DNA of 64,000 bases, from positions 1 through 64,000 of the forward strand of contig JBCBZT010000037.1 of NCBI GenBank assembly GCA_039815185.1, in the 5' to 3' direction. The translations under genes and the position numbers were made by a program. Within the stretch, counting starts at the first letter, position 1. The number at the start of each line of letters is the position of its first letter. This document shows, in pieces, positions 1 through 64,000 of this stretch. The notes beneath the pieces were generated by a model, which saw only the letters and a list, made by a program, of their open reading frames with translations, searched no databases and was not told where the DNA came from. The stretch is from Cyanobacteria bacterium P01_A01_bin.123 (GTDB lineage: Bacteria; Cyanobacteriota; Cyanobacteriia; Phormidesmidales; Phormidesmidaceae).

Positions 1-316
<316 letters not shown>

Positions 317-480
317 TTAATCAGTCCCCTAAATAAATTTAGAAGACTCTCATTTCAGTTCTCACCCGATACTCTCGTATCCGGTTCCATTCCCTAACGC
401 ATCATAGAACATGCTACAATGCTGGAAATTTAATCTCTTGACGAGGTACTTTATCTCTCGCTGACTTCCAAACTATTGAA

Positions 481-492
481 TTATCTAGGTTC
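481..492 (-). promoter_or_regulatory. rRNA leader antitermination boxA-like element
   Basis: Minus strand GAACCTAGATAA in the rRNA leader resembles the cyanobacterial boxA GAACCTTGAAAA. Confidence 0.6.
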
Positions 493-544
493 TAGGCCCT
501 CCGTCAGGGTCACATTTCGTGCCCCCCGCTTCAGGCGCTTTACT

Positions 545-573
545 AATATATCTAAGCTATCTAACCCTGTCAA
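545..573 (-). promoter_or_regulatory. sigma70-type rRNA operon promoter
   Basis: Minus strand TTGACA (573-568), 17-bp spacer, TATATT (550-545), pointing toward the 16S gene. Confidence 0.85.
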
Positions 574-823
574 GAAATTCGCTGCGAGAATTCTTTTCGG
601 GTTAAACACATTCAGCATTACAGGGATTTAGGCGCAGGCGATCCCGCTTTTCCAGGAGTGCTGGAAAAGTTTGGGTTCTTTTGGGTTCAAGAGATTCAGA
701 ATAAGGGTGTTTGTTTGGATGCAGCCATCCTAGGGCTACCTTACTTCTCAAGTAAAGGGCAATGCGGGACATGATTGGGATTAATCTAGTCGCTATGATG
801 TTGCTTGAAATGGGCTAGGAGCT

Positions 824-1678
824 ATGTTGCCAAGCTGGATGGTACTAGATCCGCTAATACGTAGTTGGTTACTTGAGGACATTGGCCGAGGCGATCGTAC
901 AACAATGGGCATCACCCCCAAGCTATCTCAAGTAGGCAAAGCGGAGTGGCTTTTCAAGGAAAAGGGCGTTGCAGCAGGATTGACGATTGCCGGACGAGTT
1001 TTTCAACTGATTGATAGTCAGGTGATGTTTACAGCAACCGTTGATGAAGGGGTATGGAGCGATCGAGGTCAGATTACTGCTTACATCCATGGCCCCATGG
1101 AAACCTTACTAACCGGAGAACGGGTTGCGTTGAATTTAGCTATGCGGCTTAGCGGTATCGCCACAATGGCTCGGAGGTACGTAGAACAGATTTCAGATTT
1201 ACCCGCCCAACTTGTGGATACCCGCAAGACAACACCGGGGCTACGAATTTTAGAAAAATATGCATCTTGGGTGGGAGGAGCCATCAATCACCGTATGGGC
1301 TTAGATGATGGGGTCATGATCAAAGACAATCACATCGCTGCAGCGGGCGGGATAGGTGAGGCGATTACGTTGGTTCGTGCTCGGGTGCCCTATCCCCTGA
1401 CTATAGAAGTTGAAGCGGCAACATTAACCCAAGTACAAGCAGCACTAACCCACGGTGCAGATATCATTATGCTTGATAATATGCCTATCGCCGAGATGAC
1501 AACAGCGGTAACCGTGATTCGTGATTTCGATGACCGAGTCAAAATTGAGGCGTCAGGTAATATTACATTAGACACGATTCGGAGCGTTGCTCAAACAGGA
1601 GTAGACTACATTTCAACGAGTGCGCCGATTACGCGATCGCCTTGGCTAGATATCAGCATGAGAGTGTCAGGGTCATGA
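824..1678 (+). CDS. nadC: Quinolinate phosphoribosyltransferase (carboxylating nicotinate-nucleotide diphosphorylase)
   Basis: EDIGRGDRTT, DTRKTTPGLR, HRMGLDD, KDNH, IIMLDN and EASG motifs. Confidence 0.97.
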   Translation: MLPSWMVLDPLIRSWLLEDIGRGDRTTMGITPKLSQVGKAEWLFKEKGVAAGLTIAGRVFQLIDSQVMFTATVDEGVWSDRGQITAYIHGPMETLLTGERVALNLAMRLSGIATMARRYVEQISDLPAQLVDTRKTTPGLRILEKYASWVGGAINHRMGLDDGVMIKDNHIAAAGGIGEAITLVRARVPYPLTIEVEAATLTQVQAALTHGADIIMLDNMPIAEMTTAVTVIRDFDDRVKIEASGNITLDTIRSVAQTGVDYISTSAPITRSPWLDISMRVSGS

Positions 1679-1752
1679 AGCGAGTTCGATTCAGCTTTAG
1701 TCTCTCGATGGATGGTGAGTCTCTCAATGGATGTGCAGTGTATCAGTGATGG

Positions 1753-2319
1753 CTAGAGTTGCATTTCGATTGCCAAATAGTCAAAGAGTTCTCTGTAGAC
1801 TCGGGCTAAGTCGGGCAGTTGGTAGTGGGCGTTAAGACCACTGGGGTTGGGCAATACCCAAAGCTTAGCGTTGTGCAACTCATTAGGTTGTAATCCCAAA
1901 GTCGCTTTGGGTTGGACAAAGGCACTGCGGTAGGCACTAATACCAAGAACAGCTAAGACTCTAGGGCAATTACGTTTAACTTTTATAGCCAGAGTTTTGT
2001 AACCCGAGAGCAAGTCAGCCTTAGACAATTCATCGGCACGGGCAGTAGCGGGCTCGGCAATGTTAGTCATGCCGTAGCCGTAGTTCAGTAGTTGACGATC
2101 TTCTTTGGGTTCAAGCAAGCGATCGGTAAAGCCCGCCGCATAAAGAGTTTTCCACAGACGGTTACCCGGGCGGGCAAAGTGGTGACCTACGACAGCACTA
2201 TAAACACTGGGGTTAATGCCGCAAAACAAAATCTTTAAATGAGGAGCGATAATATCGGGTACGGTTGCCCCATAGGCCGCTTTCAGTTCAGCCTTTGTAG
2301 GTTTTAGGGGCATCGGCAA
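1753..2319 (-). CDS. mug: G/U mismatch-specific DNA glycosylase
   Basis: LFCGINP, GHHFARPGNR and VLPNPSGLN motifs of the MUG/TDG family. Confidence 0.92.
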   Translation of the reverse strand: MPMPLKPTKAELKAAYGATVPDIIAPHLKILFCGINPSVYSAVVGHHFARPGNRLWKTLYAAGFTDRLLEPKEDRQLLNYGYGMTNIAEPATARADELSKADLLSGYKTLAIKVKRNCPRVLAVLGISAYRSAFVQPKATLGLQPNELHNAKLWVLPNPSGLNAHYQLPDLARVYRELFDYLAIEMQL

Positions 2320-2352
2320 TAGTATGCAGGAACATCTGAGCGTGCCAAATCC

Positions 2353-2688
2353 TTAAGCCGTTGTCAATGAGGCAAGGGCATCAGGAATCGTGTCTGAAGG
2401 AGCTTGAAATTCTCCCGTAGCCACATACTCTAAACGTAACTTAAGCCAACTAATAAACTTTCGATTAGTAGACAAGATAGCCACCGCAGGCTGAGGACAA
2501 TTTGCCTTCTCCACATGCATTTCAGGCGCTTCCAAGAAAGCAGGTTGACAAACTAGCCAAAAATCTGTTTCCTTCTCTTGCTCTTGATAAAACCGAGTCC
2601 GCTCCTTGAGCACTTCGCCCAGAGGTTCTTCTTCAAGCAAAAATTTTTGGCTGCCCAGAACGTAATAGTAGGTTATCAATGTCGGCAC
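2353..2688 (-). CDS. ycf54: Ycf54, MgPME-cyclase accessory protein (likely GTG start at 2688; ORF extends to 2760)
   Basis: TYYYVLGSQKFLLEEEP, DFWLV.QPAFL and WLKLRLEYV motifs. Confidence 0.9.
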   Translation of the reverse strand: MPTLITYYYVLGSQKFLLEEEPLGEVLKERTRFYQEQEKETDFWLVCQPAFLEAPEMHVEKANCPQPAVAILSTNRKFISWLKLRLEYVATGEFQAPSDTIPDALASLTTA

Positions 2689-2778
2689 CGAAACACTCCC
2701 CAACTCAAGTTGACCAAGACCCATTTTACCCGACGGGTTCTTAGGAATGGGCCATATCATAGGGATAATTTACTTAGA

Positions 2779-4992
2779 TTAAAAGTCAACCCGACCCACA
2801 GACACTTGACGTGCCTGGGATGACGATGGGGGCTCAGGTGGGAAGTCATCATCATCATCATCAACTGCTAGAGACTCAAAGGACTGGGTATCTGCCACAG
2901 AAATGTCGGCCCCATTAATGACAGCCCCCAACAGTTCAACCTCTTCTGCTTCTTCAAGCTGCTCCAGAACAGCAGACAAAATGGATTTCTCAGTCACCCC
3001 AGGCCGAGTAATGATGATCATGCCATCGGTTAAAGGCTCCAGCAGCTTGGCATCGTTGTTCAAGGTTAAGGGAGGAGCATCTATCACAACTAAGTCAAAT
3101 CGCACCCGCGCATCTTCTAAAATACGCTTCATTTCGCTAGATTCAAGTAAAATTGCAGACTGGCGCTGAGGTCCTGGACTAGGACACAAATATAGGTTTT
3201 CAATGTCTGGCACTAGCTGAATCGGCTCACCAAGCTTGCCGCCATAATGACGCAGAGGCTCTACTGTAATGTGGCGATCCAACTTCATATTAAGCCAACT
3301 GGCCCGAGACGGCGATCGCAAATCGGCCTCAATCAAGAGAGTGCGACGGCCGGCCCTAGCCGAGGCGATCGCCAAATTATAAGCACTCACAGTCTTACCC
3401 TCTTGGGGCTTGGTGCTGGTAATCAAAACAACTCGCGGAGCTCGCCCCTCTTCTAGGGTGCCAGAAGCCAATCGGATATTACTACGAAAGCGCTCATAGT
3501 TTTCTTCGTACGGTGAATTAAGTTTCAGTAAAAGGGGTGGAATCTTCGAGGACCGAGTCTTGATAGCTGGAATCACGCCCAAAGTAGGAATTTCCAGGTC
3601 TTGCAAAATTGTCTGTAACTCCTCTGGCGTCCGGGCTGTGCTGTCGATCATATCCAACAAGAAGATAATCACACCACCCGCGACAACACCGAGCAACCCT
3701 CCAAGCGCTAGCACAATAAAAGGATTTGGAACTTGCCGTGGTGCGGGTGTTGTCGCAGGTGGGCGGGACACGGTCAAACTACTAACTGTTTCTGCCTCAG
3801 CTGCTTGGGCATCAATCCGTCGCGCCTGGAGCTGATCAAACAGAGCCTTCTTAAGACCAACCTGCTGAGCTAACCGCTCTCGCTGCAACTGCTTGTTCGG
3901 TAAGTTAGCGTACTGCTGACGCAATTCTTCCTCAGTGCGTTCTAGCGTCTGCTGTTGCTGCACCAAAGTATCGCGCTGAGTTTGCAATGCCACCAATTGA
4001 TTCGCCAACGCAGCCCTAGCAGGATCTAAATTGCTATCTTGACGCACAGCAGTGCCACTCGGCAGCGGAGCAGCTTCTCCGCCCCCAATAACTTCCCCAG
4101 CTCTTGCATCTAGCAGATTCTCATAAGCCGCCAAACTCTGCCGCAGCTCCACCATCGTAGGGTGAGCTGGACGCAAATCCGCCGCCAGAATTTGCATCTG
4201 GCTTTCAACGTCGTAAATCTGAGCTCGTAAATTGGCAATGATCGGATCAGCACTCAACGCCGATGAAGCATAGGCTTGATCAGCGTTCAGGCCTAATCGC
4301 CCCTCTAAACTGCGGATCTGGGCATCGATACCCTCAAGGCCAATTTCATTTTGCCGCCGCTGGGTCTGGCTGCCCGAGATTGCTCCCAACAAACTCCCAT
4401 CCAAAGCCGCTTGAATGGCGGGTCCCTCCACCCGGTCATACCTTTCTAAATTTTGCTCCGCTTGACGTAGATCAGATTCTACTTGGGGTAATCGTTCATT
4501 AAGCGCTTCGATAATCGCCCGCAGTCGCGCCTGATTACTAAAACGGCTAAACTCGACCATGCCCTCAAACATCAAGGACAAGGCCAACTCAGCTTTTTCA
4601 GGATCATCTAACACAACACGCACAGCGACCCGCTGTCCAGCCTCTTCATCGCCACCAATACTAATGGTGGTACTTTCTTTGATCTCATCAGGAGCCAGTT
4701 CAATTCCCTGCTCATTCAGGCGTTCTGATACCTGATCGAGCAAAATATCAGCCAGCAGAAAGTCTTCTGTAATGATGCCCTGCCCCTGCTCTTGAATCGC
4801 AGTTCCTGTTTCAGTTAAAACAACAAGCGGCGCATTTTGCACCAATAAACCATCGGCCTGATACTTTTGTTCTGGAGGGGGTTGTAGAGCGACAACCCCT
4901 GAAGCACCAAACACAGCTAGCACCGCTGCTAAACCAGCCCATTTGTAGCGATCAAGCGCGATTATGTATCGTTTGACGAAAGCAGCGACCAT
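2779..4992 (-). CDS. Wzc/GumC-family polysaccharide co-polymerase with BY-kinase domain
   Basis: N-terminal TM, long coiled coil, second TM, then Walker A STKPQEGKT, LLIEADLR and VVIDAPP. Confidence 0.9.
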   Translation of the reverse strand: MVAAFVKRYIIALDRYKWAGLAAVLAVFGASGVVALQPPPEQKYQADGLLVQNAPLVVLTETGTAIQEQGQGIITEDFLLADILLDQVSERLNEQGIELAPDEIKESTTISIGGDEEAGQRVAVRVVLDDPEKAELALSLMFEGMVEFSRFSNQARLRAIIEALNERLPQVESDLRQAEQNLERYDRVEGPAIQAALDGSLLGAISGSQTQRRQNEIGLEGIDAQIRSLEGRLGLNADQAYASSALSADPIIANLRAQIYDVESQMQILAADLRPAHPTMVELRQSLAAYENLLDARAGEVIGGGEAAPLPSGTAVRQDSNLDPARAALANQLVALQTQRDTLVQQQQTLERTEEELRQQYANLPNKQLQRERLAQQVGLKKALFDQLQARRIDAQAAEAETVSSLTVSRPPATTPAPRQVPNPFIVLALGGLLGVVAGGVIIFLLDMIDSTARTPEELQTILQDLEIPTLGVIPAIKTRSSKIPPLLLKLNSPYEENYERFRSNIRLASGTLEEGRAPRVVLITSTKPQEGKTVSAYNLAIASARAGRRTLLIEADLRSPSRASWLNMKLDRHITVEPLRHYGGKLGEPIQLVPDIENLYLCPSPGPQRQSAILLESSEMKRILEDARVRFDLVVIDAPPLTLNNDAKLLEPLTDGMIIITRPGVTEKSILSAVLEQLEEAEEVELLGAVINGADISVADTQSFESLAVDDDDDDFPPEPPSSSQARQVSVGRVDF

Positions 4993-5104
4993 GGCCTTGA
5001 CTCACATTTATAATATCTAATGATAGACGCACTTAACCCCTTATGAATCAGTGCTCTAAATCAACAAACCCATTCAATCCCCAAACGGGATTCACCAAAC
5101 TGGA

Positions 5105-6604
5105 CTAAGGACGAAACAAATCATCTGCAGCATCAGATAACGAATCAAAGAACAACAAAAAGCCCAAAGTATCTCGAAACGGCTGTGTAAAGGTGTTCAA
5201 CGCAAAGGTAATTCGATTAATAAAGTTGCGGTTGGCAATCACAACATCATTATTTTGCAAAGGTGGATTTTGAGAGAGATCTCCTTCTAAGGCTGAAAAC
5301 ATGTTGAACCGCATCGTAACTGCCGTACCTTGCTCGGGATCAAAGCGAATCAGTGCAACTTGGCGAAAATTGGCGTTGTCTGGATTGACCCCTGTGGCAG
5401 TAACAGCATCTAATAAGCGACTACCGTTGGGTAGCTGAACCGCACCAAAGTTGGCGTTAATACCGCCACCTGCAGCATAGTTTAAGGCACGGATAGTAAT
5501 CGCTTCACGGGCGAGGGTAGAACGAGATACTAAATAGCGATCATATTCATCTAGTTCACTAAGGTCTAGACGGGGAATCGTCATCACATCACCATCTTCC
5601 AAGCGCAAATCTGGAATGGCATCACCGTCGGCTAAAGGTGTAAATAGATCAACTTCCGTTTCAATCACTTGTCCATCGGGTAACCGTCGCCTGATGTGCA
5701 CCGATCGGAGATCAGAAAATCCAGTGGCACCACCAGAAGCGAGTAGCGCAGTTGAGATTTGAGGCGCAGGTAGCGGATAAAATCCAGGGCGAACTACTTC
5801 CCCCAATATAGTCACCTCTACAGGGCGCTGTGCTGTCAGGGTCAGGTCAACCTCGGGATCAACTACGTATTGATTATAGATTTGACGAATTTGTGCTTGG
5901 GCTTGGGCCAGGGTAAACCCTTCTAAATTGACTGACCCTTCGATAGGAATAATCACATTGCCCTGCAAATCTAAGGTTGCCTGAAAACTCAAATCAGGGA
6001 ATCGCTGGACACTTACAAAAATGCCGTCCCCTGGCCCCAATCGATAAACATCAAATTCTGGTGGAGCACTGCTATTTGGCTGCTCCATAATCGAGTTCAA
6101 AATTTCTGGTGTCAAGACTGGCCGATCGCCTTCTGGCATGGGCACTGACAACGGCTCATCCAGGCTCGGGGGAGTCACTTCTGGATCATCGTTATTAGAT
6201 TCAACTTGCGCGATCGCGTTAGGCGCAGCGATATCTCCTTCTGGAACAGACTGCTCAAGAACAACGCGCACATCTTCATAATCGGTTGTCGTAGAAATTG
6301 ATAGCGGTTCGTCTACACTCAGGGACAACGCTTGTGCCCCATGATTAGAGACAGACTGGGACTCAACCGGCAAAATCTCATCGGGCTCAAGATAATCCTT
6401 TGAGACAGATCGCTCAGAAGTTAAAGTCCTATCACCATTCTCAGTTGCGTTAGCCCGCCCCAAGCTGACAGGGTCACTGACAAGCGCCCCTAAAATCAAG
6501 ACTGTGCTGAGAAATAAGTCAATCAATCGCTGAGACTTGACAGCACTTTGTAGTAGAGCTATTAACTGTAACAGGGGCCGTAAGCGGAACGAAATATGGG
6601 GCAT
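5105..6604 (-). CDS. Polysaccharide export protein (Wza/Poly_export + SLBB domains)
   Basis: YRLGPGDGI, VTILGEVVRPGFY, LEDGDV and NPPLQNNDVV motifs; upstream of the Wzc-like gene. Confidence 0.9.
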   Translation of the reverse strand: MPHISFRLRPLLQLIALLQSAVKSQRLIDLFLSTVLILGALVSDPVSLGRANATENGDRTLTSERSVSKDYLEPDEILPVESQSVSNHGAQALSLSVDEPLSISTTTDYEDVRVVLEQSVPEGDIAAPNAIAQVESNNDDPEVTPPSLDEPLSVPMPEGDRPVLTPEILNSIMEQPNSSAPPEFDVYRLGPGDGIFVSVQRFPDLSFQATLDLQGNVIIPIEGSVNLEGFTLAQAQAQIRQIYNQYVVDPEVDLTLTAQRPVEVTILGEVVRPGFYPLPAPQISTALLASGGATGFSDLRSVHIRRRLPDGQVIETEVDLFTPLADGDAIPDLRLEDGDVMTIPRLDLSELDEYDRYLVSRSTLAREAITIRALNYAAGGGINANFGAVQLPNGSRLLDAVTATGVNPDNANFRQVALIRFDPEQGTAVTMRFNMFSALEGDLSQNPPLQNNDVVIANRNFINRITFALNTFTQPFRDTLGFLLFFDSLSDAADDLFRP

Positions 6605-6904
6605 GGGGCTACGCGCTAACTAGGGAGTTGAACAAAACCCTGACTACAGGGAAGCCATATCGGCAATCACAAGTCATGTGGCAGCTCTCGGAGCAGATAA
6701 CCTGACCCAAGTGCATAAAGCTGAGCAGACACCGATAGAGTAAGTAGGCATAAGCAGTCGGAGCTTCAATATGGGTTACTCCTTTATACTCTGCCTAGTA
6801 TGACTATGGCTCTAAAGCTTAACGCTTTGATTTAACTCAGTTATTAAGTTATACGACCCTGGGGCCCGATGTCAGCATAGAAACTCCTGACTCGGGATGC
6901 AAAC

Positions 6905-7666
6905 TCAAGATTGCTTGGGCATGGCCTTTGCTAAGGGGCCAGCATTCAGGGACTTCTGTACGGCTTGACTGATATCTAACGCAAAAGTTTCGTAAGCCCG
7001 AATCTTACCCAGGGGTTCGATGGGAATCAATACGCTGACGGCTACCCAGGGCATACGGACTCGGTCGCCCCACTGTGCCCGCTGATCGGCAAAGAACCAC
7101 TGCCCCGGAGAAGGGTGTCCCCCATTAATCCAGGCATACCACTGCACAACGGCAAAGGTTTGACGGTCATTCCAACTGCGTAGGAACCTCGCTGTCACAG
7201 GGACTTCAATGCTTTCAGCATTCTTAGCCTTAAACGCCAGCGTTTGGTAAGAATCAGTCTGCCATTTTTGGGTGCCAGCCAGATCGATCCACTCCACCTC
7301 AGGCTGATCTTTATACCAAGTTTGGGCATGGGTCAGCACCGTAACCACAGGCACCGGATTAGGGGTCTCTGGGGCAGCACTGCTAGGTTCAAATTCCATC
7401 AATGTCCAATCATGGCCGCTAATAGAGACTACCTGATGGTTCAAAGGAGCCCAGCCTTGAATCTCTAAGCCAGTGTCTTGGATGCTTTGGAGTTGTTTCA
7501 GTTCAGCAACTTCTAAGGGATTAGTCCAAGGCCATTGGCCATTAAGGTAATGCGGTACAGCAGCAATTACCGCGATCGCAGCCAAAAGCGCCACGATCAT
7601 AATTCGAATAAGCCTTTGAAAATTTGGGTTGGTTTTGACTAATTGCATAATCGCTTTCCCAGACAA
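6905..7666 (-). CDS. Cyanoexosortase B system-associated protein
   Basis: N-terminal anchor, QPEVEWID, TFAVVQWYAW.GGHP; directly downstream of the exosortase. Confidence 0.8.
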   Translation of the reverse strand: MSGKAIMQLVKTNPNFQRLIRIMIVALLAAIAVIAAVPHYLNGQWPWTNPLEVAELKQLQSIQDTGLEIQGWAPLNHQVVSISGHDWTLMEFEPSSAAPETPNPVPVVTVLTHAQTWYKDQPEVEWIDLAGTQKWQTDSYQTLAFKAKNAESIEVPVTARFLRSWNDRQTFAVVQWYAWINGGHPSPGQWFFADQRAQWGDRVRMPWVAVSVLIPIEPLGKIRAYETFALDISQAVQKSLNAGPLAKAMPKQS

Positions 7667-7681
7667 TCCTAAATAAGTCCC

Positions 7682-8596
7682 CTAAAAATCACTCAATTGG
7701 CGATCACCTGAGGTGACCTTCAACGTCAACTTTTCTGGTACATAACGTCGAATCCCCTGAATCAACAGAATTTGCAAAAACAACATCGCGGCTGAATAAA
7801 CATCGCCACCCCAACTGTCATGAAGCCAGTGAAACGCGTCTGTCATGCCAGCTCCATGGAAAAAACTCAAAACAGTATTACGCAGAATATTGCCCACGAC
7901 ACTGATAAACACGACACCTGACAGGAAAAATCCCGTGCGTAGCCGCGACTGCCATATGCCTGTCCAATAGATCAGCATCATTCCCACATATAAACTCGTG
8001 AATAGCATCTTCAACCCAGCACAGTGAGGTGCCACTTCCACGGGCTGATTGTTCACCAGCAAATAAATCTGATCAACCGTTACATCAACTCCCAGTTGTA
8101 GCAGGATAAAGCCTGCCGTTGCCGCGATAAAGCGCTGCAACGGCAGGATATAGGGTTCGATTAGATAAGGAACCTGTGTTGGTGTGGCAAAGAAAACTAG
8201 CAGCATCGGAAAAAACTGTAGCTTTGCCCCAGCCACACCTTTGAGCGATAGAATCAGTCCCAGCAGCATCAAGGGCAAAGAGAGGTTCATCCAGTCAGAC
8301 AAGCCGCTGAGATAAAACCCAATCGCTACAATTAAGAGCCCCCAACCTAAAGGATGACTATTATCCGGCAGCGATCGCCACTGGCGGCGTTGACCCCAAA
8401 CAATATAGGCTGCAAACGGCAGACCAATCAGTGCATGGCTAAAGTACTCGTGCTGAATGCTAATCGATTTACTCAACCAACCATCAACCCAGTGCAAGAG
8501 CAGTGGGGTATACAGTACCGCCAACAATGCTAGAGATGAAATTTCTAGCGGTGCGGTTGGCAGGAATTGAGTGAGTCGCTTTTGGGAAGACTGCAT
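7682..8596 (-). CDS. Cyanoexosortase B (exosortase family transpeptidase)
   Basis: Multi-TM protein with HEYFSH, catalytic VAPHCAGL, NILR and FHWLH (Cys-Arg-His triad). Confidence 0.9.
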   Translation of the reverse strand: MQSSQKRLTQFLPTAPLEISSLALLAVLYTPLLLHWVDGWLSKSISIQHEYFSHALIGLPFAAYIVWGQRRQWRSLPDNSHPLGWGLLIVAIGFYLSGLSDWMNLSLPLMLLGLILSLKGVAGAKLQFFPMLLVFFATPTQVPYLIEPYILPLQRFIAATAGFILLQLGVDVTVDQIYLLVNNQPVEVAPHCAGLKMLFTSLYVGMMLIYWTGIWQSRLRTGFFLSGVVFISVVGNILRNTVLSFFHGAGMTDAFHWLHDSWGGDVYSAAMLFLQILLIQGIRRYVPEKLTLKVTSGDRQLSDF

Positions 8597-8602
8597 AGGT
8601 AT

Positions 8603-9790
8603 TTAGGCAACTGAATCAATAGTTTGGCGCGGGCTACTTTTAGCTTTGAACAATACTTGTTCAATCACAGCAATCACGTGGTCAATCTGGTTGGACGTCA
8701 AGCCAGGAAACATGGGCAAAGACAAAATCTCTTGACTCAGCCACTCAGCATTGGGGAAATCTCCTGTCTGGTGACCCAAGGTATGGAATGCAGGCTGCAA
8801 ATGACAGGGAACTGGGTAGTGAATGCCCACTTGCACACCCTGCTCTTGGAGCGCCAGTTGCAGTGTCGTGCGGTCAATTGGACATGATTGAGTTAAACGA
8901 ATCACATACAAGTGATAGACGTGGGTGGCGCCAGTCTGGTTTTCTAATGGTTCGATGCCAAACGCTTTCAAGGGTTGAAGTTTATGCCCATAGTATTGAG
9001 CCGCTTGGCTGCGAGCTTGGTTCCAACGGGTTAGATGAGGCAGCTTAGCTTGTAGCACTGCCGCTTGTATGGTGTCTAAACGACTATTAGTGCCGTTGGG
9101 ATCCGTGTGAAAATACTTACGCGTTGCCCCATAGTTACGCAATGAGCGCACCGTTTGGGACACTAATTCGCTCTGGGTAACGACAATACCTCCATCGCCC
9201 AGCGCGCCTAAATTTTTACTGGGATAGAAGCTGAAGGCGGCTGCGATACCAACAGAGCCTGCCCGATATCCTTCTCGTTCAGCCAAATGGGCTTGGGCAG
9301 CATCTTCGAAGATTAGCAGGTTGTAACGGTCTGCCAAATCAAGTAAAGATAAAGGTGAAACCATTTGTCCATAGAGATGAACGGGAAGAATAGCTCGCGT
9401 TTTCTGAGTCACGGCAGCTTCAGCTGCCACCAGATCAATCAATGCTGTTTTTGGATCACAGTCTACGAACACTGGCGTTGCGCCAGTACGCAAAATGCCC
9501 ATTAAGGTGGCTACAAAGGTATTGGCGGGCAAAATCACCTCATCCCCAACCCCAATGCCACAGGCTTGCAGCCCCAATGCGATCGCATCAGTCCCACAAG
9601 CTACCCCAACCCCATGAGCACTGCCGCATGCTGCTGCAAAGCTACGCTCAAACTCATCCAGCGCTTGCCCCAAAATATAGTCACCCTGCTCCAGAACTGA
9701 TTGCATCGCAGCGGTCAGATCATCCTTAATATCATCGTGTTGGCTGGCCAAATCCACGAACGGGACACGCATACAGGAAGAATTAGTCAT
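8603..9790 (-). CDS. DegT/DnrJ/EryC1/StrS family PLP aminotransferase
   Basis: VPFVDL, PVHLYGQ, EDAAQAHL, FSFYPSKNLGALGDGG and NSRLD motifs. Confidence 0.95.
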   Translation of the reverse strand: MTNSSCMRVPFVDLASQHDDIKDDLTAAMQSVLEQGDYILGQALDEFERSFAAACGSAHGVGVACGTDAIALGLQACGIGVGDEVILPANTFVATLMGILRTGATPVFVDCDPKTALIDLVAAEAAVTQKTRAILPVHLYGQMVSPLSLLDLADRYNLLIFEDAAQAHLAEREGYRAGSVGIAAAFSFYPSKNLGALGDGGIVVTQSELVSQTVRSLRNYGATRKYFHTDPNGTNSRLDTIQAAVLQAKLPHLTRWNQARSQAAQYYGHKLQPLKAFGIEPLENQTGATHVYHLYVIRLTQSCPIDRTTLQLALQEQGVQVGIHYPVPCHLQPAFHTLGHQTGDFPNAEWLSQEILSLPMFPGLTSNQIDHVIAVIEQVLFKAKSSPRQTIDSVA

Positions 9791-9960
9791 TGCAAGTTAC
9801 TGACAAGGTGAATGAAGACACATGCAGCTTTGATTCTCAGTGTGAACGAAGTTAGAACCTTTTGAACACAGGGCATCACCGTAGAATGATGAAGTGTTTA
9901 TGAAACTTCATGCCATCTTGAGTCATCTATATCTAGGGAGTTGATATCCCACAACGGATG

Positions 9961-9997
9961 TACAGCAACCGCCATAGTATTTTGTGGGGTTGCTGTA
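9961..9997. promoter_or_regulatory. Inverted repeat in the divergent DegT/hypothetical promoter region
   Basis: TACAGCAACC...GGTTGCTGTA, 10-bp perfect arms. Confidence 0.4.
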
Positions 9998-10143
9998 ACA
10001 TTGCTATCCAGCCAAATGATTCACCAGACTAGGCGATAAATAATGCAACCAAAGCTATAACTTCAGCATTCCCGATAGTCGCTGTCTTCACGACAGTCAG
10101 ATCTCAACGGGAACTTAACCATTGTCTTAGTGTCGGTGTTTTT

Positions 10144-10485
10144 ATGGATTTTTCGACAGCCCGCACATTTATCCTCAGCCAAACCCTAGACTCAGAGACT
10201 AAAACCGATACCTTTTATCTACGACTCCAACAAGGACAACCCCCCATTCCGGGCCAAGTTACCTCGCTATTGTTGGCGTTAAAGGTTCTATTTGAAGGGT
10301 TACACAGGGTAGATACGCTAGAGCGGGAACTCGCCCATGCTTTATTTATTCTTTCTTACGAAAGCCGTGTGCTTTATGACACAGGCTTGAATTCGGGCGT
10401 GGAATGGCCACCCATGTTAGATGAAGATTTAAGCCGCATCGCGATCGCAGCTAGAAACATTTTCGCCAATCAACGTCAACGGTAG
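10144..10485 (+). CDS. Conserved cyanobacterial hypothetical protein
   Basis: 113-aa ORF with RLQQGQPPIPGQVTSLLLALK and WPPMLDEDL, recognised as a conserved cyanobacterial family. Confidence 0.75.
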   Translation: MDFSTARTFILSQTLDSETKTDTFYLRLQQGQPPIPGQVTSLLLALKVLFEGLHRVDTLERELAHALFILSYESRVLYDTGLNSGVEWPPMLDEDLSRIAIAARNIFANQRQR

Positions 10486-10509
10486 CTCCCATTGCTAGCC
10501 CCATCTAAG

Positions 10510-10758
10510 CTAAGAGGAAGAAGCATTATCGCCATGCCCCCGAGGCGGTACCGGATCATATCCCCCTGGATGGAATGGGTGACAGCGTGTAATTCGACGC
10601 AGGGCTAGCCCAGTACCCTTAACCAGACCAAAGCGCTCAATTGCTGTCGTAGCATATTGTGAGCAGGTCGGCTGAAAGCGGCAAGTGGGTGGCAACAGCG
10701 GAGAAATGAAGCGCCGATATCCGCCAATCAAAAGCAAAACCCCTTTTTGCATGACCAC
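10510..10758 (-). CDS. yidD: Membrane protein insertion efficiency factor YidD
   Basis: [32 protein letters not shown]. Confidence 0.96.
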
Positions 10759-11233
10759 TCCTTTGGATATATCTAACGCGAACTGTAAAGCTAAAGTAAA
10801 AATCTTGAAAAGAATCAGCGATTTTGGCGCAAATCGATAGATTCCATAAGTATAAATTTGTATAGTTTACATCAGTGGTATTATGTAAATAACGATCAGT
10901 AACCGTTCACCGTTATGTGGTGTTTCTTAGGTTGCCTGATTTAGCTTATATCTTTATACATCACTTAAATTCAGGTAGTTGCCCTCTGTAAACCAAGCTA
11001 CTTGACGGTCAAAGTCTCACTGCCCCTTCTCAGGTTGTGGCCCCACCCTAGAGATAGCTCAAGAAAAGCACAGATCATCCCGATACTGCTTGCGCTTTAG
11101 CTTCGTAGTAGCCCCACCCAGGGATCGATTGTGTTTTAGTCTTCGTGGTCGCCTCGCCCCAGGCATAACTTAATTCCAGCATAGGTCACCACGCTTCCAA
11201 TTGTGTTTTAGTCTAGACAGGAGTCTACCAAGC

Positions 11234-11809
11234 ATGAATGCTGCCCAAATAGCCTATGCAAAAGGCTATAGAAACGCCATGGAAATGTTAGTCGCTGAGG
11301 AAGTAAAACGGCTATTTCCAAAGCTCTCACCCAACATCGCTCGCCATATTTCTCCCATTGAGATTGAGACCTATGCACTCAATCGATTGCCAGCCCTATA
11401 CGCCTCCAGTCAAAGAGGCTGGAACTTTCAACAGCGCCGCGCCCAAGATGAATTGAAGCAGGCGATCGCAACCGCTGTCCAGCAAGCTTTCGCAGCGGTG
11501 CAACTCGATCCCCTACGCCTCTCCCAACCCATTCCCTTTGAGGATAAGCAAACACAACAAGAACTCGAAGCCGCCCAGACAGCGCTTAAAGAAGTCCGTC
11601 ACTTACTAAACGCACCCAATTTGACCTGGCAGAGTCTTTTACCTGCCCTGAAGCAGCACCTCTCAGCTGACAACACATCTCAACAAGAACAACCACCGCG
11701 TAGTCGCCAATGGCGACCTGGCACCTACGGTAGCAGTGCTGCTTGGCAACGTAAGCTTGAGCCCTCGAGCGCTGCCGACATCTGGAGTAATGACTGGTAT
11801 TCCCATTAG
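11234..11809 (+). CDS. ComFB family protein (ATG 11234 after AGGAG; ORF extends to 11201)
   Basis: YRNAMEMLVAEEV...YALNRLPALYASS..GW ComFB signature. Confidence 0.85.
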   Translation: MNAAQIAYAKGYRNAMEMLVAEEVKRLFPKLSPNIARHISPIEIETYALNRLPALYASSQRGWNFQQRRAQDELKQAIATAVQQAFAAVQLDPLRLSQPIPFEDKQTQQELEAAQTALKEVRHLLNAPNLTWQSLLPALKQHLSADNTSQQEQPPRSRQWRPGTYGSSAAWQRKLEPSSAADIWSNDWYSH

Positions 11810-11983
11810 AATACTCACAAATCAACCGCTAGCTCGATCAGCACTCACGTCTCAATGTCTGGATCTAAAAATGTCTGGATCTAAACTGGCTCAGTTGCGT
11901 ACTTGTGGCTATAGCACTAGCCATATTCGTCTCTTGAGCCTACAATGAGAGTTTTGGAGAGATTTCTTCGGGGAATGGACTAA

Positions 11984-12592
11984 ATGGCGCGATATAGAGG
12001 CCCACGGCTGAGGGTTGTACGTCGACTTGGTGAACTACCGGGTTTATCTCGGAAAACACCTCGCAAGGCGTATCCCCCAGGGCAACACGGGCAAGCTCGT
12101 AAAAAGAAGTCGGAGTACGCAATTCGTTTAGAAGAGAAGCAAAAGCTTCGCTTTAACTACGGATTGACTGAAAAGCAACTCCTACGCTTAGTGAAAAAGG
12201 CTCGCCGGGCAGGGGGTTCTACCGGATTGGTGCTGCTGCAGCTGCTGGAAATGCGGCTAGACAATACTGTTTTTCGCATGGGTATGGCTCCCACTATTCC
12301 AGCCGCTCGTCAATTGGTTAACCATGGCCATGTCACGATCAATAGCAAACTGCTCAGCATTCCTAGCTATCAGTGTCGTCCTGGTGATGTGATTGGGGTT
12401 CGGAATAAGGATGGGTCTCGTAAGCTAGTTGAGACCAACTTGGAATTTCCAGGGCTGGCTAATATCCCCAGCCATTTGGAGTTTGACAAGGCAAAGCTGG
12501 AAGGTAAAGTCAATAGCATTATTGAGCGTGAGTGGATTGCCCTGAACATCAACGAACTGTTGGTGGTTGAGTATTATTCGCGCAAAGCTTAA
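11984..12592 (+). CDS. rpsD: 30S ribosomal protein S4
   Basis: [32 protein letters not shown] and VVEYYSR motifs. Confidence 0.99.
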
Positions 12593-12671
12593 ATCGAGAT
12601 CAGCATTTTCGAGTTGCAGTTTTTGGCGTACCCTTTGGTATCTTTACCGCGCGGCAATTAGTTTTTCTTCA

Positions 12672-12708
12672 AATCTCCTGGTCCGTCAGCCAGGGGGTTT
12701 TATTTTTT
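12672..12708 (+). terminator. Intrinsic terminator after rpsD
   Basis: AATCTCCTGG-loop-CCAGGGGGTT followed by TTATTTTTT. Confidence 0.7.
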
Positions 12709-12761
12709 GGTAATTGTAGTGATTAAGTTGGGTATCTTGTGAATAGATATTAAACGCCCTG

Positions 12762-14225
12762 ATGTCGGCAAATCTGTTGATGCTAGATCGCTTAACCCGC
12801 TTAGCTGCTAAAGTCTGTCATGCTCCTGTTGCTTTGATGACAGTTATCGAAGTAGAGCGGCAGTTCTTTGTCAGCCAAGTAGGATTATCAGCCCATTGGG
12901 CCAAACTCCAGGAAACGCCACTCCCCAAGGCGCTATGGCATCCTTTAGACACCTTAGAACAATCATTCATTGTTGCAGACAAGCAGGACGGCCCTAGTGA
13001 CCAGCAACTGCCGTTGACCACAGCGCTCAACATGACTGCTTATCTCAAGGTGCCGCTTAAGACTTCTCAGGGAAAGAGCTTGGGCTATCTCTGCGTGATG
13101 AACCCTGAACCGCAGGTATGGTCTCAGGCGAACCATGAAGACTTGATTGATGTTGCTGCGATCGCATCCCGAGAAATTGAGCAGGTAACCGCCGGAAAAT
13201 CTGGATATACGCCGTTGCCTCAGGATCCTTACCTAACTGACTTGGCACTAACCAATGCGGTTTTAGAGCAAACGCTGTCTGCCCTCAAGCTGAATTTGAA
13301 TCAACTTAGCGCCAAAGTTGACTACCGTACCTTGGTAGAGCAAGTACCCGCAATTATTTATATCAATGCTTTGGGCAATAACCGTTCCACACTGTATGTG
13401 AGTCCTCAAGTGCAAGACATTTTGGGCTACGACCCAAATCGATGCACGGTAGACGCGCAGTTTTGGCCTCACGTCATCCATCCCGATGATCAAGCCTGGG
13501 TCGCAGAGGCTCGAGTACAGGCAACCTTGAGCGAACAGCCTTTCCAAAACGAATATCGGATGGTGCGTCAAGATGGCAAAACCATTTGGGTTCGGGATGA
13601 AGCAGTTCTAGTGCGCGATCAGATGGGGGCTCCGAAATGCTGGCAAGGGGTAGTCTACGACATTACAGCCCGTCGTTGTCTAGAATTTCAATTGGCCTAC
13701 CAAGCCACCCACGATGCCTTAACTGGCTTAGCAAATCGCCCCCACTTTGTCAGTTCTTTAGAAGAGACTCTCTTAAAACAAACTATCCCTGGACATCAGT
13801 TAGTCGTTCTTTTTCTCGATTTAGATGACTTTAAAGCCATCAATGATGGCCTCGGTCATCGCGCCGGAGATCACGTTTTAATCGAGGTCGCTTCACGCTT
13901 GCGCAGCTGCCTTACGGCAGAACCTAGCCATATCGCTCGGTTTGGTGGAGATGAATTTGTTGTAGTGATTGAGGCTGTATCCTCATTAGCAGCTCTGGGT
14001 AGACTGGTGCAAAGGATACTTGATAGTTTCAAGGCTCCGGTTATGTGGCAGGAAAAACCATTGCCAATCAACGTGAGTATTGGCGCTGCCTTGAATAACC
14101 CTGAACAAATTAGTGTCGACCAACTCCTGCAAAACGCCGATACTGCTATGTATCAAGCCAAACGCGGCGGCAAAGGCTGCTATCGCCTGTTTCAAGCTGA
14201 GACGCAGATGATGAGTCTGATTTGA
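12762..14225 (+). CDS. GAF-PAS/PAC-GGDEF diguanylate cyclase
   Basis: N-terminal GAF-like region, PAS (IHPDD, EYRMVRQDGKTIWV), HDALTGLANR, FLDLDDFK and ARFGGDEF. Confidence 0.93.
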   Translation: MSANLLMLDRLTRLAAKVCHAPVALMTVIEVERQFFVSQVGLSAHWAKLQETPLPKALWHPLDTLEQSFIVADKQDGPSDQQLPLTTALNMTAYLKVPLKTSQGKSLGYLCVMNPEPQVWSQANHEDLIDVAAIASREIEQVTAGKSGYTPLPQDPYLTDLALTNAVLEQTLSALKLNLNQLSAKVDYRTLVEQVPAIIYINALGNNRSTLYVSPQVQDILGYDPNRCTVDAQFWPHVIHPDDQAWVAEARVQATLSEQPFQNEYRMVRQDGKTIWVRDEAVLVRDQMGAPKCWQGVVYDITARRCLEFQLAYQATHDALTGLANRPHFVSSLEETLLKQTIPGHQLVVLFLDLDDFKAINDGLGHRAGDHVLIEVASRLRSCLTAEPSHIARFGGDEFVVVIEAVSSLAALGRLVQRILDSFKAPVMWQEKPLPINVSIGAALNNPEQISVDQLLQNADTAMYQAKRGGKGCYRLFQAETQMMSLI

Positions 14226-14243
14226 TGCCTATCCTGGCGGCAA

Positions 14244-15230
14244 TCACCCACCAATTTGAGACATGGTGCGATGGTAGAACCCGGTAGTTCCTGACTGTCG
14301 CTGTTTGTAGTTAATTTCTGGTTTAATCGATAACAACTCCGCCACGCGATCACGGATAGTTTCTAGAGCCTCTCCACTGCGCAACGCACTTCTCAGATTA
14401 ATTTGCCCTACCTCATTCAAGAGACAAGGTCGTAACCAACCATCGGCGGAAAGACGCATACGATTACAGCGATCGCAGAAGCATTCAGACATTTGACTGA
14501 TAAAGCCTAGAGTCCCTTGAGCACCGGGAATTTGAAACACATCAGCAGGACCATTACCCACCACGTTAGACTCTGCGAGACCCCAACGATCGCGGATTTG
14601 CTGCCGCAGGGTAGCTGAATCGATCCAGCCCTTTTGATCAAACAAATAGTCATTGCCAATAGGCATAAATTCAATAAAGCGTACATGCCAAGCCCGGTCA
14701 ATCGATAGGGCTGCCAAATCTAAGACCTCGTGATCGTTGACGCCGGGAATCACAACTACATTCAACTTTAGCGGCACAAAGCCAACCCGATGAGCTGCCT
14801 GAATACCTGCCCAGACTTGAGACCAGCGATCGCGCCCGCGCCCCCCTACTAGCTGTTGAAAAATTTTGGGATCTAGAGAGTCTAAACTGATGTTGATTCT
14901 CCGTAATCCAGCGTCGTAAAGCGCTTGAGCTTTATCAGCCAGCAGAAACCCATTAGTCGTCATCGCCAGATCCTGAGTTTGGGGCAATCCTGCAATTTGC
15001 TCAACGAGGGAAACCACATGGGGTCTCAGTAGGGGTTCACCCCCTGTGAGCCGAAATCGCGTAAACCCCAAAGGAATAAATACGGCCTGCAGTAAAGTGA
15101 GCAATTCTGTCTGAGTCAGCCAGTCTTGGCGCAGAGCGTAAGTTAAATCAGCGCCTTCGGGCATGCAATATTGGCACTGAAAGTTACAGCGATCAATCAG
15201 GCTAATGCGGAGGTAATCAATAGAATTCAT
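14244..15230 (-). CDS. moaA: GTP 3',8-cyclase (molybdenum cofactor biosynthesis)
   Basis: [30 protein letters not shown] and C-terminal MSQIGG. Confidence 0.97.
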
Positions 15231-15437
15231 GGAAAAAGTGTCTAAAAAATGCGCCTGAGGTACACTAAATCTCTCCGCATCACAAGGAGTATTCTCTTTT
15301 AAAAAACGCTTTCAGCCAAGCGTTAATTAACCCTGCTACATCCAGAGCCCTGATTTTCACCAAGCTAAAAACGCAAGGTTTCAAATCGGATATCGTTTAG
15401 GCTAGCTTTAGTTTAGCAACTTTTTCATTGTTAAAGT

Positions 15438-16616
15438 ATGCCCTCAGATATCAACAACGCTGTCCCTGAATCTGAACAGAACGTCACTCAAATTCCCTCG
15501 CGATCAGGCTATACCCTACCTGTATTTGCCTGCGCTAGTGCGATTGCAGCGCTGACTCAACTACAACAGCTTAAAAAAGACGTCCACACAGTCAGCGTTG
15601 CCTTAATTCAGCCAGATCAAACCGTTGACATTCCGATTGAGCAAGTTGCCCCTTTAGCCGACGGATCGATCCTGGCCATTAGTCGTAGCGATCCCGGCAA
15701 CAACCTGGATCTAACGCGCGATACACCCATTTGGGCTCAAGTCAGATGGGGAACCCTTGATCAGGTTGACACCATTGTAATTGCAGGTGGAGAAGGCATT
15801 GGCCGTCAAGCTAATGGATTGGGGGATGCCGCCATCTATAGCTATGCTCACCAACTGCTACATCATAATCTCAGGCAACGATTAACCCCAAACCAGAAAA
15901 TTCACGTCACGATTATCTTGCCAGCAGGTCGCAAGTTAGCAGAGCGGACTTCCAATGCTGCCTTTGGCGTGGTGGAGGGGCTATCTCTACTCGGCACGTC
16001 GGGAATTGCTCAACCCCTTAGCACGCCGGGACAGTTGGAGGCATTTCGGGCCAGTTTGCGCACAGCGGCAAGTCGCTATTCAGATTTGGTCTTTTGCTTA
16101 GGGGAAAACGGGCTCGATGTCGCTTTGAAATTGGGCATTGAACCAGAACGACGGGTAAAAACAGCTAACTGGATAGGCCCCATGCTAGTAGAAGCTAGTT
16201 TGCTAAGGGTGCGATCGCTATTGTTGCTGGGGTATCACGGTAAACTGATCAAACTTGCAGGTGGTATTTTTCATACCCATCACCATGTTGCTGATGGACG
16301 ACAGGAGATTCTAGCAGCCCATGCTGCCAGTTTAGGGCTCCACACCCAACAGGTTCAGAAGATTTTAAAGAACGGTACCGTTGAAGCCAGCCTGCAGGAA
16401 CTGCGCCAAATTGAAGCCAATTCTAGAGAAAGTTGGGTGATGCCGATTTACCAACAAATCGGCATCACAATTGAGCAAAGAGTTCAGACCTACATTCAAA
16501 AGCACGGGGGATCAGGGGTTTCAATTGGTATATTGCTATTCGATCGCGATCGCAATCCAATCATCATGACCCAAACAGCAGCATCTTTACTTCCTAAGCT
16601 TTGCTATTCTAATTAA
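15438..16616 (+). CDS. cbiD: Cobalt-precorrin-5B C1-methyltransferase
   Basis: RSGYTLPVFACA, SDPG.NLDLT, GGEGIG, GYHGKLIKLAGGIFHTH. Confidence 0.95.
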   Translation: MPSDINNAVPESEQNVTQIPSRSGYTLPVFACASAIAALTQLQQLKKDVHTVSVALIQPDQTVDIPIEQVAPLADGSILAISRSDPGNNLDLTRDTPIWAQVRWGTLDQVDTIVIAGGEGIGRQANGLGDAAIYSYAHQLLHHNLRQRLTPNQKIHVTIILPAGRKLAERTSNAAFGVVEGLSLLGTSGIAQPLSTPGQLEAFRASLRTAASRYSDLVFCLGENGLDVALKLGIEPERRVKTANWIGPMLVEASLLRVRSLLLLGYHGKLIKLAGGIFHTHHHVADGRQEILAAHAASLGLHTQQVQKILKNGTVEASLQELRQIEANSRESWVMPIYQQIGITIEQRVQTYIQKHGGSGVSIGILLFDRDRNPIIMTQTAASLLPKLCYSN

Positions 16617-16790
16617 AACAATTTTTGAAATTTTTGAAATAACTGTCTTTTAACGAATTGCTTTTTAACATCACATTACCCTCACTGACCTATAGGTTTT
16701 AATGAGCTGCTTTTACCGCTTGACCTGCATTTCAGCGGGAATCAATTTTCGTTAGCTTACTGCTCACCCTCACCACTTTCAGGAACCACC

Positions 16791-18404
16791 GTGACCTTCC
16801 AAACAGATTCTATCCCTAAACACCAGGCTCCTGTGACGCAGGCAATTAATCGTCAGATGCTGGTCATTTTGGACTTTGGCTCCCAATATTCTGAGCTGAT
16901 TGCTCGGCGTATTCGCGAAACTCAGGTTTATTCCGAAGTTCTTTCCTACCGCACCACAGCAGAACAACTGCAGCAGCTCAACCCCAAAGGCATCATTCTC
17001 TCTGGCGGCCCTAGTTCTGTCTATGACGCCCATGCGCCCCACTGTGATCCTGAAATTTGGGATCTGGGTATTCCAATTTTGGGGGTCTGCTATGGCATGC
17101 AATTGATGGTGCAACAACTCGGCGGTCAAGTCGACCGAGCTGATCGGGGAGAATACGGCAAAGCGTCGCTCAAAATTGACGATCCCACCGATTTACTGAC
17201 CAACGTCGAAGATGGCTCCACAATGTGGATGAGCCACGGCGATTCAGTCACACAAATGCCGTCTGGATTTGAACTGCTCGCGCACACAGACAATACACCC
17301 TGTGCTGCGATCGCTCACCATGAGCAAAACCTTTATGGCGTTCAGTTTCATCCAGAAGTGGTGCACTCCCAAAACGGCATCGCGCTGATTCGTAACTTTG
17401 TTTATCACATTTGCGATTGCGAACCCACGTGGACGACGGAAGCTTTTGTCGAAGAAGCCATTCGAGAAGTGCGGGCTAGAGTGGGCGATAAACGTGTCTT
17501 ACTAGCGCTCTCAGGAGGTGTAGATTCATCCACCCTGGCCTTCTTGTTGCATAAGGCTATTGGGGATCAGCTGACCTGTATGTTTATTGATCAAGGGTTT
17601 ATGCGCAAGTATGAACCCGAACGGCTAGTCGAACTATTTGAGCAAAAGTTTCATATCCCAGTGAGTTATGTCAAAGCTCGCGATCGCTTTTTAGACCGCA
17701 TCAAGGGCATCACTGATCCCGAGGAAAAGCGCAAACGCATTGGCCATGAATTCATTCGCGTCTTTGAAGAAGAATCAAAGCGACTCGGCCCCTTTGACTA
17801 CTTAGCTCAAGGCACGCTTTATCCCGATGTCATTGAATCTGCCGACACCAACGTCGATCCAAAGACAGGAGAACGCGTTGCTGTCAAAATCAAGAGCCAC
17901 CACAACGTCGGCGGACTGCCCAAAGATCTCCAATTCAAACTGATAGAACCCTTACGCAAACTCTTTAAAGACGAAGTGCGCAAAGTTGGACTGTCTGTTG
18001 GCCTGCCGGCAGAAATCGTGCGGCGGCATCCCTTCCCCGGTCCTGGCCTAGCTATTCGGATCATCGGTGAAGTCACAGCAGAACGACTCAATATCTTGAG
18101 AGATGCAGACTTTGTGGTCCGGGATGAAATCAGTAAGCAAGGCATGTACCACGACTTCTGGCAGGCTTTTGCCGTCCTATTGCCTATTCGCAGCGTGGGC
18201 GTCATGGGCGATCAGCGTACCTACGCTCATCCCGTCGTGCTGCGGCTAATTAGCAGCGAAGATGGGATGACTGCTGACTGGTCACGGGTACCGTATGACT
18301 TGCTAGAAACCATCGCCAATCGCATGGTTAATGAAGTCAAAGGGGTGAATCGGGTAGTTTACGACATTACCTCTAAGCCCCCTGGCACGATTGAGTGGGA
18401 GTAA
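16791..18404 (+). CDS. guaA: GMP synthase (glutamine-hydrolysing)
   Basis: [37 protein letters not shown] and KPPGTIEWE. Confidence 0.99.
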
Positions 18405-18435
18405 GCAAACGTTTGATAAATGCCCAAGCCTATCC

Positions 18436-19467
18436 ATGCCTGTCCTAACGCTAACTTATAGCCCTGCTTATACCCTAGTTCCGACTTACGAGTGTTTCAA
18501 TCGCTGTACCTATTGCAACTTTAGGACTGATCCCCTAGCGGATCAGTGGTTGACCTTAGAGACTGCTAGACAACATCTCAAAGCTTTACAAAACAAGGGA
18601 ATTATTGAAATTCTGCTGCTTAGCGGCGAGGTTCATCCCCAAAGTAACCGTAGACAGGCTTGGTTTCAGCGCATTTATGATCTTTGTGCCTTGGCGCTAG
18701 ACCTAGGCTTTTTACCCCATACCAACGCTGGCCCGCTGAGCTTTGCAGAAATGCAGCAGCTCAAACAGGTCAATGTCTCCATGGGGTTGATGCTAGAGCA
18801 GCTGAATCCCCAGCTATTAACAACAGTCCATCAACATGCTCCGAGCAAAGAGCCGGCACTCCGACTACAACAGCTCGCGTGGGCAGGGGAATTAGAGATT
18901 CCGTTTACAACGGGATTACTCCTGGGCATTGGTGAAGATGAAACCGATTGGGAAGCGAGCTTAGCTGCGATCGCGGCTGTGCACCAACGCCATGGTCATG
19001 TTCAAGAAGTCATTCTCCAACCCCACCAACCCGGGAGCCGCCAATCGCGCCTGGGTGAAAGCTTGACGCCCAAACAGTTAGTCAAGGCAGTCAAGCTAGC
19101 GCGCCAAATCCTTCCAAAGGCGATCACGCTACAAATTCCGCCTAATTTAACTACGCTAACGGGCGCGATCGCTTGTATTGATTCAGGCGCAAGGGATTTA
19201 GGTGGACTAGTCCCCAAAGACGAAGTCAACCCAGACTATCTCCATCATCCTCTAACCCAGTTGAGGCAAGCGTTAGGAGCCAAAGGTTGGCATTTGTCCC
19301 CACGCCTACCTGTATATCCCCAATATGATCACTGGCTACCCCCGAATTTGCGCGATAGGGTTGCCCATTGGCGATCGCAACTCACTCTCCTCGCACCGCC
19401 TTCTCTCCAACCACTGACGGCTTTAACTGACACTCATTCTCCAGCGTCTTCCTCAACCAAGGTTTGA
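18436..19467 (+). CDS. cofG: FO synthase subunit CofG (radical SAM); ATG 18436 likely, ORF extends to 18391
   Basis: LTYSPAYTLVPTYECFNRCTYC, LPHTNAG, IPFTTGLLLGIGE, QIPPNL and RLPVYP. Confidence 0.9.
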   Translation: MPVLTLTYSPAYTLVPTYECFNRCTYCNFRTDPLADQWLTLETARQHLKALQNKGIIEILLLSGEVHPQSNRRQAWFQRIYDLCALALDLGFLPHTNAGPLSFAEMQQLKQVNVSMGLMLEQLNPQLLTTVHQHAPSKEPALRLQQLAWAGELEIPFTTGLLLGIGEDETDWEASLAAIAAVHQRHGHVQEVILQPHQPGSRQSRLGESLTPKQLVKAVKLARQILPKAITLQIPPNLTTLTGAIACIDSGARDLGGLVPKDEVNPDYLHHPLTQLRQALGAKGWHLSPRLPVYPQYDHWLPPNLRDRVAHWRSQLTLLAPPSLQPLTALTDTHSPASSSTKV

Positions 19468-20216
19468 AGCAATACTTGCAGATTGGTGACATCCCCCACA
19501 ACACGGCGCACAGGCTGAGGCCAGATGCGAATTAAAGTCGGTGTTGCCAAAATTTGATCAGTTTCTGCCTGCTCGGGATGCTTGCCCACATCGACCATCT
19601 TGAGGGTATACGGTTGGTGGAGAAACTGTTCAAACAGCTGGTGTAGGGTTGCCAAAATCTTAGCTGTCGCTGCTCCTTGGCCTGACACATACAGCCGGAA
19701 CACAAACCCAGAAGCAGGTTTTAGCCCAGAGGGTTCGGGCAAATCAGTTTTAGCCGTAGATAATGCTAGCTTAGCTGGATATCCAGTTGCCGTTACCTGC
19801 ATCACTAGGTCGTGACGTTCCCAAAGGGGGGCGAACTGGGGCTGATAAGTCCGCAACATCCATGGATCGCACAACTCCGCTTCTGCATAAATAGGTTTCC
19901 ACGCCGTGCTTTCGACGCCAAACACCGCACTTAGAATAGCCTGATGCCTTAAAACTGGGGGATAGGCTTCAGCCGCAGTATAAATCGTGTGGGTTTGGGA
20001 ATCGAGCCAACGATCGATCGTGGCAGTATAACAAGGCACTAGAAAGTGCGGCGATTCACTTAAGTCAAAGACTTCCTGGAGTGTGGCACAGAGATGCAAA
20101 TGCCAACGGGCCTGTTTTTTTACATCAATGGCGTAAACTAAATCTCCCCCAGGTGTAAACAGGGCAATGCCTTTAAACGTCTGAGGGAGATGGAGTGGAG
20201 CAGCATCAAGATTCAC
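19434..20216 (-). CDS. KaiB-domain protein with N-terminal extension
   Basis: C-terminal FVFRLYVSG...YTLKMVDV.KHPEQAE.DQILATPTLIRIWPQPVRRVVGD is a KaiB fold; ~170-aa N-terminal domain. Confidence 0.85.
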   Translation of the reverse strand: MNLDAAPLHLPQTFKGIALFTPGGDLVYAIDVKKQARWHLHLCATLQEVFDLSESPHFLVPCYTATIDRWLDSQTHTIYTAAEAYPPVLRHQAILSAVFGVESTAWKPIYAEAELCDPWMLRTYQPQFAPLWERHDLVMQVTATGYPAKLALSTAKTDLPEPSGLKPASGFVFRLYVSGQGAATAKILATLHQLFEQFLHQPYTLKMVDVGKHPEQAETDQILATPTLIRIWPQPVRRVVGDVTNLQVLLQTLVEEDAGE

Positions 20217-20224
20217 AGACGGAC

Positions 20225-21463
20225 CTAAACACGACCTCTCAGCATTTGAGCCATCTCGTTTTGTCGGGGTGACATTTCAAGGGCGACTTCCTCTGTAATC
20301 CGGCCCGCTTCATAGAGGGCATAGAGGGATTGGTTCATGGTACACATACCATCAAAACCACACTTCGGAATCAACGCTTCAATCTCATCGAGATCGCCTC
20401 GGATAATATAGTCCTTAATGGCGTCTGTATTGATCATAATGTCGTGAAAGGCAGCCCGCTTACCATCTGTCGTCCGACATAACCCCTGGGCAACCACTGC
20501 CACTAGGGATTCTGCCAAAGACACCCGCACAGGTGCTTGTTGATCGGGTTCATAGAGATTAAGAATCCGCTCAACCGTTTTCACCGCGCTGTTGGTGTGT
20601 AGGGTTCCCATCACCAAGTGGCCTGTTTGAGCAGCTTTGAGTGCTGTGTTAACAGTCTCTTTATCCCGCATTTCACCCACAAGAATAATATCAGGGTCTT
20701 CCCGTAGCGACGCCTTTAAAGCATTGTCGAACTTTAACGTATGCAAGCCAACTTCACGCTGTTTAATCAAAGATTTGCGGCTAGTGTGCACAAATTCAAC
20801 CGGATCTTCGATCGTAATAATGTTCCGGGGCATTTCAGTATTGATATGGTCAATCATCGCTGCTAGCGTAGTTGACTTACCGGAACCTGTTGGCCCTGTT
20901 ACGAGTACCAGCCCTTTGTGATAGTGACAAATGTCTTTTAACACTAGCGGCATGTTTAACTGATCCAGGGTCATAATTTTGACCGGAATCAGTCGCATCA
21001 CCATAGCAGGCCCCCGCAGAGTGCCAAAGACGTTAATCCGCACACGGGTAAAATCAAACTGAGCCGCACCGTCAAAATCCATCATTTGCTTAAACTCTTG
21101 AATTTCATCAGGTTTAAGCACCTCACCCAGCCAACTAAAAAAGGTTTGGCGATCGGTAACTGGATAGTTGGTGATATCAATCTCACCACGGTTGCGGAAA
21201 CGGGGCACCTCACCTACCCCAACGTGAATATCTGAAAATCCTTTATCGAAGGCTTCACGCACTAGCTTTTCAAGGGTTGGCCCACTCCCAACCTTCACAC
21301 CAGCCGCCGTAGCGGGCATGGGCGGAGGAGCAGCAGCACGATGTCCAGGGGGTGGAGGCGCAGGCGGCCTTTGTCTCGCGGCAGGCGGAGGTGGCGCTGG
21401 TCGTCCCGGCGGAGGCGGGGGCGGCATGCGGGGAGGCGCAGGTGGACGCTGTGCATCAGTCAT
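20225..21463 (-). CDS. pilT: Type IV pilus retraction ATPase PilT (Pro-rich N-terminus, PilT2-like)
   Basis: SDIH, GPTGSGKSTTLA, ITIEDPVE, LREDPDIILVGEMRD and TLHTNSA. Confidence 0.95.
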   Translation of the reverse strand: MTDAQRPPAPPRMPPPPPPGRPAPPPPAARQRPPAPPPPGHRAAAPPPMPATAAGVKVGSGPTLEKLVREAFDKGFSDIHVGVGEVPRFRNRGEIDITNYPVTDRQTFFSWLGEVLKPDEIQEFKQMMDFDGAAQFDFTRVRINVFGTLRGPAMVMRLIPVKIMTLDQLNMPLVLKDICHYHKGLVLVTGPTGSGKSTTLAAMIDHINTEMPRNIITIEDPVEFVHTSRKSLIKQREVGLHTLKFDNALKASLREDPDIILVGEMRDKETVNTALKAAQTGHLVMGTLHTNSAVKTVERILNLYEPDQQAPVRVSLAESLVAVVAQGLCRTTDGKRAAFHDIMINTDAIKDYIIRGDLDEIEALIPKCGFDGMCTMNQSLYALYEAGRITEEVALEMSPRQNEMAQMLRGRV

Positions 21464-21729
21464 AGAACCCTTCCTAATCGTTGTGTAGTGACGCTGTTGA
21501 TAAAAAGCCTAACCCTATTTAAGCCCAGGCAAGCCGCCTTCCTGAGAGAAAAGCATCAACGAAATCAACCAGTACTTGGTTTAAAAATAGCAATGAACCT
21601 GATTTTTGTTCTCACAAATAGGTTGCCCACAATTGTATTCGGAGCAAGCGACCCCACCAAAATCTTTCGCACTCCCTCCTAAATTGACAAGACACCCCTT
21701 TAACTCAAGATAAGGCCGACTTGGTGCCT

Positions 21730-22353
21730 TTAGCCTCTACCTTGCTGCTGCCAGTGCGTTTGAATCTCAGAAATTGTAAACACTGCCTCGAAAGCCAAGC
21801 CGCGATCGCGATAAAGATCTGCACCGCCCTGTTGACGATCAACCAACGCAATAATTTGCTCGACTTGATAACCTGCATGCTGCAAACGCTCCACAGCCTT
21901 GAGGGCAGACTGCCCTGTCGTAACGACATCCTCAAGCACAACCACAGCGGCCCCCTGAGGCAGTACTAATCCTTCGATATACGCCTGCGTTCCATGTCCT
22001 TTAGCTTCTTTTCGCACAATCAATGGTGCCACGCATCGATTTTCATAAACACCCACCAGACTCACCGCAGTCACCATGGGATCTGCTCCCAGAGTGAGAC
22101 CCGCCACGGCTTGAGCTTGCGTTGGCAAGCAGGCGAGCAACAGTCGTCCCACCATCAAGGCTCCTTGGGGATGGAGCGTAACTTGTTTGCCATTAATGTA
22201 ATACGAACTCTTTTGCCCGGAAGATAATACAAAGTCGCCTTCTTGATACGCAGTCCTACAAAATAGCGCTAACAATGTCTGTTTGACTTGTTCAAGGGGT
22301 GCATCAGTCAACGAAAAATCAATTTTCAGGTTGAAATCCATATCTAAGCTCAT
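21730..22353 (-). CDS. pyrE: Orotate phosphoribosyltransferase
   Basis: GDFVLSSGQKSSYYIN, VRKEAKGHGT and VVVLEDVVTTGQS. Confidence 0.97.
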   Translation of the reverse strand: MSLDMDFNLKIDFSLTDAPLEQVKQTLLALFCRTAYQEGDFVLSSGQKSSYYINGKQVTLHPQGALMVGRLLLACLPTQAQAVAGLTLGADPMVTAVSLVGVYENRCVAPLIVRKEAKGHGTQAYIEGLVLPQGAAVVVLEDVVTTGQSALKAVERLQHAGYQVEQIIALVDRQQGGADLYRDRGLAFEAVFTISEIQTHWQQQGRG

Positions 22354-22537
22354 AATTTTGAGTCCAAAACTGCGATTTTTGGGTATAAAGGACTTGCGCC
22401 CACAATTAATCTACTTTTTAAGTACTGAAATGTGGCCGCACTTGACCTACGAAGCTTTTGCAATTAGATCATTAGCTGAACAATTGTAGAAGCCAGCAGC
22501 AGGCGCAATAAACGGCAATTTGTGAGGATACTAAACT

Positions 22538-22978
22538 ATGGGCATTAGGACAAAAAGAGTCATCGGCACAATCGGTGCCGCGATCGCAGCTAGCCTTGCG
22601 TTTTCAACAGTCGCAAACGCTCAGCAAGCTCCCCGCACTGGTGCTCAGACGATACCTGAGGCAGTTGACGAAATTCTCTCTTCCAATTCTGGCACCTACT
22701 TTGAAAACCGTACTCTCTGGCGGCAATTTTCATTCATAGCGGGTCCGGGCTTCTTCGGTAACGCAGCTTTTCCAGAACTAGAATCCGAACGAGATGCCGA
22801 AGCGATCGCACTGGTCACTCGCTATTTATTAGCAGAACAATCCGTTCGTGATCCCTATTTACGTGTCCCCGATTTGCGCAATCCTTACGATTCTTCTATG
22901 CAACTATTACCCACCACCCAATCTGGGAGCCGCGTTGTTGGCAGTGAGTTGATCTTTGAGCGTTTACCCCTACCATAA
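22538..22978 (+). CDS. Secreted/lumenal hypothetical protein
   Basis: Signal peptide ending ANA; DPYLRVPDLRNPYDSS motif typical of a cyanobacterial family; GAGG RBS upstream. Confidence 0.75.
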   Translation: MGIRTKRVIGTIGAAIAASLAFSTVANAQQAPRTGAQTIPEAVDEILSSNSGTYFENRTLWRQFSFIAGPGFFGNAAFPELESERDAEAIALVTRYLLAEQSVRDPYLRVPDLRNPYDSSMQLLPTTQSGSRVVGSELIFERLPLP

Positions 22979-22998
22979 GGTTAAGCAGTTAATTGAGA

Positions 22999-23035
22999 AA
23001 GGCTGCAAGCTTTACTAAGTAAAGCTTGCAGCCTT
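22999..23035. terminator. Perfect palindrome between convergent CDS and tRNA (likely bidirectional terminator)
   Basis: AAGGCTGCAAGCTTTACT-A-AGTAAAGCTTGCAGCCTT, 18-bp perfect arms. Confidence 0.75.
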
Positions 23036-23060
23036 CCTTGTAGCCCTAAAACAAACTCGA

Positions 23061-23133
23061 TCCAGGGTACAGGAGTCGAACCTGTCTAACGCGAATTATG
23101 AGTTCGCTGCCTCAACCGCTCGGCCAACCCTGG
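23061..23133 (-). tRNA. trnI: tRNA-Ile2 (CAT anticodon, lysidine type); may be auto-annotated as tRNA-Met
   Basis: Minus strand folds: acceptor CCAGGGT/ACCCTGG, anticodon arm GCGAA-CTCATAA-TTCGC, T arm ACAGG-TTCGACT-CCTGT. Sequence type matches cyanobacterial tRNA-Ile(CAU). Confidence 0.9.
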
Positions 23134-23339
23134 CCACTGCTCTCCATTTTAACCCGACGACTCAATTCTAAAAGTGGCAATTGTGAGAGGAGTTTCAAAC
23201 ATAGCAGCGAGATCGAAGCCAAGCGCTGTTCCTTTTAGAAAAATTCTTCTATCATTCCATCAGAGCTGTAGGCCAATCAATGGCACCCTCCTATAATGAG
23301 TATTCGACGTTAGCCTTCAATCAGTGAGCGATACGGTCT

Positions 23340-23594
23340 ATGAGGATTAACCCAGCCATTGCCTTCACCTTAATCCTGCTGTCTTTAATGGTCGGCGCAG
23401 GATTTGTCAGTGCGACATGGGGCTATGCCATTGGGAGAGAAGCATTGACTGGCGTTAGACAGCCAGACTCTAGACCTTTTAACGATTACGCGAGTCAAGA
23501 GGGCGATGTTTCCCAGCGCCACAATCTGGTCATTCTTAAAGAAGCGGACATTCTTGAAAACGCAAAGGCTAGAATTGAGGGCGGATTACAGTAG
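23340..23594 (+). CDS. Small membrane-anchored hypothetical protein
   Basis: 84 aa, N-terminal TM and WGYAIGREAL.GV.QPD motif conserved in cyanobacteria. Confidence 0.7.
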   Translation: MRINPAIAFTLILLSLMVGAGFVSATWGYAIGREALTGVRQPDSRPFNDYASQEGDVSQRHNLVILKEADILENAKARIEGGLQ

Positions 23595-23648
23595 GTCATG
23601 AAATTTTGGCTATCCAAACAGGTTGCTACCCTGTGCCAGACTTAAATA

Positions 23649-25115
23649 ATGGCTTTACATGTTGTTGGTTTGATCGCCTTCTCGCCACTGCCACTCACTG
23701 CTGGCGAGACTGCGACTCGGTTACTGGCAGTTGTGGTGCTCATTGGCATCAATGCTTTTTTCGTCGCTGCCGAGTTTTCGATTGTCGCTGTTCGGCGATC
23801 GCGCATTAGCCAACTCGTTTCTGGCGGAGACACCCAGGCCAAGACGGTCCAGAATCTCCAGCGCAGCATCGATCGGCTCCTCTCCACCACCCAACTGGGC
23901 ATCACCCTCTCTAGCCTTGCCCTAGGCTGGATTGGAGAAGGCACTATGGCATTGATTATTGCCCACTGGCTAAGCCAGTGGGCTCTCGTTGAACCAACCA
24001 CTCAACTGGCATCCCACTCCCTTGCGATTCCGCTGGCATTTTTCACCATTGCTTATCTGCAAATCGTCTTGGGCGAACTTTGCCCTAAATCCTTAGCCTT
24101 AATCTACCCTGAGCAATTGGCACGCTTCCTGGGCCCCCCTAGCCTAACAATCGCTCAGTTTTTTAGCCCTTTTATCTGGATTTTAAATCAATCGACTCGC
24201 TGGCTACTGCGCCTGGTTGGGGTGAAATATGCCGAGCAAAACTCACACACCCGATTAACCCCAGAAGAACTTCAGATCATCATCAGTACCTCTACAGAAT
24301 CTCCTGGGCTAGAGGAAGAAGAACGAGAATTGCTCAACAATATTTTTGAGTTTAGAGATGTGTCTGCTGGCGAGGCCATGGTGCCAAGAACTAGCATTGC
24401 AGCGATCTCCCAAACCGCAACCTTTCAAGACTTGCTTGATGAGATCGCTAATTCTAGCCATTCACGATATCCGGTAATGGGAGAATCCTTAGACGATATT
24501 TGCGGCATCATTTGCTTCAAAGAGCTGGCAGCTCCCCTAGCAAACCAAAACCTTGACCTCAAAACTCCGATCATCAACTGGATTCGCCCAGCACGCTTTG
24601 TCCCCGAATATATGCCGCTACATGAATTACTCCACCTGATGCAGCGCTCTGGCCAGGCCATGGTGATAGTGGTTGACGAATTTGGCGGGACGGCGGGGCT
24701 ACTGACCCTCCAAGACCTTACTGCTGAAATTATCGGCGATGCCCATGAAGCCGAAAGCGATGGCAATCCGATCGTCCGCATGATCGATGAGCAAACCTTC
24801 CTAGTGAAAGCCCAAACCGATATCGAAGAAGTTAACGAACTACTCAACATTGATTTGCCAATCACAGAAGACTACCAAACCTTGGGGGGCTTCCTAATTT
24901 ACCAGCTTCAAAAAATCCCTAGCCAAGGGGAGCGCTTTCGCTATCAAGATTTAGACTTAACCGTTATGGCTGCAGACGGCCCTCGTCTTCAGGAGATTAG
25001 GGTACACCATGTTACTGAAGACAGCCAGACTGAAGACAGCCAGCTGATACCTTCATCAGGAGCCATCGCCAATCCGATCATTCCAGAAGCAGACCTAGAC
25101 CGCCTCCCTCCTTAA
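23649..25115 (+). CDS. Hemolysin-family CNNM/CBS/CorC protein
   Basis: NAFFVAAEFS, QLGITLSSLALGWIGE, GELCPKS, CBS pair, VVDEFGGTAGL and CorC-like C-terminus. Confidence 0.93.
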   Translation: MALHVVGLIAFSPLPLTAGETATRLLAVVVLIGINAFFVAAEFSIVAVRRSRISQLVSGGDTQAKTVQNLQRSIDRLLSTTQLGITLSSLALGWIGEGTMALIIAHWLSQWALVEPTTQLASHSLAIPLAFFTIAYLQIVLGELCPKSLALIYPEQLARFLGPPSLTIAQFFSPFIWILNQSTRWLLRLVGVKYAEQNSHTRLTPEELQIIISTSTESPGLEEEERELLNNIFEFRDVSAGEAMVPRTSIAAISQTATFQDLLDEIANSSHSRYPVMGESLDDICGIICFKELAAPLANQNLDLKTPIINWIRPARFVPEYMPLHELLHLMQRSGQAMVIVVDEFGGTAGLLTLQDLTAEIIGDAHEAESDGNPIVRMIDEQTFLVKAQTDIEEVNELLNIDLPITEDYQTLGGFLIYQLQKIPSQGERFRYQDLDLTVMAADGPRLQEIRVHHVTEDSQTEDSQLIPSSGAIANPIIPEADLDRLPP

Positions 25116-25390
25116 GCACCAAAAACTGTGGGCCAAAGTCTAAACTGACACAAGCTATTTAAATTCTTAACTTTGGCAAATTCACAATAGCAGTCAAAAA
25201 GCAGCGCATCTACCCACAGACAATCGAAGATTTGGGCAGAATTTGAGCCAGGAATATTTGTTTTTCTTCACAAAAGGATGCGTTGTGATAATATCTGGAT
25301 GAATTCTTAAGGTTTAAGTATTGTTTACTAGCTGAGGCTAATCCTTCAAACGCTGACTTGCCAAGGCACTTAGCAAAAGGAGACACAGGC

Positions 25391-26479
25391 GTGCAGGATC
25401 AACAGTCCAATGGGCAAACAGGACTCGACAAACTGAGTCGTCACCAACCGAATCCGATTCGGGTCGGTGTCATCGGCATTGGCAATATGGGCCAACATCA
25501 TGCTCGAGTTTTGAGTCGGCTCAAGGATGTAGAACTCGTTGGCGTTTCCGATGTCAACGTTGAGCGGGGGTTAGATACCGCCAGTAAGTACCGAGTTCAG
25601 TATTTTGAGGACTATCACGATCTACTCAACTACGTCGATGCAGTCTGTATCGCTGTGCCGACTCGGCTTCACCATACTGTTGGCATGGCTTGTCTGGCGG
25701 CAGGGGTTCATGTCTTAATTGAAAAACCCATTGCAGCTAGCATTGCAGAGGCTGAGTCATTGGTGAATGCTGCTGCTACTCACAACTGCATCTTGCAGGT
25801 AGGCCATATCGAACGGTTCAATCCAGCCTTCCAAGAGCTGCATAAGGTTCTGAAGACCGAAGAGCTCTTAGCTTTAGAAGCACGTCGTATGAGTCCTTAC
25901 TCCCAAAGAGCGAACGATGTCTCAGTCGTTTTAGACTTGATGATTCACGACATTGATTTGCTATTGGAGTTGGCTGGTGCAGCCGTGGTCAAGCTTAATG
26001 CAAGTGGTAGTCGAGCAGCAGATTCTGGGTATCTCGACTATGTCACGGCAACGCTGGGATTTGCCAACGGTATTGTGGCAACTTTAACTGCGAGTAAGGT
26101 CACGCATCGTAAGATCCGCAGTATCGCGGCCCACTGCAAGCATTCGTTAACAGAAGCCGATTTTCTTAACAACGAGATCTTGATTCATCGTCAAACCACT
26201 GCAAACTGCATGGCCGACTATGGGCAGGTGCTTTACCGTCAAGACGGTTTAATTGAGAAGGTCTACACCAGTAATATTGAACCCTTGCAAGCCGAGTTAG
26301 AACATTTTGTTAGCTGTGTTCGCGGAGGAGAACAACCTTCTGTGGGAGGTGAACAAGCCCTCAAAGCACTCCGACTGGCGAGCTTAATTGAGCAGATGGC
26401 GATTGATGGCAAAGCCTGGCACCCTGGTGATATCAATCGTTCTATCGCTGAACTTGAAGCGACCTTAGTCATGAGCTAG
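25391..26479 (+). CDS. Gfo/Idh/MocA family oxidoreductase (GTG 25391 after AGGAG; ORF extends to 25358)
   Basis: VGVIGIGNMG, HVLIEKP, VGHIERFNP and DLMIHDID. Confidence 0.92.
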   Translation: MQDQQSNGQTGLDKLSRHQPNPIRVGVIGIGNMGQHHARVLSRLKDVELVGVSDVNVERGLDTASKYRVQYFEDYHDLLNYVDAVCIAVPTRLHHTVGMACLAAGVHVLIEKPIAASIAEAESLVNAAATHNCILQVGHIERFNPAFQELHKVLKTEELLALEARRMSPYSQRANDVSVVLDLMIHDIDLLLELAGAAVVKLNASGSRAADSGYLDYVTATLGFANGIVATLTASKVTHRKIRSIAAHCKHSLTEADFLNNEILIHRQTTANCMADYGQVLYRQDGLIEKVYTSNIEPLQAELEHFVSCVRGGEQPSVGGEQALKALRLASLIEQMAIDGKAWHPGDINRSIAELEATLVMS

Positions 26480-26533
26480 GTCACTATTGATTGGTCACGT
26501 CAAATCATCAGTCGCGCTAAATCATCAGTCACG

Positions 26534-27559
26534 TCAAAGCTGCCTAGCAGAGTTTAGGAGGTACTGGACTTTTTGGGCGATCTCCTGAGTAACCCGTTCA
26601 TTGCCTGCCTGACTTAAATGAATGTGATCGCGATATAGGGCGTCCACATCCGTTTGGGCTTTGAAGTCTTCTAAAAAGTCTAGATAGGGAATGGCTTTAT
26701 CAGTTGTAAAGTCATTCACCCGTTGGCGAGCTTCTAGTTCATAATCGCGCGAGCCAGGGGGGCGAACTTCTCGCAGTAGAGGGGTCATCGCTAAGAGTAA
26801 ATGGCTCTGCTCTGCTTGTGTCAAGGTTTGAATTTGGTGGATTGCCTGGAGATTATTCCCAACGCGATCGCCTCCCTCTTGCTGCACAGCCTGAAGTTCT
26901 GGAATTGCTTCGGGTTTGATAAAGAGGCGGGTGTAGACCTCGGCCAACGCCAGGGGAGGTTTGTGGGCAGGGTAGCTGCGATCGCGCCCCACCTGCACTG
27001 ACGTTGGAGCCGTTGCAAATAAGTCATCCGTGTTGATCAGCAGCACAATCACAGCCGCATCAAAGTGGCCAAAGGCCTTTAAATACCCCAGTTCATTCCG
27101 TGGCCCCCAAGAATTAGCAGAAGCATTCAACACTTCTACCGTTTTGTAAGGCCCGGGCAAATCAGCAACCAGCGCCTGTTCGATGCGTTCTGAAAGGATA
27201 TCTTGCTGGTCAGTCCACCAACCGCCGTTGGCAATGGAATCGCCCAGTAACAAGATCCGTAGGGTATCAGGCGCTGGGGTTTTAGTAATCGGATTACTCC
27301 GCATGGAATATTGATTGATCACAACCCGATTGCCAAACCGCCGCACAGTTTGGTTAGGGGCAAAGCGATACCCAGTATTTTCATCGGCAACGTATAGCGG
27401 GGGATTGCCAAAGCCTAGGGTCCACCGCAACAGCAGCTCTAACCCTAGTCCTAGCATTAACAGGCTGAGTATGACGATTAGGGCAAGCTTGAACAAACTT
27501 TGCCTCCTTATGAGATAGGCATTTGGAACGGAAAGTAGGCTGGGGGGAGTGCCCATCAC
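26534..27559 (-). CDS. SGNH/GDSL hydrolase family protein
   Basis: N-terminal TM, LLLGDSI and DHIHLS..GN. Confidence 0.85.
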   Translation of the reverse strand: MMGTPPSLLSVPNAYLIRRQSLFKLALIVILSLLMLGLGLELLLRWTLGFGNPPLYVADENTGYRFAPNQTVRRFGNRVVINQYSMRSNPITKTPAPDTLRILLLGDSIANGGWWTDQQDILSERIEQALVADLPGPYKTVEVLNASANSWGPRNELGYLKAFGHFDAAVIVLLINTDDLFATAPTSVQVGRDRSYPAHKPPLALAEVYTRLFIKPEAIPELQAVQQEGGDRVGNNLQAIHQIQTLTQAEQSHLLLAMTPLLREVRPPGSRDYELEARQRVNDFTTDKAIPYLDFLEDFKAQTDVDALYRDHIHLSQAGNERVTQEIAQKVQYLLNSARQL

Positions 27560-27940
27560 TCTAGTTTAGGGGGTTCTAGCAAGCAAACGAATAAAGCTTC
27601 AGTAGGATTCCTGCCAATTTTGTGAGCCGTGGTTATCCCTCCAGATTCATACAGGGAAACGACCCAGGTGTTCAGATTAAACAGTATGCCCCCTCAAACA
27701 AATGCTATTTATCTCCCCATACTAGCGATCGCTAGCCTATATTCTGTCCACCTTGTAGCGGGTTTGCTTAGGCAGATCCCAATCAGCTCACCAGCGTGCC
27801 AGCATTATTTCTTTGTAATTAAAGGATCCACTTAGTTGTTAAGGTTCACTTAGTTATCAAGGTTCACATCTGCTTGTCCTAGTTATGAATCATCTAAGAC
27901 AAACTCAACTTTAATTTTGGCGAATGGTTAAGGTAAACCG

Positions 27941-29548
27941 ATGACATTATTTTCTCAACCTCTCAAATTAATACAGCGCCCCCAGCAGTTATGGTTGTCA
28001 CTCCAACAGGTGTTGACTAATCGCCCCTGGATTACCATTGTTTTGGTGATTACGCTGATGGCCCTTATTGCCCCTGAAGCCCAAGCTCAGGAGGGAGCAC
28101 AACGGACGGGTGTCGATGTCGTTATTGGCCCCATAGTTGATCTTTTAGCACTCTTATTATTCTTCAAAATTGGTGGCGAGAACGGATTTCCCTTCATTGT
28201 GCTGTGGCTGTTCGTGGGTGCCCTGTTTTTCACTATACGCATGGGGTTTATCAACCTACGCGGTTTTAAACACGCGGTGCAGGTTGTCCAAGGTAAGTTT
28301 GACAGTCCTCACGATGAGGGAGAGGTTTCCCACTTTCAGGCTTTGGCAACAGCCGTCTCTGGCACCGTTGGATTGGGTAATATCGCCGGGGTTGCGGTGG
28401 CAATTCAGCTAGGTGGGCCAGGCGCGATGTTTTGGTTAACCCTGGCAGGCTTCTGCGGCATGGTGACCAAGTTTACAGAATGCACCCTAGCCGTTAAATA
28501 TCGCCGCGTGTCTGAGGATGGCACAATTGCTGGCGGCCCGATGTATTACCTAAATCTAGGGCTAGCCCAGAAGGGTATGCGTCCTGTCGGCCAAGGTTTG
28601 GCCGTTTTATTTTCGGTCTTGTGCATTGGCGGTAGCTTGGGCGGGGCCAATATGTTCCAGTCTAACCAGGCCTATGCCGCGATCGCGAACATTATCCCGG
28701 GTCTGCCTGCTTGGCTCTTTGGCATTATTTTGGCTGCGCTGGCGGCCTTCGTAATCATTGGTGGCATCCAACGGATTGGTGCCGTCGCTGAAAAGCTAGT
28801 ACCTTCTATGGCCGGAATTTATGTGTTGGCTTGTTTAGCTGTTTTACTGACTAATTTTACAGAAATTCCTGCCGCAATTGGCACGATTGTGAGTCAGGCT
28901 TTTGCGCCCACAGCTGTCGGCGGTGGCATTGTGGGTGTGATGGTTCAGGGGATTCGACGCAGCTCCTTTTCGAACGAAGCAGGTGTAGGTTCAGCCGCGA
29001 TCGCTCACTCTGCTGCTCGTACCGATGAACCGATTCGAGAAGGCATTGTTGCCCTACTTGAGCCCTTTATCGATACGATTGTGATTTGCAACATGACTGC
29101 GATCGCGATTGTTTTAACGGGTGCTTACCTGGATACTGGGGAAGAGCTCAGTGGCGTCGCCATGACCTCTAGCGCCTTTGAAAGCGTGATTGGTTGGTTC
29201 CCAGTCATCTTGAGCATTGCAGTTTGTCTATTTGCGTTTTCAACCATCATTTCCTGGAGCTACTACGGTATTCAGGCCTGGACTTATCTATTTGGTGCCC
29301 GGAGTACCATTGTTTTCAAAATCATTTATGTCACGTGCACCTTCATAGGTTGCCTCGCCAGTTTGGGCATGATCATCGACTTTAGTGACTTGATGCTGTT
29401 AGGGATGGCTTTCCCTAATTTGCTTGGCCTATACGTTCTCTCCAATGAAGTTGCAGCCGATCTGAAAGACTATATGCAGCGGCTAACCAGTGGCGAGATG
29501 TTGACTTACGACCAACAGCTAGCTTTATCAACTTCTGCTAAGGAGTAA
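27941..29548 (+). CDS. Alanine/glycine:cation symporter (AGCS family)
   Basis: SHFQAL.TA.SGTVGLGNIAGVA, GGPGA.FW, GGPMYY, FSNEAGVGS and EPFIDT. Confidence 0.95.
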   Translation: MTLFSQPLKLIQRPQQLWLSLQQVLTNRPWITIVLVITLMALIAPEAQAQEGAQRTGVDVVIGPIVDLLALLLFFKIGGENGFPFIVLWLFVGALFFTIRMGFINLRGFKHAVQVVQGKFDSPHDEGEVSHFQALATAVSGTVGLGNIAGVAVAIQLGGPGAMFWLTLAGFCGMVTKFTECTLAVKYRRVSEDGTIAGGPMYYLNLGLAQKGMRPVGQGLAVLFSVLCIGGSLGGANMFQSNQAYAAIANIIPGLPAWLFGIILAALAAFVIIGGIQRIGAVAEKLVPSMAGIYVLACLAVLLTNFTEIPAAIGTIVSQAFAPTAVGGGIVGVMVQGIRRSSFSNEAGVGSAAIAHSAARTDEPIREGIVALLEPFIDTIVICNMTAIAIVLTGAYLDTGEELSGVAMTSSAFESVIGWFPVILSIAVCLFAFSTIISWSYYGIQAWTYLFGARSTIVFKIIYVTCTFIGCLASLGMIIDFSDLMLLGMAFPNLLGLYVLSNEVAADLKDYMQRLTSGEMLTYDQQLALSTSAKE

Positions 29549-30789
29549 TGATCCAAGGTTATAGCGAATGTCGATTAAAAATAATCAACATTCGCTTACT
29601 TTAGTTGTTGAGGAAGGCGCTGCTTTTCATAGTCTTGAACAAAGCGGCGTCTTTCGCTTATAGGCCGAGATTGATACTCACCATAGAACTGACTAAACTG
29701 CCAAAATAATCGCAGCATTCGTCCAACTCGATGGCGGTAAGGTTGCACATCAGAGGATGTTTTTCGGAGTTGTAAAGTTGACCAAGGCATGGTAAAAATT
29801 CTCCCGGAATCATCTTCCAGTAAGTTACAGACATCTTCATTCAGACCCTTATGAGTTCCGGATGTGACTCATTCAATTCACCCCAGATTCATATTGCTAT
29901 GACTTTTCAAGTTTGTGGAACCCATATCCCCAAGGAAGAGTCAATGGGCTATTGAGCAGGAGGTTTAAAGATCAATTCATCCAGTCCATCCAGCACTCAA
30001 ATGGCAGGGCTCAAATCTATGTTTTTACTTTAAACAAACCCTTTAAGGGCGACAAACGTACCCATGAATGGTTTGCATGAACCTTATCGATGAATGACAA
30101 TCTGAACCTGCACGTGAACGGTCAGCCAGACATTCCAGCTCATCACTAACTTCATCAGCATTAAAGGTGGGCCATGGATTTAGCTCACCTTCCCGCCTCA
30201 CTACCATCTTGTTCAGCAGGCATCCTAATGAACAGGTACAGTTTTGAAGAACTTGGATAATCCGATTCAAGTCACGGCTTTCCAACGCTGAGACGTTGTC
30301 CCAGCATAGCCATGTAAGGCAATTGCTCTCCGCTCCATATAAGCAAATGTGATTTATGGCGAGTGTGACAATCAGATCGCATCCGATAGCCAACGCTTGC
30401 TGATTTAAGCATTCCCCAAGCATTAGCAAAAGTCACAGCCTCAACACCATCGCGCGTAGTGATTGAGTTGGTTAAAGTCTGATCTTGCTTTGAGGAGTGG
30501 CTACGATTGTATCGATGTGTCTCAAGTCTCAAAATTGCGCGTCAGCCTTCACCGTGACACACTTGATATGACTTGTCACGACCGACACGACAACCTGCGA
30601 CAGCGTCACATTACGCTGATGCGCTACAAAAGCATTTCCGGAATACGATTCAATCCTTCTTTAGCCACATCGAAACCTACAATTCCTATTGAGCAAATAT
30701 TCCTATTGAGCAAATACTCAAGGTTTCAAACTAGATATGATTTCAGCAGCTTAGGCAATATCGTCAAAGCTATACTGACGGCCAGTAGA

Positions 30790-31218
30790 TTATTGTCTTA
30801 AGACCAATACGGGGCAGTGGGAAAAGCGCACTACTCGTTCCGCTACAGAGCCTATAAAGAAGCGTCCAAGGCCTGTTCGTCCATGGGACGGAATCACAAT
30901 CAAGTTAATACTGTTAGATTTTGCAAAATCAATAATTTCTGAACTCGGGTCGCCAATTTCTACATGAAACTGAACACCAGAAAATTCAGGCCGATCAAAT
31001 CGCTCTTTATAGGTCTTTTCAACATTCTCTATTCGGGCTTCCTGATTCACAGTTTCCCAAACCATGCCAGGATCAGTCGGTTCTAGTCTAGGCAGCACGT
31101 GTAATGCGTGAACTGTAGATCCTTCACCAACGAATTCAATCGTACCCGAAAGCGCTTTAAACGTCTCTTCAGAAAAGTCAATGGGGACTAAGACCTGTTC
31201 TTTTGAAAATAAACTCAT
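30790..31218 (-). CDS. Universal stress protein
   Basis: VLVPIDFS...LIVIPSHGRTG...GSVAERVVR..HCPVLV. Confidence 0.95.
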   Translation of the reverse strand: MSLFSKEQVLVPIDFSEETFKALSGTIEFVGEGSTVHALHVLPRLEPTDPGMVWETVNQEARIENVEKTYKERFDRPEFSGVQFHVEIGDPSSEIIDFAKSNSINLIVIPSHGRTGLGRFFIGSVAERVVRFSHCPVLVLRQ

Positions 31219-31465
31219 GGATTAAACCACCTAAGTAATTCATAGTTGATTAATGTACATGACGACACCTTCCACACAGCGTTCTGCTGCAGGCGCTGTT
31301 AGCACTTAAACATACTTTAAATCTAACCCTTGGCTTTAAATTGTAACCATTTTGCCTATATAAGCTGACAAATCTTATAATCAGGCAAACAAGAGAGCCT
31401 AGGGTTCATTTTGTAGGATTAGGAGGGCGGATTCCCAATGCCAAAATACGCCTCAGAAAAGGTTT

Positions 31466-33184
31466 TTATTTTGCCTTTGATGCTTTTTTAGCGGTGGCCT
31501 TGTCTTTTTGCTTTTGTCGCTTAGCAGCAGCCTTGGCGGCTTTTGCGGCTTCGATGGCAGTAAGGCGAGCTTTTTCTTCTGCTTCTTCGACTTTGTCTAG
31601 GTAGTACTGGTAATCACCTCGGTAGAGATGGAGTTCGCCGTCGCGGATTTCAACAATCTTGGTGGCGACTTTGGAAATAAAGTAACGATCGTGAGAAACA
31701 ATCAGCACTGTACCGTCGTAGTTTTGCAGTGCATCTTCTAAGGTTTCCTTGGCTGGGATGTCGAGGTGATTGGTCGGCTCATCTAGAATCAGTAAATTTG
31801 CTGGACACAGCAGCATCTTAGCCAGCGCAAGGCGGGCCTTTTCACCGCCGCTGAGGGCACTGACAGACTTAAACACCACATCTCCGCTAAACAAAAACTG
31901 TCCCAACAGCGTTCTGACCTCACCATTTTTCCAGTCAGGCACTTCGTCATGGATAGTGTCCATGACAGTTTTGCTGAGATCGAGGGCTTCAGCCTGATTT
32001 TGCTCAAAATAGCTGGGCATTACGTTGTGCTCTCCCAGCGTAACGCTGCCTTCTGTAGGCTTTTCTAGCCCCATCAGCAAACGCAGTAAGGTAGATTTAC
32101 CAGCACCATTGGGGCCTAGAAAAGCGATGCGATCGCCCCGTTCCACCAACAGATTGGCCCCTAAGAAGAGAATCTTTTCTCCATAGATGTGGGTTAGATC
32201 CTGAACTGTTACCACCTCACGACCACTACGAGGGGCAGGGGGAAATCGAAACTTCAAACCCCTAAGATCGGCTATGGGTGATTCGATGCGTTCGATTTTC
32301 TCTAGCTGCTTTTCACGGCTTTTGGCTTGGGTACTGCGGGTAGCACTGGCTCGGAAGCGTTCCACAAAAGCCTGCTGCTTTTCAATTTCCTTTTGCTGTT
32401 GCTCGTAGGCGCTGAGTTGGGCAGCGCTACTTTCGGCTTTTTGAGCCAGGTAGGTGCTGTAGTTACCTAAATAGGTGGTAGAAGTGCCCCGTTCTGTTTC
32501 AACAATTTGAGTACAGAGACGATCGAGAAACTCTCGGTCATGGGAAACAATCACCATGGGGGTATTCAAACCTTTGAGGTAGGTCTCTAGCCACTCAATG
32601 GTTTCGAGATCGAGGTGGTTAGTGGGCTCGTCAAGCAGTAGCAAGTCTGGCTTTAGCAACAGAATTTTGCCTAAACTCATTCGCATTTGCCAGCCACCAC
32701 TAAAGGCACTCACTAAGCGATCGCTGTCTTCGGCCCCAAATCCCATCTCAGGCAAAATTTTCTCAATCCGGGCGTCGAGACCATAGCCGTCAAGGGCTTC
32801 AAACTGACGCTGTAGCCTATCCATCTGATTGATTAATTTTTCAAGCTCATCGGGCTCTGCTTGCTCCATGCGGTGGGGCATTTCAGTTAAGGCATGGTGC
32901 ACGGCATTGGCTTCTTCAAAGACCGTCCAAAATTCTTCGCGCACGGTACGGCTGGGGTCAACTTCAAACTCTTGGGTCAGGTAGCCAATATGTAACTCTG
33001 CCGGACGCACAATCGTACCTGTGGTGGGTTCGATCAACCCCATGACGATTTTGAGCTGGGTTGATTTACCCGCACCATTGACACCCACTAACCCAATGCG
33101 ATCGCCGGGTTTGACTTCCCAGTTAACATCTTTGAGAATCTCCCCGGTGGGGTACATTTTGCTGATGTGTTCTAATCGCAGCAC
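31466..33184 (-). CDS. ABC-F family ATPase
   Basis: Two NBDs (GVNGAGKST, FSGGW, LDEPTNHLD; GPNGAGKST, LSGGEK) and no TM segments. Confidence 0.95.
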   Translation of the reverse strand: MLRLEHISKMYPTGEILKDVNWEVKPGDRIGLVGVNGAGKSTQLKIVMGLIEPTTGTIVRPAELHIGYLTQEFEVDPSRTVREEFWTVFEEANAVHHALTEMPHRMEQAEPDELEKLINQMDRLQRQFEALDGYGLDARIEKILPEMGFGAEDSDRLVSAFSGGWQMRMSLGKILLLKPDLLLLDEPTNHLDLETIEWLETYLKGLNTPMVIVSHDREFLDRLCTQIVETERGTSTTYLGNYSTYLAQKAESSAAQLSAYEQQQKEIEKQQAFVERFRASATRSTQAKSREKQLEKIERIESPIADLRGLKFRFPPAPRSGREVVTVQDLTHIYGEKILFLGANLLVERGDRIAFLGPNGAGKSTLLRLLMGLEKPTEGSVTLGEHNVMPSYFEQNQAEALDLSKTVMDTIHDEVPDWKNGEVRTLLGQFLFSGDVVFKSVSALSGGEKARLALAKMLLCPANLLILDEPTNHLDIPAKETLEDALQNYDGTVLIVSHDRYFISKVATKIVEIRDGELHLYRGDYQYYLDKVEEAEEKARLTAIEAAKAAKAAAKRQKQKDKATAKKASKAK

Positions 33185-33421
33185 TGTTCCCCATCCCCTT
33201 GTTTAAAGTCTTCAGTCAACTTTGCCACCAATCAGATCCCCCTCAGGCAGGAATTTATACGGCAGCGGAGCCCATCGGCAGCAAGCAGCCATCAAGACCT
33301 TAACAAATTTTCTTAACAAATTGTAAGTGACCAAATCACATCCGATTTGAGTAGGGTCACATAGCTGTGCACACGCTACAGAAAAACTATAGAGCTGGAT
33401 GGGGAAGAGGGGTTAGGTCAA

Positions 33422-34159
33422 TCATTCAGCCCTGGCATCAGTAACCGATTGATCAACGATTGCGTCAAGCTCTACTGACGTCAAAAATTCTTGCCAGCGC
33501 TGCTGAATATCAACATCTTCAGGATTCTCGTTACGCAGGGCAACAAAACTGTCTAGCGCATCAAACCAAAAACCATTTTCGGCATATAAACGGGCCTGCT
33601 GGGATAAATCTGCATTCGCCAGTTGAGCCACAAGCTCATCTTCAGGGGCAACTCGCTGTACCCAACTCAACGTCCGCAAAGCTGCTCGAGGACTATTGAC
33701 ATCACAAATTAGCGCCACCGACCACTGATAGTCTTGGCCATAGTCGAGGGGAGCAACACCGACATCTTCAGGCAATGAAAATCTGACAATCCCCGCTGTT
33801 TGCTGAGACGGCATTACCGAGCGGTAGAGCAGTTGGCGATTTTCACCCGTTGCGTCGGTCTTAAACAGACTAAATTCCATCAGGGGAGACGTGTTGTTAG
33901 GCACGTAGGCATAAAAATTTGGATAATCTTGGGTGGTATAGCCCAAATTAGAGTCTGGAATCATCGCCATCAGCCGGGGGGGGACCCCAGACAAACAACC
34001 CCTCACACCTCCCCCAACCCGGTTTCCAGGTCTACCGGGGTTGCTCGGGACAAAGCCGTTGGCCAAAACGGCAGGGGCAAAGATCCCTGACATCATCCAG
34101 ATGAAACTAACCAACAGGCCAACGAGAACATTACGGGAGCATCCCTTGCAAAAAGTCAT
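33422..34159 (-). CDS. DUF928 domain protein
   Basis: Signal peptide, GGGVRGC, YPNFYAYVP, YQWSVALIC and YAENGFWFDAL. Confidence 0.85.
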   Translation of the reverse strand: MTFCKGCSRNVLVGLLVSFIWMMSGIFAPAVLANGFVPSNPGRPGNRVGGGVRGCLSGVPPRLMAMIPDSNLGYTTQDYPNFYAYVPNNTSPLMEFSLFKTDATGENRQLLYRSVMPSQQTAGIVRFSLPEDVGVAPLDYGQDYQWSVALICDVNSPRAALRTLSWVQRVAPEDELVAQLANADLSQQARLYAENGFWFDALDSFVALRNENPEDVDIQQRWQEFLTSVELDAIVDQSVTDARAE

Positions 34160-34294
34160 AGCTTTGGATGTGAGCGATTTGTTTTGAAGCAGAGCAAACT
34201 GTCAAATTTGGTAGTTACCTTTGTATTATCCGCCTTCGATGAATAGTCTTCCGGCTGGTTACAATTTTTGAGTCGGATCCTCAAATGAGCAACT

Positions 34295-34990
34295 GTGAAA
34301 AATGCGTTAGTTATTGTCCATCAAGACACCTCTGATTCAGGTCGCATCGGCCAAATTTTAAGCCAGCGGGGTTATCAGCTCGATCAGCGTTGCCCAGCTA
34401 TCGGTGACGCCTTACCCGAAACCCGAGAGGCGATCGCAGCCTATGATGCCATTGTCGTCTTTGGTGGCCCTATGAGCGCTAATGATGATGACACCCTACC
34501 GTTTATTCGGCAAGAAATGGACTTAATTGCCCAGGTGGTGAAAGCCGAGCGACCCTTTTTGGGAATTTGTTTGGGGGCACAACTGCTAGCTCGGGTCTTA
34601 GGCAGCCGCGTCTCACCTCACCCAGATGCCATGCGAGAAATTGGCTATCACCCGATTGACCCAACCTCAGCAGGACAAGCTTGGTTTGATCAACCGATGC
34701 ACGTTTATCAATGGCACAAAGAAGGCTTCGATCTGCCTGCAGGTGCAACGTTGCTTGCTACGGGGCAAACCTTTGTCAATCAAGCGTTTCGCTATGGTAA
34801 ATCGGCTTATGGATTGCAATTTCATCCCGAAATTACTCGCAATATGATCGAAACTTGGACAACTAAAGCTGCTGATCAACTGGTGTTACCCGGGGCAAAG
34901 TCCCAAGCCTCCCACTTTAGCGATCATGACACCTACGAAGCCGAAGTATGTCGGTGGCTCAATCAATTCATCGATCAATGGTTCTCGTGA
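34295..34990 (+). CDS. Class I glutamine amidotransferase-like protein
   Basis: GGPMSAND, LGICLGAQL, QWH and LQFHPE. Confidence 0.92.
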   Translation: MKNALVIVHQDTSDSGRIGQILSQRGYQLDQRCPAIGDALPETREAIAAYDAIVVFGGPMSANDDDTLPFIRQEMDLIAQVVKAERPFLGICLGAQLLARVLGSRVSPHPDAMREIGYHPIDPTSAGQAWFDQPMHVYQWHKEGFDLPAGATLLATGQTFVNQAFRYGKSAYGLQFHPEITRNMIETWTTKAADQLVLPGAKSQASHFSDHDTYEAEVCRWLNQFIDQWFS

Positions 34991-35032
34991 CTGGGCACAT
35001 GGCACAATGAGTTGTCCTCAAGCATCGGGTCT

Positions 35033-35383
35033 ATGTCTTCACAGATTACGCTCAACTTATTAGAAGGCTCTGTTCGCATGAGTTTTTCGGTGAATGCGGC
35101 CCGTGAACTCAAAGCAGCCTTGGGTGATTTGGTGTCAAAACTTAAAGCGATCGCGTTGGCAAAGTCGGGCAGAAGTGGGGCGATATCACCTCAAAAACCA
35201 ATGGAGTTTCGCCATGCGGGAGAAATCTTTTTAGAGGTATTTTGCAACCCCAACATTTGGCCTAGCCCATTTGCAGCCAAGGTGTTGTTAACCGTACGCG
35301 ATGATCGCATTCGCCTCAGTACCGAAGCTGAGTTGACGCGCTTAATTGAAGACGTAAACCAGTATTTAGAGCAGGTAGACTGA
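35033..35383 (+). CDS. Conserved cyanobacterial hypothetical protein (ORF extends to 35012)
   Basis: FLEVFCNPNIWPSPFAAKVLLTVRDDRIRLSTEAEL motif. Confidence 0.75.
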   Translation: MSSQITLNLLEGSVRMSFSVNAARELKAALGDLVSKLKAIALAKSGRSGAISPQKPMEFRHAGEIFLEVFCNPNIWPSPFAAKVLLTVRDDRIRLSTEAELTRLIEDVNQYLEQVD

Positions 35384-35584
35384 CGGGCGGCTAGCCCATC
35401 AACGTGGGAAATTGTGTTCTATAAGGCAAGGTAGAATGAAGGCGATCGCTAGTATGAGTTCTAATGCCCTGTTAATTGGCTATTGATGAAGATTACTGGC
35501 GTATAGGGCGCAACGGCCCTCTAGGATTAATCCCTGACCTTCGCATACTGTTGTTGTTGTTGCACGAGCATTGCAGAGCCACCC

Positions 35585-35971
35585 ATGAATCCTGATAACA
35601 TCGGCGAAATTCTACAGAAAGGACTACACGTCACACTAGGGGCGACCGCAACCCTAGTTGAAGCGATTCAAGACCCTGCCAAGCAAAGCGAGAGATTTTC
35701 TGAAATCAACGGCGACTGGAATCGTTTGGCAGAAGACCTCGCGATTAAAGGGCAAACGACAGAGGACGAAGCGCGCACGTTCGTTGATGGCGTGATGGCC
35801 CAAATGCCCAATCCTTTTACACCCGGTGGCACACCGGGCACCGCGACGGTAGATACCGTGGCCAGACCCACAACCGATCCGGGCATGCAGGCAGAGTTGG
35901 AAGATCTAACGCAGCAACTGGCTGTCTTGCGTCAAGAAATTGAGAACTTACGAAATAATCCTGACGCTTAG
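35585..35971 (+). CDS. Hypothetical protein (phasin-like coiled coil)
   Basis: LQKGLHVTLGAT...KGQTTEDEARTFVD with a C-terminal coiled coil. Confidence 0.7.
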   Translation: MNPDNIGEILQKGLHVTLGATATLVEAIQDPAKQSERFSEINGDWNRLAEDLAIKGQTTEDEARTFVDGVMAQMPNPFTPGGTPGTATVDTVARPTTDPGMQAELEDLTQQLAVLRQEIENLRNNPDA

Positions 35972-36071
35972 CGTTGATAGCGTTTTCTAGACAGCCTTGC
36001 CCCGTTAGCGGTGAGGCTGTTTGTTTATTGGCAAGACGGACGCTACCGCTGGTACTGCGGCGGCTGAGATT

Positions 36072-36365
36072 TTGGCGATAGACGATGCTTTAGCGGTACT
36101 CGATAGCCTCTCGCCTACCCCACCCCTAACAACGTTACAAGCGCAGCTCATCCGGGGCACTTGGGATAGGGTTGACCTATGGCGACATTGCTCAAAAAAC
36201 GGGTTATGACACCGACTACCTCAAGTTTGTAGGGAGCCAGCTTTGGCGGGCGCTTTCAAAGCGCCTGAATCAACCCGTCAGCAAGTCTAACTTCTGTCTA
36301 ACTTCTGGGCTGTGCTGAACCAGCAAAACCAGGCTCAGGTCTTGACAGCGGCCTGTCTACACTGA
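36072..36365 (+). pseudogene. Disrupted remnant of the N-terminal HTH domain found on cyanobacterial NB-ARC/NACHT/WD40 proteins
   Basis: Reconstructed MAIDDALAVLDSL...LQAQLIRGTWD/GLTYGDIAQKTGYDTDYLKFVGSQLWRALSKRLNQPVSKSNFWAVL requires removing a +1 base near 36168 and an 11-bp duplication (GTCTAACTTCT x2, 36285-36306). Confidence 0.75.
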
Positions 36366-36457
36366 CCTCAAATTGCCCGCATCGATTACGGCATGTCTGA
36401 AACAACCCAAGTTGTGATTCGAGGTAAGAACGAAACCTATAGCAAATCACTTTGAAA

Positions 36458-36721
36458 CTACTTCACCGAAAAAGGAGTGGCGTAAATTCGAGCAATGCTA
36501 AATTCCAGTGTGGTCGTCTGGTTCTCCCAGGCGAGTCTTTCAATCACAATATCAGCATGGGCCAGCCAGTTTTCGTCCACGAGGCAGATAGGCACATCCA
36601 ACGGAAAGAGACGATACCCCTCTTTTTGAACTTGATGGCAGGCACCTATTGCTAATAAGGCAGGATAGCCCTGGGTAGGCTTGAGTTTTAGGATGCTGTT
36701 GATTTCGCAGGGCATTCCCAT
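36458..36721 (-). CDS. DUF2584-like small protein
   Basis: MGMPCEINSILKL...KEGYRLFPLDVPI motif. Confidence 0.7.
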   Translation of the reverse strand: MGMPCEINSILKLKPTQGYPALLAIGACHQVQKEGYRLFPLDVPICLVDENWLAHADIVIERLAWENQTTTLEFSIARIYATPFSVK

Positions 36722-36825
36722 GGGCGATCGCGCTGAATGGTGAGGTCAAGGGTGCTTAAGCGGTCAACATTTACCACACCGCTAGCATCATGTATAGCAG
36801 TAGCCACAAAGCTTTGTGCGCTACC

Positions 36826-36893
36826 GCGAGCCAGATTGCTTGTGGACTAAGCATCCTGGCGATACTCGGTGCATTAAGCAATCTGGCCAGCGC
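36826..36893. repeat. Long imperfect hairpin immediately 3' of guaD
   Basis: GCCAGATTGCTT...AAGCAATCTGGC arms with further imperfect pairing; a second palindrome CACAAAGCTTTGTG at 36805-36818. Confidence 0.55.
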
Positions 36894-36902
36894 CATATCT
36901 CC

Positions 36903-38252
36903 TTAAGACCGCTCATAGGCCAACTCTCCTAAAATATAAGTCGCCTGCACGGCACGATCATCCCCCATCATCACCAATGAAAAGGCCCGATCTGCCAGTT
37001 CCTTTAGAGAACTTGGGGGTGAGGGGGTGTTGCGAAAGGCCATCAGCGGCGTCGCGCGCGGATCGAGCACGATAAAGTCTGCCGCTTTACCGACATCAAA
37101 ACTGCCAATAGTGTCATCCAGATAGAGTGCCCTCGCGCCGCCCAGGGTCGCTAGAAACAAAGCTTTAAAAGGGGAAAGCTTTTGTCGGCGCAGCTGCGCC
37201 ACTTTGTAAGCCTCATTAGCGGTTTGCAGGATGGAAAAGCTCGTTCCTGCGCCAACATCTGTCCCTAGGCCAACTTTGACGGGGTGCTCTGTTGATTTTG
37301 CCTGCTCTAGTTTGAACAGACCGCTACCGAGAAACAAATTTGAGGTCGGGCAAAAAGCAATGGCTGCCTGGGCCTCCGAAAGCCGTTGAAATTCGGCATC
37401 AGTGAGTTGAACCCCGTGGGCAAAGACCGATCGCGCTTTCACCAGCCCCGCCTGATCGTAAGCATCAAGATAGCCCTGGCAATCTGGAAAAAGCTGTTTC
37501 ACCCAGGCCACTTCATCCACGTTCTCACAAAGATGGGTGTGCAGATAGACGTCTGGAAACTCCGCCAACAGCTGCCCCGCTAACCGCAATTGTTCATCGG
37601 TGGAGGTAATTGCAAAACGAGGCGTGACCGCATAACGCAAGCGTCCCTGCTTATGCCATTTCTGAATCAGCGCCTTAGACTCCTGATAAGACGACACCGC
37701 TGAGTCACAGATAAAGTCTGGTGCGTTGCGATCCATCATTACCTTGCCCGCAATCATGCAGAGGTTGCGATGCTCGGCAGCCTCAAAGAAGGCATCCACA
37801 GACTGCGGAAACACTGAGGCAAATACCAGCGCGGTGGTCGTACCATTCCGCAGCAGTTCATCTAGAAAGATCTCCGCCACCTCACGGGCGTAGGCCTTGT
37901 CTTCAAATTTGCGTTCTGTGGGGAAGGTGTACTGATTGAGCCACTCCAGCAGTTGTTCGCCATAGGCTGCAATCATCCCAGTTTGGGGATAGTGAATATG
38001 GGTATCGATAAATCCCGGTAGGATCAACCGTTCGGGATAGACCGTCGTGGGCACCTCGCCATACTCGGCTTGCAGCTCGGCATAGGCTCCAAAGGCCTTG
38101 ATCTTGCCATCCGCCAGCACCATCAGTCCATCGGCACAATAACGGACGCTGTCTTCTTCAGACACATAAAAGGGATCGTCTACAAAATCTAGAAACGATC
38201 CGCGAATGGCTTTGAGGCGATGCTGACCCGATTGGCTTGCTAGAAAGGGCAT
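36903..38252 (-). CDS. guaD: Guanine deaminase (ATG 38252 likely; ORF extends to 38324 through a repeat tract)
   Basis: PGFIDTHIHYPQ, AYGEQLLEWL..YTFP.E, YAVTPRFA, HTHLCEN, CPTSNLFLGSG and GTDVGAG. Confidence 0.96.
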   Translation of the reverse strand: MPFLASQSGQHRLKAIRGSFLDFVDDPFYVSEEDSVRYCADGLMVLADGKIKAFGAYAELQAEYGEVPTTVYPERLILPGFIDTHIHYPQTGMIAAYGEQLLEWLNQYTFPTERKFEDKAYAREVAEIFLDELLRNGTTTALVFASVFPQSVDAFFEAAEHRNLCMIAGKVMMDRNAPDFICDSAVSSYQESKALIQKWHKQGRLRYAVTPRFAITSTDEQLRLAGQLLAEFPDVYLHTHLCENVDEVAWVKQLFPDCQGYLDAYDQAGLVKARSVFAHGVQLTDAEFQRLSEAQAAIAFCPTSNLFLGSGLFKLEQAKSTEHPVKVGLGTDVGAGTSFSILQTANEAYKVAQLRRQKLSPFKALFLATLGGARALYLDDTIGSFDVGKAADFIVLDPRATPLMAFRNTPSPPSSLKELADRAFSLVMMGDDRAVQATYILGELAYERS

Positions 38253-38259
38253 CTGAGGA

Positions 38260-38307
38260 GGGGGGAACAGGGGGGATGGGGGGATAGGGAGCTTGGGAGC
38301 AGGGGGG
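38260..38307 (+). repeat. G-rich short tandem repeat tract (STRR-like)
   Basis: GGGGGGAACAGGGGGGATGGGGGGATAGGGAGCTTGGGAGCAGGGGGG, with six G-runs. Confidence 0.7.
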
Positions 38308-38354
38308 ATGAGAAAAAGAGTCATCCACTCTCATCCTCCCATGCATGGCTTCTA

Positions 38355-38675
38355 CTAGCTGCCCTGGTAGGACTGTTGCTCGCTCTGATAGGACTGCTCC
38401 TGCTGGGCATACTGGCTCTCTTGAGTACTGTCTTGGGCAGCAGCCTGATTTGACTGGTTATTGGCGTAGCTATAGTCGCTGGCGTCTTGGGTTTGGCCAT
38501 ACTCAGTTTGACCGCTAGATTGGTCGCCAGATTGGGCATAGGACTGGCTGGCTTGCTGATTTTGGCTGTAGTCTTGAGCACCAGCCGTAGCGGATAGGGG
38601 TGCCCAAAGGACTGTGCTGACTGCGATAAATGCGATCGCGATCGCGACGAATATTCTACGAATCATCTTCTTCAT
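38355..38675 (-). CDS. Secreted Gln/Ser/Tyr-rich low-complexity protein
   Basis: AGGAG RBS; Sec-type signal (MKKMIRR + hydrophobic core + ATA/AGA); mature part dominated by Q, S, Y, A, D, E. Confidence 0.75.
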   Translation of the reverse strand: MKKMIRRIFVAIAIAFIAVSTVLWAPLSATAGAQDYSQNQQASQSYAQSGDQSSGQTEYGQTQDASDYSYANNQSNQAAAQDSTQESQYAQQEQSYQSEQQSYQGS

Positions 38676-38789
38676 ATCTCCTAAGGATTGAATTTGATTA
38701 CACGGATGGGGAATATCGCAACCCGCAGCGTTTTCATTTAAAAACGGATGGCCAATAGTGACCCAAGTAGTAGTGGCTCAAGCCGTAGA

Positions 38790-39887
38790 TCAGTCCACTG
38801 GGGCATCGACTTCTGCACCGTCAGAGCCTGGTACCACAACTTCAACAGTGCCACCCGATTGAGCCCTCAACCCCCGCGTCAAAGTGGCAACCGCTGCGGC
38901 AATCTGCTGCCGCTGATTCACCAAATAGACACTCACCAGCGTCAGGGCAACCCCAATCCACTGGAGTTGAGTCAACTGCTCACCCAAAAACAGATTGCTG
39001 AACAGGAGCGCAAACACAGGGGTCAAGAAGATCAGTGCACTGACGCTAGTCATATTGCCATTGGCCGCGAGATAAAAGAACATGCCGTAGGTCAACGCCG
39101 TTCCGAATACAGTGGCATAGCCGAGGCCGAGCCAATCGCCTGGTAGCAAGTTAGAGACCTGATTGGTTTCCCACAAAACCGACATCACCGCCAGGGGAAT
39201 CCCCCCCAAGATCATGTGCCAGCCCGTGGCCACGATCGGGTCTGCATGACGTTTCACATAGCCAACGATGATCGTGCCTGCTGACATCGACAACGCTGAC
39301 AGCAGCATCAATAATTCACCACTTTGCAGCAGACCGGCGACATCCCAGCCCCCACCCTCAGCACTCTGGAGCCAGCTTCCGAGGGGAATGCCACTCTCCA
39401 TCAGGCTGTAAATCCACGCTTCAGGGAGTCCACACAGACTAATACCGGCAATGCCGATCGCCAAACCCAACCATCCCCACAGCCCAATTAGATTACCAAA
39501 GAGAATCCGGGCCAATAAAGCCACCACGAGCGGTTGAGCATCAATTAAAACCGCACCCAGCCCTGCGCCCGTATTCACCAGTCCAGTGGTCAGCAGCCCT
39601 TGGAACATGGCCCCATCCACTAGGGCAAATAGGCCAATCCACAGCCAGGCCTTCCACGTTTTAGGCTGGGGCAACTTTAAAGCTGCCGCCACAATTAGCG
39701 TCAAAATACCGGCGGGTAGCAACCGAAATGCCGCTAAAAATAGGGGCGATGTGTGAGGAATGATGAATTTCATCGCCACCATCGCCGTCCCCAGAAAGAA
39801 GAATGGCGCGACTAGAAAGATAGGCGATTTCGCCAAATCGGACTTCTGAATCTGCATAGGCGTGCGTGGGTTATCGTCTGTGGGCAT
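38790..39887 (-). CDS. EamA/DMT family transporter
   Basis: About 10 TM helices in two EamA repeats; PFFFLGTAMVAMK, QPL.VALLA and LIFLTPVFALLF. Confidence 0.92.
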   Translation of the reverse strand: MPTDDNPRTPMQIQKSDLAKSPIFLVAPFFFLGTAMVAMKFIIPHTSPLFLAAFRLLPAGILTLIVAAALKLPQPKTWKAWLWIGLFALVDGAMFQGLLTTGLVNTGAGLGAVLIDAQPLVVALLARILFGNLIGLWGWLGLAIGIAGISLCGLPEAWIYSLMESGIPLGSWLQSAEGGGWDVAGLLQSGELLMLLSALSMSAGTIIVGYVKRHADPIVATGWHMILGGIPLAVMSVLWETNQVSNLLPGDWLGLGYATVFGTALTYGMFFYLAANGNMTSVSALIFLTPVFALLFSNLFLGEQLTQLQWIGVALTLVSVYLVNQRQQIAAAVATLTRGLRAQSGGTVEVVVPGSDGAEVDAPVD

Positions 39888-39984
39888 TAATCACGGTCGA
39901 CCGTGACCCACCGATTCTAAGGGGACAGCAATGTCTGCGAACGACAAGCTCGTTACCGTATCGGAACTCTATTCCCTTGAGAAT

Positions 39985-40006
39985 TGTATACTGTATTTTG
40001 TATACA
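39985..40006. promoter_or_regulatory. Putative GntR operator upstream of the EamA gene
   Basis: TGTATACTGTATTTTGTATACA: three GTATAC-like units with 7-bp period. Confidence 0.6.
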
Positions 40007-40059
40007 ATAGGCCGCAAACTTCAGGATTTGCTGACAAGGTAGGGGCACTGAGAGACGAC

Positions 40060-41166
40060 CTATCTGGTGGCGCAGGGTTGGGTCAGATTTTGCAGGGAGA
40101 GTGAGACGGGCTGGGCAGCGGTTGGTCGAGGGTCTCGGTTCGTTCGAGACTGCTCTATCTCGCCATGAGCTTTCAACAGAGCTGCTACTTTTTTGCGAAT
40201 CATGATGCCGGGACGATCGGTAAACATGTGTTCTTCTCGGCTGGGATGCAGGGGTACATCGTAGTCGGTTGACTCTAGAATGCGTTTGTCTTCTAGGGTG
40301 ACGGCGCGATCAAAGGCAATCACGTCATCCGCAGGGGTATCTACTTCGGTATCGTTGCGGACGCAAAACTGCACCATCTGTGACCAGGTATCGCTAATCG
40401 GAGTCATCGTATTGACCACGATGTGAACCAAGCCATTGGGATAGGTAATTTTCAGCTTGATGGTAAAGGGCATCAACCAGTCCATGGCTAGTGTGCGCAG
40501 GGTCTGTGCCTCAGACATTTTGAGATTTTGTTGCTGCAGAGCTGGGTTAACGACGCCTAGGGTGCCATAGACATGAATTCCCCAGTCTGTTTCAGTAATC
40601 TCCAGTTCGTCTGGGGTAGGGTGATCTCCACTGCCAAAGGTTTCAGTGTGCACAAAGGTAGGATGGGCCAGATCCAACTCGTTTTCCATCACGCGCAGTC
40701 CGGCACACTGCCAGGGTTCATAGAATTCTTGAATCAGACGGTAGTCCGGATCGCTGGCCTCACTAATTTCGGGAATGTCGATCAGCGGCTCATCGAGACA
40801 CACCCAGATATAGCCATAGCGTTCGGCACAGCGATAGGATTCAACCCGATAGTTCGCCGGAACCTTGCCGTCGTCTTTGAGCTGAGGCACCCGAACACAA
40901 GTTCCAGCGGCATCAAACTCCCAACCGTGATAAGGACAGCAAATGCGACCCGCCTCGACCCGCCCCAATGAAAGCTTCGCGGTGCGGTGACAGCAGCGAT
41001 CGCGCACCGCCGCCGGACTCCCCTGCTGATCTAGCCAAAGCACGAGGGGTTCGCCCAATAGTTCAAAGGCTTGCGGCCCCGCCATGAGATGCTGGCGGGG
41101 CATCACAGGATACCAAAAGCGACGGAATACGGGCTGCTGAGTGACTAACATAATGGGTTGATCCAA
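40060..41166 (-). CDS. Rieske non-heme iron oxygenase alpha subunit (VanA/NdmA/HpxD class)
   Basis: Rieske CCHR...CPYHGW; mononuclear Fe motif ENELDLAHPTFVH; C-terminal EDKRILES. Confidence 0.92.
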   Translation of the reverse strand: MDQPIMLVTQQPVFRRFWYPVMPRQHLMAGPQAFELLGEPLVLWLDQQGSPAAVRDRCCHRTAKLSLGRVEAGRICCPYHGWEFDAAGTCVRVPQLKDDGKVPANYRVESYRCAERYGYIWVCLDEPLIDIPEISEASDPDYRLIQEFYEPWQCAGLRVMENELDLAHPTFVHTETFGSGDHPTPDELEITETDWGIHVYGTLGVVNPALQQQNLKMSEAQTLRTLAMDWLMPFTIKLKITYPNGLVHIVVNTMTPISDTWSQMVQFCVRNDTEVDTPADDVIAFDRAVTLEDKRILESTDYDVPLHPSREEHMFTDRPGIMIRKKVAALLKAHGEIEQSRTNRDPRPTAAQPVSLSLQNLTQPCATR

Positions 41167-41184
41167 GAAAGCTTCTCTGCATTC

Positions 41185-41199
41185 TGTATACAGTACACA
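41185..41199. promoter_or_regulatory. Putative GntR operator upstream of the Rieske oxygenase
   Basis: TGTATACAGTACACA, one mismatch to TGTATACNGTATACA. Confidence 0.65.
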
Positions 41200-41252
41200 T
41201 CAAAACGTTTTTGTAAGACGTGATGCGATTTAGCTATTTTCCCCATCTCCCT

Positions 41253-42215
41253 CTACTCCCCATCTCCCCCTGCCTCCCGCCTAACTTGAATCAACTCTGC
41301 ACAGATACTGACGGCAATCTCCCCTGGCGTTAATGCGCCAATCTGAAGGCCGATTGGCGCATGCAGACTATCTAACTGGGCATCTGATATGCCTTGCTCC
41401 CGCAGCGATCGCAGTACAATTTGAACCCGCTTTTGAGAGCCAATCATGCCGATGTAGCGACAGGCGATGTTCTGCTCAAGAATGCTGGCTAAGGCAGCTA
41501 GATCGAAAGGATATCCCCGCGTGACTAATGCCACATACAGTGCTGGATATTGACTGACTTGTTGCAGTACCTGGTCAATGGCGGTGGTAAAGATGAAGTT
41601 GGCTTGCGGATAGAGATCAGGATTGGCAAACTGCGATCGCTCATCTTGAATCGCAATTTGAAATCCGGCTAGGTGCGCGACCTTTGCCAGGGCTTCGCCG
41701 ACATGTCCTGCCCCTACGATCAACAGCAGCGGCGGCGGCGTCAAACATTCAATCAAGGCTGTCGGGGTGAGTTGTCTGTTAACTGCCACCCGCACCGCTG
41801 GCCCCATGATTGGCGTCTCTTCAGTTGAGAATGGCGTAATGAGTTGAAGGCTTTGCCCCTTTTGAAGCGCTAGCACAATTGATTCAGCTAAATTGAGCGC
41901 CTCAGGGCCTGACCAGCGTTCTAACCAAAGGCTCATTTGACCGCCACAAATGCCTTCTTTTAAGGCGTTAACCTCTCCGGTTAAGTCGATATGAGCCCGT
42001 TGTTTTTGGCCCGTTTCTAGTAGCGATCGCCCCTGTGCAATCATTTTGGCTTCACCTGCACCGCCACCGATGGTGTCAAAGATCCAGTCTGCCCCAATCA
42101 GCATTTTCGCCCCGACTTCTCTGGGAACGGAGCCCTTGGTCTCGATGACAGTAGCGATAACGACGGGTTGCGATCGCAGCTTTTCAGCCAATTTTTGATA
42201 GAGGGCAATGGTCAT
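41253..42215 (-). CDS. xdhC: XdhC/CoxI family Moco-insertion accessory protein
   Basis: GSVPREVGAKM, TIGGG, ICGG, GAGHVG, YIGMIGS and LHAPIGL.IGA.TP.EIAVSI. Confidence 0.93.
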   Translation of the reverse strand: MTIALYQKLAEKLRSQPVVIATVIETKGSVPREVGAKMLIGADWIFDTIGGGAGEAKMIAQGRSLLETGQKQRAHIDLTGEVNALKEGICGGQMSLWLERWSGPEALNLAESIVLALQKGQSLQLITPFSTEETPIMGPAVRVAVNRQLTPTALIECLTPPPLLLIVGAGHVGEALAKVAHLAGFQIAIQDERSQFANPDLYPQANFIFTTAIDQVLQQVSQYPALYVALVTRGYPFDLAALASILEQNIACRYIGMIGSQKRVQIVLRSLREQGISDAQLDSLHAPIGLQIGALTPGEIAVSICAELIQVRREAGGDGE

Positions 42216-42285
42216 GGACAGGAGCTTTGCAAGTTAAAGATCAGCAGTTGGGGTGCAAACTCAGCAAGACCGAAGCCACCATGCA

Positions 42286-42693
42286 CTAGCCATTCTCCAC
42301 CCAGTTTTCAAGCACGATGCCAGGGTAAACGCGAAAATCGTCGAGATTGTTCGTGACCAGTGTCAAATTTAGACTTTTGGCATGACTAGCAATCAACTTA
42401 TCTAGTGCATCCCGCCGTCGTTCCGGGGCGGCAGATCTAACCAATGCATACGCCTTAGCTGCCAATTGCTCAAAGGGAAGCGCTGGAATAATTTTGAGCA
42501 ACGCATCTAAAGCCAGGCGATTCTGCTTCTGCGTTACTGCACTACTTTTGTAAACGCCATACTCCAACTCGGCCAGGGTAATTGCTGAAATGACAACTTC
42601 CCCCTGGCGACATTCGGCAAAACGACGAGCGACGGAGGGCGGCTGTTGCTTAATGATGTAAATACAGATGTTCGTATCGAGCATGTATTTCAA
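42286..42693 (-). CDS. vapC: VapC PIN-domain toxin
   Basis: YMLDTNICI, ISAITLAELEYG, DKLIASHA and LVTNNLDDF. Confidence 0.95.
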   Translation of the reverse strand: MKYMLDTNICIYIIKQQPPSVARRFAECRQGEVVISAITLAELEYGVYKSSAVTQKQNRLALDALLKIIPALPFEQLAAKAYALVRSAAPERRRDALDKLIASHAKSLNLTLVTNNLDDFRVYPGIVLENWVENG

Positions 42694-42923
42694 AGCGCTT
42701 CTCGCTCCTGGGTCGTCTGTTCTGGGCGCCCCTCAGCCATGAAATCATCAGAAAAGGCTGCAAACAGCTCTAAAACATTGGTGAGAGGAGTCCCTATGGG
42801 GGTAATGATCAAGCGATCGCCCTGGCGCTCAATTTCATACTCGATATCTAATTGCTCGAACTGTAACTCTTTCGGAATTCGAACAGCTTGTGAATTACCA
42901 CTTTGAAAAACACGAGTACGCAT
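42690..42923 (-). CDS. vapB: VapB antitoxin (AbrB/MazE/VagC type)
   Basis: RVFQSGNSQAVRIPKE; ATGA overlap with vapC. Confidence 0.95.
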   Translation of the reverse strand: MRTRVFQSGNSQAVRIPKELQFEQLDIEYEIERQGDRLIITPIGTPLTNVLELFAAFSDDFMAEGRPEQTTQEREAL

Positions 42924-42944
42924 AAGTTCACATCAACAAAAATC

Positions 42945-42961
42945 GTATATACAGTATATAC
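42945..42961. promoter_or_regulatory. Palindromic operator upstream of vapBC, overlapping a TATACT -10 on the minus strand
   Basis: GTATATAC-A-GTATATAC perfect palindrome. Confidence 0.65.
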
Positions 42962-43043
42962 ATTCACTATCATGATGTGGGACATTAGCCGTGATTAATT
43001 CAAGATCGTTAGAAGTCACCATCGAGGAATCATAAGAAATCAG

Positions 43044-43086
43044 AAAAAATGGCCGTTTAGCCCCATCAAAGCTAAACGGCAAAAAA
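43044..43086 (-). terminator. Intrinsic terminator after the xdhAB-ABC operon
   Basis: GCCGTTTAGC-N9-GCTAAACGGC hairpin followed by a T-run on the minus strand. Confidence 0.8.
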
Positions 43087-43116
43087 CTTTGCAAAGATAG
43101 GGGCAAAATTCCTTAT

Positions 43117-43989
43117 CTAGAAAGCAGGCAAAGGCGGTAGAGGTTCACCCAACCACGTTTGAGAAAAGTCATCTAACTCACCCCCCAAACGCTTGTGGTA
43201 AATAAAGGTATTGACCCACTGCAACAGGTCAACTTCACCCCGGCGCAAACCAATATGGGCCGGAGATTCTTTGATAATAAATTTACTCTCAATATTTTTA
43301 TCGGGATTATTTTGTGCTAGCTCAGCTGCCACAACATTACCTGTAGCGATCATATCAACTTGACCAGAAATTAAAGACGACGCGGTCAAGCTATTATCGG
43401 CAAAGCGTTCAATCTCAACATCATCAGAGACCGCATCAGTGAGTTCAAGATCTTCTAACGTACCCTGGGTAACGCCGATTTTATAACCGCCCAGATCTGC
43501 GAACTCGCTCACATCAGAAATCTCTGTCGGCCCGTAAAGCCCAGAGAAGAAGGGTGCATAGGGAATCGAGAAGAAAATTGACTTAGCCCGCTCAGGATTG
43601 GCTCCCATACTGGAGATCACCAAATCGGCTTTGTTGGTTTGTAAAAAAGGAATGCGATTATCGCTGGTCACTGGCACCAACTCCAATTCGACACCCAGAT
43701 CTTCTGCCAGTAGTGTCGCGACATCAATATCATATCCCTCTAAATTGCCGCTGGCATCAACTGAACCGAAGGGGGCAAAATCCTGGGGCACAGCAATTTT
43801 GATGGTGCCTACTTCAATAATGTTATCTAAACTAGAGACCACTACTTCATCTTGTGCTGTAACGCTGGGCGTACCGCCGCCATTAACACAAGCAACCGCA
43901 ACTAACGAAAAGATACAGGCAAAACAAGCGATTAAAACGGTCTGTAACCACTTCTTTGGCATTGAAATACGCATAGATACTATCCTCAT
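43117..43989 (-). CDS. Polar amino-acid-type ABC transporter substrate-binding lipoprotein
   Basis: Lipobox-like VAC, IAVPQDFAPFG, GYDIDVA, NRIPFLQ.NKADLVISS and ERAK.I.FS.PY. Confidence 0.92.
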   Translation of the reverse strand: MRIVSMRISMPKKWLQTVLIACFACIFSLVAVACVNGGGTPSVTAQDEVVVSSLDNIIEVGTIKIAVPQDFAPFGSVDASGNLEGYDIDVATLLAEDLGVELELVPVTSDNRIPFLQTNKADLVISSMGANPERAKSIFFSIPYAPFFSGLYGPTEISDVSEFADLGGYKIGVTQGTLEDLELTDAVSDDVEIERFADNSLTASSLISGQVDMIATGNVVAAELAQNNPDKNIESKFIIKESPAHIGLRRGEVDLLQWVNTFIYHKRLGGELDDFSQTWLGEPLPPLPAF

Positions 43990-44046
43990 TGAATATGCTC
44001 AAATTAACAGGCATCGGGTTGATCGAAGTATCCGAGAATACATTTT

Positions 44047-44694
44047 TTATTGCCGCGCTAAGACTTTTTCCAATTTTCGGCTCCAGGCAGAGATGGGAAA
44101 GCAGATTCCAAAATAAATCACCGCAGTCAAAAAGTAGACAAAGAAGGGCTGAAAAGTGACATTAGTGATGTTGGTGGCAGAACGAGCTAGCTCGACAAAA
44201 CCAATGGCAGAAGCCAAAGAAGTTCCCTTAATCACCTGGGCTAAGAAACCAACCGTGGGAGCGATCGCCAGCCGTAGCGCTTGGGGCAAAATAACCAGTC
44301 CCAATTGTTGAAAATAGTTGAGACTCAAGGATTTAGAAGCTTCCCACTGACCTCGAGGAATAGCTTCTACGGCCCCACGCCAAATGTCGCCTAGAAAGGC
44401 ACTCGTAAAAGTCGTTAAGGCAATAGTGGCCGATGTCCAGGGGCTGAGTTCTATCCCTAAAATACTCAAACCAAAGAAGGCCAGAAGAAATTGAATTAAC
44501 AGCGGCGTACCCTGGACAATTTCTGTATATAGCCAACTCAAATATTTAATCGGTTTAAACTTCGAAATTCTCATCAAGAGCAACAAACCGCCTGCAATAC
44601 CACCACAAACAAAGGCGACAGCAGACAACAAGAGCGTCCAGCGGGTAGCCCACAAGAGCGTATATAGAATTTCGAGATGGCTAAAATCTCTCAT
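44047..44694 (-). CDS. Amino-acid ABC transporter permease (HisM/GlnP type; ATG 44694, ORF extends to 44748)
   Basis: QGTPLLIQF, EAA loop RGAVEAIPRGQWEASKSL, ILPQA and KGTSL. Confidence 0.93.
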   Translation of the reverse strand: MRDFSHLEILYTLLWATRWTLLLSAVAFVCGGIAGGLLLLMRISKFKPIKYLSWLYTEIVQGTPLLIQFLLAFFGLSILGIELSPWTSATIALTTFTSAFLGDIWRGAVEAIPRGQWEASKSLSLNYFQQLGLVILPQALRLAIAPTVGFLAQVIKGTSLASAIGFVELARSATNITNVTFQPFFVYFLTAVIYFGICFPISAWSRKLEKVLARQ

Positions 44695-44698
44695 GGAC

Positions 44699-45370
44699 TT
44701 AAATGTAACGGGTGAATTTAAACAATTGCTTGTGGAGTAGGTGGGCAATCAACTTAAAACTGAGGGCCAGCAGAATATAAATTAGGGCGATCGCCAAATA
44801 AATTTCAAAATCACGGAAGGTCCGCGATCGCAGAAAATTGCCCACAAAGGTGAGTTCTTCAGCCGAAATTTGAGAGACGATACTTGACAGCAGCATCAGC
44901 AAAATAACCTGGCTGGTAAGTGCTGGGTAAATAGTGGCAATCGCAGGTTTTAAGACCACCAAACGGAAAACCTGGAGGGGCTTGAGTCCCAAAGATAAGC
45001 CTGCTTCGATTTGGTTTGGGTCAATCCCTTGAATGCCGGCTCGAATAATTTCAGTGGCGTAGGCGCCAAAGTTAAGCACTAGGGCAAGCAGCGCAGCTTG
45101 GTCAGACCCTAACTTTGGTCCCAAACTAGAAATACCGAAAAAGATAAAGAGTAGCTGGACTAAGAAAGGGGTATTTCGAATCGCCTCAACGTAGGCAGTT
45201 GCAACCGTAGTCAAAAATCGATTTTTAGACGTCCGGCACAGGGCTCCCACCACACCGACGAGCAACCCGATCAAGGTTGCCAACACCGACAGACGTAGGG
45301 TGAGCCACACGCCATTGAGCAGCAAATCCCAATTATCCCAAATAACTTGAAACTGAAATCGATAGGTCAT
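44699..45370 (-). CDS. Amino-acid ABC transporter permease (HisQ type)
   Basis: YVEAIRNTPFLVQL and AYATEIIRAGIQGI..NQIEAG.SLG. Confidence 0.93.
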   Translation of the reverse strand: MTYRFQFQVIWDNWDLLLNGVWLTLRLSVLATLIGLLVGVVGALCRTSKNRFLTTVATAYVEAIRNTPFLVQLLFIFFGISSLGPKLGSDQAALLALVLNFGAYATEIIRAGIQGIDPNQIEAGLSLGLKPLQVFRLVVLKPAIATIYPALTSQVILLMLLSSIVSQISAEELTFVGNFLRSRTFRDFEIYLAIALIYILLALSFKLIAHLLHKQLFKFTRYI

Positions 45371-45388
45371 CTTTGGTGTAGAGATGCA

Positions 45389-47710
45389 TCAAGTTTCTAC
45401 TGAGATGGGATGGACACATCTAGCTGCTTCAATCGCGCTCAAAGTTGCTTCCGGGGTGGCTGGAGAGGCTAAGGGCACCCAGTTTGTGTTGCCAAATGTG
45501 ATCGCCGCCTCCCTCACAGCCTGTCGCACAGCCAAAGCCAACAACAGCGGCGGTTCCCCCACGGCTTTACTGCCATAGATAGTGCCGTCTTGAGAGGCAC
45601 GGGTGAGCAGATGAACATTAAACTGTTCCGGGATTTCGCTAATGGTGGGGATTTTGTAGGTGCTGGGCGCAGTCACCAGGGGACGGCCATCCTCGGCCCA
45701 GACCAGTTCTTCCATCGTCAGCCAGCCCATGCCTTGGGTAAAGGCCCCCTCAATTTGGCCCTGATCGACCAGGGGATTGAGCGACTCGCCTACATCGTGG
45801 ACAATATCCACCCGGCGCAGTTTGAAGGTGCCGGTAAAGCCATCGACCTCAACCTCGCTGACCGCTGCACTATAGACAAAATAGTAGAAGGGGCGACCCT
45901 GGCCTGTCTCTTTGTCAAAATAGATATTGGGAGTGCGGTAGTAGCCCGTCGCCGAGAGACTGACGCGCCGGTTATAAGCTTCTTGCACCACCGCATCAAA
46001 GCTGACCCGGCACTCTGGATGCCCGGCGCAGTAAACCCAATCTTCGGCGAACACCAATTCTTCTGGGGCGTACAGATCCAACATACGGGCGGCGACTCGG
46101 CTGAGCCGTTCTTTAATGCATTCGCAGGCATCTTTAACCGCCTGACCATTCAGGTCTGAGCCACTGGAGGCGGCTGTGGCTGAGGTATTCGGCACCTTGT
46201 CGGTACTGGTTGGCATCATCCGAAATCGATTCAGGTTAACGCCCAGCGACCGGGCGGCCACCTGCAACATTTTGGTGTGGAGCCCCTGGCCCATTTCGGT
46301 GCCCCCATGGTTGAGCTGAATGCTGCCATCTAGATAGATCAGGATCAGCGCCCCGGCCTGGTTTGGGGTTTGGGAGGTGAAGGAAATGCCAAATTTAATC
46401 GGGCAGATGGAAATGCCCCGCTTTTGGTAGGGATGCATGGCATTAAACTGCTCGACCTCTGCCCGCCGGGCGTCAAAATTGGCAACTGATTTCAGCTCAT
46501 CCCAAACCCGCTGAATCCGATTATCGCGGACGTCCTGGCCGTAGTGGGTGGTGTTGGTTTCGCCTGAACCTCGATAAAAGTTCCGTTCTCGCACAATGTG
46601 GGGTGGCAGGTTCAGCGTGTGGGCCACTCGCTCGACAATCTCTTCCATCACGAAAATACCCTGGGGGGAGCCAAACCCGCGAAAGGCGGTGTTGGAGACT
46701 TTGTGGGTTTTCACAACCCGCCCCCGAACCGCAAAGTCGGGTACGTAGTAGGTGTTGTCAATGCGTAGGACAGCGGCCTGCACCACCAGGGGCGACAGAT
46801 CCGTACTCCACCCACCATCAGCGAACAGATCAACATCGACGGCTGTGATCACCCCAGTTTGGGTAAAACCCACCTGATACTGGGCCAAGAAATTATGCCG
46901 CTTGCCAGTGATGGTCATGTCTTGCTGGCGGTTGAGTCTGACTCTGACCGGACACCCGGTTTTTTGCACCGCGATCGCTGCCGCTGCCGCCATCAAATTC
47001 GCCTGGGTTTCTTTGCCGCCAAAACCGCCCCCCATACGCAGACAAGTCACCACCACATGGCTGCGGGGAATGCCGAGGACGTGGGCGATCGCAGTCTGAG
47101 TTTCGGTTGGGTGCTGGGTCCCGGCATAGACCTGATAGTTGCCGTCAGGGGCTGGAATAACCCAGCTAGCCTGGGTTTCAAGATAGAAATGATCCTGCCC
47201 GCCCAGCGTCACTTCGCCGCTCAGTCGGTTTTCCGCTGCATCCAGTGCAGTTAGGGGATAGCCTCGCTGCACCGATTGAGTCCCCCCGTGGAAACTTTGC
47301 TGGTCAATGGCGACGTGCAAATCGAGGAGTGGGGCTAGCGGCTCATACTCGATCTGCACCTGTAAAGCTCCCAACCGAGCCGCTTCTTCGGTTTCGCCCA
47401 CCACCCAGGCCACGGCTTGCCCCCAATAGCTCACTGTATCGACGGGCAGGAGTTCCTCATCTTCTACCATCGAGCCAATGTTGTTGACGCCAGTGATATC
47501 GGCAGCCGTAACCGTGGTGATCACACCGGGTACCGAGTGAGCGGCGGACACATCCAGCTGCAAAATCCGGGCGTGGGCATGGGGAGCCTGGACGGGCCAC
47601 AGGTGGAGCATGCCCGTCAGCAGTCGTTGATCATCGGTGTAGACCGCCTGCCCGGTGACATGGCCAATGGCGCTCTCGTGACTTTGTCTTTTTCCAACAA
47701 CTTTATCCAT
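45389..47710 (-). CDS. xdhB: Xanthine dehydrogenase molybdopterin-binding subunit (ATG 47710 overlaps xdhA stop)
   Basis: HESA..HVTG.A.YTDD, QDHFYLE, RMGGGFGGKETQ, AFRGFG, GGTEMGQGL, SATAAS and SKAVGEPP (catalytic Glu). Confidence 0.96.
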   Translation of the reverse strand: MDKVVGKRQSHESAIGHVTGQAVYTDDQRLLTGMLHLWPVQAPHAHARILQLDVSAAHSVPGVITTVTAADITGVNNIGSMVEDEELLPVDTVSYWGQAVAWVVGETEEAARLGALQVQIEYEPLAPLLDLHVAIDQQSFHGGTQSVQRGYPLTALDAAENRLSGEVTLGGQDHFYLETQASWVIPAPDGNYQVYAGTQHPTETQTAIAHVLGIPRSHVVVTCLRMGGGFGGKETQANLMAAAAAIAVQKTGCPVRVRLNRQQDMTITGKRHNFLAQYQVGFTQTGVITAVDVDLFADGGWSTDLSPLVVQAAVLRIDNTYYVPDFAVRGRVVKTHKVSNTAFRGFGSPQGIFVMEEIVERVAHTLNLPPHIVRERNFYRGSGETNTTHYGQDVRDNRIQRVWDELKSVANFDARRAEVEQFNAMHPYQKRGISICPIKFGISFTSQTPNQAGALILIYLDGSIQLNHGGTEMGQGLHTKMLQVAARSLGVNLNRFRMMPTSTDKVPNTSATAASSGSDLNGQAVKDACECIKERLSRVAARMLDLYAPEELVFAEDWVYCAGHPECRVSFDAVVQEAYNRRVSLSATGYYRTPNIYFDKETGQGRPFYYFVYSAAVSEVEVDGFTGTFKLRRVDIVHDVGESLNPLVDQGQIEGAFTQGMGWLTMEELVWAEDGRPLVTAPSTYKIPTISEIPEQFNVHLLTRASQDGTIYGSKAVGEPPLLLALAVRQAVREAAITFGNTNWVPLASPATPEATLSAIEAARCVHPISVET

Positions 47711-49106
47711 CGCTAAATTCAACAAAAAACTTCTCAAACAAATTAGCCACCAGTCGATTGCGATAGTCTGCACTGGCACGGAGGTCAGATAGCGGCGTAA
47801 ATGTACTGAGGAGCTGCGGTTTCACAGCCTGCACCGTTTCCAGCGTCCACGGTTGCCCCACCAGCATTTCTTCAATCGCGATCGCCCGAATTGGCGTCGC
47901 CGCCACCCCGCCATAGGCTAACCGGGCCAGCACAATGGTGCGGTGCTCATCCAAGTCAATCGTGAAGGTGGCGGCGACGATACTGATGTCATCCGTCCCC
48001 CGCTTACCCACTTTGTAGGATTGGCTCAGCCGTCGAGTCGCTCCCGGTGCGATCGCTTTGAGAATCGTCACTGTGACAATCACCTCGTCCGGTCGGCGGA
48101 TGGTTTGACGATAGCCGGTGAAAAAGTCTGCGATCGCCACTGTTCTGGTTCCAGCCGGACTCGCTAACATCAGCGTGGCATCCAACGCCAGCAAAACCGG
48201 GGGTAAATCGCCAATCGGAGAAGCCGTGCCGATATTGCCACCCAGCGTGGCGCGATTCCGCACCTGGCGCGCTGCGAACCAGTGCAGCATCTCATCTAAA
48301 GCAGGGAAAGCCCCTTGGAGAGAGACTTTGAAGTGGCTGAGCGGGACGGCTGCACCAATGGTCACCTGAGAATCGGTTTGCCTCAAAACTCGCAGCTCTT
48401 GAACCGCTTCCAGAGAGATCAAAACCGGATACTGTTGACGCCGATGGGTGAGTTCTAAGCCTAGATCCGTCGCGCCTGCCACCAGGGTTGCATCGGGATG
48501 CGTTTGCATCAGTGCCAACACATCACTCAACTGGGTGGGGCGATAAAACTGCTGCCCGTTGCCTTGATATTCCAGCGCTGGGAGGGGGTCAACCTCGGCC
48601 TGTTCTAACTGCGCCTGAAACGGATCTTGCGGATCGGGCAGGGACAAACTTGCCAACGCTCGGCGGATCGGCAAATACCCCGTGCAGCGACAGAGATTGC
48701 CCTCAACCGCTAAATCATCTGGGTTGCCATCGTAATAGGCGGCAAACATGCTCATGATGAAGCCGGGGGTGCAGTAGCCACATTGGGAACCGCCCAGTTC
48801 AACCATTTTTTCCTGCACGGGATGCAGCTTGCCGTTGGCCACCCCTTCAACGGTGATAATCTGCCGACCCGCTACGGATCCTAGAGGGATCAGACAGCTA
48901 TTCATGGCTTGATAATGTAGGCCACCATCCGCGCGATCGCCTACCACCACGACAGTGCAAGCCCCGCAGTCACCATCGGCGCAACCTTCCTTAGTGCCGA
49001 CCCGTCCGCTTTGACGCAGGTACTCTAGCAAGGTGAGGGTGGGGGAAATGTTCTCAAGCCGAGTCTGCTCTCCGTTGATGGTTAGGGTTAAGGGCATGTT
49101 GAGCAT
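47703..49106 (-). CDS. xdhA: Xanthine dehydrogenase small subunit (2x[2Fe-2S] + FAD)
   Basis: GTKEGCADGDCGAC, SQCGYCTPGF, GNLCRCTGY, AGATD, RNRATLGGN..ASPIGD and KR..DDIS. Confidence 0.96.
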   Translation of the reverse strand: MLNMPLTLTINGEQTRLENISPTLTLLEYLRQSGRVGTKEGCADGDCGACTVVVVGDRADGGLHYQAMNSCLIPLGSVAGRQIITVEGVANGKLHPVQEKMVELGGSQCGYCTPGFIMSMFAAYYDGNPDDLAVEGNLCRCTGYLPIRRALASLSLPDPQDPFQAQLEQAEVDPLPALEYQGNGQQFYRPTQLSDVLALMQTHPDATLVAGATDLGLELTHRRQQYPVLISLEAVQELRVLRQTDSQVTIGAAVPLSHFKVSLQGAFPALDEMLHWFAARQVRNRATLGGNIGTASPIGDLPPVLLALDATLMLASPAGTRTVAIADFFTGYRQTIRRPDEVIVTVTILKAIAPGATRRLSQSYKVGKRGTDDISIVAATFTIDLDEHRTIVLARLAYGGVAATPIRAIAIEEMLVGQPWTLETVQAVKPQLLSTFTPLSDLRASADYRNRLVANLFEKFFVEFSDG

Positions 49107-49171
49107 TCACTGCCATTGGGCTAAAGGGATCAGGCGATAAAATCAAGCTTCTCGAAGTCCCCAGCCCCCAA

Positions 49172-49315
49172 TCCAGGTGGAGCAAGCACTCAAAGCCCTC
49201 AGAATTCAGGGGTTGGAGGCCTCCGAAATTGTTGCCATACTACCGATATCGCGAAACATTTAATTGTCCAGCGTGAGCAAGAACTCAAAGCCTCCAATTC
49301 TCGAGGCTTGGGGGC
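49172..49315. repeat. Two ~49-bp imperfect direct repeats (cyanobacterial short dispersed repeat-like)
   Basis: 49172-49220 TCCAGGTGGAGCAAGCACTCAAAGCCCTCAGAATTCAGGGGTTGGAGGC versus 49267-49315 TCCAGCGTGAGCAAGAACTCAAAGCCTCCAATTCTCGAGGCTTGGGGGC. Confidence 0.7.
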
Positions 49316-49339
49316 TTCACCCACCGTCTCAACTGCTGC

Positions 49340-50773
49340 TTACCCAAAGCGGACGGTGGTAAACACGAATCTGCCAATGAAAATGGCGGCGAGAATCCAG
49401 GTGATGACGGAGACTTCACGGGCGCGGCCACTGACGGCTTTCGCAAAGGGATAGAGAATCATACCCGCAGAGAGCCCGGCGGCGATGGAAAAGCCGAGGG
49501 GAATAAAGAAGATGGTGACAAAAGCAGGAATCGCTTCGGTCAGGTCGCCCCAGCGAATGCTGGAGACGCTGGACATCATCAACACACCGACAATTAACAG
49601 GGCAGGGGCGGTGGCAAAGGCGGGAATGGCTTCAAAAATGGGCACAAATAGCAGCGCCAGGACAAACATCCCGGCAGCAACCACAGCGGTGAGTCCAGTG
49701 CGGCCCCCTTCCGCGACACCAGAGGCGGATTCGGCAAAGGTGGTGACGGTGGAAGTGCCCATGACGGCCCCGGCTGTAGTAGCGATCGCATCGGCAGACA
49801 ATGCCTGATTAGCCCGGGGCAATTCGCCGTTGTCGTCGATATAGCCCGCCTGGGTACCGACGCCCATCAGGGTGCCAATCGTGTCGAACATGTCCACAAA
49901 TAAGAAGACCAGCAGAATCGCCAGGAAATCAATAATATTGCTGCCGTTGATGCCGCTGAACCCGACAAATGCCTGACCAAATAAATTAGCGGGAAACACC
50001 GGAATCGCAATAATCCCGCTGGGGGCATTGGCAACCCCAAAGATCCAGCCCAGGATGGCGGTTCCAGCAATGCCCCAGAGCAGTGCCCCTTTGATCCGCC
50101 GGATCATGAACATGGCGGAAATAAAAATACCGAAGGTGGCCAGCAGTGTAGCGGGTTCTCGAAAACTGCCGAAGGTGGTTTTGGTGACTTCGCTGGCGAC
50201 GATCAGCCCAGCGCCGCCAACCTCAGTGGCACCGCTGAGGCCGATGTAAGCCAGGAACATGCCAATGCCGACGGTGGTTGAGGCTTTGATACAGGCGGGC
50301 ACGGCTGCAATCAGGTGACGGCGGACATCAGTGACGGTCAAGGCAATGAAGATCAGCCCCTCAATGAGGACACAGGCCAAGGCGACCCGCCAGTCAATGC
50401 CCAAACCCAACACAACGGAATAGGCAAAGAAAGCGTTGGTGCCCATGCCGGGGGCAAGGACGAAGGGATATTTGGCGTAGAGACCCATGACCAGGGTGCC
50501 GATAGCGGCGGTCACGCCTGTAACCACGACCAGTTCTCGAAATAGGTCGCCGGACTCGTTTAAAAACACCGCGTCTGACATGATCAGCGGATGCACGACG
50601 AGGACGTAGGCCATGGTCATGAAGGTGGTTAACCCGGCCAGGATCTCGGTGCGGAAGTTGGTTTTGTAGTAGTCGAAGTTGAAATATTCAGCCACCTTCG
50701 CCTGCCAGCCGGAATAGGGCGGTGGGGAAGCGCCGGGGGGTTTTTGTTCAAGTTTGATCGGACTGTGACTCAT
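49340..50773 (-). CDS. NCS2/AzgA-like purine permease
   Basis: RTEILAGLTTFMTMAY, LAPGMGTNAFF, DMFDTIGTL and ESASGVAEGGRTGL (AzgA/PbuG/GhxP subfamily). Confidence 0.95.
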   Translation of the reverse strand: MSHSPIKLEQKPPGASPPPYSGWQAKVAEYFNFDYYKTNFRTEILAGLTTFMTMAYVLVVHPLIMSDAVFLNESGDLFRELVVVTGVTAAIGTLVMGLYAKYPFVLAPGMGTNAFFAYSVVLGLGIDWRVALACVLIEGLIFIALTVTDVRRHLIAAVPACIKASTTVGIGMFLAYIGLSGATEVGGAGLIVASEVTKTTFGSFREPATLLATFGIFISAMFMIRRIKGALLWGIAGTAILGWIFGVANAPSGIIAIPVFPANLFGQAFVGFSGINGSNIIDFLAILLVFLFVDMFDTIGTLMGVGTQAGYIDDNGELPRANQALSADAIATTAGAVMGTSTVTTFAESASGVAEGGRTGLTAVVAAGMFVLALLFVPIFEAIPAFATAPALLIVGVLMMSSVSSIRWGDLTEAIPAFVTIFFIPLGFSIAAGLSAGMILYPFAKAVSGRAREVSVITWILAAIFIGRFVFTTVRFG

Positions 50774-50877
50774 ACAGCATGCTCCAGAAAACGGTTGTGC
50801 CCGATAGCCTCGATCTCGTGCTTAGAGACAGCCACGATCGTGGGCTGACGGGGAGAGATGGGCCGCTGGGCTAGTTT

Positions 50878-50892
50878 TGCATACTGTATACA
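50878..50892. promoter_or_regulatory. Putative GntR operator upstream of the NCS2 permease
   Basis: TGCATACTGTATACA, one mismatch to TGTATACNGTATACA. Confidence 0.65.
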
Positions 50893-50924
50893 ATCAGATT
50901 TTAAGGCGTTGTCGTAGAGGCTAC
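50883..50924 (-). promoter_or_regulatory. NtcA-activated (class II)-like promoter of the NCS2 permease
   Basis: Minus strand GTA-GCCTCTAC-GAC (one mismatch to GTA-N8-TAC), 22 nt, then TACAGT (TAN3T). Confidence 0.45.
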
Positions 50925-50951
50925 CATTCTCTATCCGTGCCACATAAAACG

Positions 50952-51945
50952 TTACGGGTGAGACTGTGCTGACCTCGCTGCAAAACGGCTACTCAAGCCC
51001 AGTTGCTGCTTCAGCGCTTCAGGAACGTTTTGTGCGGTATTAATTCCTTCGACCTGTTGCCAATCAGTCTGTTCATCCCAAGAAATTTTGTTAAGTCTCG
51101 CCTTAGCAAGTCTCGCCCCAAAAAGTCTCGCTCCAAAAAGGTTTGCTCTAGAAAGGTTCGCAGCAGCAAGGTTAGCCCTATCAAGTCTCGCCCCAGAAAG
51201 GTTAGTCCCAACAAGTCTCGCCTCAGTAAGGTTAGCCTCAGAAAGTCTTGCATTAGCAAGTCTCGCCCCAAAAAGGTTAGCCCCAGAAAGTTTAGTCCCA
51301 ACAAGTCTCACCTCAGAAAGGTTAGCCCTAGAAAGGTTAGCCCCAACAAGTCTCGCCCCAGAAAGGTTCGTTCTACAAAGATCCTGAAAGGACAGAATAC
51401 AATTACCCAAATTCAGATGATTTAAACAGCTAAACGCAACTGGATTTTCAACGCTCACTCGCTGCCCCTGGAGGGTTTTTAGCCAAGTGCCAAATGCTTC
51501 GAGGCTCGGCCAATCGATCGTGGACAATGCCTGACTAACCCCGACACAACTACTGAGGGCTGCGAGTAGCGCTTCGGAAGCATTGCGAGCCTGTTTCGTT
51601 TCCTCGATAAACTTGGGGCGAGGGCTCAACTCTTCCATCGGCATACTGTGGCGCAATAGATAGCCGATCAAATCGCATAGGGTTTGTTGCCACTGCCACA
51701 CTTGCGCTTCAGGCTGTAACTTGACTTCATCTCGCAGAAAGCTGAGTAGATAGTCATCCATCGCCATTGGGCCACACAAAGATTGCCCAGCGCTTCAGAC
51801 ATTCTTTTTCGTCCCAGCCAATATCGGGATTATCTCGATGCTGGGTCAACTGCTGCTGAATCAGCTTCAGTTCCAACACCATGCGCCGGGCAGTCAGATA
51901 CTCTCCAAAACTCTTGTGCGTAAACTCAAACGTGGCTTCGCTGCC
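50952..51945 (-). pseudogene. 5'-truncated, frameshifted NACHT-pentapeptide repeat gene
   Basis: Pentapeptide repeats (A.L..)n in ORF 50952-51779. A shifted frame upstream (51945-51781) reads GSEATFEFTHKSFGEYLTARR...KRWAI, the NACHT winged-helix FxFxHxSFxEY motif. Frameshift near 51779; an in-frame stop lies immediately upstream. Confidence 0.8.
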
Positions 51946-52025
51946 TTAGATGAGATGAGCCAAAATGCCGAGCCTCTAAATCTATGCAAAGTTTTTGGGT
52001 ATAGCCAGTCATCCTTAGTGGGAAG

Positions 52026-52265
52026 TTAAGACTGATGATAAATCTTATCGAGCCAATCCCGCTGTTCTTCACTCGGCGGCAGATACGCATAAAACCTAGC
52101 CTTAGCGCTATCGCGATAATAAGACGAGTTGCTCTCTAGCTGAGCAAAGACCTGCGGTGGATGCACCATAAAACGAGCAAAGGCTTTCCAGCCCGTCCGC
52201 AGAGACTGCCACAGCGTTCGAGAACGATTGACATGAGTCTGATTGGTGTTGGGTTGATTTTGCAT
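52026..52265 (-). CDS. Small hypothetical protein downstream of gntR
   Basis: 79-aa ORF; C-terminal SEEQRDWLDKIY resembles a cyanobacterial small-protein motif. Confidence 0.5.
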   Translation of the reverse strand: MQNQPNTNQTHVNRSRTLWQSLRTGWKAFARFMVHPPQVFAQLESNSSYYRDSAKARFYAYLPPSEEQRDWLDKIYHQS

Positions 52266-52370
52266 AAACTTGGCCAGAATCTAAAACGGTATCTTTAGCT
52301 ACCATTTTAGCCAGCCAGCTTAAATCCTGCTTCCTGTGGGTACTTTTGAGTGGAGTCTAGCGACCTCCCC

Positions 52371-53066
52371 TCATTCCCCTGGCTGAAAACTCCGAATCTC
52401 TTGCACCACCCGTCCCTTACTCGCCAATAAATGAACCCGCACCGCCTCCGTCGCCACCGCCGCATCCCGCTTAGCGATCGCTTCATAGATTTGACGATGC
52501 TCCAACCGAATCTCCAACACGCCTGGATTATGCTGTAGCGTCTGAATCCGGAGCAGCGCCATCGCATCAAACAGCTGGTCGAGCAGCGACACCAACCGCT
52601 TGTTACCCGAACTTTCAGCAATTAAATGATGAAACTGATAGTCCAAATCCAACCGTTGTAACAGCATCTGTAATTGAGAATCCTGCGGATCGCGGGCCTC
52701 AGCCTGAATCACATACTGCTCTAAACCCTTGAGCTGATCACCACTGGCATGCTCACAAGCCCCCGCCACAGAAAGCTGTTCTAACGCTAGACGGCAGTCA
52801 TACAGCTCAGCCGCATCCGCTGCAGATATCGTCGTGACCCGTAACCCCCCATTCGTATCAGCCGTCACCAGCCCTTCCTTCTGAAGCTGGCGTAAGGCTT
52901 CTCGCAAAGGTGTCCGACTCACATTCAGCCACTCAGTCAGTTGAGTTTCAATCAACCGACTCCCTGGCACAAATTCACCCGTTAAAATGCCGGTGCGCAA
53001 AGCCGTGTAAACCTGCTCAGAGAGAGATTTATTACGTCGAATCGGGGGGCGAGAAGATAAAGTCAC
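52371..53066 (-). CDS. GntR family transcriptional regulator (FCD/FadR-VanR type)
   Basis: SLSEQVY..LR.GI..GEF.PG.RL.E..L...LNVSRTPLREAL wHTH; FCD D..FH...SGN...EH..I. Confidence 0.95.
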   Translation of the reverse strand: MTLSSRPPIRRNKSLSEQVYTALRTGILTGEFVPGSRLIETQLTEWLNVSRTPLREALRQLQKEGLVTADTNGGLRVTTISAADAAELYDCRLALEQLSVAGACEHASGDQLKGLEQYVIQAEARDPQDSQLQMLLQRLDLDYQFHHLIAESSGNKRLVSLLDQLFDAMALLRIQTLQHNPGVLEIRLEHRQIYEAIAKRDAAVATEAVRVHLLASKGRVVQEIRSFQPGE

Positions 53067-53253
53067 AAACGATTACTGGGGTTAAATGGCAGGTCAGACG
53101 AACGCTTCTGTTTGGGTTCAGTAGGGCTACGAATCGCCACGGCAAAAGGGGCTGACAGTCAAACTTTCGCGCTCGAAAATCTAACATCCAAAATTGGCAT
53201 CACAAAATTGGTATCAGCAGTTGGATCCGCAAAGACGTATTATCATTCTAATC

Positions 53254-53270
53254 GTGTATACCGTATACAC
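53254..53270. promoter_or_regulatory. Perfect palindromic operator in the gntR/SH3-operon divergent region
   Basis: GTGTATAC-C-GTATACAC. Confidence 0.75.
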
Positions 53271-53336
53271 AGCAACTCATACTGTAATCAGGGCGACTGC
53301 CTGACTTAGGCCAGCCCAGATACACTGCCAGTCAAT

Positions 53337-53849
53337 ATGACACATAGACTCCCTATGGTGATTAACAGGCGATTATTGAGCGTTGTGGCGCTGGCGGCGA
53401 TCGCACTCATGACGCTAGTCTCTTACCCCACAGCAAGCTGGGCCGCCGACTATCAAGGCAATCAGGCTATCAATCAGCCCGCGAGACTCGTGTCCCCCGA
53501 GCCGGAGACTGAAATTGCCATCTATCCCAAGCCAGAGCCGCGCCAACGTCGCATTGGGTATGGCATCGGCGGCGATCGTGTCACGGTTTTAGAGCAGGTA
53601 GGCAGCAATCAAGGCACCACCTGGAACCACATTCGTTTCGATGCGCCCCCCTACGCCGAGGGCTGGGTGCAGGAAGAATTTGTATCGTTTCAAGCGGCAG
53701 ATTCAGCTAATCCAGGTCAGCAGGTCGCGAATCCCACGGCTAATCGGGGCGATCGTTATTTAGGCGATCGCCAATCGTCATCCGACAGCCAGGGACGCGC
53801 TCAACCCTATTCGCAGCAAGATCAAAATCAAAATCAAAACCAGTACTAA
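53337..53849 (+). CDS. Secreted bacterial SH3-domain protein with Gln/Asn-rich tail
   Basis: Signal peptide ending ASWA; GYG..GDRVTVLEQ...WNHIRF....EGWV SH3b pattern. Confidence 0.8.
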   Translation: MTHRLPMVINRRLLSVVALAAIALMTLVSYPTASWAADYQGNQAINQPARLVSPEPETEIAIYPKPEPRQRRIGYGIGGDRVTVLEQVGSNQGTTWNHIRFDAPPYAEGWVQEEFVSFQAADSANPGQQVANPTANRGDRYLGDRQSSSDSQGRAQPYSQQDQNQNQNQY

Positions 53850-54526
53850 TGGCTGACACCGACGTGAGTTCGCTGGCTGGTGCCAGCCTGGTGGTAGAAC
53901 ATACCGTCCCCAGCGGCAAGGGGCTGGCCTTTCGGTGGTGGCACTCAAAAGTGACGCGAACCGCCAGACGCTTCAAGGGCTACATCCGCACTGACCTATA
54001 TTCCCCCGTCAAAGGCTCACAGTCCGATCAGCCGTTGAAGTGGTATTCCATCATCCACTTTGACTCCCCCAACCAGCTCAACCAATGGCTCAAATCGCGC
54101 GATCGCGAGGCATTAATCGAAGCTGGGCGCAAAATTTTTGCTTCCTACCAGTTCATGTCCTTTTCCACAGGGCTCGAAGGCTGGTTTTCCCGCAAGACCG
54201 GCACAGAACAGATGGGCTTCGGCCCGCCCGCCTGGAAGCAAAACGCAGCGGTTGTGCTGGGCTTATATCCTACCGTCATGATTCAGTCGGCGCTTTTTGC
54301 GGCCTTGGGTCTGATGCAATCTTGGTCGCTGCCCAATGCCATGATTGTGAATAACATCATCACCTCATCCCTGTTGACCTGGGCCGTCATGCCCCTGGTC
54401 ACACGGCTGCTGGGCTTTTGGCTCCAACCCGCCCATCAACCCACTTCTTGGAAAACCGATGCGCTGGGAACTGGCATCATTGTCGCCGCCCTGGGCCTGA
54501 TGGTGCTGGTCTTTAATGGGTTTTAG
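53849..54526 (+). CDS. ABM-superfamily (COG3224-like) protein with C-terminal membrane domain
   Basis: F.GY, IHFDS...L..WL.S..R, TGLEGWF and PPAWKQ...LGLYP; TAATG overlap with the SH3 gene. Confidence 0.75.
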   Translation: MADTDVSSLAGASLVVEHTVPSGKGLAFRWWHSKVTRTARRFKGYIRTDLYSPVKGSQSDQPLKWYSIIHFDSPNQLNQWLKSRDREALIEAGRKIFASYQFMSFSTGLEGWFSRKTGTEQMGFGPPAWKQNAAVVLGLYPTVMIQSALFAALGLMQSWSLPNAMIVNNIITSSLLTWAVMPLVTRLLGFWLQPAHQPTSWKTDALGTGIIVAALGLMVLVFNGF

Positions 54527-54531
54527 GCTAG

Positions 54532-56145
54532 ATGAGTAGGCACAGGAGCAGCATCTACAAATTTTGGGGGCAATTACAGTTCACGATCTGGGATAGGTTG
54601 CAATCAATCCTCAAAATTAGCCTATGGGGATTTATGGGTGGGGTTATTCTCGGCTGGTTTTGCGTTGGGGGGCTGGATGCGATCGCGGGAAGCAACCCTC
54701 CAATTACAGCAAACAGTCCTCCCATTACAGAAAGCCGCCCTCCGCAACCATCCCTCAAACAGATTCGGGTCACAACCCTAGCCGATAAAGGGATGGGATC
54801 GCTGCGTTGGGCGATCGCCCAAGCCAATGCAGCCCCCGATGATGATTTGATTGATTTAAGCAGCGTTCAAGGGGCAATCGCCCTGCAAAGTCCCCTACCT
54901 ACGATTACCAGCAACCTGACGCTGGTCGGCAATGGCCACACGACCATTAGCGGCAATAAACGCCATCGCGTCCTACAAATCAAGGGGGGGGATGTCACGA
55001 TTCGCGACCTCACCCTGGCGGACGGCCTCGCCCAAGGCACCGATGGAATTGACGGCGCAGGGGGCAGTGCAGGCATGGGCGGCGGCCTATTGATTAATCA
55101 GGGGGCAGTGCGCCTGAGTCGCGTCAAGTTTGTCGACAACCAGGCCATTGGCGGTAGCGGTAGCCCGCATATCCCGCCTGCCCACCGTCAGATTTCCCAA
55201 GTCCAGATTCCCCAGGTTCAGATTCAAAATCACGACGACCGCTTGACGGTGAATCGAGGGGCAATTCTTGATGTTGATGGCATCAGTCTCTCCCTAGCAG
55301 AGACGCTAGACAGTCTTCCCCTGACTGCGGAAATCAGCCGTACTAAGGAAAAAATTGACGCCAATCGCGGCGCGATCGCAGGGGTTAGCGGCATCGGCAT
55401 CAACGGCATTGGCAGCATTGCCTTTGGCGGTGGGGGCGGTTTTGGCGGCTTTGGCAATGCGGGCAATGGCGGCAACGGCGGCAATGGCGGAACAGATAGC
55501 GGCAACGGCGGCAACGGCGGCGATGGGGGCAACGGCGGCGTCGGCATTTTTGGCAGCTTTGCCCGCTGGGAAGATCAAGGCAGCATCGGCACAATCGTCT
55601 TTGGTGGTGGGGGCGGCTTTGGCGGCTTCGGGAATGCAGGCAACGGGGGCAATGGCGGCAATGCTACGGTCGCGATCGCCAATGGCGGCAATGGCGGCAA
55701 TGGCGGCAATGGCGGCTTCGGGGGCGGCGGGGGCGCTGGGGGCTTTGGCGGCAGGGGGGGCAGTTACAGCGGTGATGCAGGCCAGCCGGGTCAACCGGGG
55801 TCTGGGGGCTTTGGCGGTGGGGATGGCGGCATGGGCTTTGGCGGCAGCGGCGGGGGCTTTGGCGGGGCAATCTTGATCCGCTCAGGTCACCTCGTTTTGA
55901 ATCAGGTGCAGTTTATTCGCAATGCCGCGATCGCTGGACCAGGCCCCTCGCCAGGTCAGGGAAAAGGCGGCGCTATTTTCATTACGCCAAGCCCGATAGC
56001 AGATCATCCACCCAGCGTTCTCGCACTGGGCAACCCAATAGCGTTCATCGATAACGTAGCATCCGACGCAGCTGGGCTACCGACCGATAACGATGATATC
56101 TATGGTGCGCTTGCTTCGACGGGAAGGCTTCGCCAGCAGCAATAG
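54532..56145 (+). CDS. Glycine-rich (GNG repeat) surface/secreted protein with CSLREA-like N-terminal domain
   Basis: N-terminal hydrophobic segment; VTTLADKGMGSLRWAIAQAN; GGG-type beta-helix motifs; duplicated FGGGGGFGGFGNAGNGGNGGN. Confidence 0.8.
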   Translation: MSRHRSSIYKFWGQLQFTIWDRLQSILKISLWGFMGGVILGWFCVGGLDAIAGSNPPITANSPPITESRPPQPSLKQIRVTTLADKGMGSLRWAIAQANAAPDDDLIDLSSVQGAIALQSPLPTITSNLTLVGNGHTTISGNKRHRVLQIKGGDVTIRDLTLADGLAQGTDGIDGAGGSAGMGGGLLINQGAVRLSRVKFVDNQAIGGSGSPHIPPAHRQISQVQIPQVQIQNHDDRLTVNRGAILDVDGISLSLAETLDSLPLTAEISRTKEKIDANRGAIAGVSGIGINGIGSIAFGGGGGFGGFGNAGNGGNGGNGGTDSGNGGNGGDGGNGGVGIFGSFARWEDQGSIGTIVFGGGGGFGGFGNAGNGGNGGNATVAIANGGNGGNGGNGGFGGGGGAGGFGGRGGSYSGDAGQPGQPGSGGFGGGDGGMGFGGSGGGFGGAILIRSGHLVLNQVQFIRNAAIAGPGPSPGQGKGGAIFITPSPIADHPPSVLALGNPIAFIDNVASDAAGLPTDNDDIYGALASTGRLRQQQ

Positions 56146-56531
56146 GCACTGTCTCGGAACCAATTCTGGCGAGATAACAACACTACCTCAGGGCAACAGG
56201 CGAGCTTCAACTTGTGAAAAATTCTGATACTACACAAATAAATTTTGTAGTATATACTAAGGAATGGATTAAAAATTTTCTAGTTTCATAGTTGTGTTCC
56301 CCCGCGATCGCATCTTGATTCATAACCGCGATGGTCAAAAATCGGCCTTCAGAAACCATCGCCGCCTGTAGACCTGACAAGTTTGACCTTAGTCCCAACC
56401 CATTCAAATCAGCGGCATAGCTCTAACTGTGCCGCTTTGTTTGGGTTGCCATATTGCTACCCTAGCCCGGCAACTCAGTGACGCTAGGTGCTTTAAGCAA
56501 TGTGGTCAGCACTGTATCTACTGAACGCATC

Positions 56532-58349
56532 ATGGCTCAGTTTAAAGACATTATTCGGTATTACAAAAAATACAGGGCGATCTCGCTCTTTAGCATTGCT
56601 GCTAGCAGCAGCTTTGAACTGATCGACTTAGTGGTGCCCTATGCCATTGGTCAAATTCTTAACGTCCTTTCTCGCCAACCCATTGATCCCCTCAGTCAGG
56701 GAGTCGTCAATCAGGTCTCTGCCCTGACCGGACTGCCTGCCGATCAATCCTTATCCCTGGGCGTACTGCTCAGCTTTATCTTTGCCGTGACCGTGGTACG
56801 CGCGCCCATTGAACCCTGGCTCGGGGTCTGGTTTCACTGGGATATCGCCCTACGCGCCCGCCGCGACCATGCTCGGCAGGTGATCAAACAGCTGCTGACT
56901 TTGCCCCTGGAATACTACGACGAAAATAACCCAGGCCGCATCGCGGGACGGGTTGCGCGGGGGCTCTCCAACCACACCTGGACTTACCCCGAAATTGCCG
57001 GGCAGCTTTTGCCCAAAATGGTGCGGGTGGCTGGCATCTTTTGCATCATCTTCTTAATCGCCTGGCCCATTGCCCTGCTGTTTTTGCTGTCGTTTGTGGT
57101 GATTTTGGCCTATAGCCTACGCGGCCTTAAGCGGTTGATTGTCAAAGAAGAGCGGCTCGATCGCTATATGGAAAATACCGAAAGCCGCACGTCCGAAATC
57201 GTCACCAACATCAAAACGGTGAAAGCGTTTGCCGCCGAAGAGGCCGAACTCAAACGCCAAAGTCAGCGGCTTGAGCGAGAGCTGACAGTCGTGGAGCAAG
57301 TCATCCATCGGGGCTATGTGATGCTGCTCGCCTGGCAAGAGCTGGTGATTCAAAGCTGTGTGTTTGGGGTGTTGGGGTTAACCCTATGGGCTACCCTACG
57401 GGGCGACATTTCCCTGGGTCATTTTGTCACCACGTTAACGGTTTCCAGCATGGCTTATGCCGAGCTAGAACCAATTAGCAACCTGGCTGAGATTTTTGCC
57501 CGCCGCTATGCGTCGATGCTGCGTTTCCATGAGTTTATGGAACTGCCTCGGGGGGCAGATGCCGTCGTGTTAAGCGATGCGCCGGATGCAGTTCCCCAAT
57601 ACCAGTTCACGGGGAAGGTGCATTTCAGCCATCTCACCTTTGGCTACGACGTCGAACGTCCGGTCTTGAAAGACATTGATCTGTTGATTGAACCGCGCCA
57701 AACCGTGGCCTTAGTTGGTCGTTCAGGGTCGGGTAAGTCCACGCTGATTAAGCTGCTGTTTCGCTATTTTGAACCCCAGCAAGGGGCGATTTTGCTCGAT
57801 GGCGAAGATATTCGGCGCTTGGATGTGGCGGGTTATCGGCAGCGGTTAGCCATCGTTCACCAAGATGTGGATATCTTCAACGGCACCCTGCTCGATAACC
57901 TGGCCTACGGTAATCCTAAGGTGACCATGGCCGAGGTGGAATCAGCCTGCGCGATCGCCCGCGTAGATGAGTTCATTCACCTGATGCCCCAGGGTTATTT
58001 CACCGTGGTGGGCGAACGAGGCGTACGCCTGTCTGGCGGCCAGCGTCAGCGGTTGGGCATTGCCCGGGCGTTGCTGGTTAACCCCGATGTGCTGGTGTTT
58101 GACGAAGCCACGTCTAGTTTGGATTACGAATCGGAACGGTCGATTCAACTGGCAATGAAAAACATCTTGGGCACTCGCACGATGTTGATCATCGCCCACC
58201 GACTCAGCACCGTCCGCGAAGCCGACAAAATTGTTGTGCTGGATCAAGGGCGAATTTTAGAAGTGGGGGATCACCATCAACTGTTGGAACATGGCGGCTT
58301 ATATGCTCGCTTACACCAGTTACAGTCCACCGGGGATTTATTGAGCTGA
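56532..58349 (+). CDS. ABC exporter (TMD + NBD half transporter); ATG 56532, ORF extends to 56478
   Basis: TM domain; GRSGSGKST, LSGGQRQRLGIARA, DEATSSLD and IAHRLST. Confidence 0.95.
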   Translation: MAQFKDIIRYYKKYRAISLFSIAASSSFELIDLVVPYAIGQILNVLSRQPIDPLSQGVVNQVSALTGLPADQSLSLGVLLSFIFAVTVVRAPIEPWLGVWFHWDIALRARRDHARQVIKQLLTLPLEYYDENNPGRIAGRVARGLSNHTWTYPEIAGQLLPKMVRVAGIFCIIFLIAWPIALLFLLSFVVILAYSLRGLKRLIVKEERLDRYMENTESRTSEIVTNIKTVKAFAAEEAELKRQSQRLERELTVVEQVIHRGYVMLLAWQELVIQSCVFGVLGLTLWATLRGDISLGHFVTTLTVSSMAYAELEPISNLAEIFARRYASMLRFHEFMELPRGADAVVLSDAPDAVPQYQFTGKVHFSHLTFGYDVERPVLKDIDLLIEPRQTVALVGRSGSGKSTLIKLLFRYFEPQQGAILLDGEDIRRLDVAGYRQRLAIVHQDVDIFNGTLLDNLAYGNPKVTMAEVESACAIARVDEFIHLMPQGYFTVVGERGVRLSGGQRQRLGIARALLVNPDVLVFDEATSSLDYESERSIQLAMKNILGTRTMLIIAHRLSTVREADKIVVLDQGRILEVGDHHQLLEHGGLYARLHQLQSTGDLLS

Positions 58350-58385
58350 TCAGCATTAATGTTTGTTCACTGTTAAGGTCGTGCA

Positions 58386-58423
58386 ATATCTTCAGTGTGT
58401 CCCTGGGGATACACTGAAGATAT
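58386..58423. terminator. Long hairpin downstream of the ABC exporter
   Basis: ATATCTTCAGTGTGTCCC-TG-GGGATACACTGAAGATAT. Confidence 0.55.
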
Positions 58424-58523
58424 GATCAAAATCAGCCATGCCTAGAAAACCTTTAGGCCAATATGAACGATTACAGATTGTTAGTTAAGGCTATGGACGT
58501 TGACATCATTACGAATGTAAAGC

Positions 58524-58709
58524 ATGGAAAAAATATTTTTTAGCTATAAACTTTTTTTTAAGGCATCAATTCTAAGCCACACAAGAATTGATGGCCACCC
58601 GGTTGTAGAACGCAAAGCAACCTACGTGTTCAAAAAAGATGCTGCTAATGCCTGGGTTTGTGCTATTGATAACTCCTATGGCCATGACTTGCTTGAAGCG
58701 AGTGTTTAA
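58524..58709 (+). pseudogene. C-terminal remnant of an NTF2-like/YybH (DUF4440) family gene
   Basis: ERKATYVFKK....WVCAIDNSYG.DLL matches the YybH-type C-terminus; the N-terminal part is missing and the upstream DNA is AT-rich. Confidence 0.55.
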
Positions 58710-59170
58710 AGCTTTTTAGTCATAAAGACGCTGTTCGGATCGTCGATATAGTCAGCAAAGGGATTGCAATACTCAAATCCATACCGACTGTACAACGCTC
58801 GTGCCGGGGCAAATTCAGCCATGGCCCCGGTCTCCAAATTTAGACATGTGTAAGTACGCTGCTGGGCTGCTTGAATAATGTGCTCAAGCACCTGAGAACC
58901 AATGCCCTTACCCCGATATGCCCTAGCAGTCCGCATTGATTTAATTTCACCCGTGCTGACATCCAGTTCTTTAAGGGCACCGCATCCCAATAGTTGATCG
59001 CCTTGCCAAACTGACCAAAAGGTAATTTGGGGCGATCGCAGCCCTTCTAAATCAAGGGCATGGACACTTTCAGGGGGCGTGATCTCATGCATTTCATCGA
59101 GATGTTCCTGAAGCAATGCAATGATCTTTTGACCCGTCAAATCATCTTCGCGAATCTGCAATTGATTCAT
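58706..59170 (-). CDS. GNAT N-acetyltransferase (YsnE/YedL-like); ORF extends to 59239
   Basis: PPESVHALDL, GCGALKEL, GEIKSMRT, RGKGIG, LNLETG and F.DY..DPNSVFM. Confidence 0.9.
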   Translation of the reverse strand: MNQLQIREDDLTGQKIIALLQEHLDEMHEITPPESVHALDLEGLRSPQITFWSVWQGDQLLGCGALKELDVSTGEIKSMRTARAYRGKGIGSQVLEHIIQAAQQRTYTCLNLETGAMAEFAPARALYSRYGFEYCNPFADYIDDPNSVFMTKKL

Positions 59171-59263
59171 CCCCTTAACGCTCTGAAGAAAGTCTATAGA
59201 GAACGCGATCGCGTCACTGTACTCACCCCTACAACCCATCAGGACAGTTGCCCTGACGCTTGA

Positions 59264-60184
59264 TCACGCCACTACCGTCAACCAATCAGCATAGTTGGGG
59301 TTGCGTCCGGCTGTGATCGTATCGAACACTTGCCGCAATTGTTCAGTCAAAGGGCGTTCTGAGGGCAGTGGGTAGTTTTCAATGCGTTTGATTGAGGCGA
59401 TCTTGGCTGCTGTTCCGGTCAAGAAGACTTCGTCAGCGATGAACAGTTCCGACTTGTCTACCTCCCGCTCTACTACTGTGATCCCCAAAGCGCGAGCCAG
59501 GCTCATAACGCTGTCACGGGTGATGCCTTCTAGGTTATCTTGCTCCACCGTGGGGGTAATCAGCGTACCGTTGCGCACAATAAATAAATTACTACCGGAG
59601 CCTTCGCTCACCTTGCCCCGCGATGTTAGCAAAATGGCTTCATCAAACCCCGAGTGAACAGCTTCGGTTTTAGCTAATGAAGACGTAATGTAGGAGGCGC
59701 TGAGCTTACCCCGCAGCGGCATAGCCCGATCTTCTTGTCGAGTCCACGAGCTGATGCGACAGGTAATCCCATCCGGAGGGAGATAGTCACCCAGTTCAAT
59801 ACCGTAGACCAAAAACGACTTTTCAATGTCGTGGAGTCGTGGTGAAATGCCTAAATCTGAGGTGTAAACCAGGGGACGTAGATAGGCCGAGGTCTGAATC
59901 GGATTCTGCCGCACAGTCTCTAGCAAAATTGAGGCAATTTTATCAGCAGGCAAATCAAAGTGCAGAAATCTGGCGCTGTGGCTGAGCCGTTGGCAGTGGC
60001 GATCGAGTCGAAATAAGGCAAATTTGCCCGGTTGGTCAGGCAAGGCATAGATGCGCAGTCCCCCTAAAGCTGCAGTGCCATAGTGCAGCGCATGGGTGGC
60101 AATAGAGAGATTTGCCTGCTCAAAGGGCACGAATTGATTTTGAAAATAGGCAATGGGAAGAAATTGATAGGAAGCCACAGCCAA
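59264..60184 (-). CDS. ilvE: Branched-chain amino acid aminotransferase (fold IV)
   Basis: THALHYGT, YLRP, GKLSASY, GFDEAIL, SEGSGSNLF, LEGITR and ADEVFLTGTAA. Confidence 0.92.
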   Translation of the reverse strand: MAVASYQFLPIAYFQNQFVPFEQANLSIATHALHYGTAALGGLRIYALPDQPGKFALFRLDRHCQRLSHSARFLHFDLPADKIASILLETVRQNPIQTSAYLRPLVYTSDLGISPRLHDIEKSFLVYGIELGDYLPPDGITCRISSWTRQEDRAMPLRGKLSASYITSSLAKTEAVHSGFDEAILLTSRGKVSEGSGSNLFIVRNGTLITPTVEQDNLEGITRDSVMSLARALGITVVEREVDKSELFIADEVFLTGTAAKIASIKRIENYPLPSERPLTEQLRQVFDTITAGRNPNYADWLTVVA

Positions 60185-60364
60185 AAATCCAAAAACTAAG
60201 GTTTTCTATTATCCCTGAGCATAGCCAAGAACGCTGTCACGAACCCGGCACAATTTAGTGAAAGTTATGTAGCACAGTCTCATGAAGCGGGTGCGATTAA
60301 ACCAGCGGCTTGGATAGCTTGCCATACACGAGTAGTGAAGTCACAGTGCAAGACCAACTCACGG

Positions 60365-61249
60365 CTAATCGTCTAACTGCCGCAAGAATTTTTGAATCAG
60401 GCCTGTTGTGACCGCAGGCAACTCAAGATGAGGCGTCAACCCAACATCGGGGATCACTTCGAAGGCGCGAACCGCAGTCGGGTTGATCTCTGCCAAACGA
60501 CGGCCAATGTCCACCGGGGTAAATTGGGACTCTGCGCCCCAGATGATGGCGGTGGGAATCGTCAGCTGGCCGATATAGCGTGATAAATCGAAGCACAGGT
60601 CACCGCGGACAAAGCTAAGCGCGGCGTAGTCGGCGTTCGGTTGCTGGGCCGAGGCCAAATAAGCCGACACAATTTCTTCAGACACTCGACTCCGTTGGGC
60701 AAATTGTCGCTGTTCTAAAAAACTACGAATGCCCCCTGACGTCGCTAAGGCCGTCGAATACAGTACCCGATCTAAAATCGGCGTACTCACCAACTGAGCA
60801 AAAAAACTACGGGTGTAATCTTCGCCAAAATCTGAAATGCCCGCTGGCGCAACTAAAACTAGGGATTTGAAAAGTTCTGGGCGGACGATCGCGACTCGGA
60901 TCACCATCGCTGCCGTCAACGATGAGGCAACCACAGAAACTGGGCGATCGCAGGTTTTCTCTAAAAATTGGGTGATCGTCTCGAGGTAATCATCAATGGT
61001 ATAAGCCCGAGCGGGATGATCGGAACCACCCCACCCGATTAAATCAGGCGCAATCGGACAATAGTCGTAGGCAAAAGCAGGATACACATGGGCCCATTCG
61101 TAGGCAGAAGAACCGCCGCCAAACCCGTGAAAAAACACTAAGGGCGATCGCCCATCATCGGCTTGCCAAAACGATGTTGGGGCTGCGTAAACCAAAGTTC
61201 CCAGGCCAGTTACCACCGAACGTTGGTAGAAGCCAGTTGCCATAAACAT
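60365..61249 (-). CDS. Alpha/beta fold hydrolase
   Basis: FFHGFGGGSS, APDLIGWG.SD, VASSL nucleophile elbow and PHLE. Confidence 0.88.
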   Translation of the reverse strand: MFMATGFYQRSVVTGLGTLVYAAPTSFWQADDGRSPLVFFHGFGGGSSAYEWAHVYPAFAYDYCPIAPDLIGWGGSDHPARAYTIDDYLETITQFLEKTCDRPVSVVASSLTAAMVIRVAIVRPELFKSLVLVAPAGISDFGEDYTRSFFAQLVSTPILDRVLYSTALATSGGIRSFLEQRQFAQRSRVSEEIVSAYLASAQQPNADYAALSFVRGDLCFDLSRYIGQLTIPTAIIWGAESQFTPVDIGRRLAEINPTAVRAFEVIPDVGLTPHLELPAVTTGLIQKFLRQLDD

Positions 61250-61794
61250 AATAAGGCTGATAATAGAGGGTATGAGGAACTTATGAAGTCTCCAGGGAAT
61301 CTATCAAGATAGTGCAAGGATAGCGTTGCTCTGAGTTGAGGGTACAGACTCGACTTAGAATCCTCAGCCTAGAGTCGCTGAAGCAGTTCGATTGAGAGGA
61401 CTCAGTGGAACAGCACTATCCTATTCATTGAGCGAGCAAGGGAGTCCGAGGTAGAAGAATAGGCCTTTTGGCTCATTCTCCCGAAATTCGATGAATGTAG
61501 CATGAATAAGAGTGTGAGGTTGTTGAGTTTAGCGAAAGCGCGTCCGTTTTATCTGAGTATCTACCCTTACCCCGGACGAGATGACAATTTGGATGTAAGC
61601 AGTAATACTGCTTAGTTCATCAAAGCATTGCATCATACCGCTAAACTATATTGTGTTTAGTTTCGTGTTAGTGATATCAGGGTGATGGCTTCTCTCGTCG
61701 GTTGGCCGAAGAAAAATTCACCATCTGCGATAGCCAGGGCATCTACGCCATCCATATCTGTATCAGGCTGTTGCACTCCTTCTACACCTAAATT

Positions 61795-62391
61795 ATGTTT
61801 AGAAACGCTCCAGGCAGTCTTGAAGACGCTATCAGTTGCGATGGTTCTTCCTTTGAACCTAAAGACGTTGAACGCAAGGATATTAATTTTGCAGAACCTG
61901 AGGTGCAGCCTAGCTGGACGGCAGAAGTTGCCACAGAAGGCACCCTTGGCTTTCATCAGTGCCATCAGATTCATATCGAGCTCGACAATTTAGACCGCTT
62001 TACGGTGGTCACCGATCAGTTCGCAGACATCGGGGTAACGTTTCACAATGCGATCGCCATTAAACCTTCAAACCCGGTTTATCCCACCCACAGCGGCGAA
62101 CGGGTTTTAATTGGGGCACCGAGTTCGGGCTGGTTATCAGCCACGTTCCATCAACCAGTGGCCTGGGTTGGGGCCTATGTGACTGGATCACGGTCAGTGT
62201 TGATGAGTGCCTTTGACGCCACTGATCGGCTCTTAACGAAAATCGAATTACCCGGCGCTAACCTAGACAATGGGGAAAATGAAGTGCCCCCCAACAGTCC
62301 TATGCTGTTGCAGGCAGAAGGGATTGCCAGTATCCGAGTCCACTGTGTAGGTGGGCAGTTTACGCTAGATGACTTTAGCTACAGCATGTAA
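61795..62391 (+). CDS. Conserved cyanobacterial hypothetical protein
   Basis: 198-aa ORF with GVTFHNAIAIKPSNP and GQFTLDDF motifs. Confidence 0.7.
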   Translation: MFRNAPGSLEDAISCDGSSFEPKDVERKDINFAEPEVQPSWTAEVATEGTLGFHQCHQIHIELDNLDRFTVVTDQFADIGVTFHNAIAIKPSNPVYPTHSGERVLIGAPSSGWLSATFHQPVAWVGAYVTGSRSVLMSAFDATDRLLTKIELPGANLDNGENEVPPNSPMLLQAEGIASIRVHCVGGQFTLDDFSYSM

Positions 62392-62447
62392 AAGCTGAGA
62401 TGCCCTTGCCACCACAAGCTAAGGTTGATGCCCCCACTTCAAAGACC

Positions 62448-63623
62448 CTAGCTTAGTTGAGCGATCGCGTTTTTAATCCGCCCCAACGCCTGCTCAATAT
62501 TCTCTAACGAATTGGCATAGGACAACCGCAAATATCCTTCTCCATGCTGGCCAAAGGATTGCCCCGCTAAGGTCGCTACACCAGCGGTTTCGAGCAAGTA
62601 ATCTGCCAGTGCTTGGGAACTCAGCGGCACCTGGCTGACATTGGCGAAGGCGTAGAAAGCACCTGCTGGCAGGGTACAGTGGATACCCTCAATCTGGTTA
62701 AGCCCATCAACGAGAACCTGCCGTCGTTGGTAAAACGCTGTCACCATCTCGTTGACGAATTTTTGATTCCCCTGGAGTGCGGCTACGCCAGCCATCTGGG
62801 TAAACGAAGCTGTACAAGAATTAGAGTTGATCATCAGCTGTTCAAGCTGCTCAGCCATCAGTTTCGACGCCACGGCATAGCCCAACCGCCACCCAGTCAT
62901 GGCATAGGTCTTAGAAAAACCATCGAGCAAAATAGTGCGATCGCCCATCCCCGGCAAGCTCAAAATGCTGTGGTGATCTTGGTCGTAGAGAATGCGCGAG
63001 TAGATTTCGTCAGCTAAAATCCAGAAGTCATGAGTTTGGGCTAAGGTGGCGATCGCGCTCAGGTCATCCTGGCTCAATGCACCACCAGTGGGGTTTTGGG
63101 GCGAATTCAAAATCAGCAGCTTTGTCCGATCAGAGACCACCAATAGCAAGTCTTCCTGCCGAAAGCGAAACCCATCGGCTTCTACCAAAGGAAGTGGCAC
63201 GGGGACACCACCGACAAACCGAATCACTGATTCATAAATAGGAAAGCCAGGATCAGGATAAATTACCTCATCACCAGGATTTACCAACGCCAAAATCGTG
63301 AAAAAGATGACGGGTTTGGCACCGGGCATTACCACCACATTTTCAGACGCAACGGTAACCCGGCGTGTAGTCGAAATATGGTGGGCGATCGTGCTGCGCA
63401 GTTCAGGTAACCCCGCCGCTGGCCCATAACCTGTATAGCCATCCTTCATGGCTTGATAGGCCGCCTCGCAGATATCGGGAGCCGTGGGGAAATCGGGTTG
63501 ACCAATTTCTAAATGGATCACTGACCGTCCCTGGGTTTCCAAGCGTTTGGCCTTTGCCAACACTTCAAAAGCCGATTCTGTTCCCAATCGCGCCATTCGA
63601 TCGGCAAAGAGCACCGAGATCAT
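62448..63623 (-). CDS. Class I/II PLP-dependent aminotransferase (AspB-like)
   Basis: IGQPDF, G.PELR, LNSPQNPTG, DEIY, GFSKTYAMTGWRLGY and GAFY. Confidence 0.95.
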   Translation of the reverse strand: MISVLFADRMARLGTESAFEVLAKAKRLETQGRSVIHLEIGQPDFPTAPDICEAAYQAMKDGYTGYGPAAGLPELRSTIAHHISTTRRVTVASENVVVMPGAKPVIFFTILALVNPGDEVIYPDPGFPIYESVIRFVGGVPVPLPLVEADGFRFRQEDLLLVVSDRTKLLILNSPQNPTGGALSQDDLSAIATLAQTHDFWILADEIYSRILYDQDHHSILSLPGMGDRTILLDGFSKTYAMTGWRLGYAVASKLMAEQLEQLMINSNSCTASFTQMAGVAALQGNQKFVNEMVTAFYQRRQVLVDGLNQIEGIHCTLPAGAFYAFANVSQVPLSSQALADYLLETAGVATLAGQSFGQHGEGYLRLSYANSLENIEQALGRIKNAIAQLS

Positions 63624-63788
63624 CCCCCAAACGTCTATTGAGCCTACGTTAGGCCATCAGACCTAGGGAACCCGCAAACCGGCAGGTAAATTTCTCAAAG
63701 CGTAATGTATGGCGGTATTAAACCCCATCCGATTTGCAGACTTGGAATGTAGCTGAGGGAAAATCATGGACCTGGATGTGGCCAAGGT

Positions 63789-64000
63789 TTAATAGGTGCC
63801 TGTTTTAACTGGGTATTCCGCTGGGTTGAGGGCAGGCACTGGGGGATGGGCCGGGAGCGATCGCTTTCTGCGTCGCGATCGCTGCAACATTAACCGCCCC
63901 ATACGCCGCCCCAGAGTTTGCCCAAGGGAAGTTTGCTTCGAACCTGTCCCCGGTTGAGCCTGAAATCGCTGAAAGTCAAGCAGCGTCATCGCAACGCTAA
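63789..64000 (-). CDS. 3' end of a gene extending beyond the window
   Basis: The frame is open from the window edge (SVAMTLLDFQRF...) to TAA at 63789; product not identifiable. Confidence 0.45.
   Translation of the reverse strand, partial: SVAMTLLDFQRFQAQPGTGSKQTSLGQTLGRRMGRLMLQRSRRRKRSLPAHPPVPALNPAEYPVKTGTY

Follow-up and report, generated by a model that had tools for sequence, protein, structure and literature searches.

The window analysed here is the whole stretch of 64,000 nucleotides from position 1 to 64,000 of contig JBCBZT010000037.1 of Cyanobacteria bacterium P01_A01_bin.123 (GCA_039815185.1), of which positions 36,458-56,145 were studied, while genome-wide site searches covered 8.09 Mb. 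All genes named in a preliminary description of this DNA were found where it had placed them, by NCBIfam, Pfam or structure matches. EamA, Rieske/VanA_C, GntR-FCD and DUF2584 were confirmed by domain search, and xdhC carried both XdhC Pfam domains and scored just below the cut-off of TIGR02964 (143.8 versus 161.6 bits). The SH3b, ABM and beta-helix labels were supported by remote methods and had no Pfam match. A vapBC pair, a pentapeptide-repeat gene and a conserved ORF of 79 amino acids had been missing from the earlier gene list. The features are:

36458..36721, minus strand: DUF2584 gene, a bystander and not a conserved member (Pfam match; 0/257 loci, 21 of them extending 700 bp or more beyond guaD on its downstream side)
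36903..38324, minus strand: guaD, guanine deaminase (TIGR02967 587.8 bits, cut-off 375.4)
38355..38675, minus strand: small Q/S/Y-rich protein with signal-like N-terminus (hydrophobic segment 8-26)
38790..39887, minus strand: EamA/DMT transporter, regulon copy (Pfam; box upstream in 10/25 orthologues)
39985..40006, unstranded: predicted operator array upstream of EamA, 7-bp period (motif and matrix scans)
40060..41166, minus strand: Rieske non-haem iron oxygenase of clade R2a, putative hydroxylase of xanthine (at purine C8)
41178..41199, unstranded: predicted operator array before the Rieske gene, 12-33 bp from its start (motif and matrix scans)
41253..42215, minus strand: xdhC, XDH maturation factor (PF02625 and PF13478)
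42286..42923, minus strand: vapBC toxin-antitoxin pair, local insertion (absent from the cyanobacterial loci compared)
42946..42960, unstranded: palindrome before vapB-vapC-xdhC, candidate GntR box or VapB operator (15.2 bits)
43052..43080, minus strand: terminator-like hairpin after the binding-protein gene, 13 pairs, T tail (top of 20 sites)
43117..45370, minus strand: polar amino-acid-type ABC importer, two permeases and a binding protein (domain/family matches)
45389..47779, minus strand: xdhB (TIGR02965 957.7 bits, cut-off 849.5)
47703..49106, minus strand: xdhA (TIGR02963 498.6 bits, cut-off 467)
49340..50773, minus strand: AzgA-type NCS2 purine permease (PF00860; AZG1 E 2.5e-72)
50878..50892, unstranded: predicted operator upstream of the permease-xdhAB-ABC unit (24.6 bits; box upstream in 21/27 permease orthologues)
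50952..51779, minus strand: pentapeptide-repeat gene, local insertion (domain match; 0/28 loci)
52026..52265, minus strand: conserved 79-amino-acid ORF without a known family, lying downstream of gntR (28/28 loci with a purine gene)
52371..53066, minus strand: GntR regulator with FCD domain, predicted regulon repressor (PF00392 and PF07729)
53255..53269, unstranded: perfect predicted operator between the divergent gntR and SH3-ABM-Gly operon (0 mismatches)
53337..53849, plus strand: SH3b-domain protein, signal-like N-terminus, Q/N-rich tail (27/80 ABM loci)
53849..54526, plus strand: ABM-barrel protein with C-terminal hydrophobic helices (model pLDDT 81; SnoaB-like matches E 1e-5)
54532..56145, plus strand: right-handed beta-helix protein, glycine-rich insert, N-terminal hydrophobic helix (33/80 ABM loci)

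DUF2584, which had been counted as a module member, drops out on the locus count given above. Membership of vapBC in the regulon was likewise rejected on its absence from other loci, as was that of the pentapeptide-repeat gene, which was found between the permease and the 79-amino-acid ORF in none of the 28 loci. An Rfam scan of the window for riboswitch control found rRNA and one tRNA only, and a sigma-70 promoter scan was uninformative, since it gave 11 sites versus 14.5 in shuffles.

The palindrome TGTATACNGTATACA had six matches in the window at up to two mismatches, all of them intergenic, with 0.13 expected and 0/100 shuffled sequences reaching six; the earlier observation that one palindrome precedes several units thus holds. 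With a scoring matrix trained on relatives' sites only, six of the seven best matches in 8.09 Mb fell at this locus, and the operator at 50878 had the best score genome-wide. The site at 53255 was the only one in the same 8.09 Mb without a mismatch. The boxes are doubled, two or three overlapping at a 7-bp period. The motif was present in 26/26 genomes with this GntR versus 3/35 without it, and the reversed motif, used as a control, was found in 4/61 genomes. Rieske orthologues had a box upstream in 22 of 40 cases, mostly near -25, and orthologues of the ABC importer came after a box at L016, L050, L052 and L188. In relatives, boxes stand before urate and allantoate genes, and a plasmid of Pseudanabaena ABRG5-3 carries this GntR together with hpxO, uraD, puuE, uraH and boxes. 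Among 39 other sites inspected, 21 were beside recognised purine genes, 10 beside ABC importers, 2 by ABM genes and 6 by genes of other kinds or by none that could be recognised. No box was found for hpxO, hiuH, uraD and puuE of the host genome. The palindrome at 42946 may be a GntR box or a VapB operator, both being candidates; it is lacking at the two vapB relatives compared, a number too small to favour either.

The consensus site of NtcA is GTA-N8-TAC, and the box contains GTA...TAC. That the palindrome is an NtcA site or a chance pattern, with the accessory genes as hitch-hikers, is nevertheless extremely improbable: hitch-hiking is true of DUF2584, vapBC and the pentapeptide gene, but the spacing in the box is N7, the motif is absent from 32/35 cyanobacteria without this GntR, and chance is contradicted by the shuffles. 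Matches to GTA-N8-TAC within 35900-56500 occurred only at 44028 and 52289, neither of which is the palindrome, and a motif scan for NtcA, which may miss true copies, gave no match. NtcA as the palindrome's owner was rejected on spacing and distribution. Judged from these sequence patterns, the purine genes very probably form a regulon that shares one palindrome, to which the adjacent GntR would likely bind as a repressor. Sites and co-occurrence of motif and GntR both support the GntR-linked, co-regulated purine module of the preliminary description. The regulon is likely undescribed so far in cyanobacteria; searches of the open-licence PMC and bioRxiv literature gave no description of it or of the R2a enzyme.

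R2a is a separate clade of 78 rows (support 100, FastTree), apart from NdmA/B and from HpxD, whose clade in the same tree has 8 rows. The window protein is 32% identical to HpxD and 32% to NdmA, which is also its best solved structure match (E 1e-40). A profile search gave 797 clusters at E<=1e-30, without names or genomic context. A true HpxD-like clade, 47-49% identical to Pantoea HpxD, exists in cyanobacteria as well. Residues C58, H60, C77, H80, H168, H173 and D293, which correspond to the Rieske cluster ligands and the 2-His-1-carboxylate iron site, were invariant in 21 sequences. The predicted pocket (E163, P169, L226, V250, D286, V289 and T290) reads E-P-L-V-D-V-T as against F-F-F-x-N-V-F common to HpxD and NdmA; the HpxD pocket F-F-F-I-N-V-F is not kept, and of the NdmA pocket residues (F168, F174, F223, L248, N282, V285 and F286; bioRxiv 2021.12.17.472166) 1/7 is retained. 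Because of this difference, the substrate may not be xanthine. Neither an HpxE-like or other reductase nor formaldehyde-removal genes were found at any of 64 R2a loci, and HpxE had no match at E<=1e-15 in the host genome.

Among 201 cyanobacterial genomes, 97 encode the urate hydroxylase HpxO, including 28/28 R2a carriers. These 97 comprise 27 genomes with R2a only, 36 with HpxD only, 1 with both and 33 with neither, an exclusion between R2a and HpxD with p 2e-6, which, like the other co-occurrence p-values, is too strong because the genomes are kin. R2a/HpxD swaps were seen inside five genera. In 30 hand-picked genomes, an XDH-family gene (E<=1e-60) was present in 4/20 with R2a versus 9/10 with neither enzyme. 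R2a occurs alongside a known enzyme in G013, G179 and G217, and the host genome has XdhAB and two R2a copies. Genes are ordered hpxO-R2a-guaD at L086 and L224 and hpxO-hiuH-R2a at L219, while at L258 a Mo enzyme occupies the slot of R2a. A purine neighbour was found for 35/56 R2a proteins versus 0/38 proteins of the sister clades. In a first sample of 18 R2a genomes, guaD was missing in 4 and hpxO in 1. This distribution argues, with moderate probability, for R2a as the enzyme that would convert xanthine to urate, likely a third kind of xanthine hydroxylase, one that needs no molybdenum.

The regulon could also hold with R2a acting on a different purine: most likely it would hydroxylate guanine to 8-oxoguanine, which would next be deaminated to urate, or else hypoxanthine only. 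The acidic pocket residues, unlike those of HpxD, would fit such a substrate, and the exclusion of HpxD is explicable by any route to urate. For guanine, the host genome encodes an 8-oxoguanine deaminase, the gene for this activity and R2a lie under one box in L209 and L210, and guaD is missing from some R2a genomes. We regard this alternative as unlikely, however, as R2a is near guaD in 16/56 proteins and near 8-oxoguanine deaminase in 2/56, and an adjacent guaD would compete for guanine. The preliminary description had proposed methylpurine use; R2a would then be an N-demethylase like NdmA and would supply the xanthine route from methylated purines, e.g. those released when tRNA is turned over. 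NdmA being the best solved match, the presence of a GntR and an NCS2 permease in the Pseudomonas caffeine cluster as well, and a host XdhAB that could take the product would agree with this proposal. It is improbable, and methylxanthine demethylation was rejected as the main reading, given that R2a falls outside the NdmA/B clade, is equally identical to HpxD, keeps one pocket residue in seven and has 64 loci with neither formaldehyde genes nor a reductase; a demethylase would, moreover, be expected to accompany HpxD or XDH and not to exclude them.

The best explanation of the region is that it encodes the upper half of a pathway for breaking down purines. The combined reading, a GntR-repressed purine regulon with R2a as xanthine hydroxylase, is one we favour with moderate confidence. 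GntR would sit on TGTATACNGTATACA boxes before gntR, the SH3-ABM-Gly operon, the permease-xdhAB-ABC unit, the Rieske gene and EamA-QSY-guaD until released by a purine catabolite. The AzgA-type permease, with AZG1/AZG2 as closest solved relatives (3/3 matches), would bring in guanine or hypoxanthine, GuaD would turn guanine into xanthine and ammonium, and XdhAB or the Rieske enzyme would oxidise xanthine to urate, the electrons of the latter probably coming from ferredoxin since no reductase adjoins its gene. Further nitrogen would be released by enzymes whose genes lie elsewhere in the host genome, namely HpxO, HiuH, UraD, PuuE, urease and one resembling allantoate amidohydrolase. EamA, of which a paralogue (60%) is found on C115, would send out surplus xanthine or urate. 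The window holds no ATPase for the ABC importer. In the host genome, PuuE is present and no allantoinase AllB exceeded the cut-off, and a motif search for ureidoglycine aminohydrolase, which may miss true copies, gave no match.

A purine gene lay within 8 kb at 48 of 80 ABM loci, the other 32, some of them full length, having none. The Q/S/Y gene is kept between EamA and guaD, with a purine gene at 17/17 loci that hold it. Conserved linkage to purine genes, named in the preliminary description as the genomic test of its module, was thus found for the SH3, ABM, Gly-rich and Q/S/Y genes. For the ABM protein, the predicted fold is a dimeric alpha+beta barrel (111 matches at E<=0.001, SnoaB first), with 6-17% identity to solved ABM members. 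Export of this protein is unlikely because the barrel is predicted ahead of any hydrophobic segment; it is predicted to be membrane-anchored with the barrel inside the cell. The beta-helix model aligned with solved folds over 178 residues (Z 16.5, rmsd 2.6), with Z falling slowly down the list, and resembled polysaccharide lyases and adhesins about equally; PMP-like clusters were also matched. With Foldseek, this protein had no match at E<=0.001, and a wide search returned generic beta-helices only. The helix is split by an insert of about 145 residues containing 79 glycines; a C-terminal autotransporter barrel had no Pfam match, and beta-helix strands form the end of the model.

We tentatively suggest, from these predicted folds and neighbourhoods, that ABM may assist purine transport as a membrane-anchored protein and that SH3, beta-helix and Q/S/Y may be envelope proteins made with it. 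It appears decidedly unlikely that the SH3, beta-helix and Q/S/Y proteins make up an extracellular system for capturing or dissolving purines, with ABM as sensor. Its components have signal-like N-termini and conserved linkage to purine genes, and a box precedes the beta-helix gene without SH3 or ABM at L068 and is flanked by two ABM genes at L047, but the proteins match no purine-binding family or fold, the ABM barrel is predicted to be intracellular, and the accessory genes are absent from most regulon-bearing genomes (beta-helix in 8/61). Highly speculative is the further idea that mat-forming filamentous cyanobacteria mine solid purine with these accessory proteins and a ferredoxin-driven Rieske family, in which case beta-helix, SH3 and Q/S/Y would bind or dissolve guanine or urate crystals from algae and animals, and the imported purine would be oxidised with photosynthetic electrons and no molybdenum.

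Many HpxO-encoding cyanobacteria are without both known routes to urate, and R2a is a candidate for this step in 27. If the xanthine assignment is true, bacteria would have in R2a a third kind of xanthine hydroxylase, one whose active site differs. A handle on the purine regulon is offered by the operator, from which several ABC importers, the ABM protein and DUF1275 are predicted as further members. Purine cross-feeding and guanine crystals are current topics in aquatic nitrogen cycling, so identifying the cyanobacteria that consume purines, and the way they do so, would be of importance.

Several known systems share parts of this locus. The predicted folds of the accessory trio occur in ABM/SnoaB-type barrels, PMP- or pectate-lyase-like beta-helices and SH3b domains, none with a described purine role; the host ABM barrel differs in its fusion to membrane helices, and the host beta-helix differs from PMP-like autotransporters in being split by an insert and having no autotransporter barrel. 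Proteobacterial guaD-xdhABC clusters with AzgA/NCS2 permeases have in common with the locus guaD, xdhA and xdhB over their cut-offs, the xdhC domains and the AzgA-type permease, whereas the host xdhABC looks like an add-on to a core cluster that normally carries the Rieske gene instead (at ABM loci, xdhB in 3/80 and Rieske in 19/80). NdmA and NdmB of Pseudomonas putida are the best solved relatives, and their caffeine cluster has a GntR and an NCS2 permease, but they form a separate clade with 1/7 pocket residues shared, a GntR 27% identical and no double box. Klebsiella HpxDE, which according to PMC7373994 oxidises both hypoxanthine and xanthine, likewise includes a Rieske non-haem iron oxygenase, and R2a is predicted to act at the same pathway step. 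R2a differs in its 32% identity, its own clade, its other pocket and the lack of an HpxE-like reductase nearby, and is near-mutually exclusive with the cyanobacterial HpxD-like clade.

HpxS, a regulator of the GntR/FadR subfamily in Gammaproteobacteria, has a purine/allantoate role. Its regulon shares with the host the GntR HTH with FCD, the TGTATACA core and sites in an autoregulatory position. In the survey PMC4494728 (21 HpxS rows of supplement file 1), sites with this core precede hpxS itself, and no cyanobacterial FadR-subfamily regulator is listed. Host GntR and HpxS were compared by HTH strings only, and the best non-cyanobacterial plasmid matches of the former were at 33-37%. HpxS has single boxes, in contrast to the two or three overlapping boxes at 7-bp period in the host, and the cyanobacterial regulon likely works like that of Klebsiella HpxS, with a doubled box.

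The window covers the initial 64 kb of contig C23 in a source genome of 8.09 Mb (completeness 99.99%, contamination 5.99%), and close protein relatives carry labels of filamentous cyanobacteria of the Phormidesmis/Leptolyngbyaceae type. A 16S rRNA gene is represented by its 5' portion at the end of the contig (window 1-318), and one tRNA lies at 23061-23133. A family scan of the 29 proteins encoded within or near 36458-56145 placed GuaD, XdhA and XdhB above curated cut-offs, while XdhC contained both Pfam domains and narrowly missed the TIGR02964 cut-off. For the AzgA-type permease, AZG1 and AZG2 were the only matches among solved structures. The ABC importer has no ATPase gene in the window; the ATPase from a related locus has a 78% match in another amino-acid ABC operon, on contig C43, and this matching ATPase may be shared. 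Three genes (vapBC, a pentapeptide-repeat gene and a 79-aa ORF) extend the gene list of the preliminary description. The vapBC pair (42286-42960) lies between the ABC importer and xdhC, 3' of a strong terminator-like hairpin, and transcription of xdhC may rely on the promoter of vapB. The genes central to the analysis are:

38355-38675, reverse strand, QSY gene
40060-41166, reverse strand, Rieske oxygenase gene
52026-52265, reverse strand, 79-aa ORF
52371-53066, reverse strand, gntR (GntR-FCD regulator)
53337-53849, forward strand, SH3 gene
53849-54526, forward strand, ABM gene
54532-56145, forward strand, Gly (beta-helix) gene

The palindrome TGTATACNGTATACA, the predicted operator of GntR, matched six times in the window versus 0.13 expected. 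Genome-wide, 11 matches with at most two mismatches were found, six of them in the window, as were all three with at most one mismatch; a matrix trained on 29 sites, all from relatives, gave seven matches of at least 15 bits, six of these in the window. All six window sites lie between genes: they are found ahead of EamA, the Rieske gene, vapB and the permease, and in the gap shared by the divergent gntR and SH3 genes. Boxes overlap with a period of 7 bp. The only high-scoring box outside the cluster (16.8 bits; C5:21932) precedes a small ribbon-helix-helix-like gene and is probably unrelated. A further palindrome upstream of an ABC exporter (TAGTATATACTA, 56241-56258) differs from the GntR box. 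The lower purine pathway is scattered over the source genome (hpxO, uraD, hiuH, puuE, three allantoate amidohydrolase-like genes and urease), and none of these genes is preceded by a box. One allantoate amidohydrolase-like gene shares a gene run (C70:66137-71151, locus L266) with the gene of a cyanuric acid amidohydrolase above cut-off, a possible triazine-ring nitrogen pathway.

With GntR presence called at E<=1e-30 (26 of 61 genomes), the motif occurred with at most one mismatch in all 26 genomes carrying this regulator versus 3/35 without it; the reversed control pattern was found in 4/61. Among orthologues, part of whose loci had also trained the matrix, a box lay within 350 bp upstream of gntR (30/41), Rieske (22/40), permease (21/27), SH3 (20/27) and EamA (10/25) genes, and of no guaD (0/24) or xdhC (0/7) gene. 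The usual distance from the Rieske start was about 25 bp, a position that suits predicted repression by the binder. Of 39 regions fetched around boxes not adjoining gntR, 21 contained adjacent hpxO, hiuH, puuE, pbuX, allantoate amidohydrolase-like or Rieske/xdh genes, and the rest ABC importers (10), ABM genes (2), sister Rieske genes (1), a MOSC gene (1) or nothing recognisable (4). The same kinds of genes neighbour gntR in relatives, including the annotated Pseudanabaena ABRG5-3 plasmid. A DUF1275 gene and a ~207-aa gene of no assigned role recur under the box beside ABM and pbuX (L025, L075, L168, L176, L180) and are candidate regulon members. A Pot-like ABC importer with a stand-alone allophanate-hydrolase C-terminal domain gene also recurs there (L042, L050, L057, L062, L064; C59:57695-60948 in the source genome).

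Several genes of no assigned role are truly linked to this regulon. Among the best 80 of 191 ABM relatives, each with 8 kb flanks, 48 loci contained a purine gene (permeases and Rieske included; 35/50 in loci of at least 12 kb), 42 a box, 33 a beta-helix gene and 27 an SH3 gene; the ABM gene often adjoins permease genes. Four of five distant ABM relatives (25-37%; L115-L119) had no purine neighbour. Over 257 loci, recruited mostly via cluster genes and with some duplicates, purine genes accompanied Gly in 36/45, SH3 in 27/30, QSY in 17/17 and the 79-aa ORF in 28/28, while the DUF2584 gene was found in 0/257 and the pentapeptide gene at its window position in 0/28. Searched alone, the beta-helix gene was present in 7/60 other genomes, regulon-linked in five and unlinked in two. 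Records labelled Phormidesmis and Leptothoe repeatedly show the arrangement guaD-QSY-EamA-Rieske-permease-79aa-gntR-SH3-ABM-Gly; different arrangements are seen in records of Drouetiella, Kaiparowitsia, Pseudanabaena and Chroococcidiopsis. Judged from these loci, xdhABC and the ABC importer are add-ons to a core cluster, and vapBC has inserted locally. The ABM protein is modelled as an N-terminal SnoaB-like barrel and, C-terminal to it, three helices of which two are clearly hydrophobic; hydropathy, the sole criterion for signal peptides, revealed no signal-like start, and the protein is predicted to be membrane-anchored with its barrel inside the cell. In the Gly protein, a glycine-rich insert modelled with low confidence splits a right-handed beta-helix, and relatives are often fused to DUF4347; the SH3 protein contains an SH3b domain. 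No purine binding emerged from the accessory-protein analysis. The extracellular purine capture proposed earlier is unsupported.

In an 88-row FastTree, the window Rieske protein belonged to a clade of 78 rows (support 100) that is separate from HpxD and NdmA, and within it to a 39-row subclade, R2a (support 89; marker ENE[LMF]D[LMTS]AHP). In a first sample, R2a was present in 15/25 HpxO genomes without XDH and HpxD versus 2/21 with one of these. In a second, overlapping sample of 201 genomes at least 95% complete, HpxO occurred in 28/28 R2a carriers versus 97/201 overall; the 97 comprised one genome with R2a and HpxD, 27 with R2a only, 36 with HpxD only and 33 with neither, where low-identity Rieske copies that were not fetched (58% or less) were scored as non-R2a. 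Both single states occurred inside each of five genera, and exclusion with HpxD was not seen for other members of the wider Rieske clade (p 0.3). Among hand-picked genomes, an XDH-family gene was present in 4/20 R2a carriers versus 9/10 with neither enzyme. A purine neighbour lay within 5 kb of 35/56 R2a proteins (10/20 in the loci fetched by Rieske match alone) versus 0/38 in sister clades. This distribution and these neighbours fit non-orthologous replacement at the xanthine-to-urate step, and R2a is a strong candidate for a new xanthine hydroxylase. A fused Fe-S/molybdopterin enzyme (~920-1000 aa, below all family cut-offs; L258:4497-7520 in G073, also G008, G032 and G194) is a candidate fourth xanthine-oxidising type; in G073, which has neither R2a nor HpxD, its gene sits between hpxO and guaD. 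Sister Rieske clades (ENSFD types), with as many as seven copies in one genome, are often arranged as tandem pairs in the vicinity of TRZ/ATZ amidohydrolase and ABC importer genes (L093, L076, L251, L256, L257) and likely act on other N-heterocycles. The source genome holds XdhAB plus two R2a copies. Because a Rieske oxygenase requires O2, retention of XdhAB alongside R2a could be of use in a mat that is oxic by day and anoxic by night. The second R2a gene (77%; C104:24932-26035) and a second AzgA-type permease gene (83%; C115:149785-151290), both without a box, could be paralogues or contamination.

The regulon is real, of known kind and probably undescribed; no description of it or of such a Rieske enzyme was found in the open-licence PMC and bioRxiv literature. 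Its box has the spacing GTA-N7-TAC, whereas NtcA sites have N8. Each overlapping box resembles the single HpxS box (21 rows in the PMC4494728 supplement). The window Rieske protein shares 32% identity with Pantoea HpxD and equally with Pseudomonas NdmA, a plasmid gene product labelled from its cluster and a match to a PDB sequence. A reductase or formaldehyde gene was found in 0/64 R2a loci. Klebsiella HpxDE acts on both hypoxanthine and xanthine (PMC7373994). Of the seven NdmA pocket residues given in bioRxiv 2021.12.17.472166, six are common to HpxD and NdmA, whereas R2a retains one. Together with the missing formaldehyde gene, this leaves the suggested methylpurine use unsupported, and R2a may act on a different purine or by a different binding mode from HpxD and NdmA.
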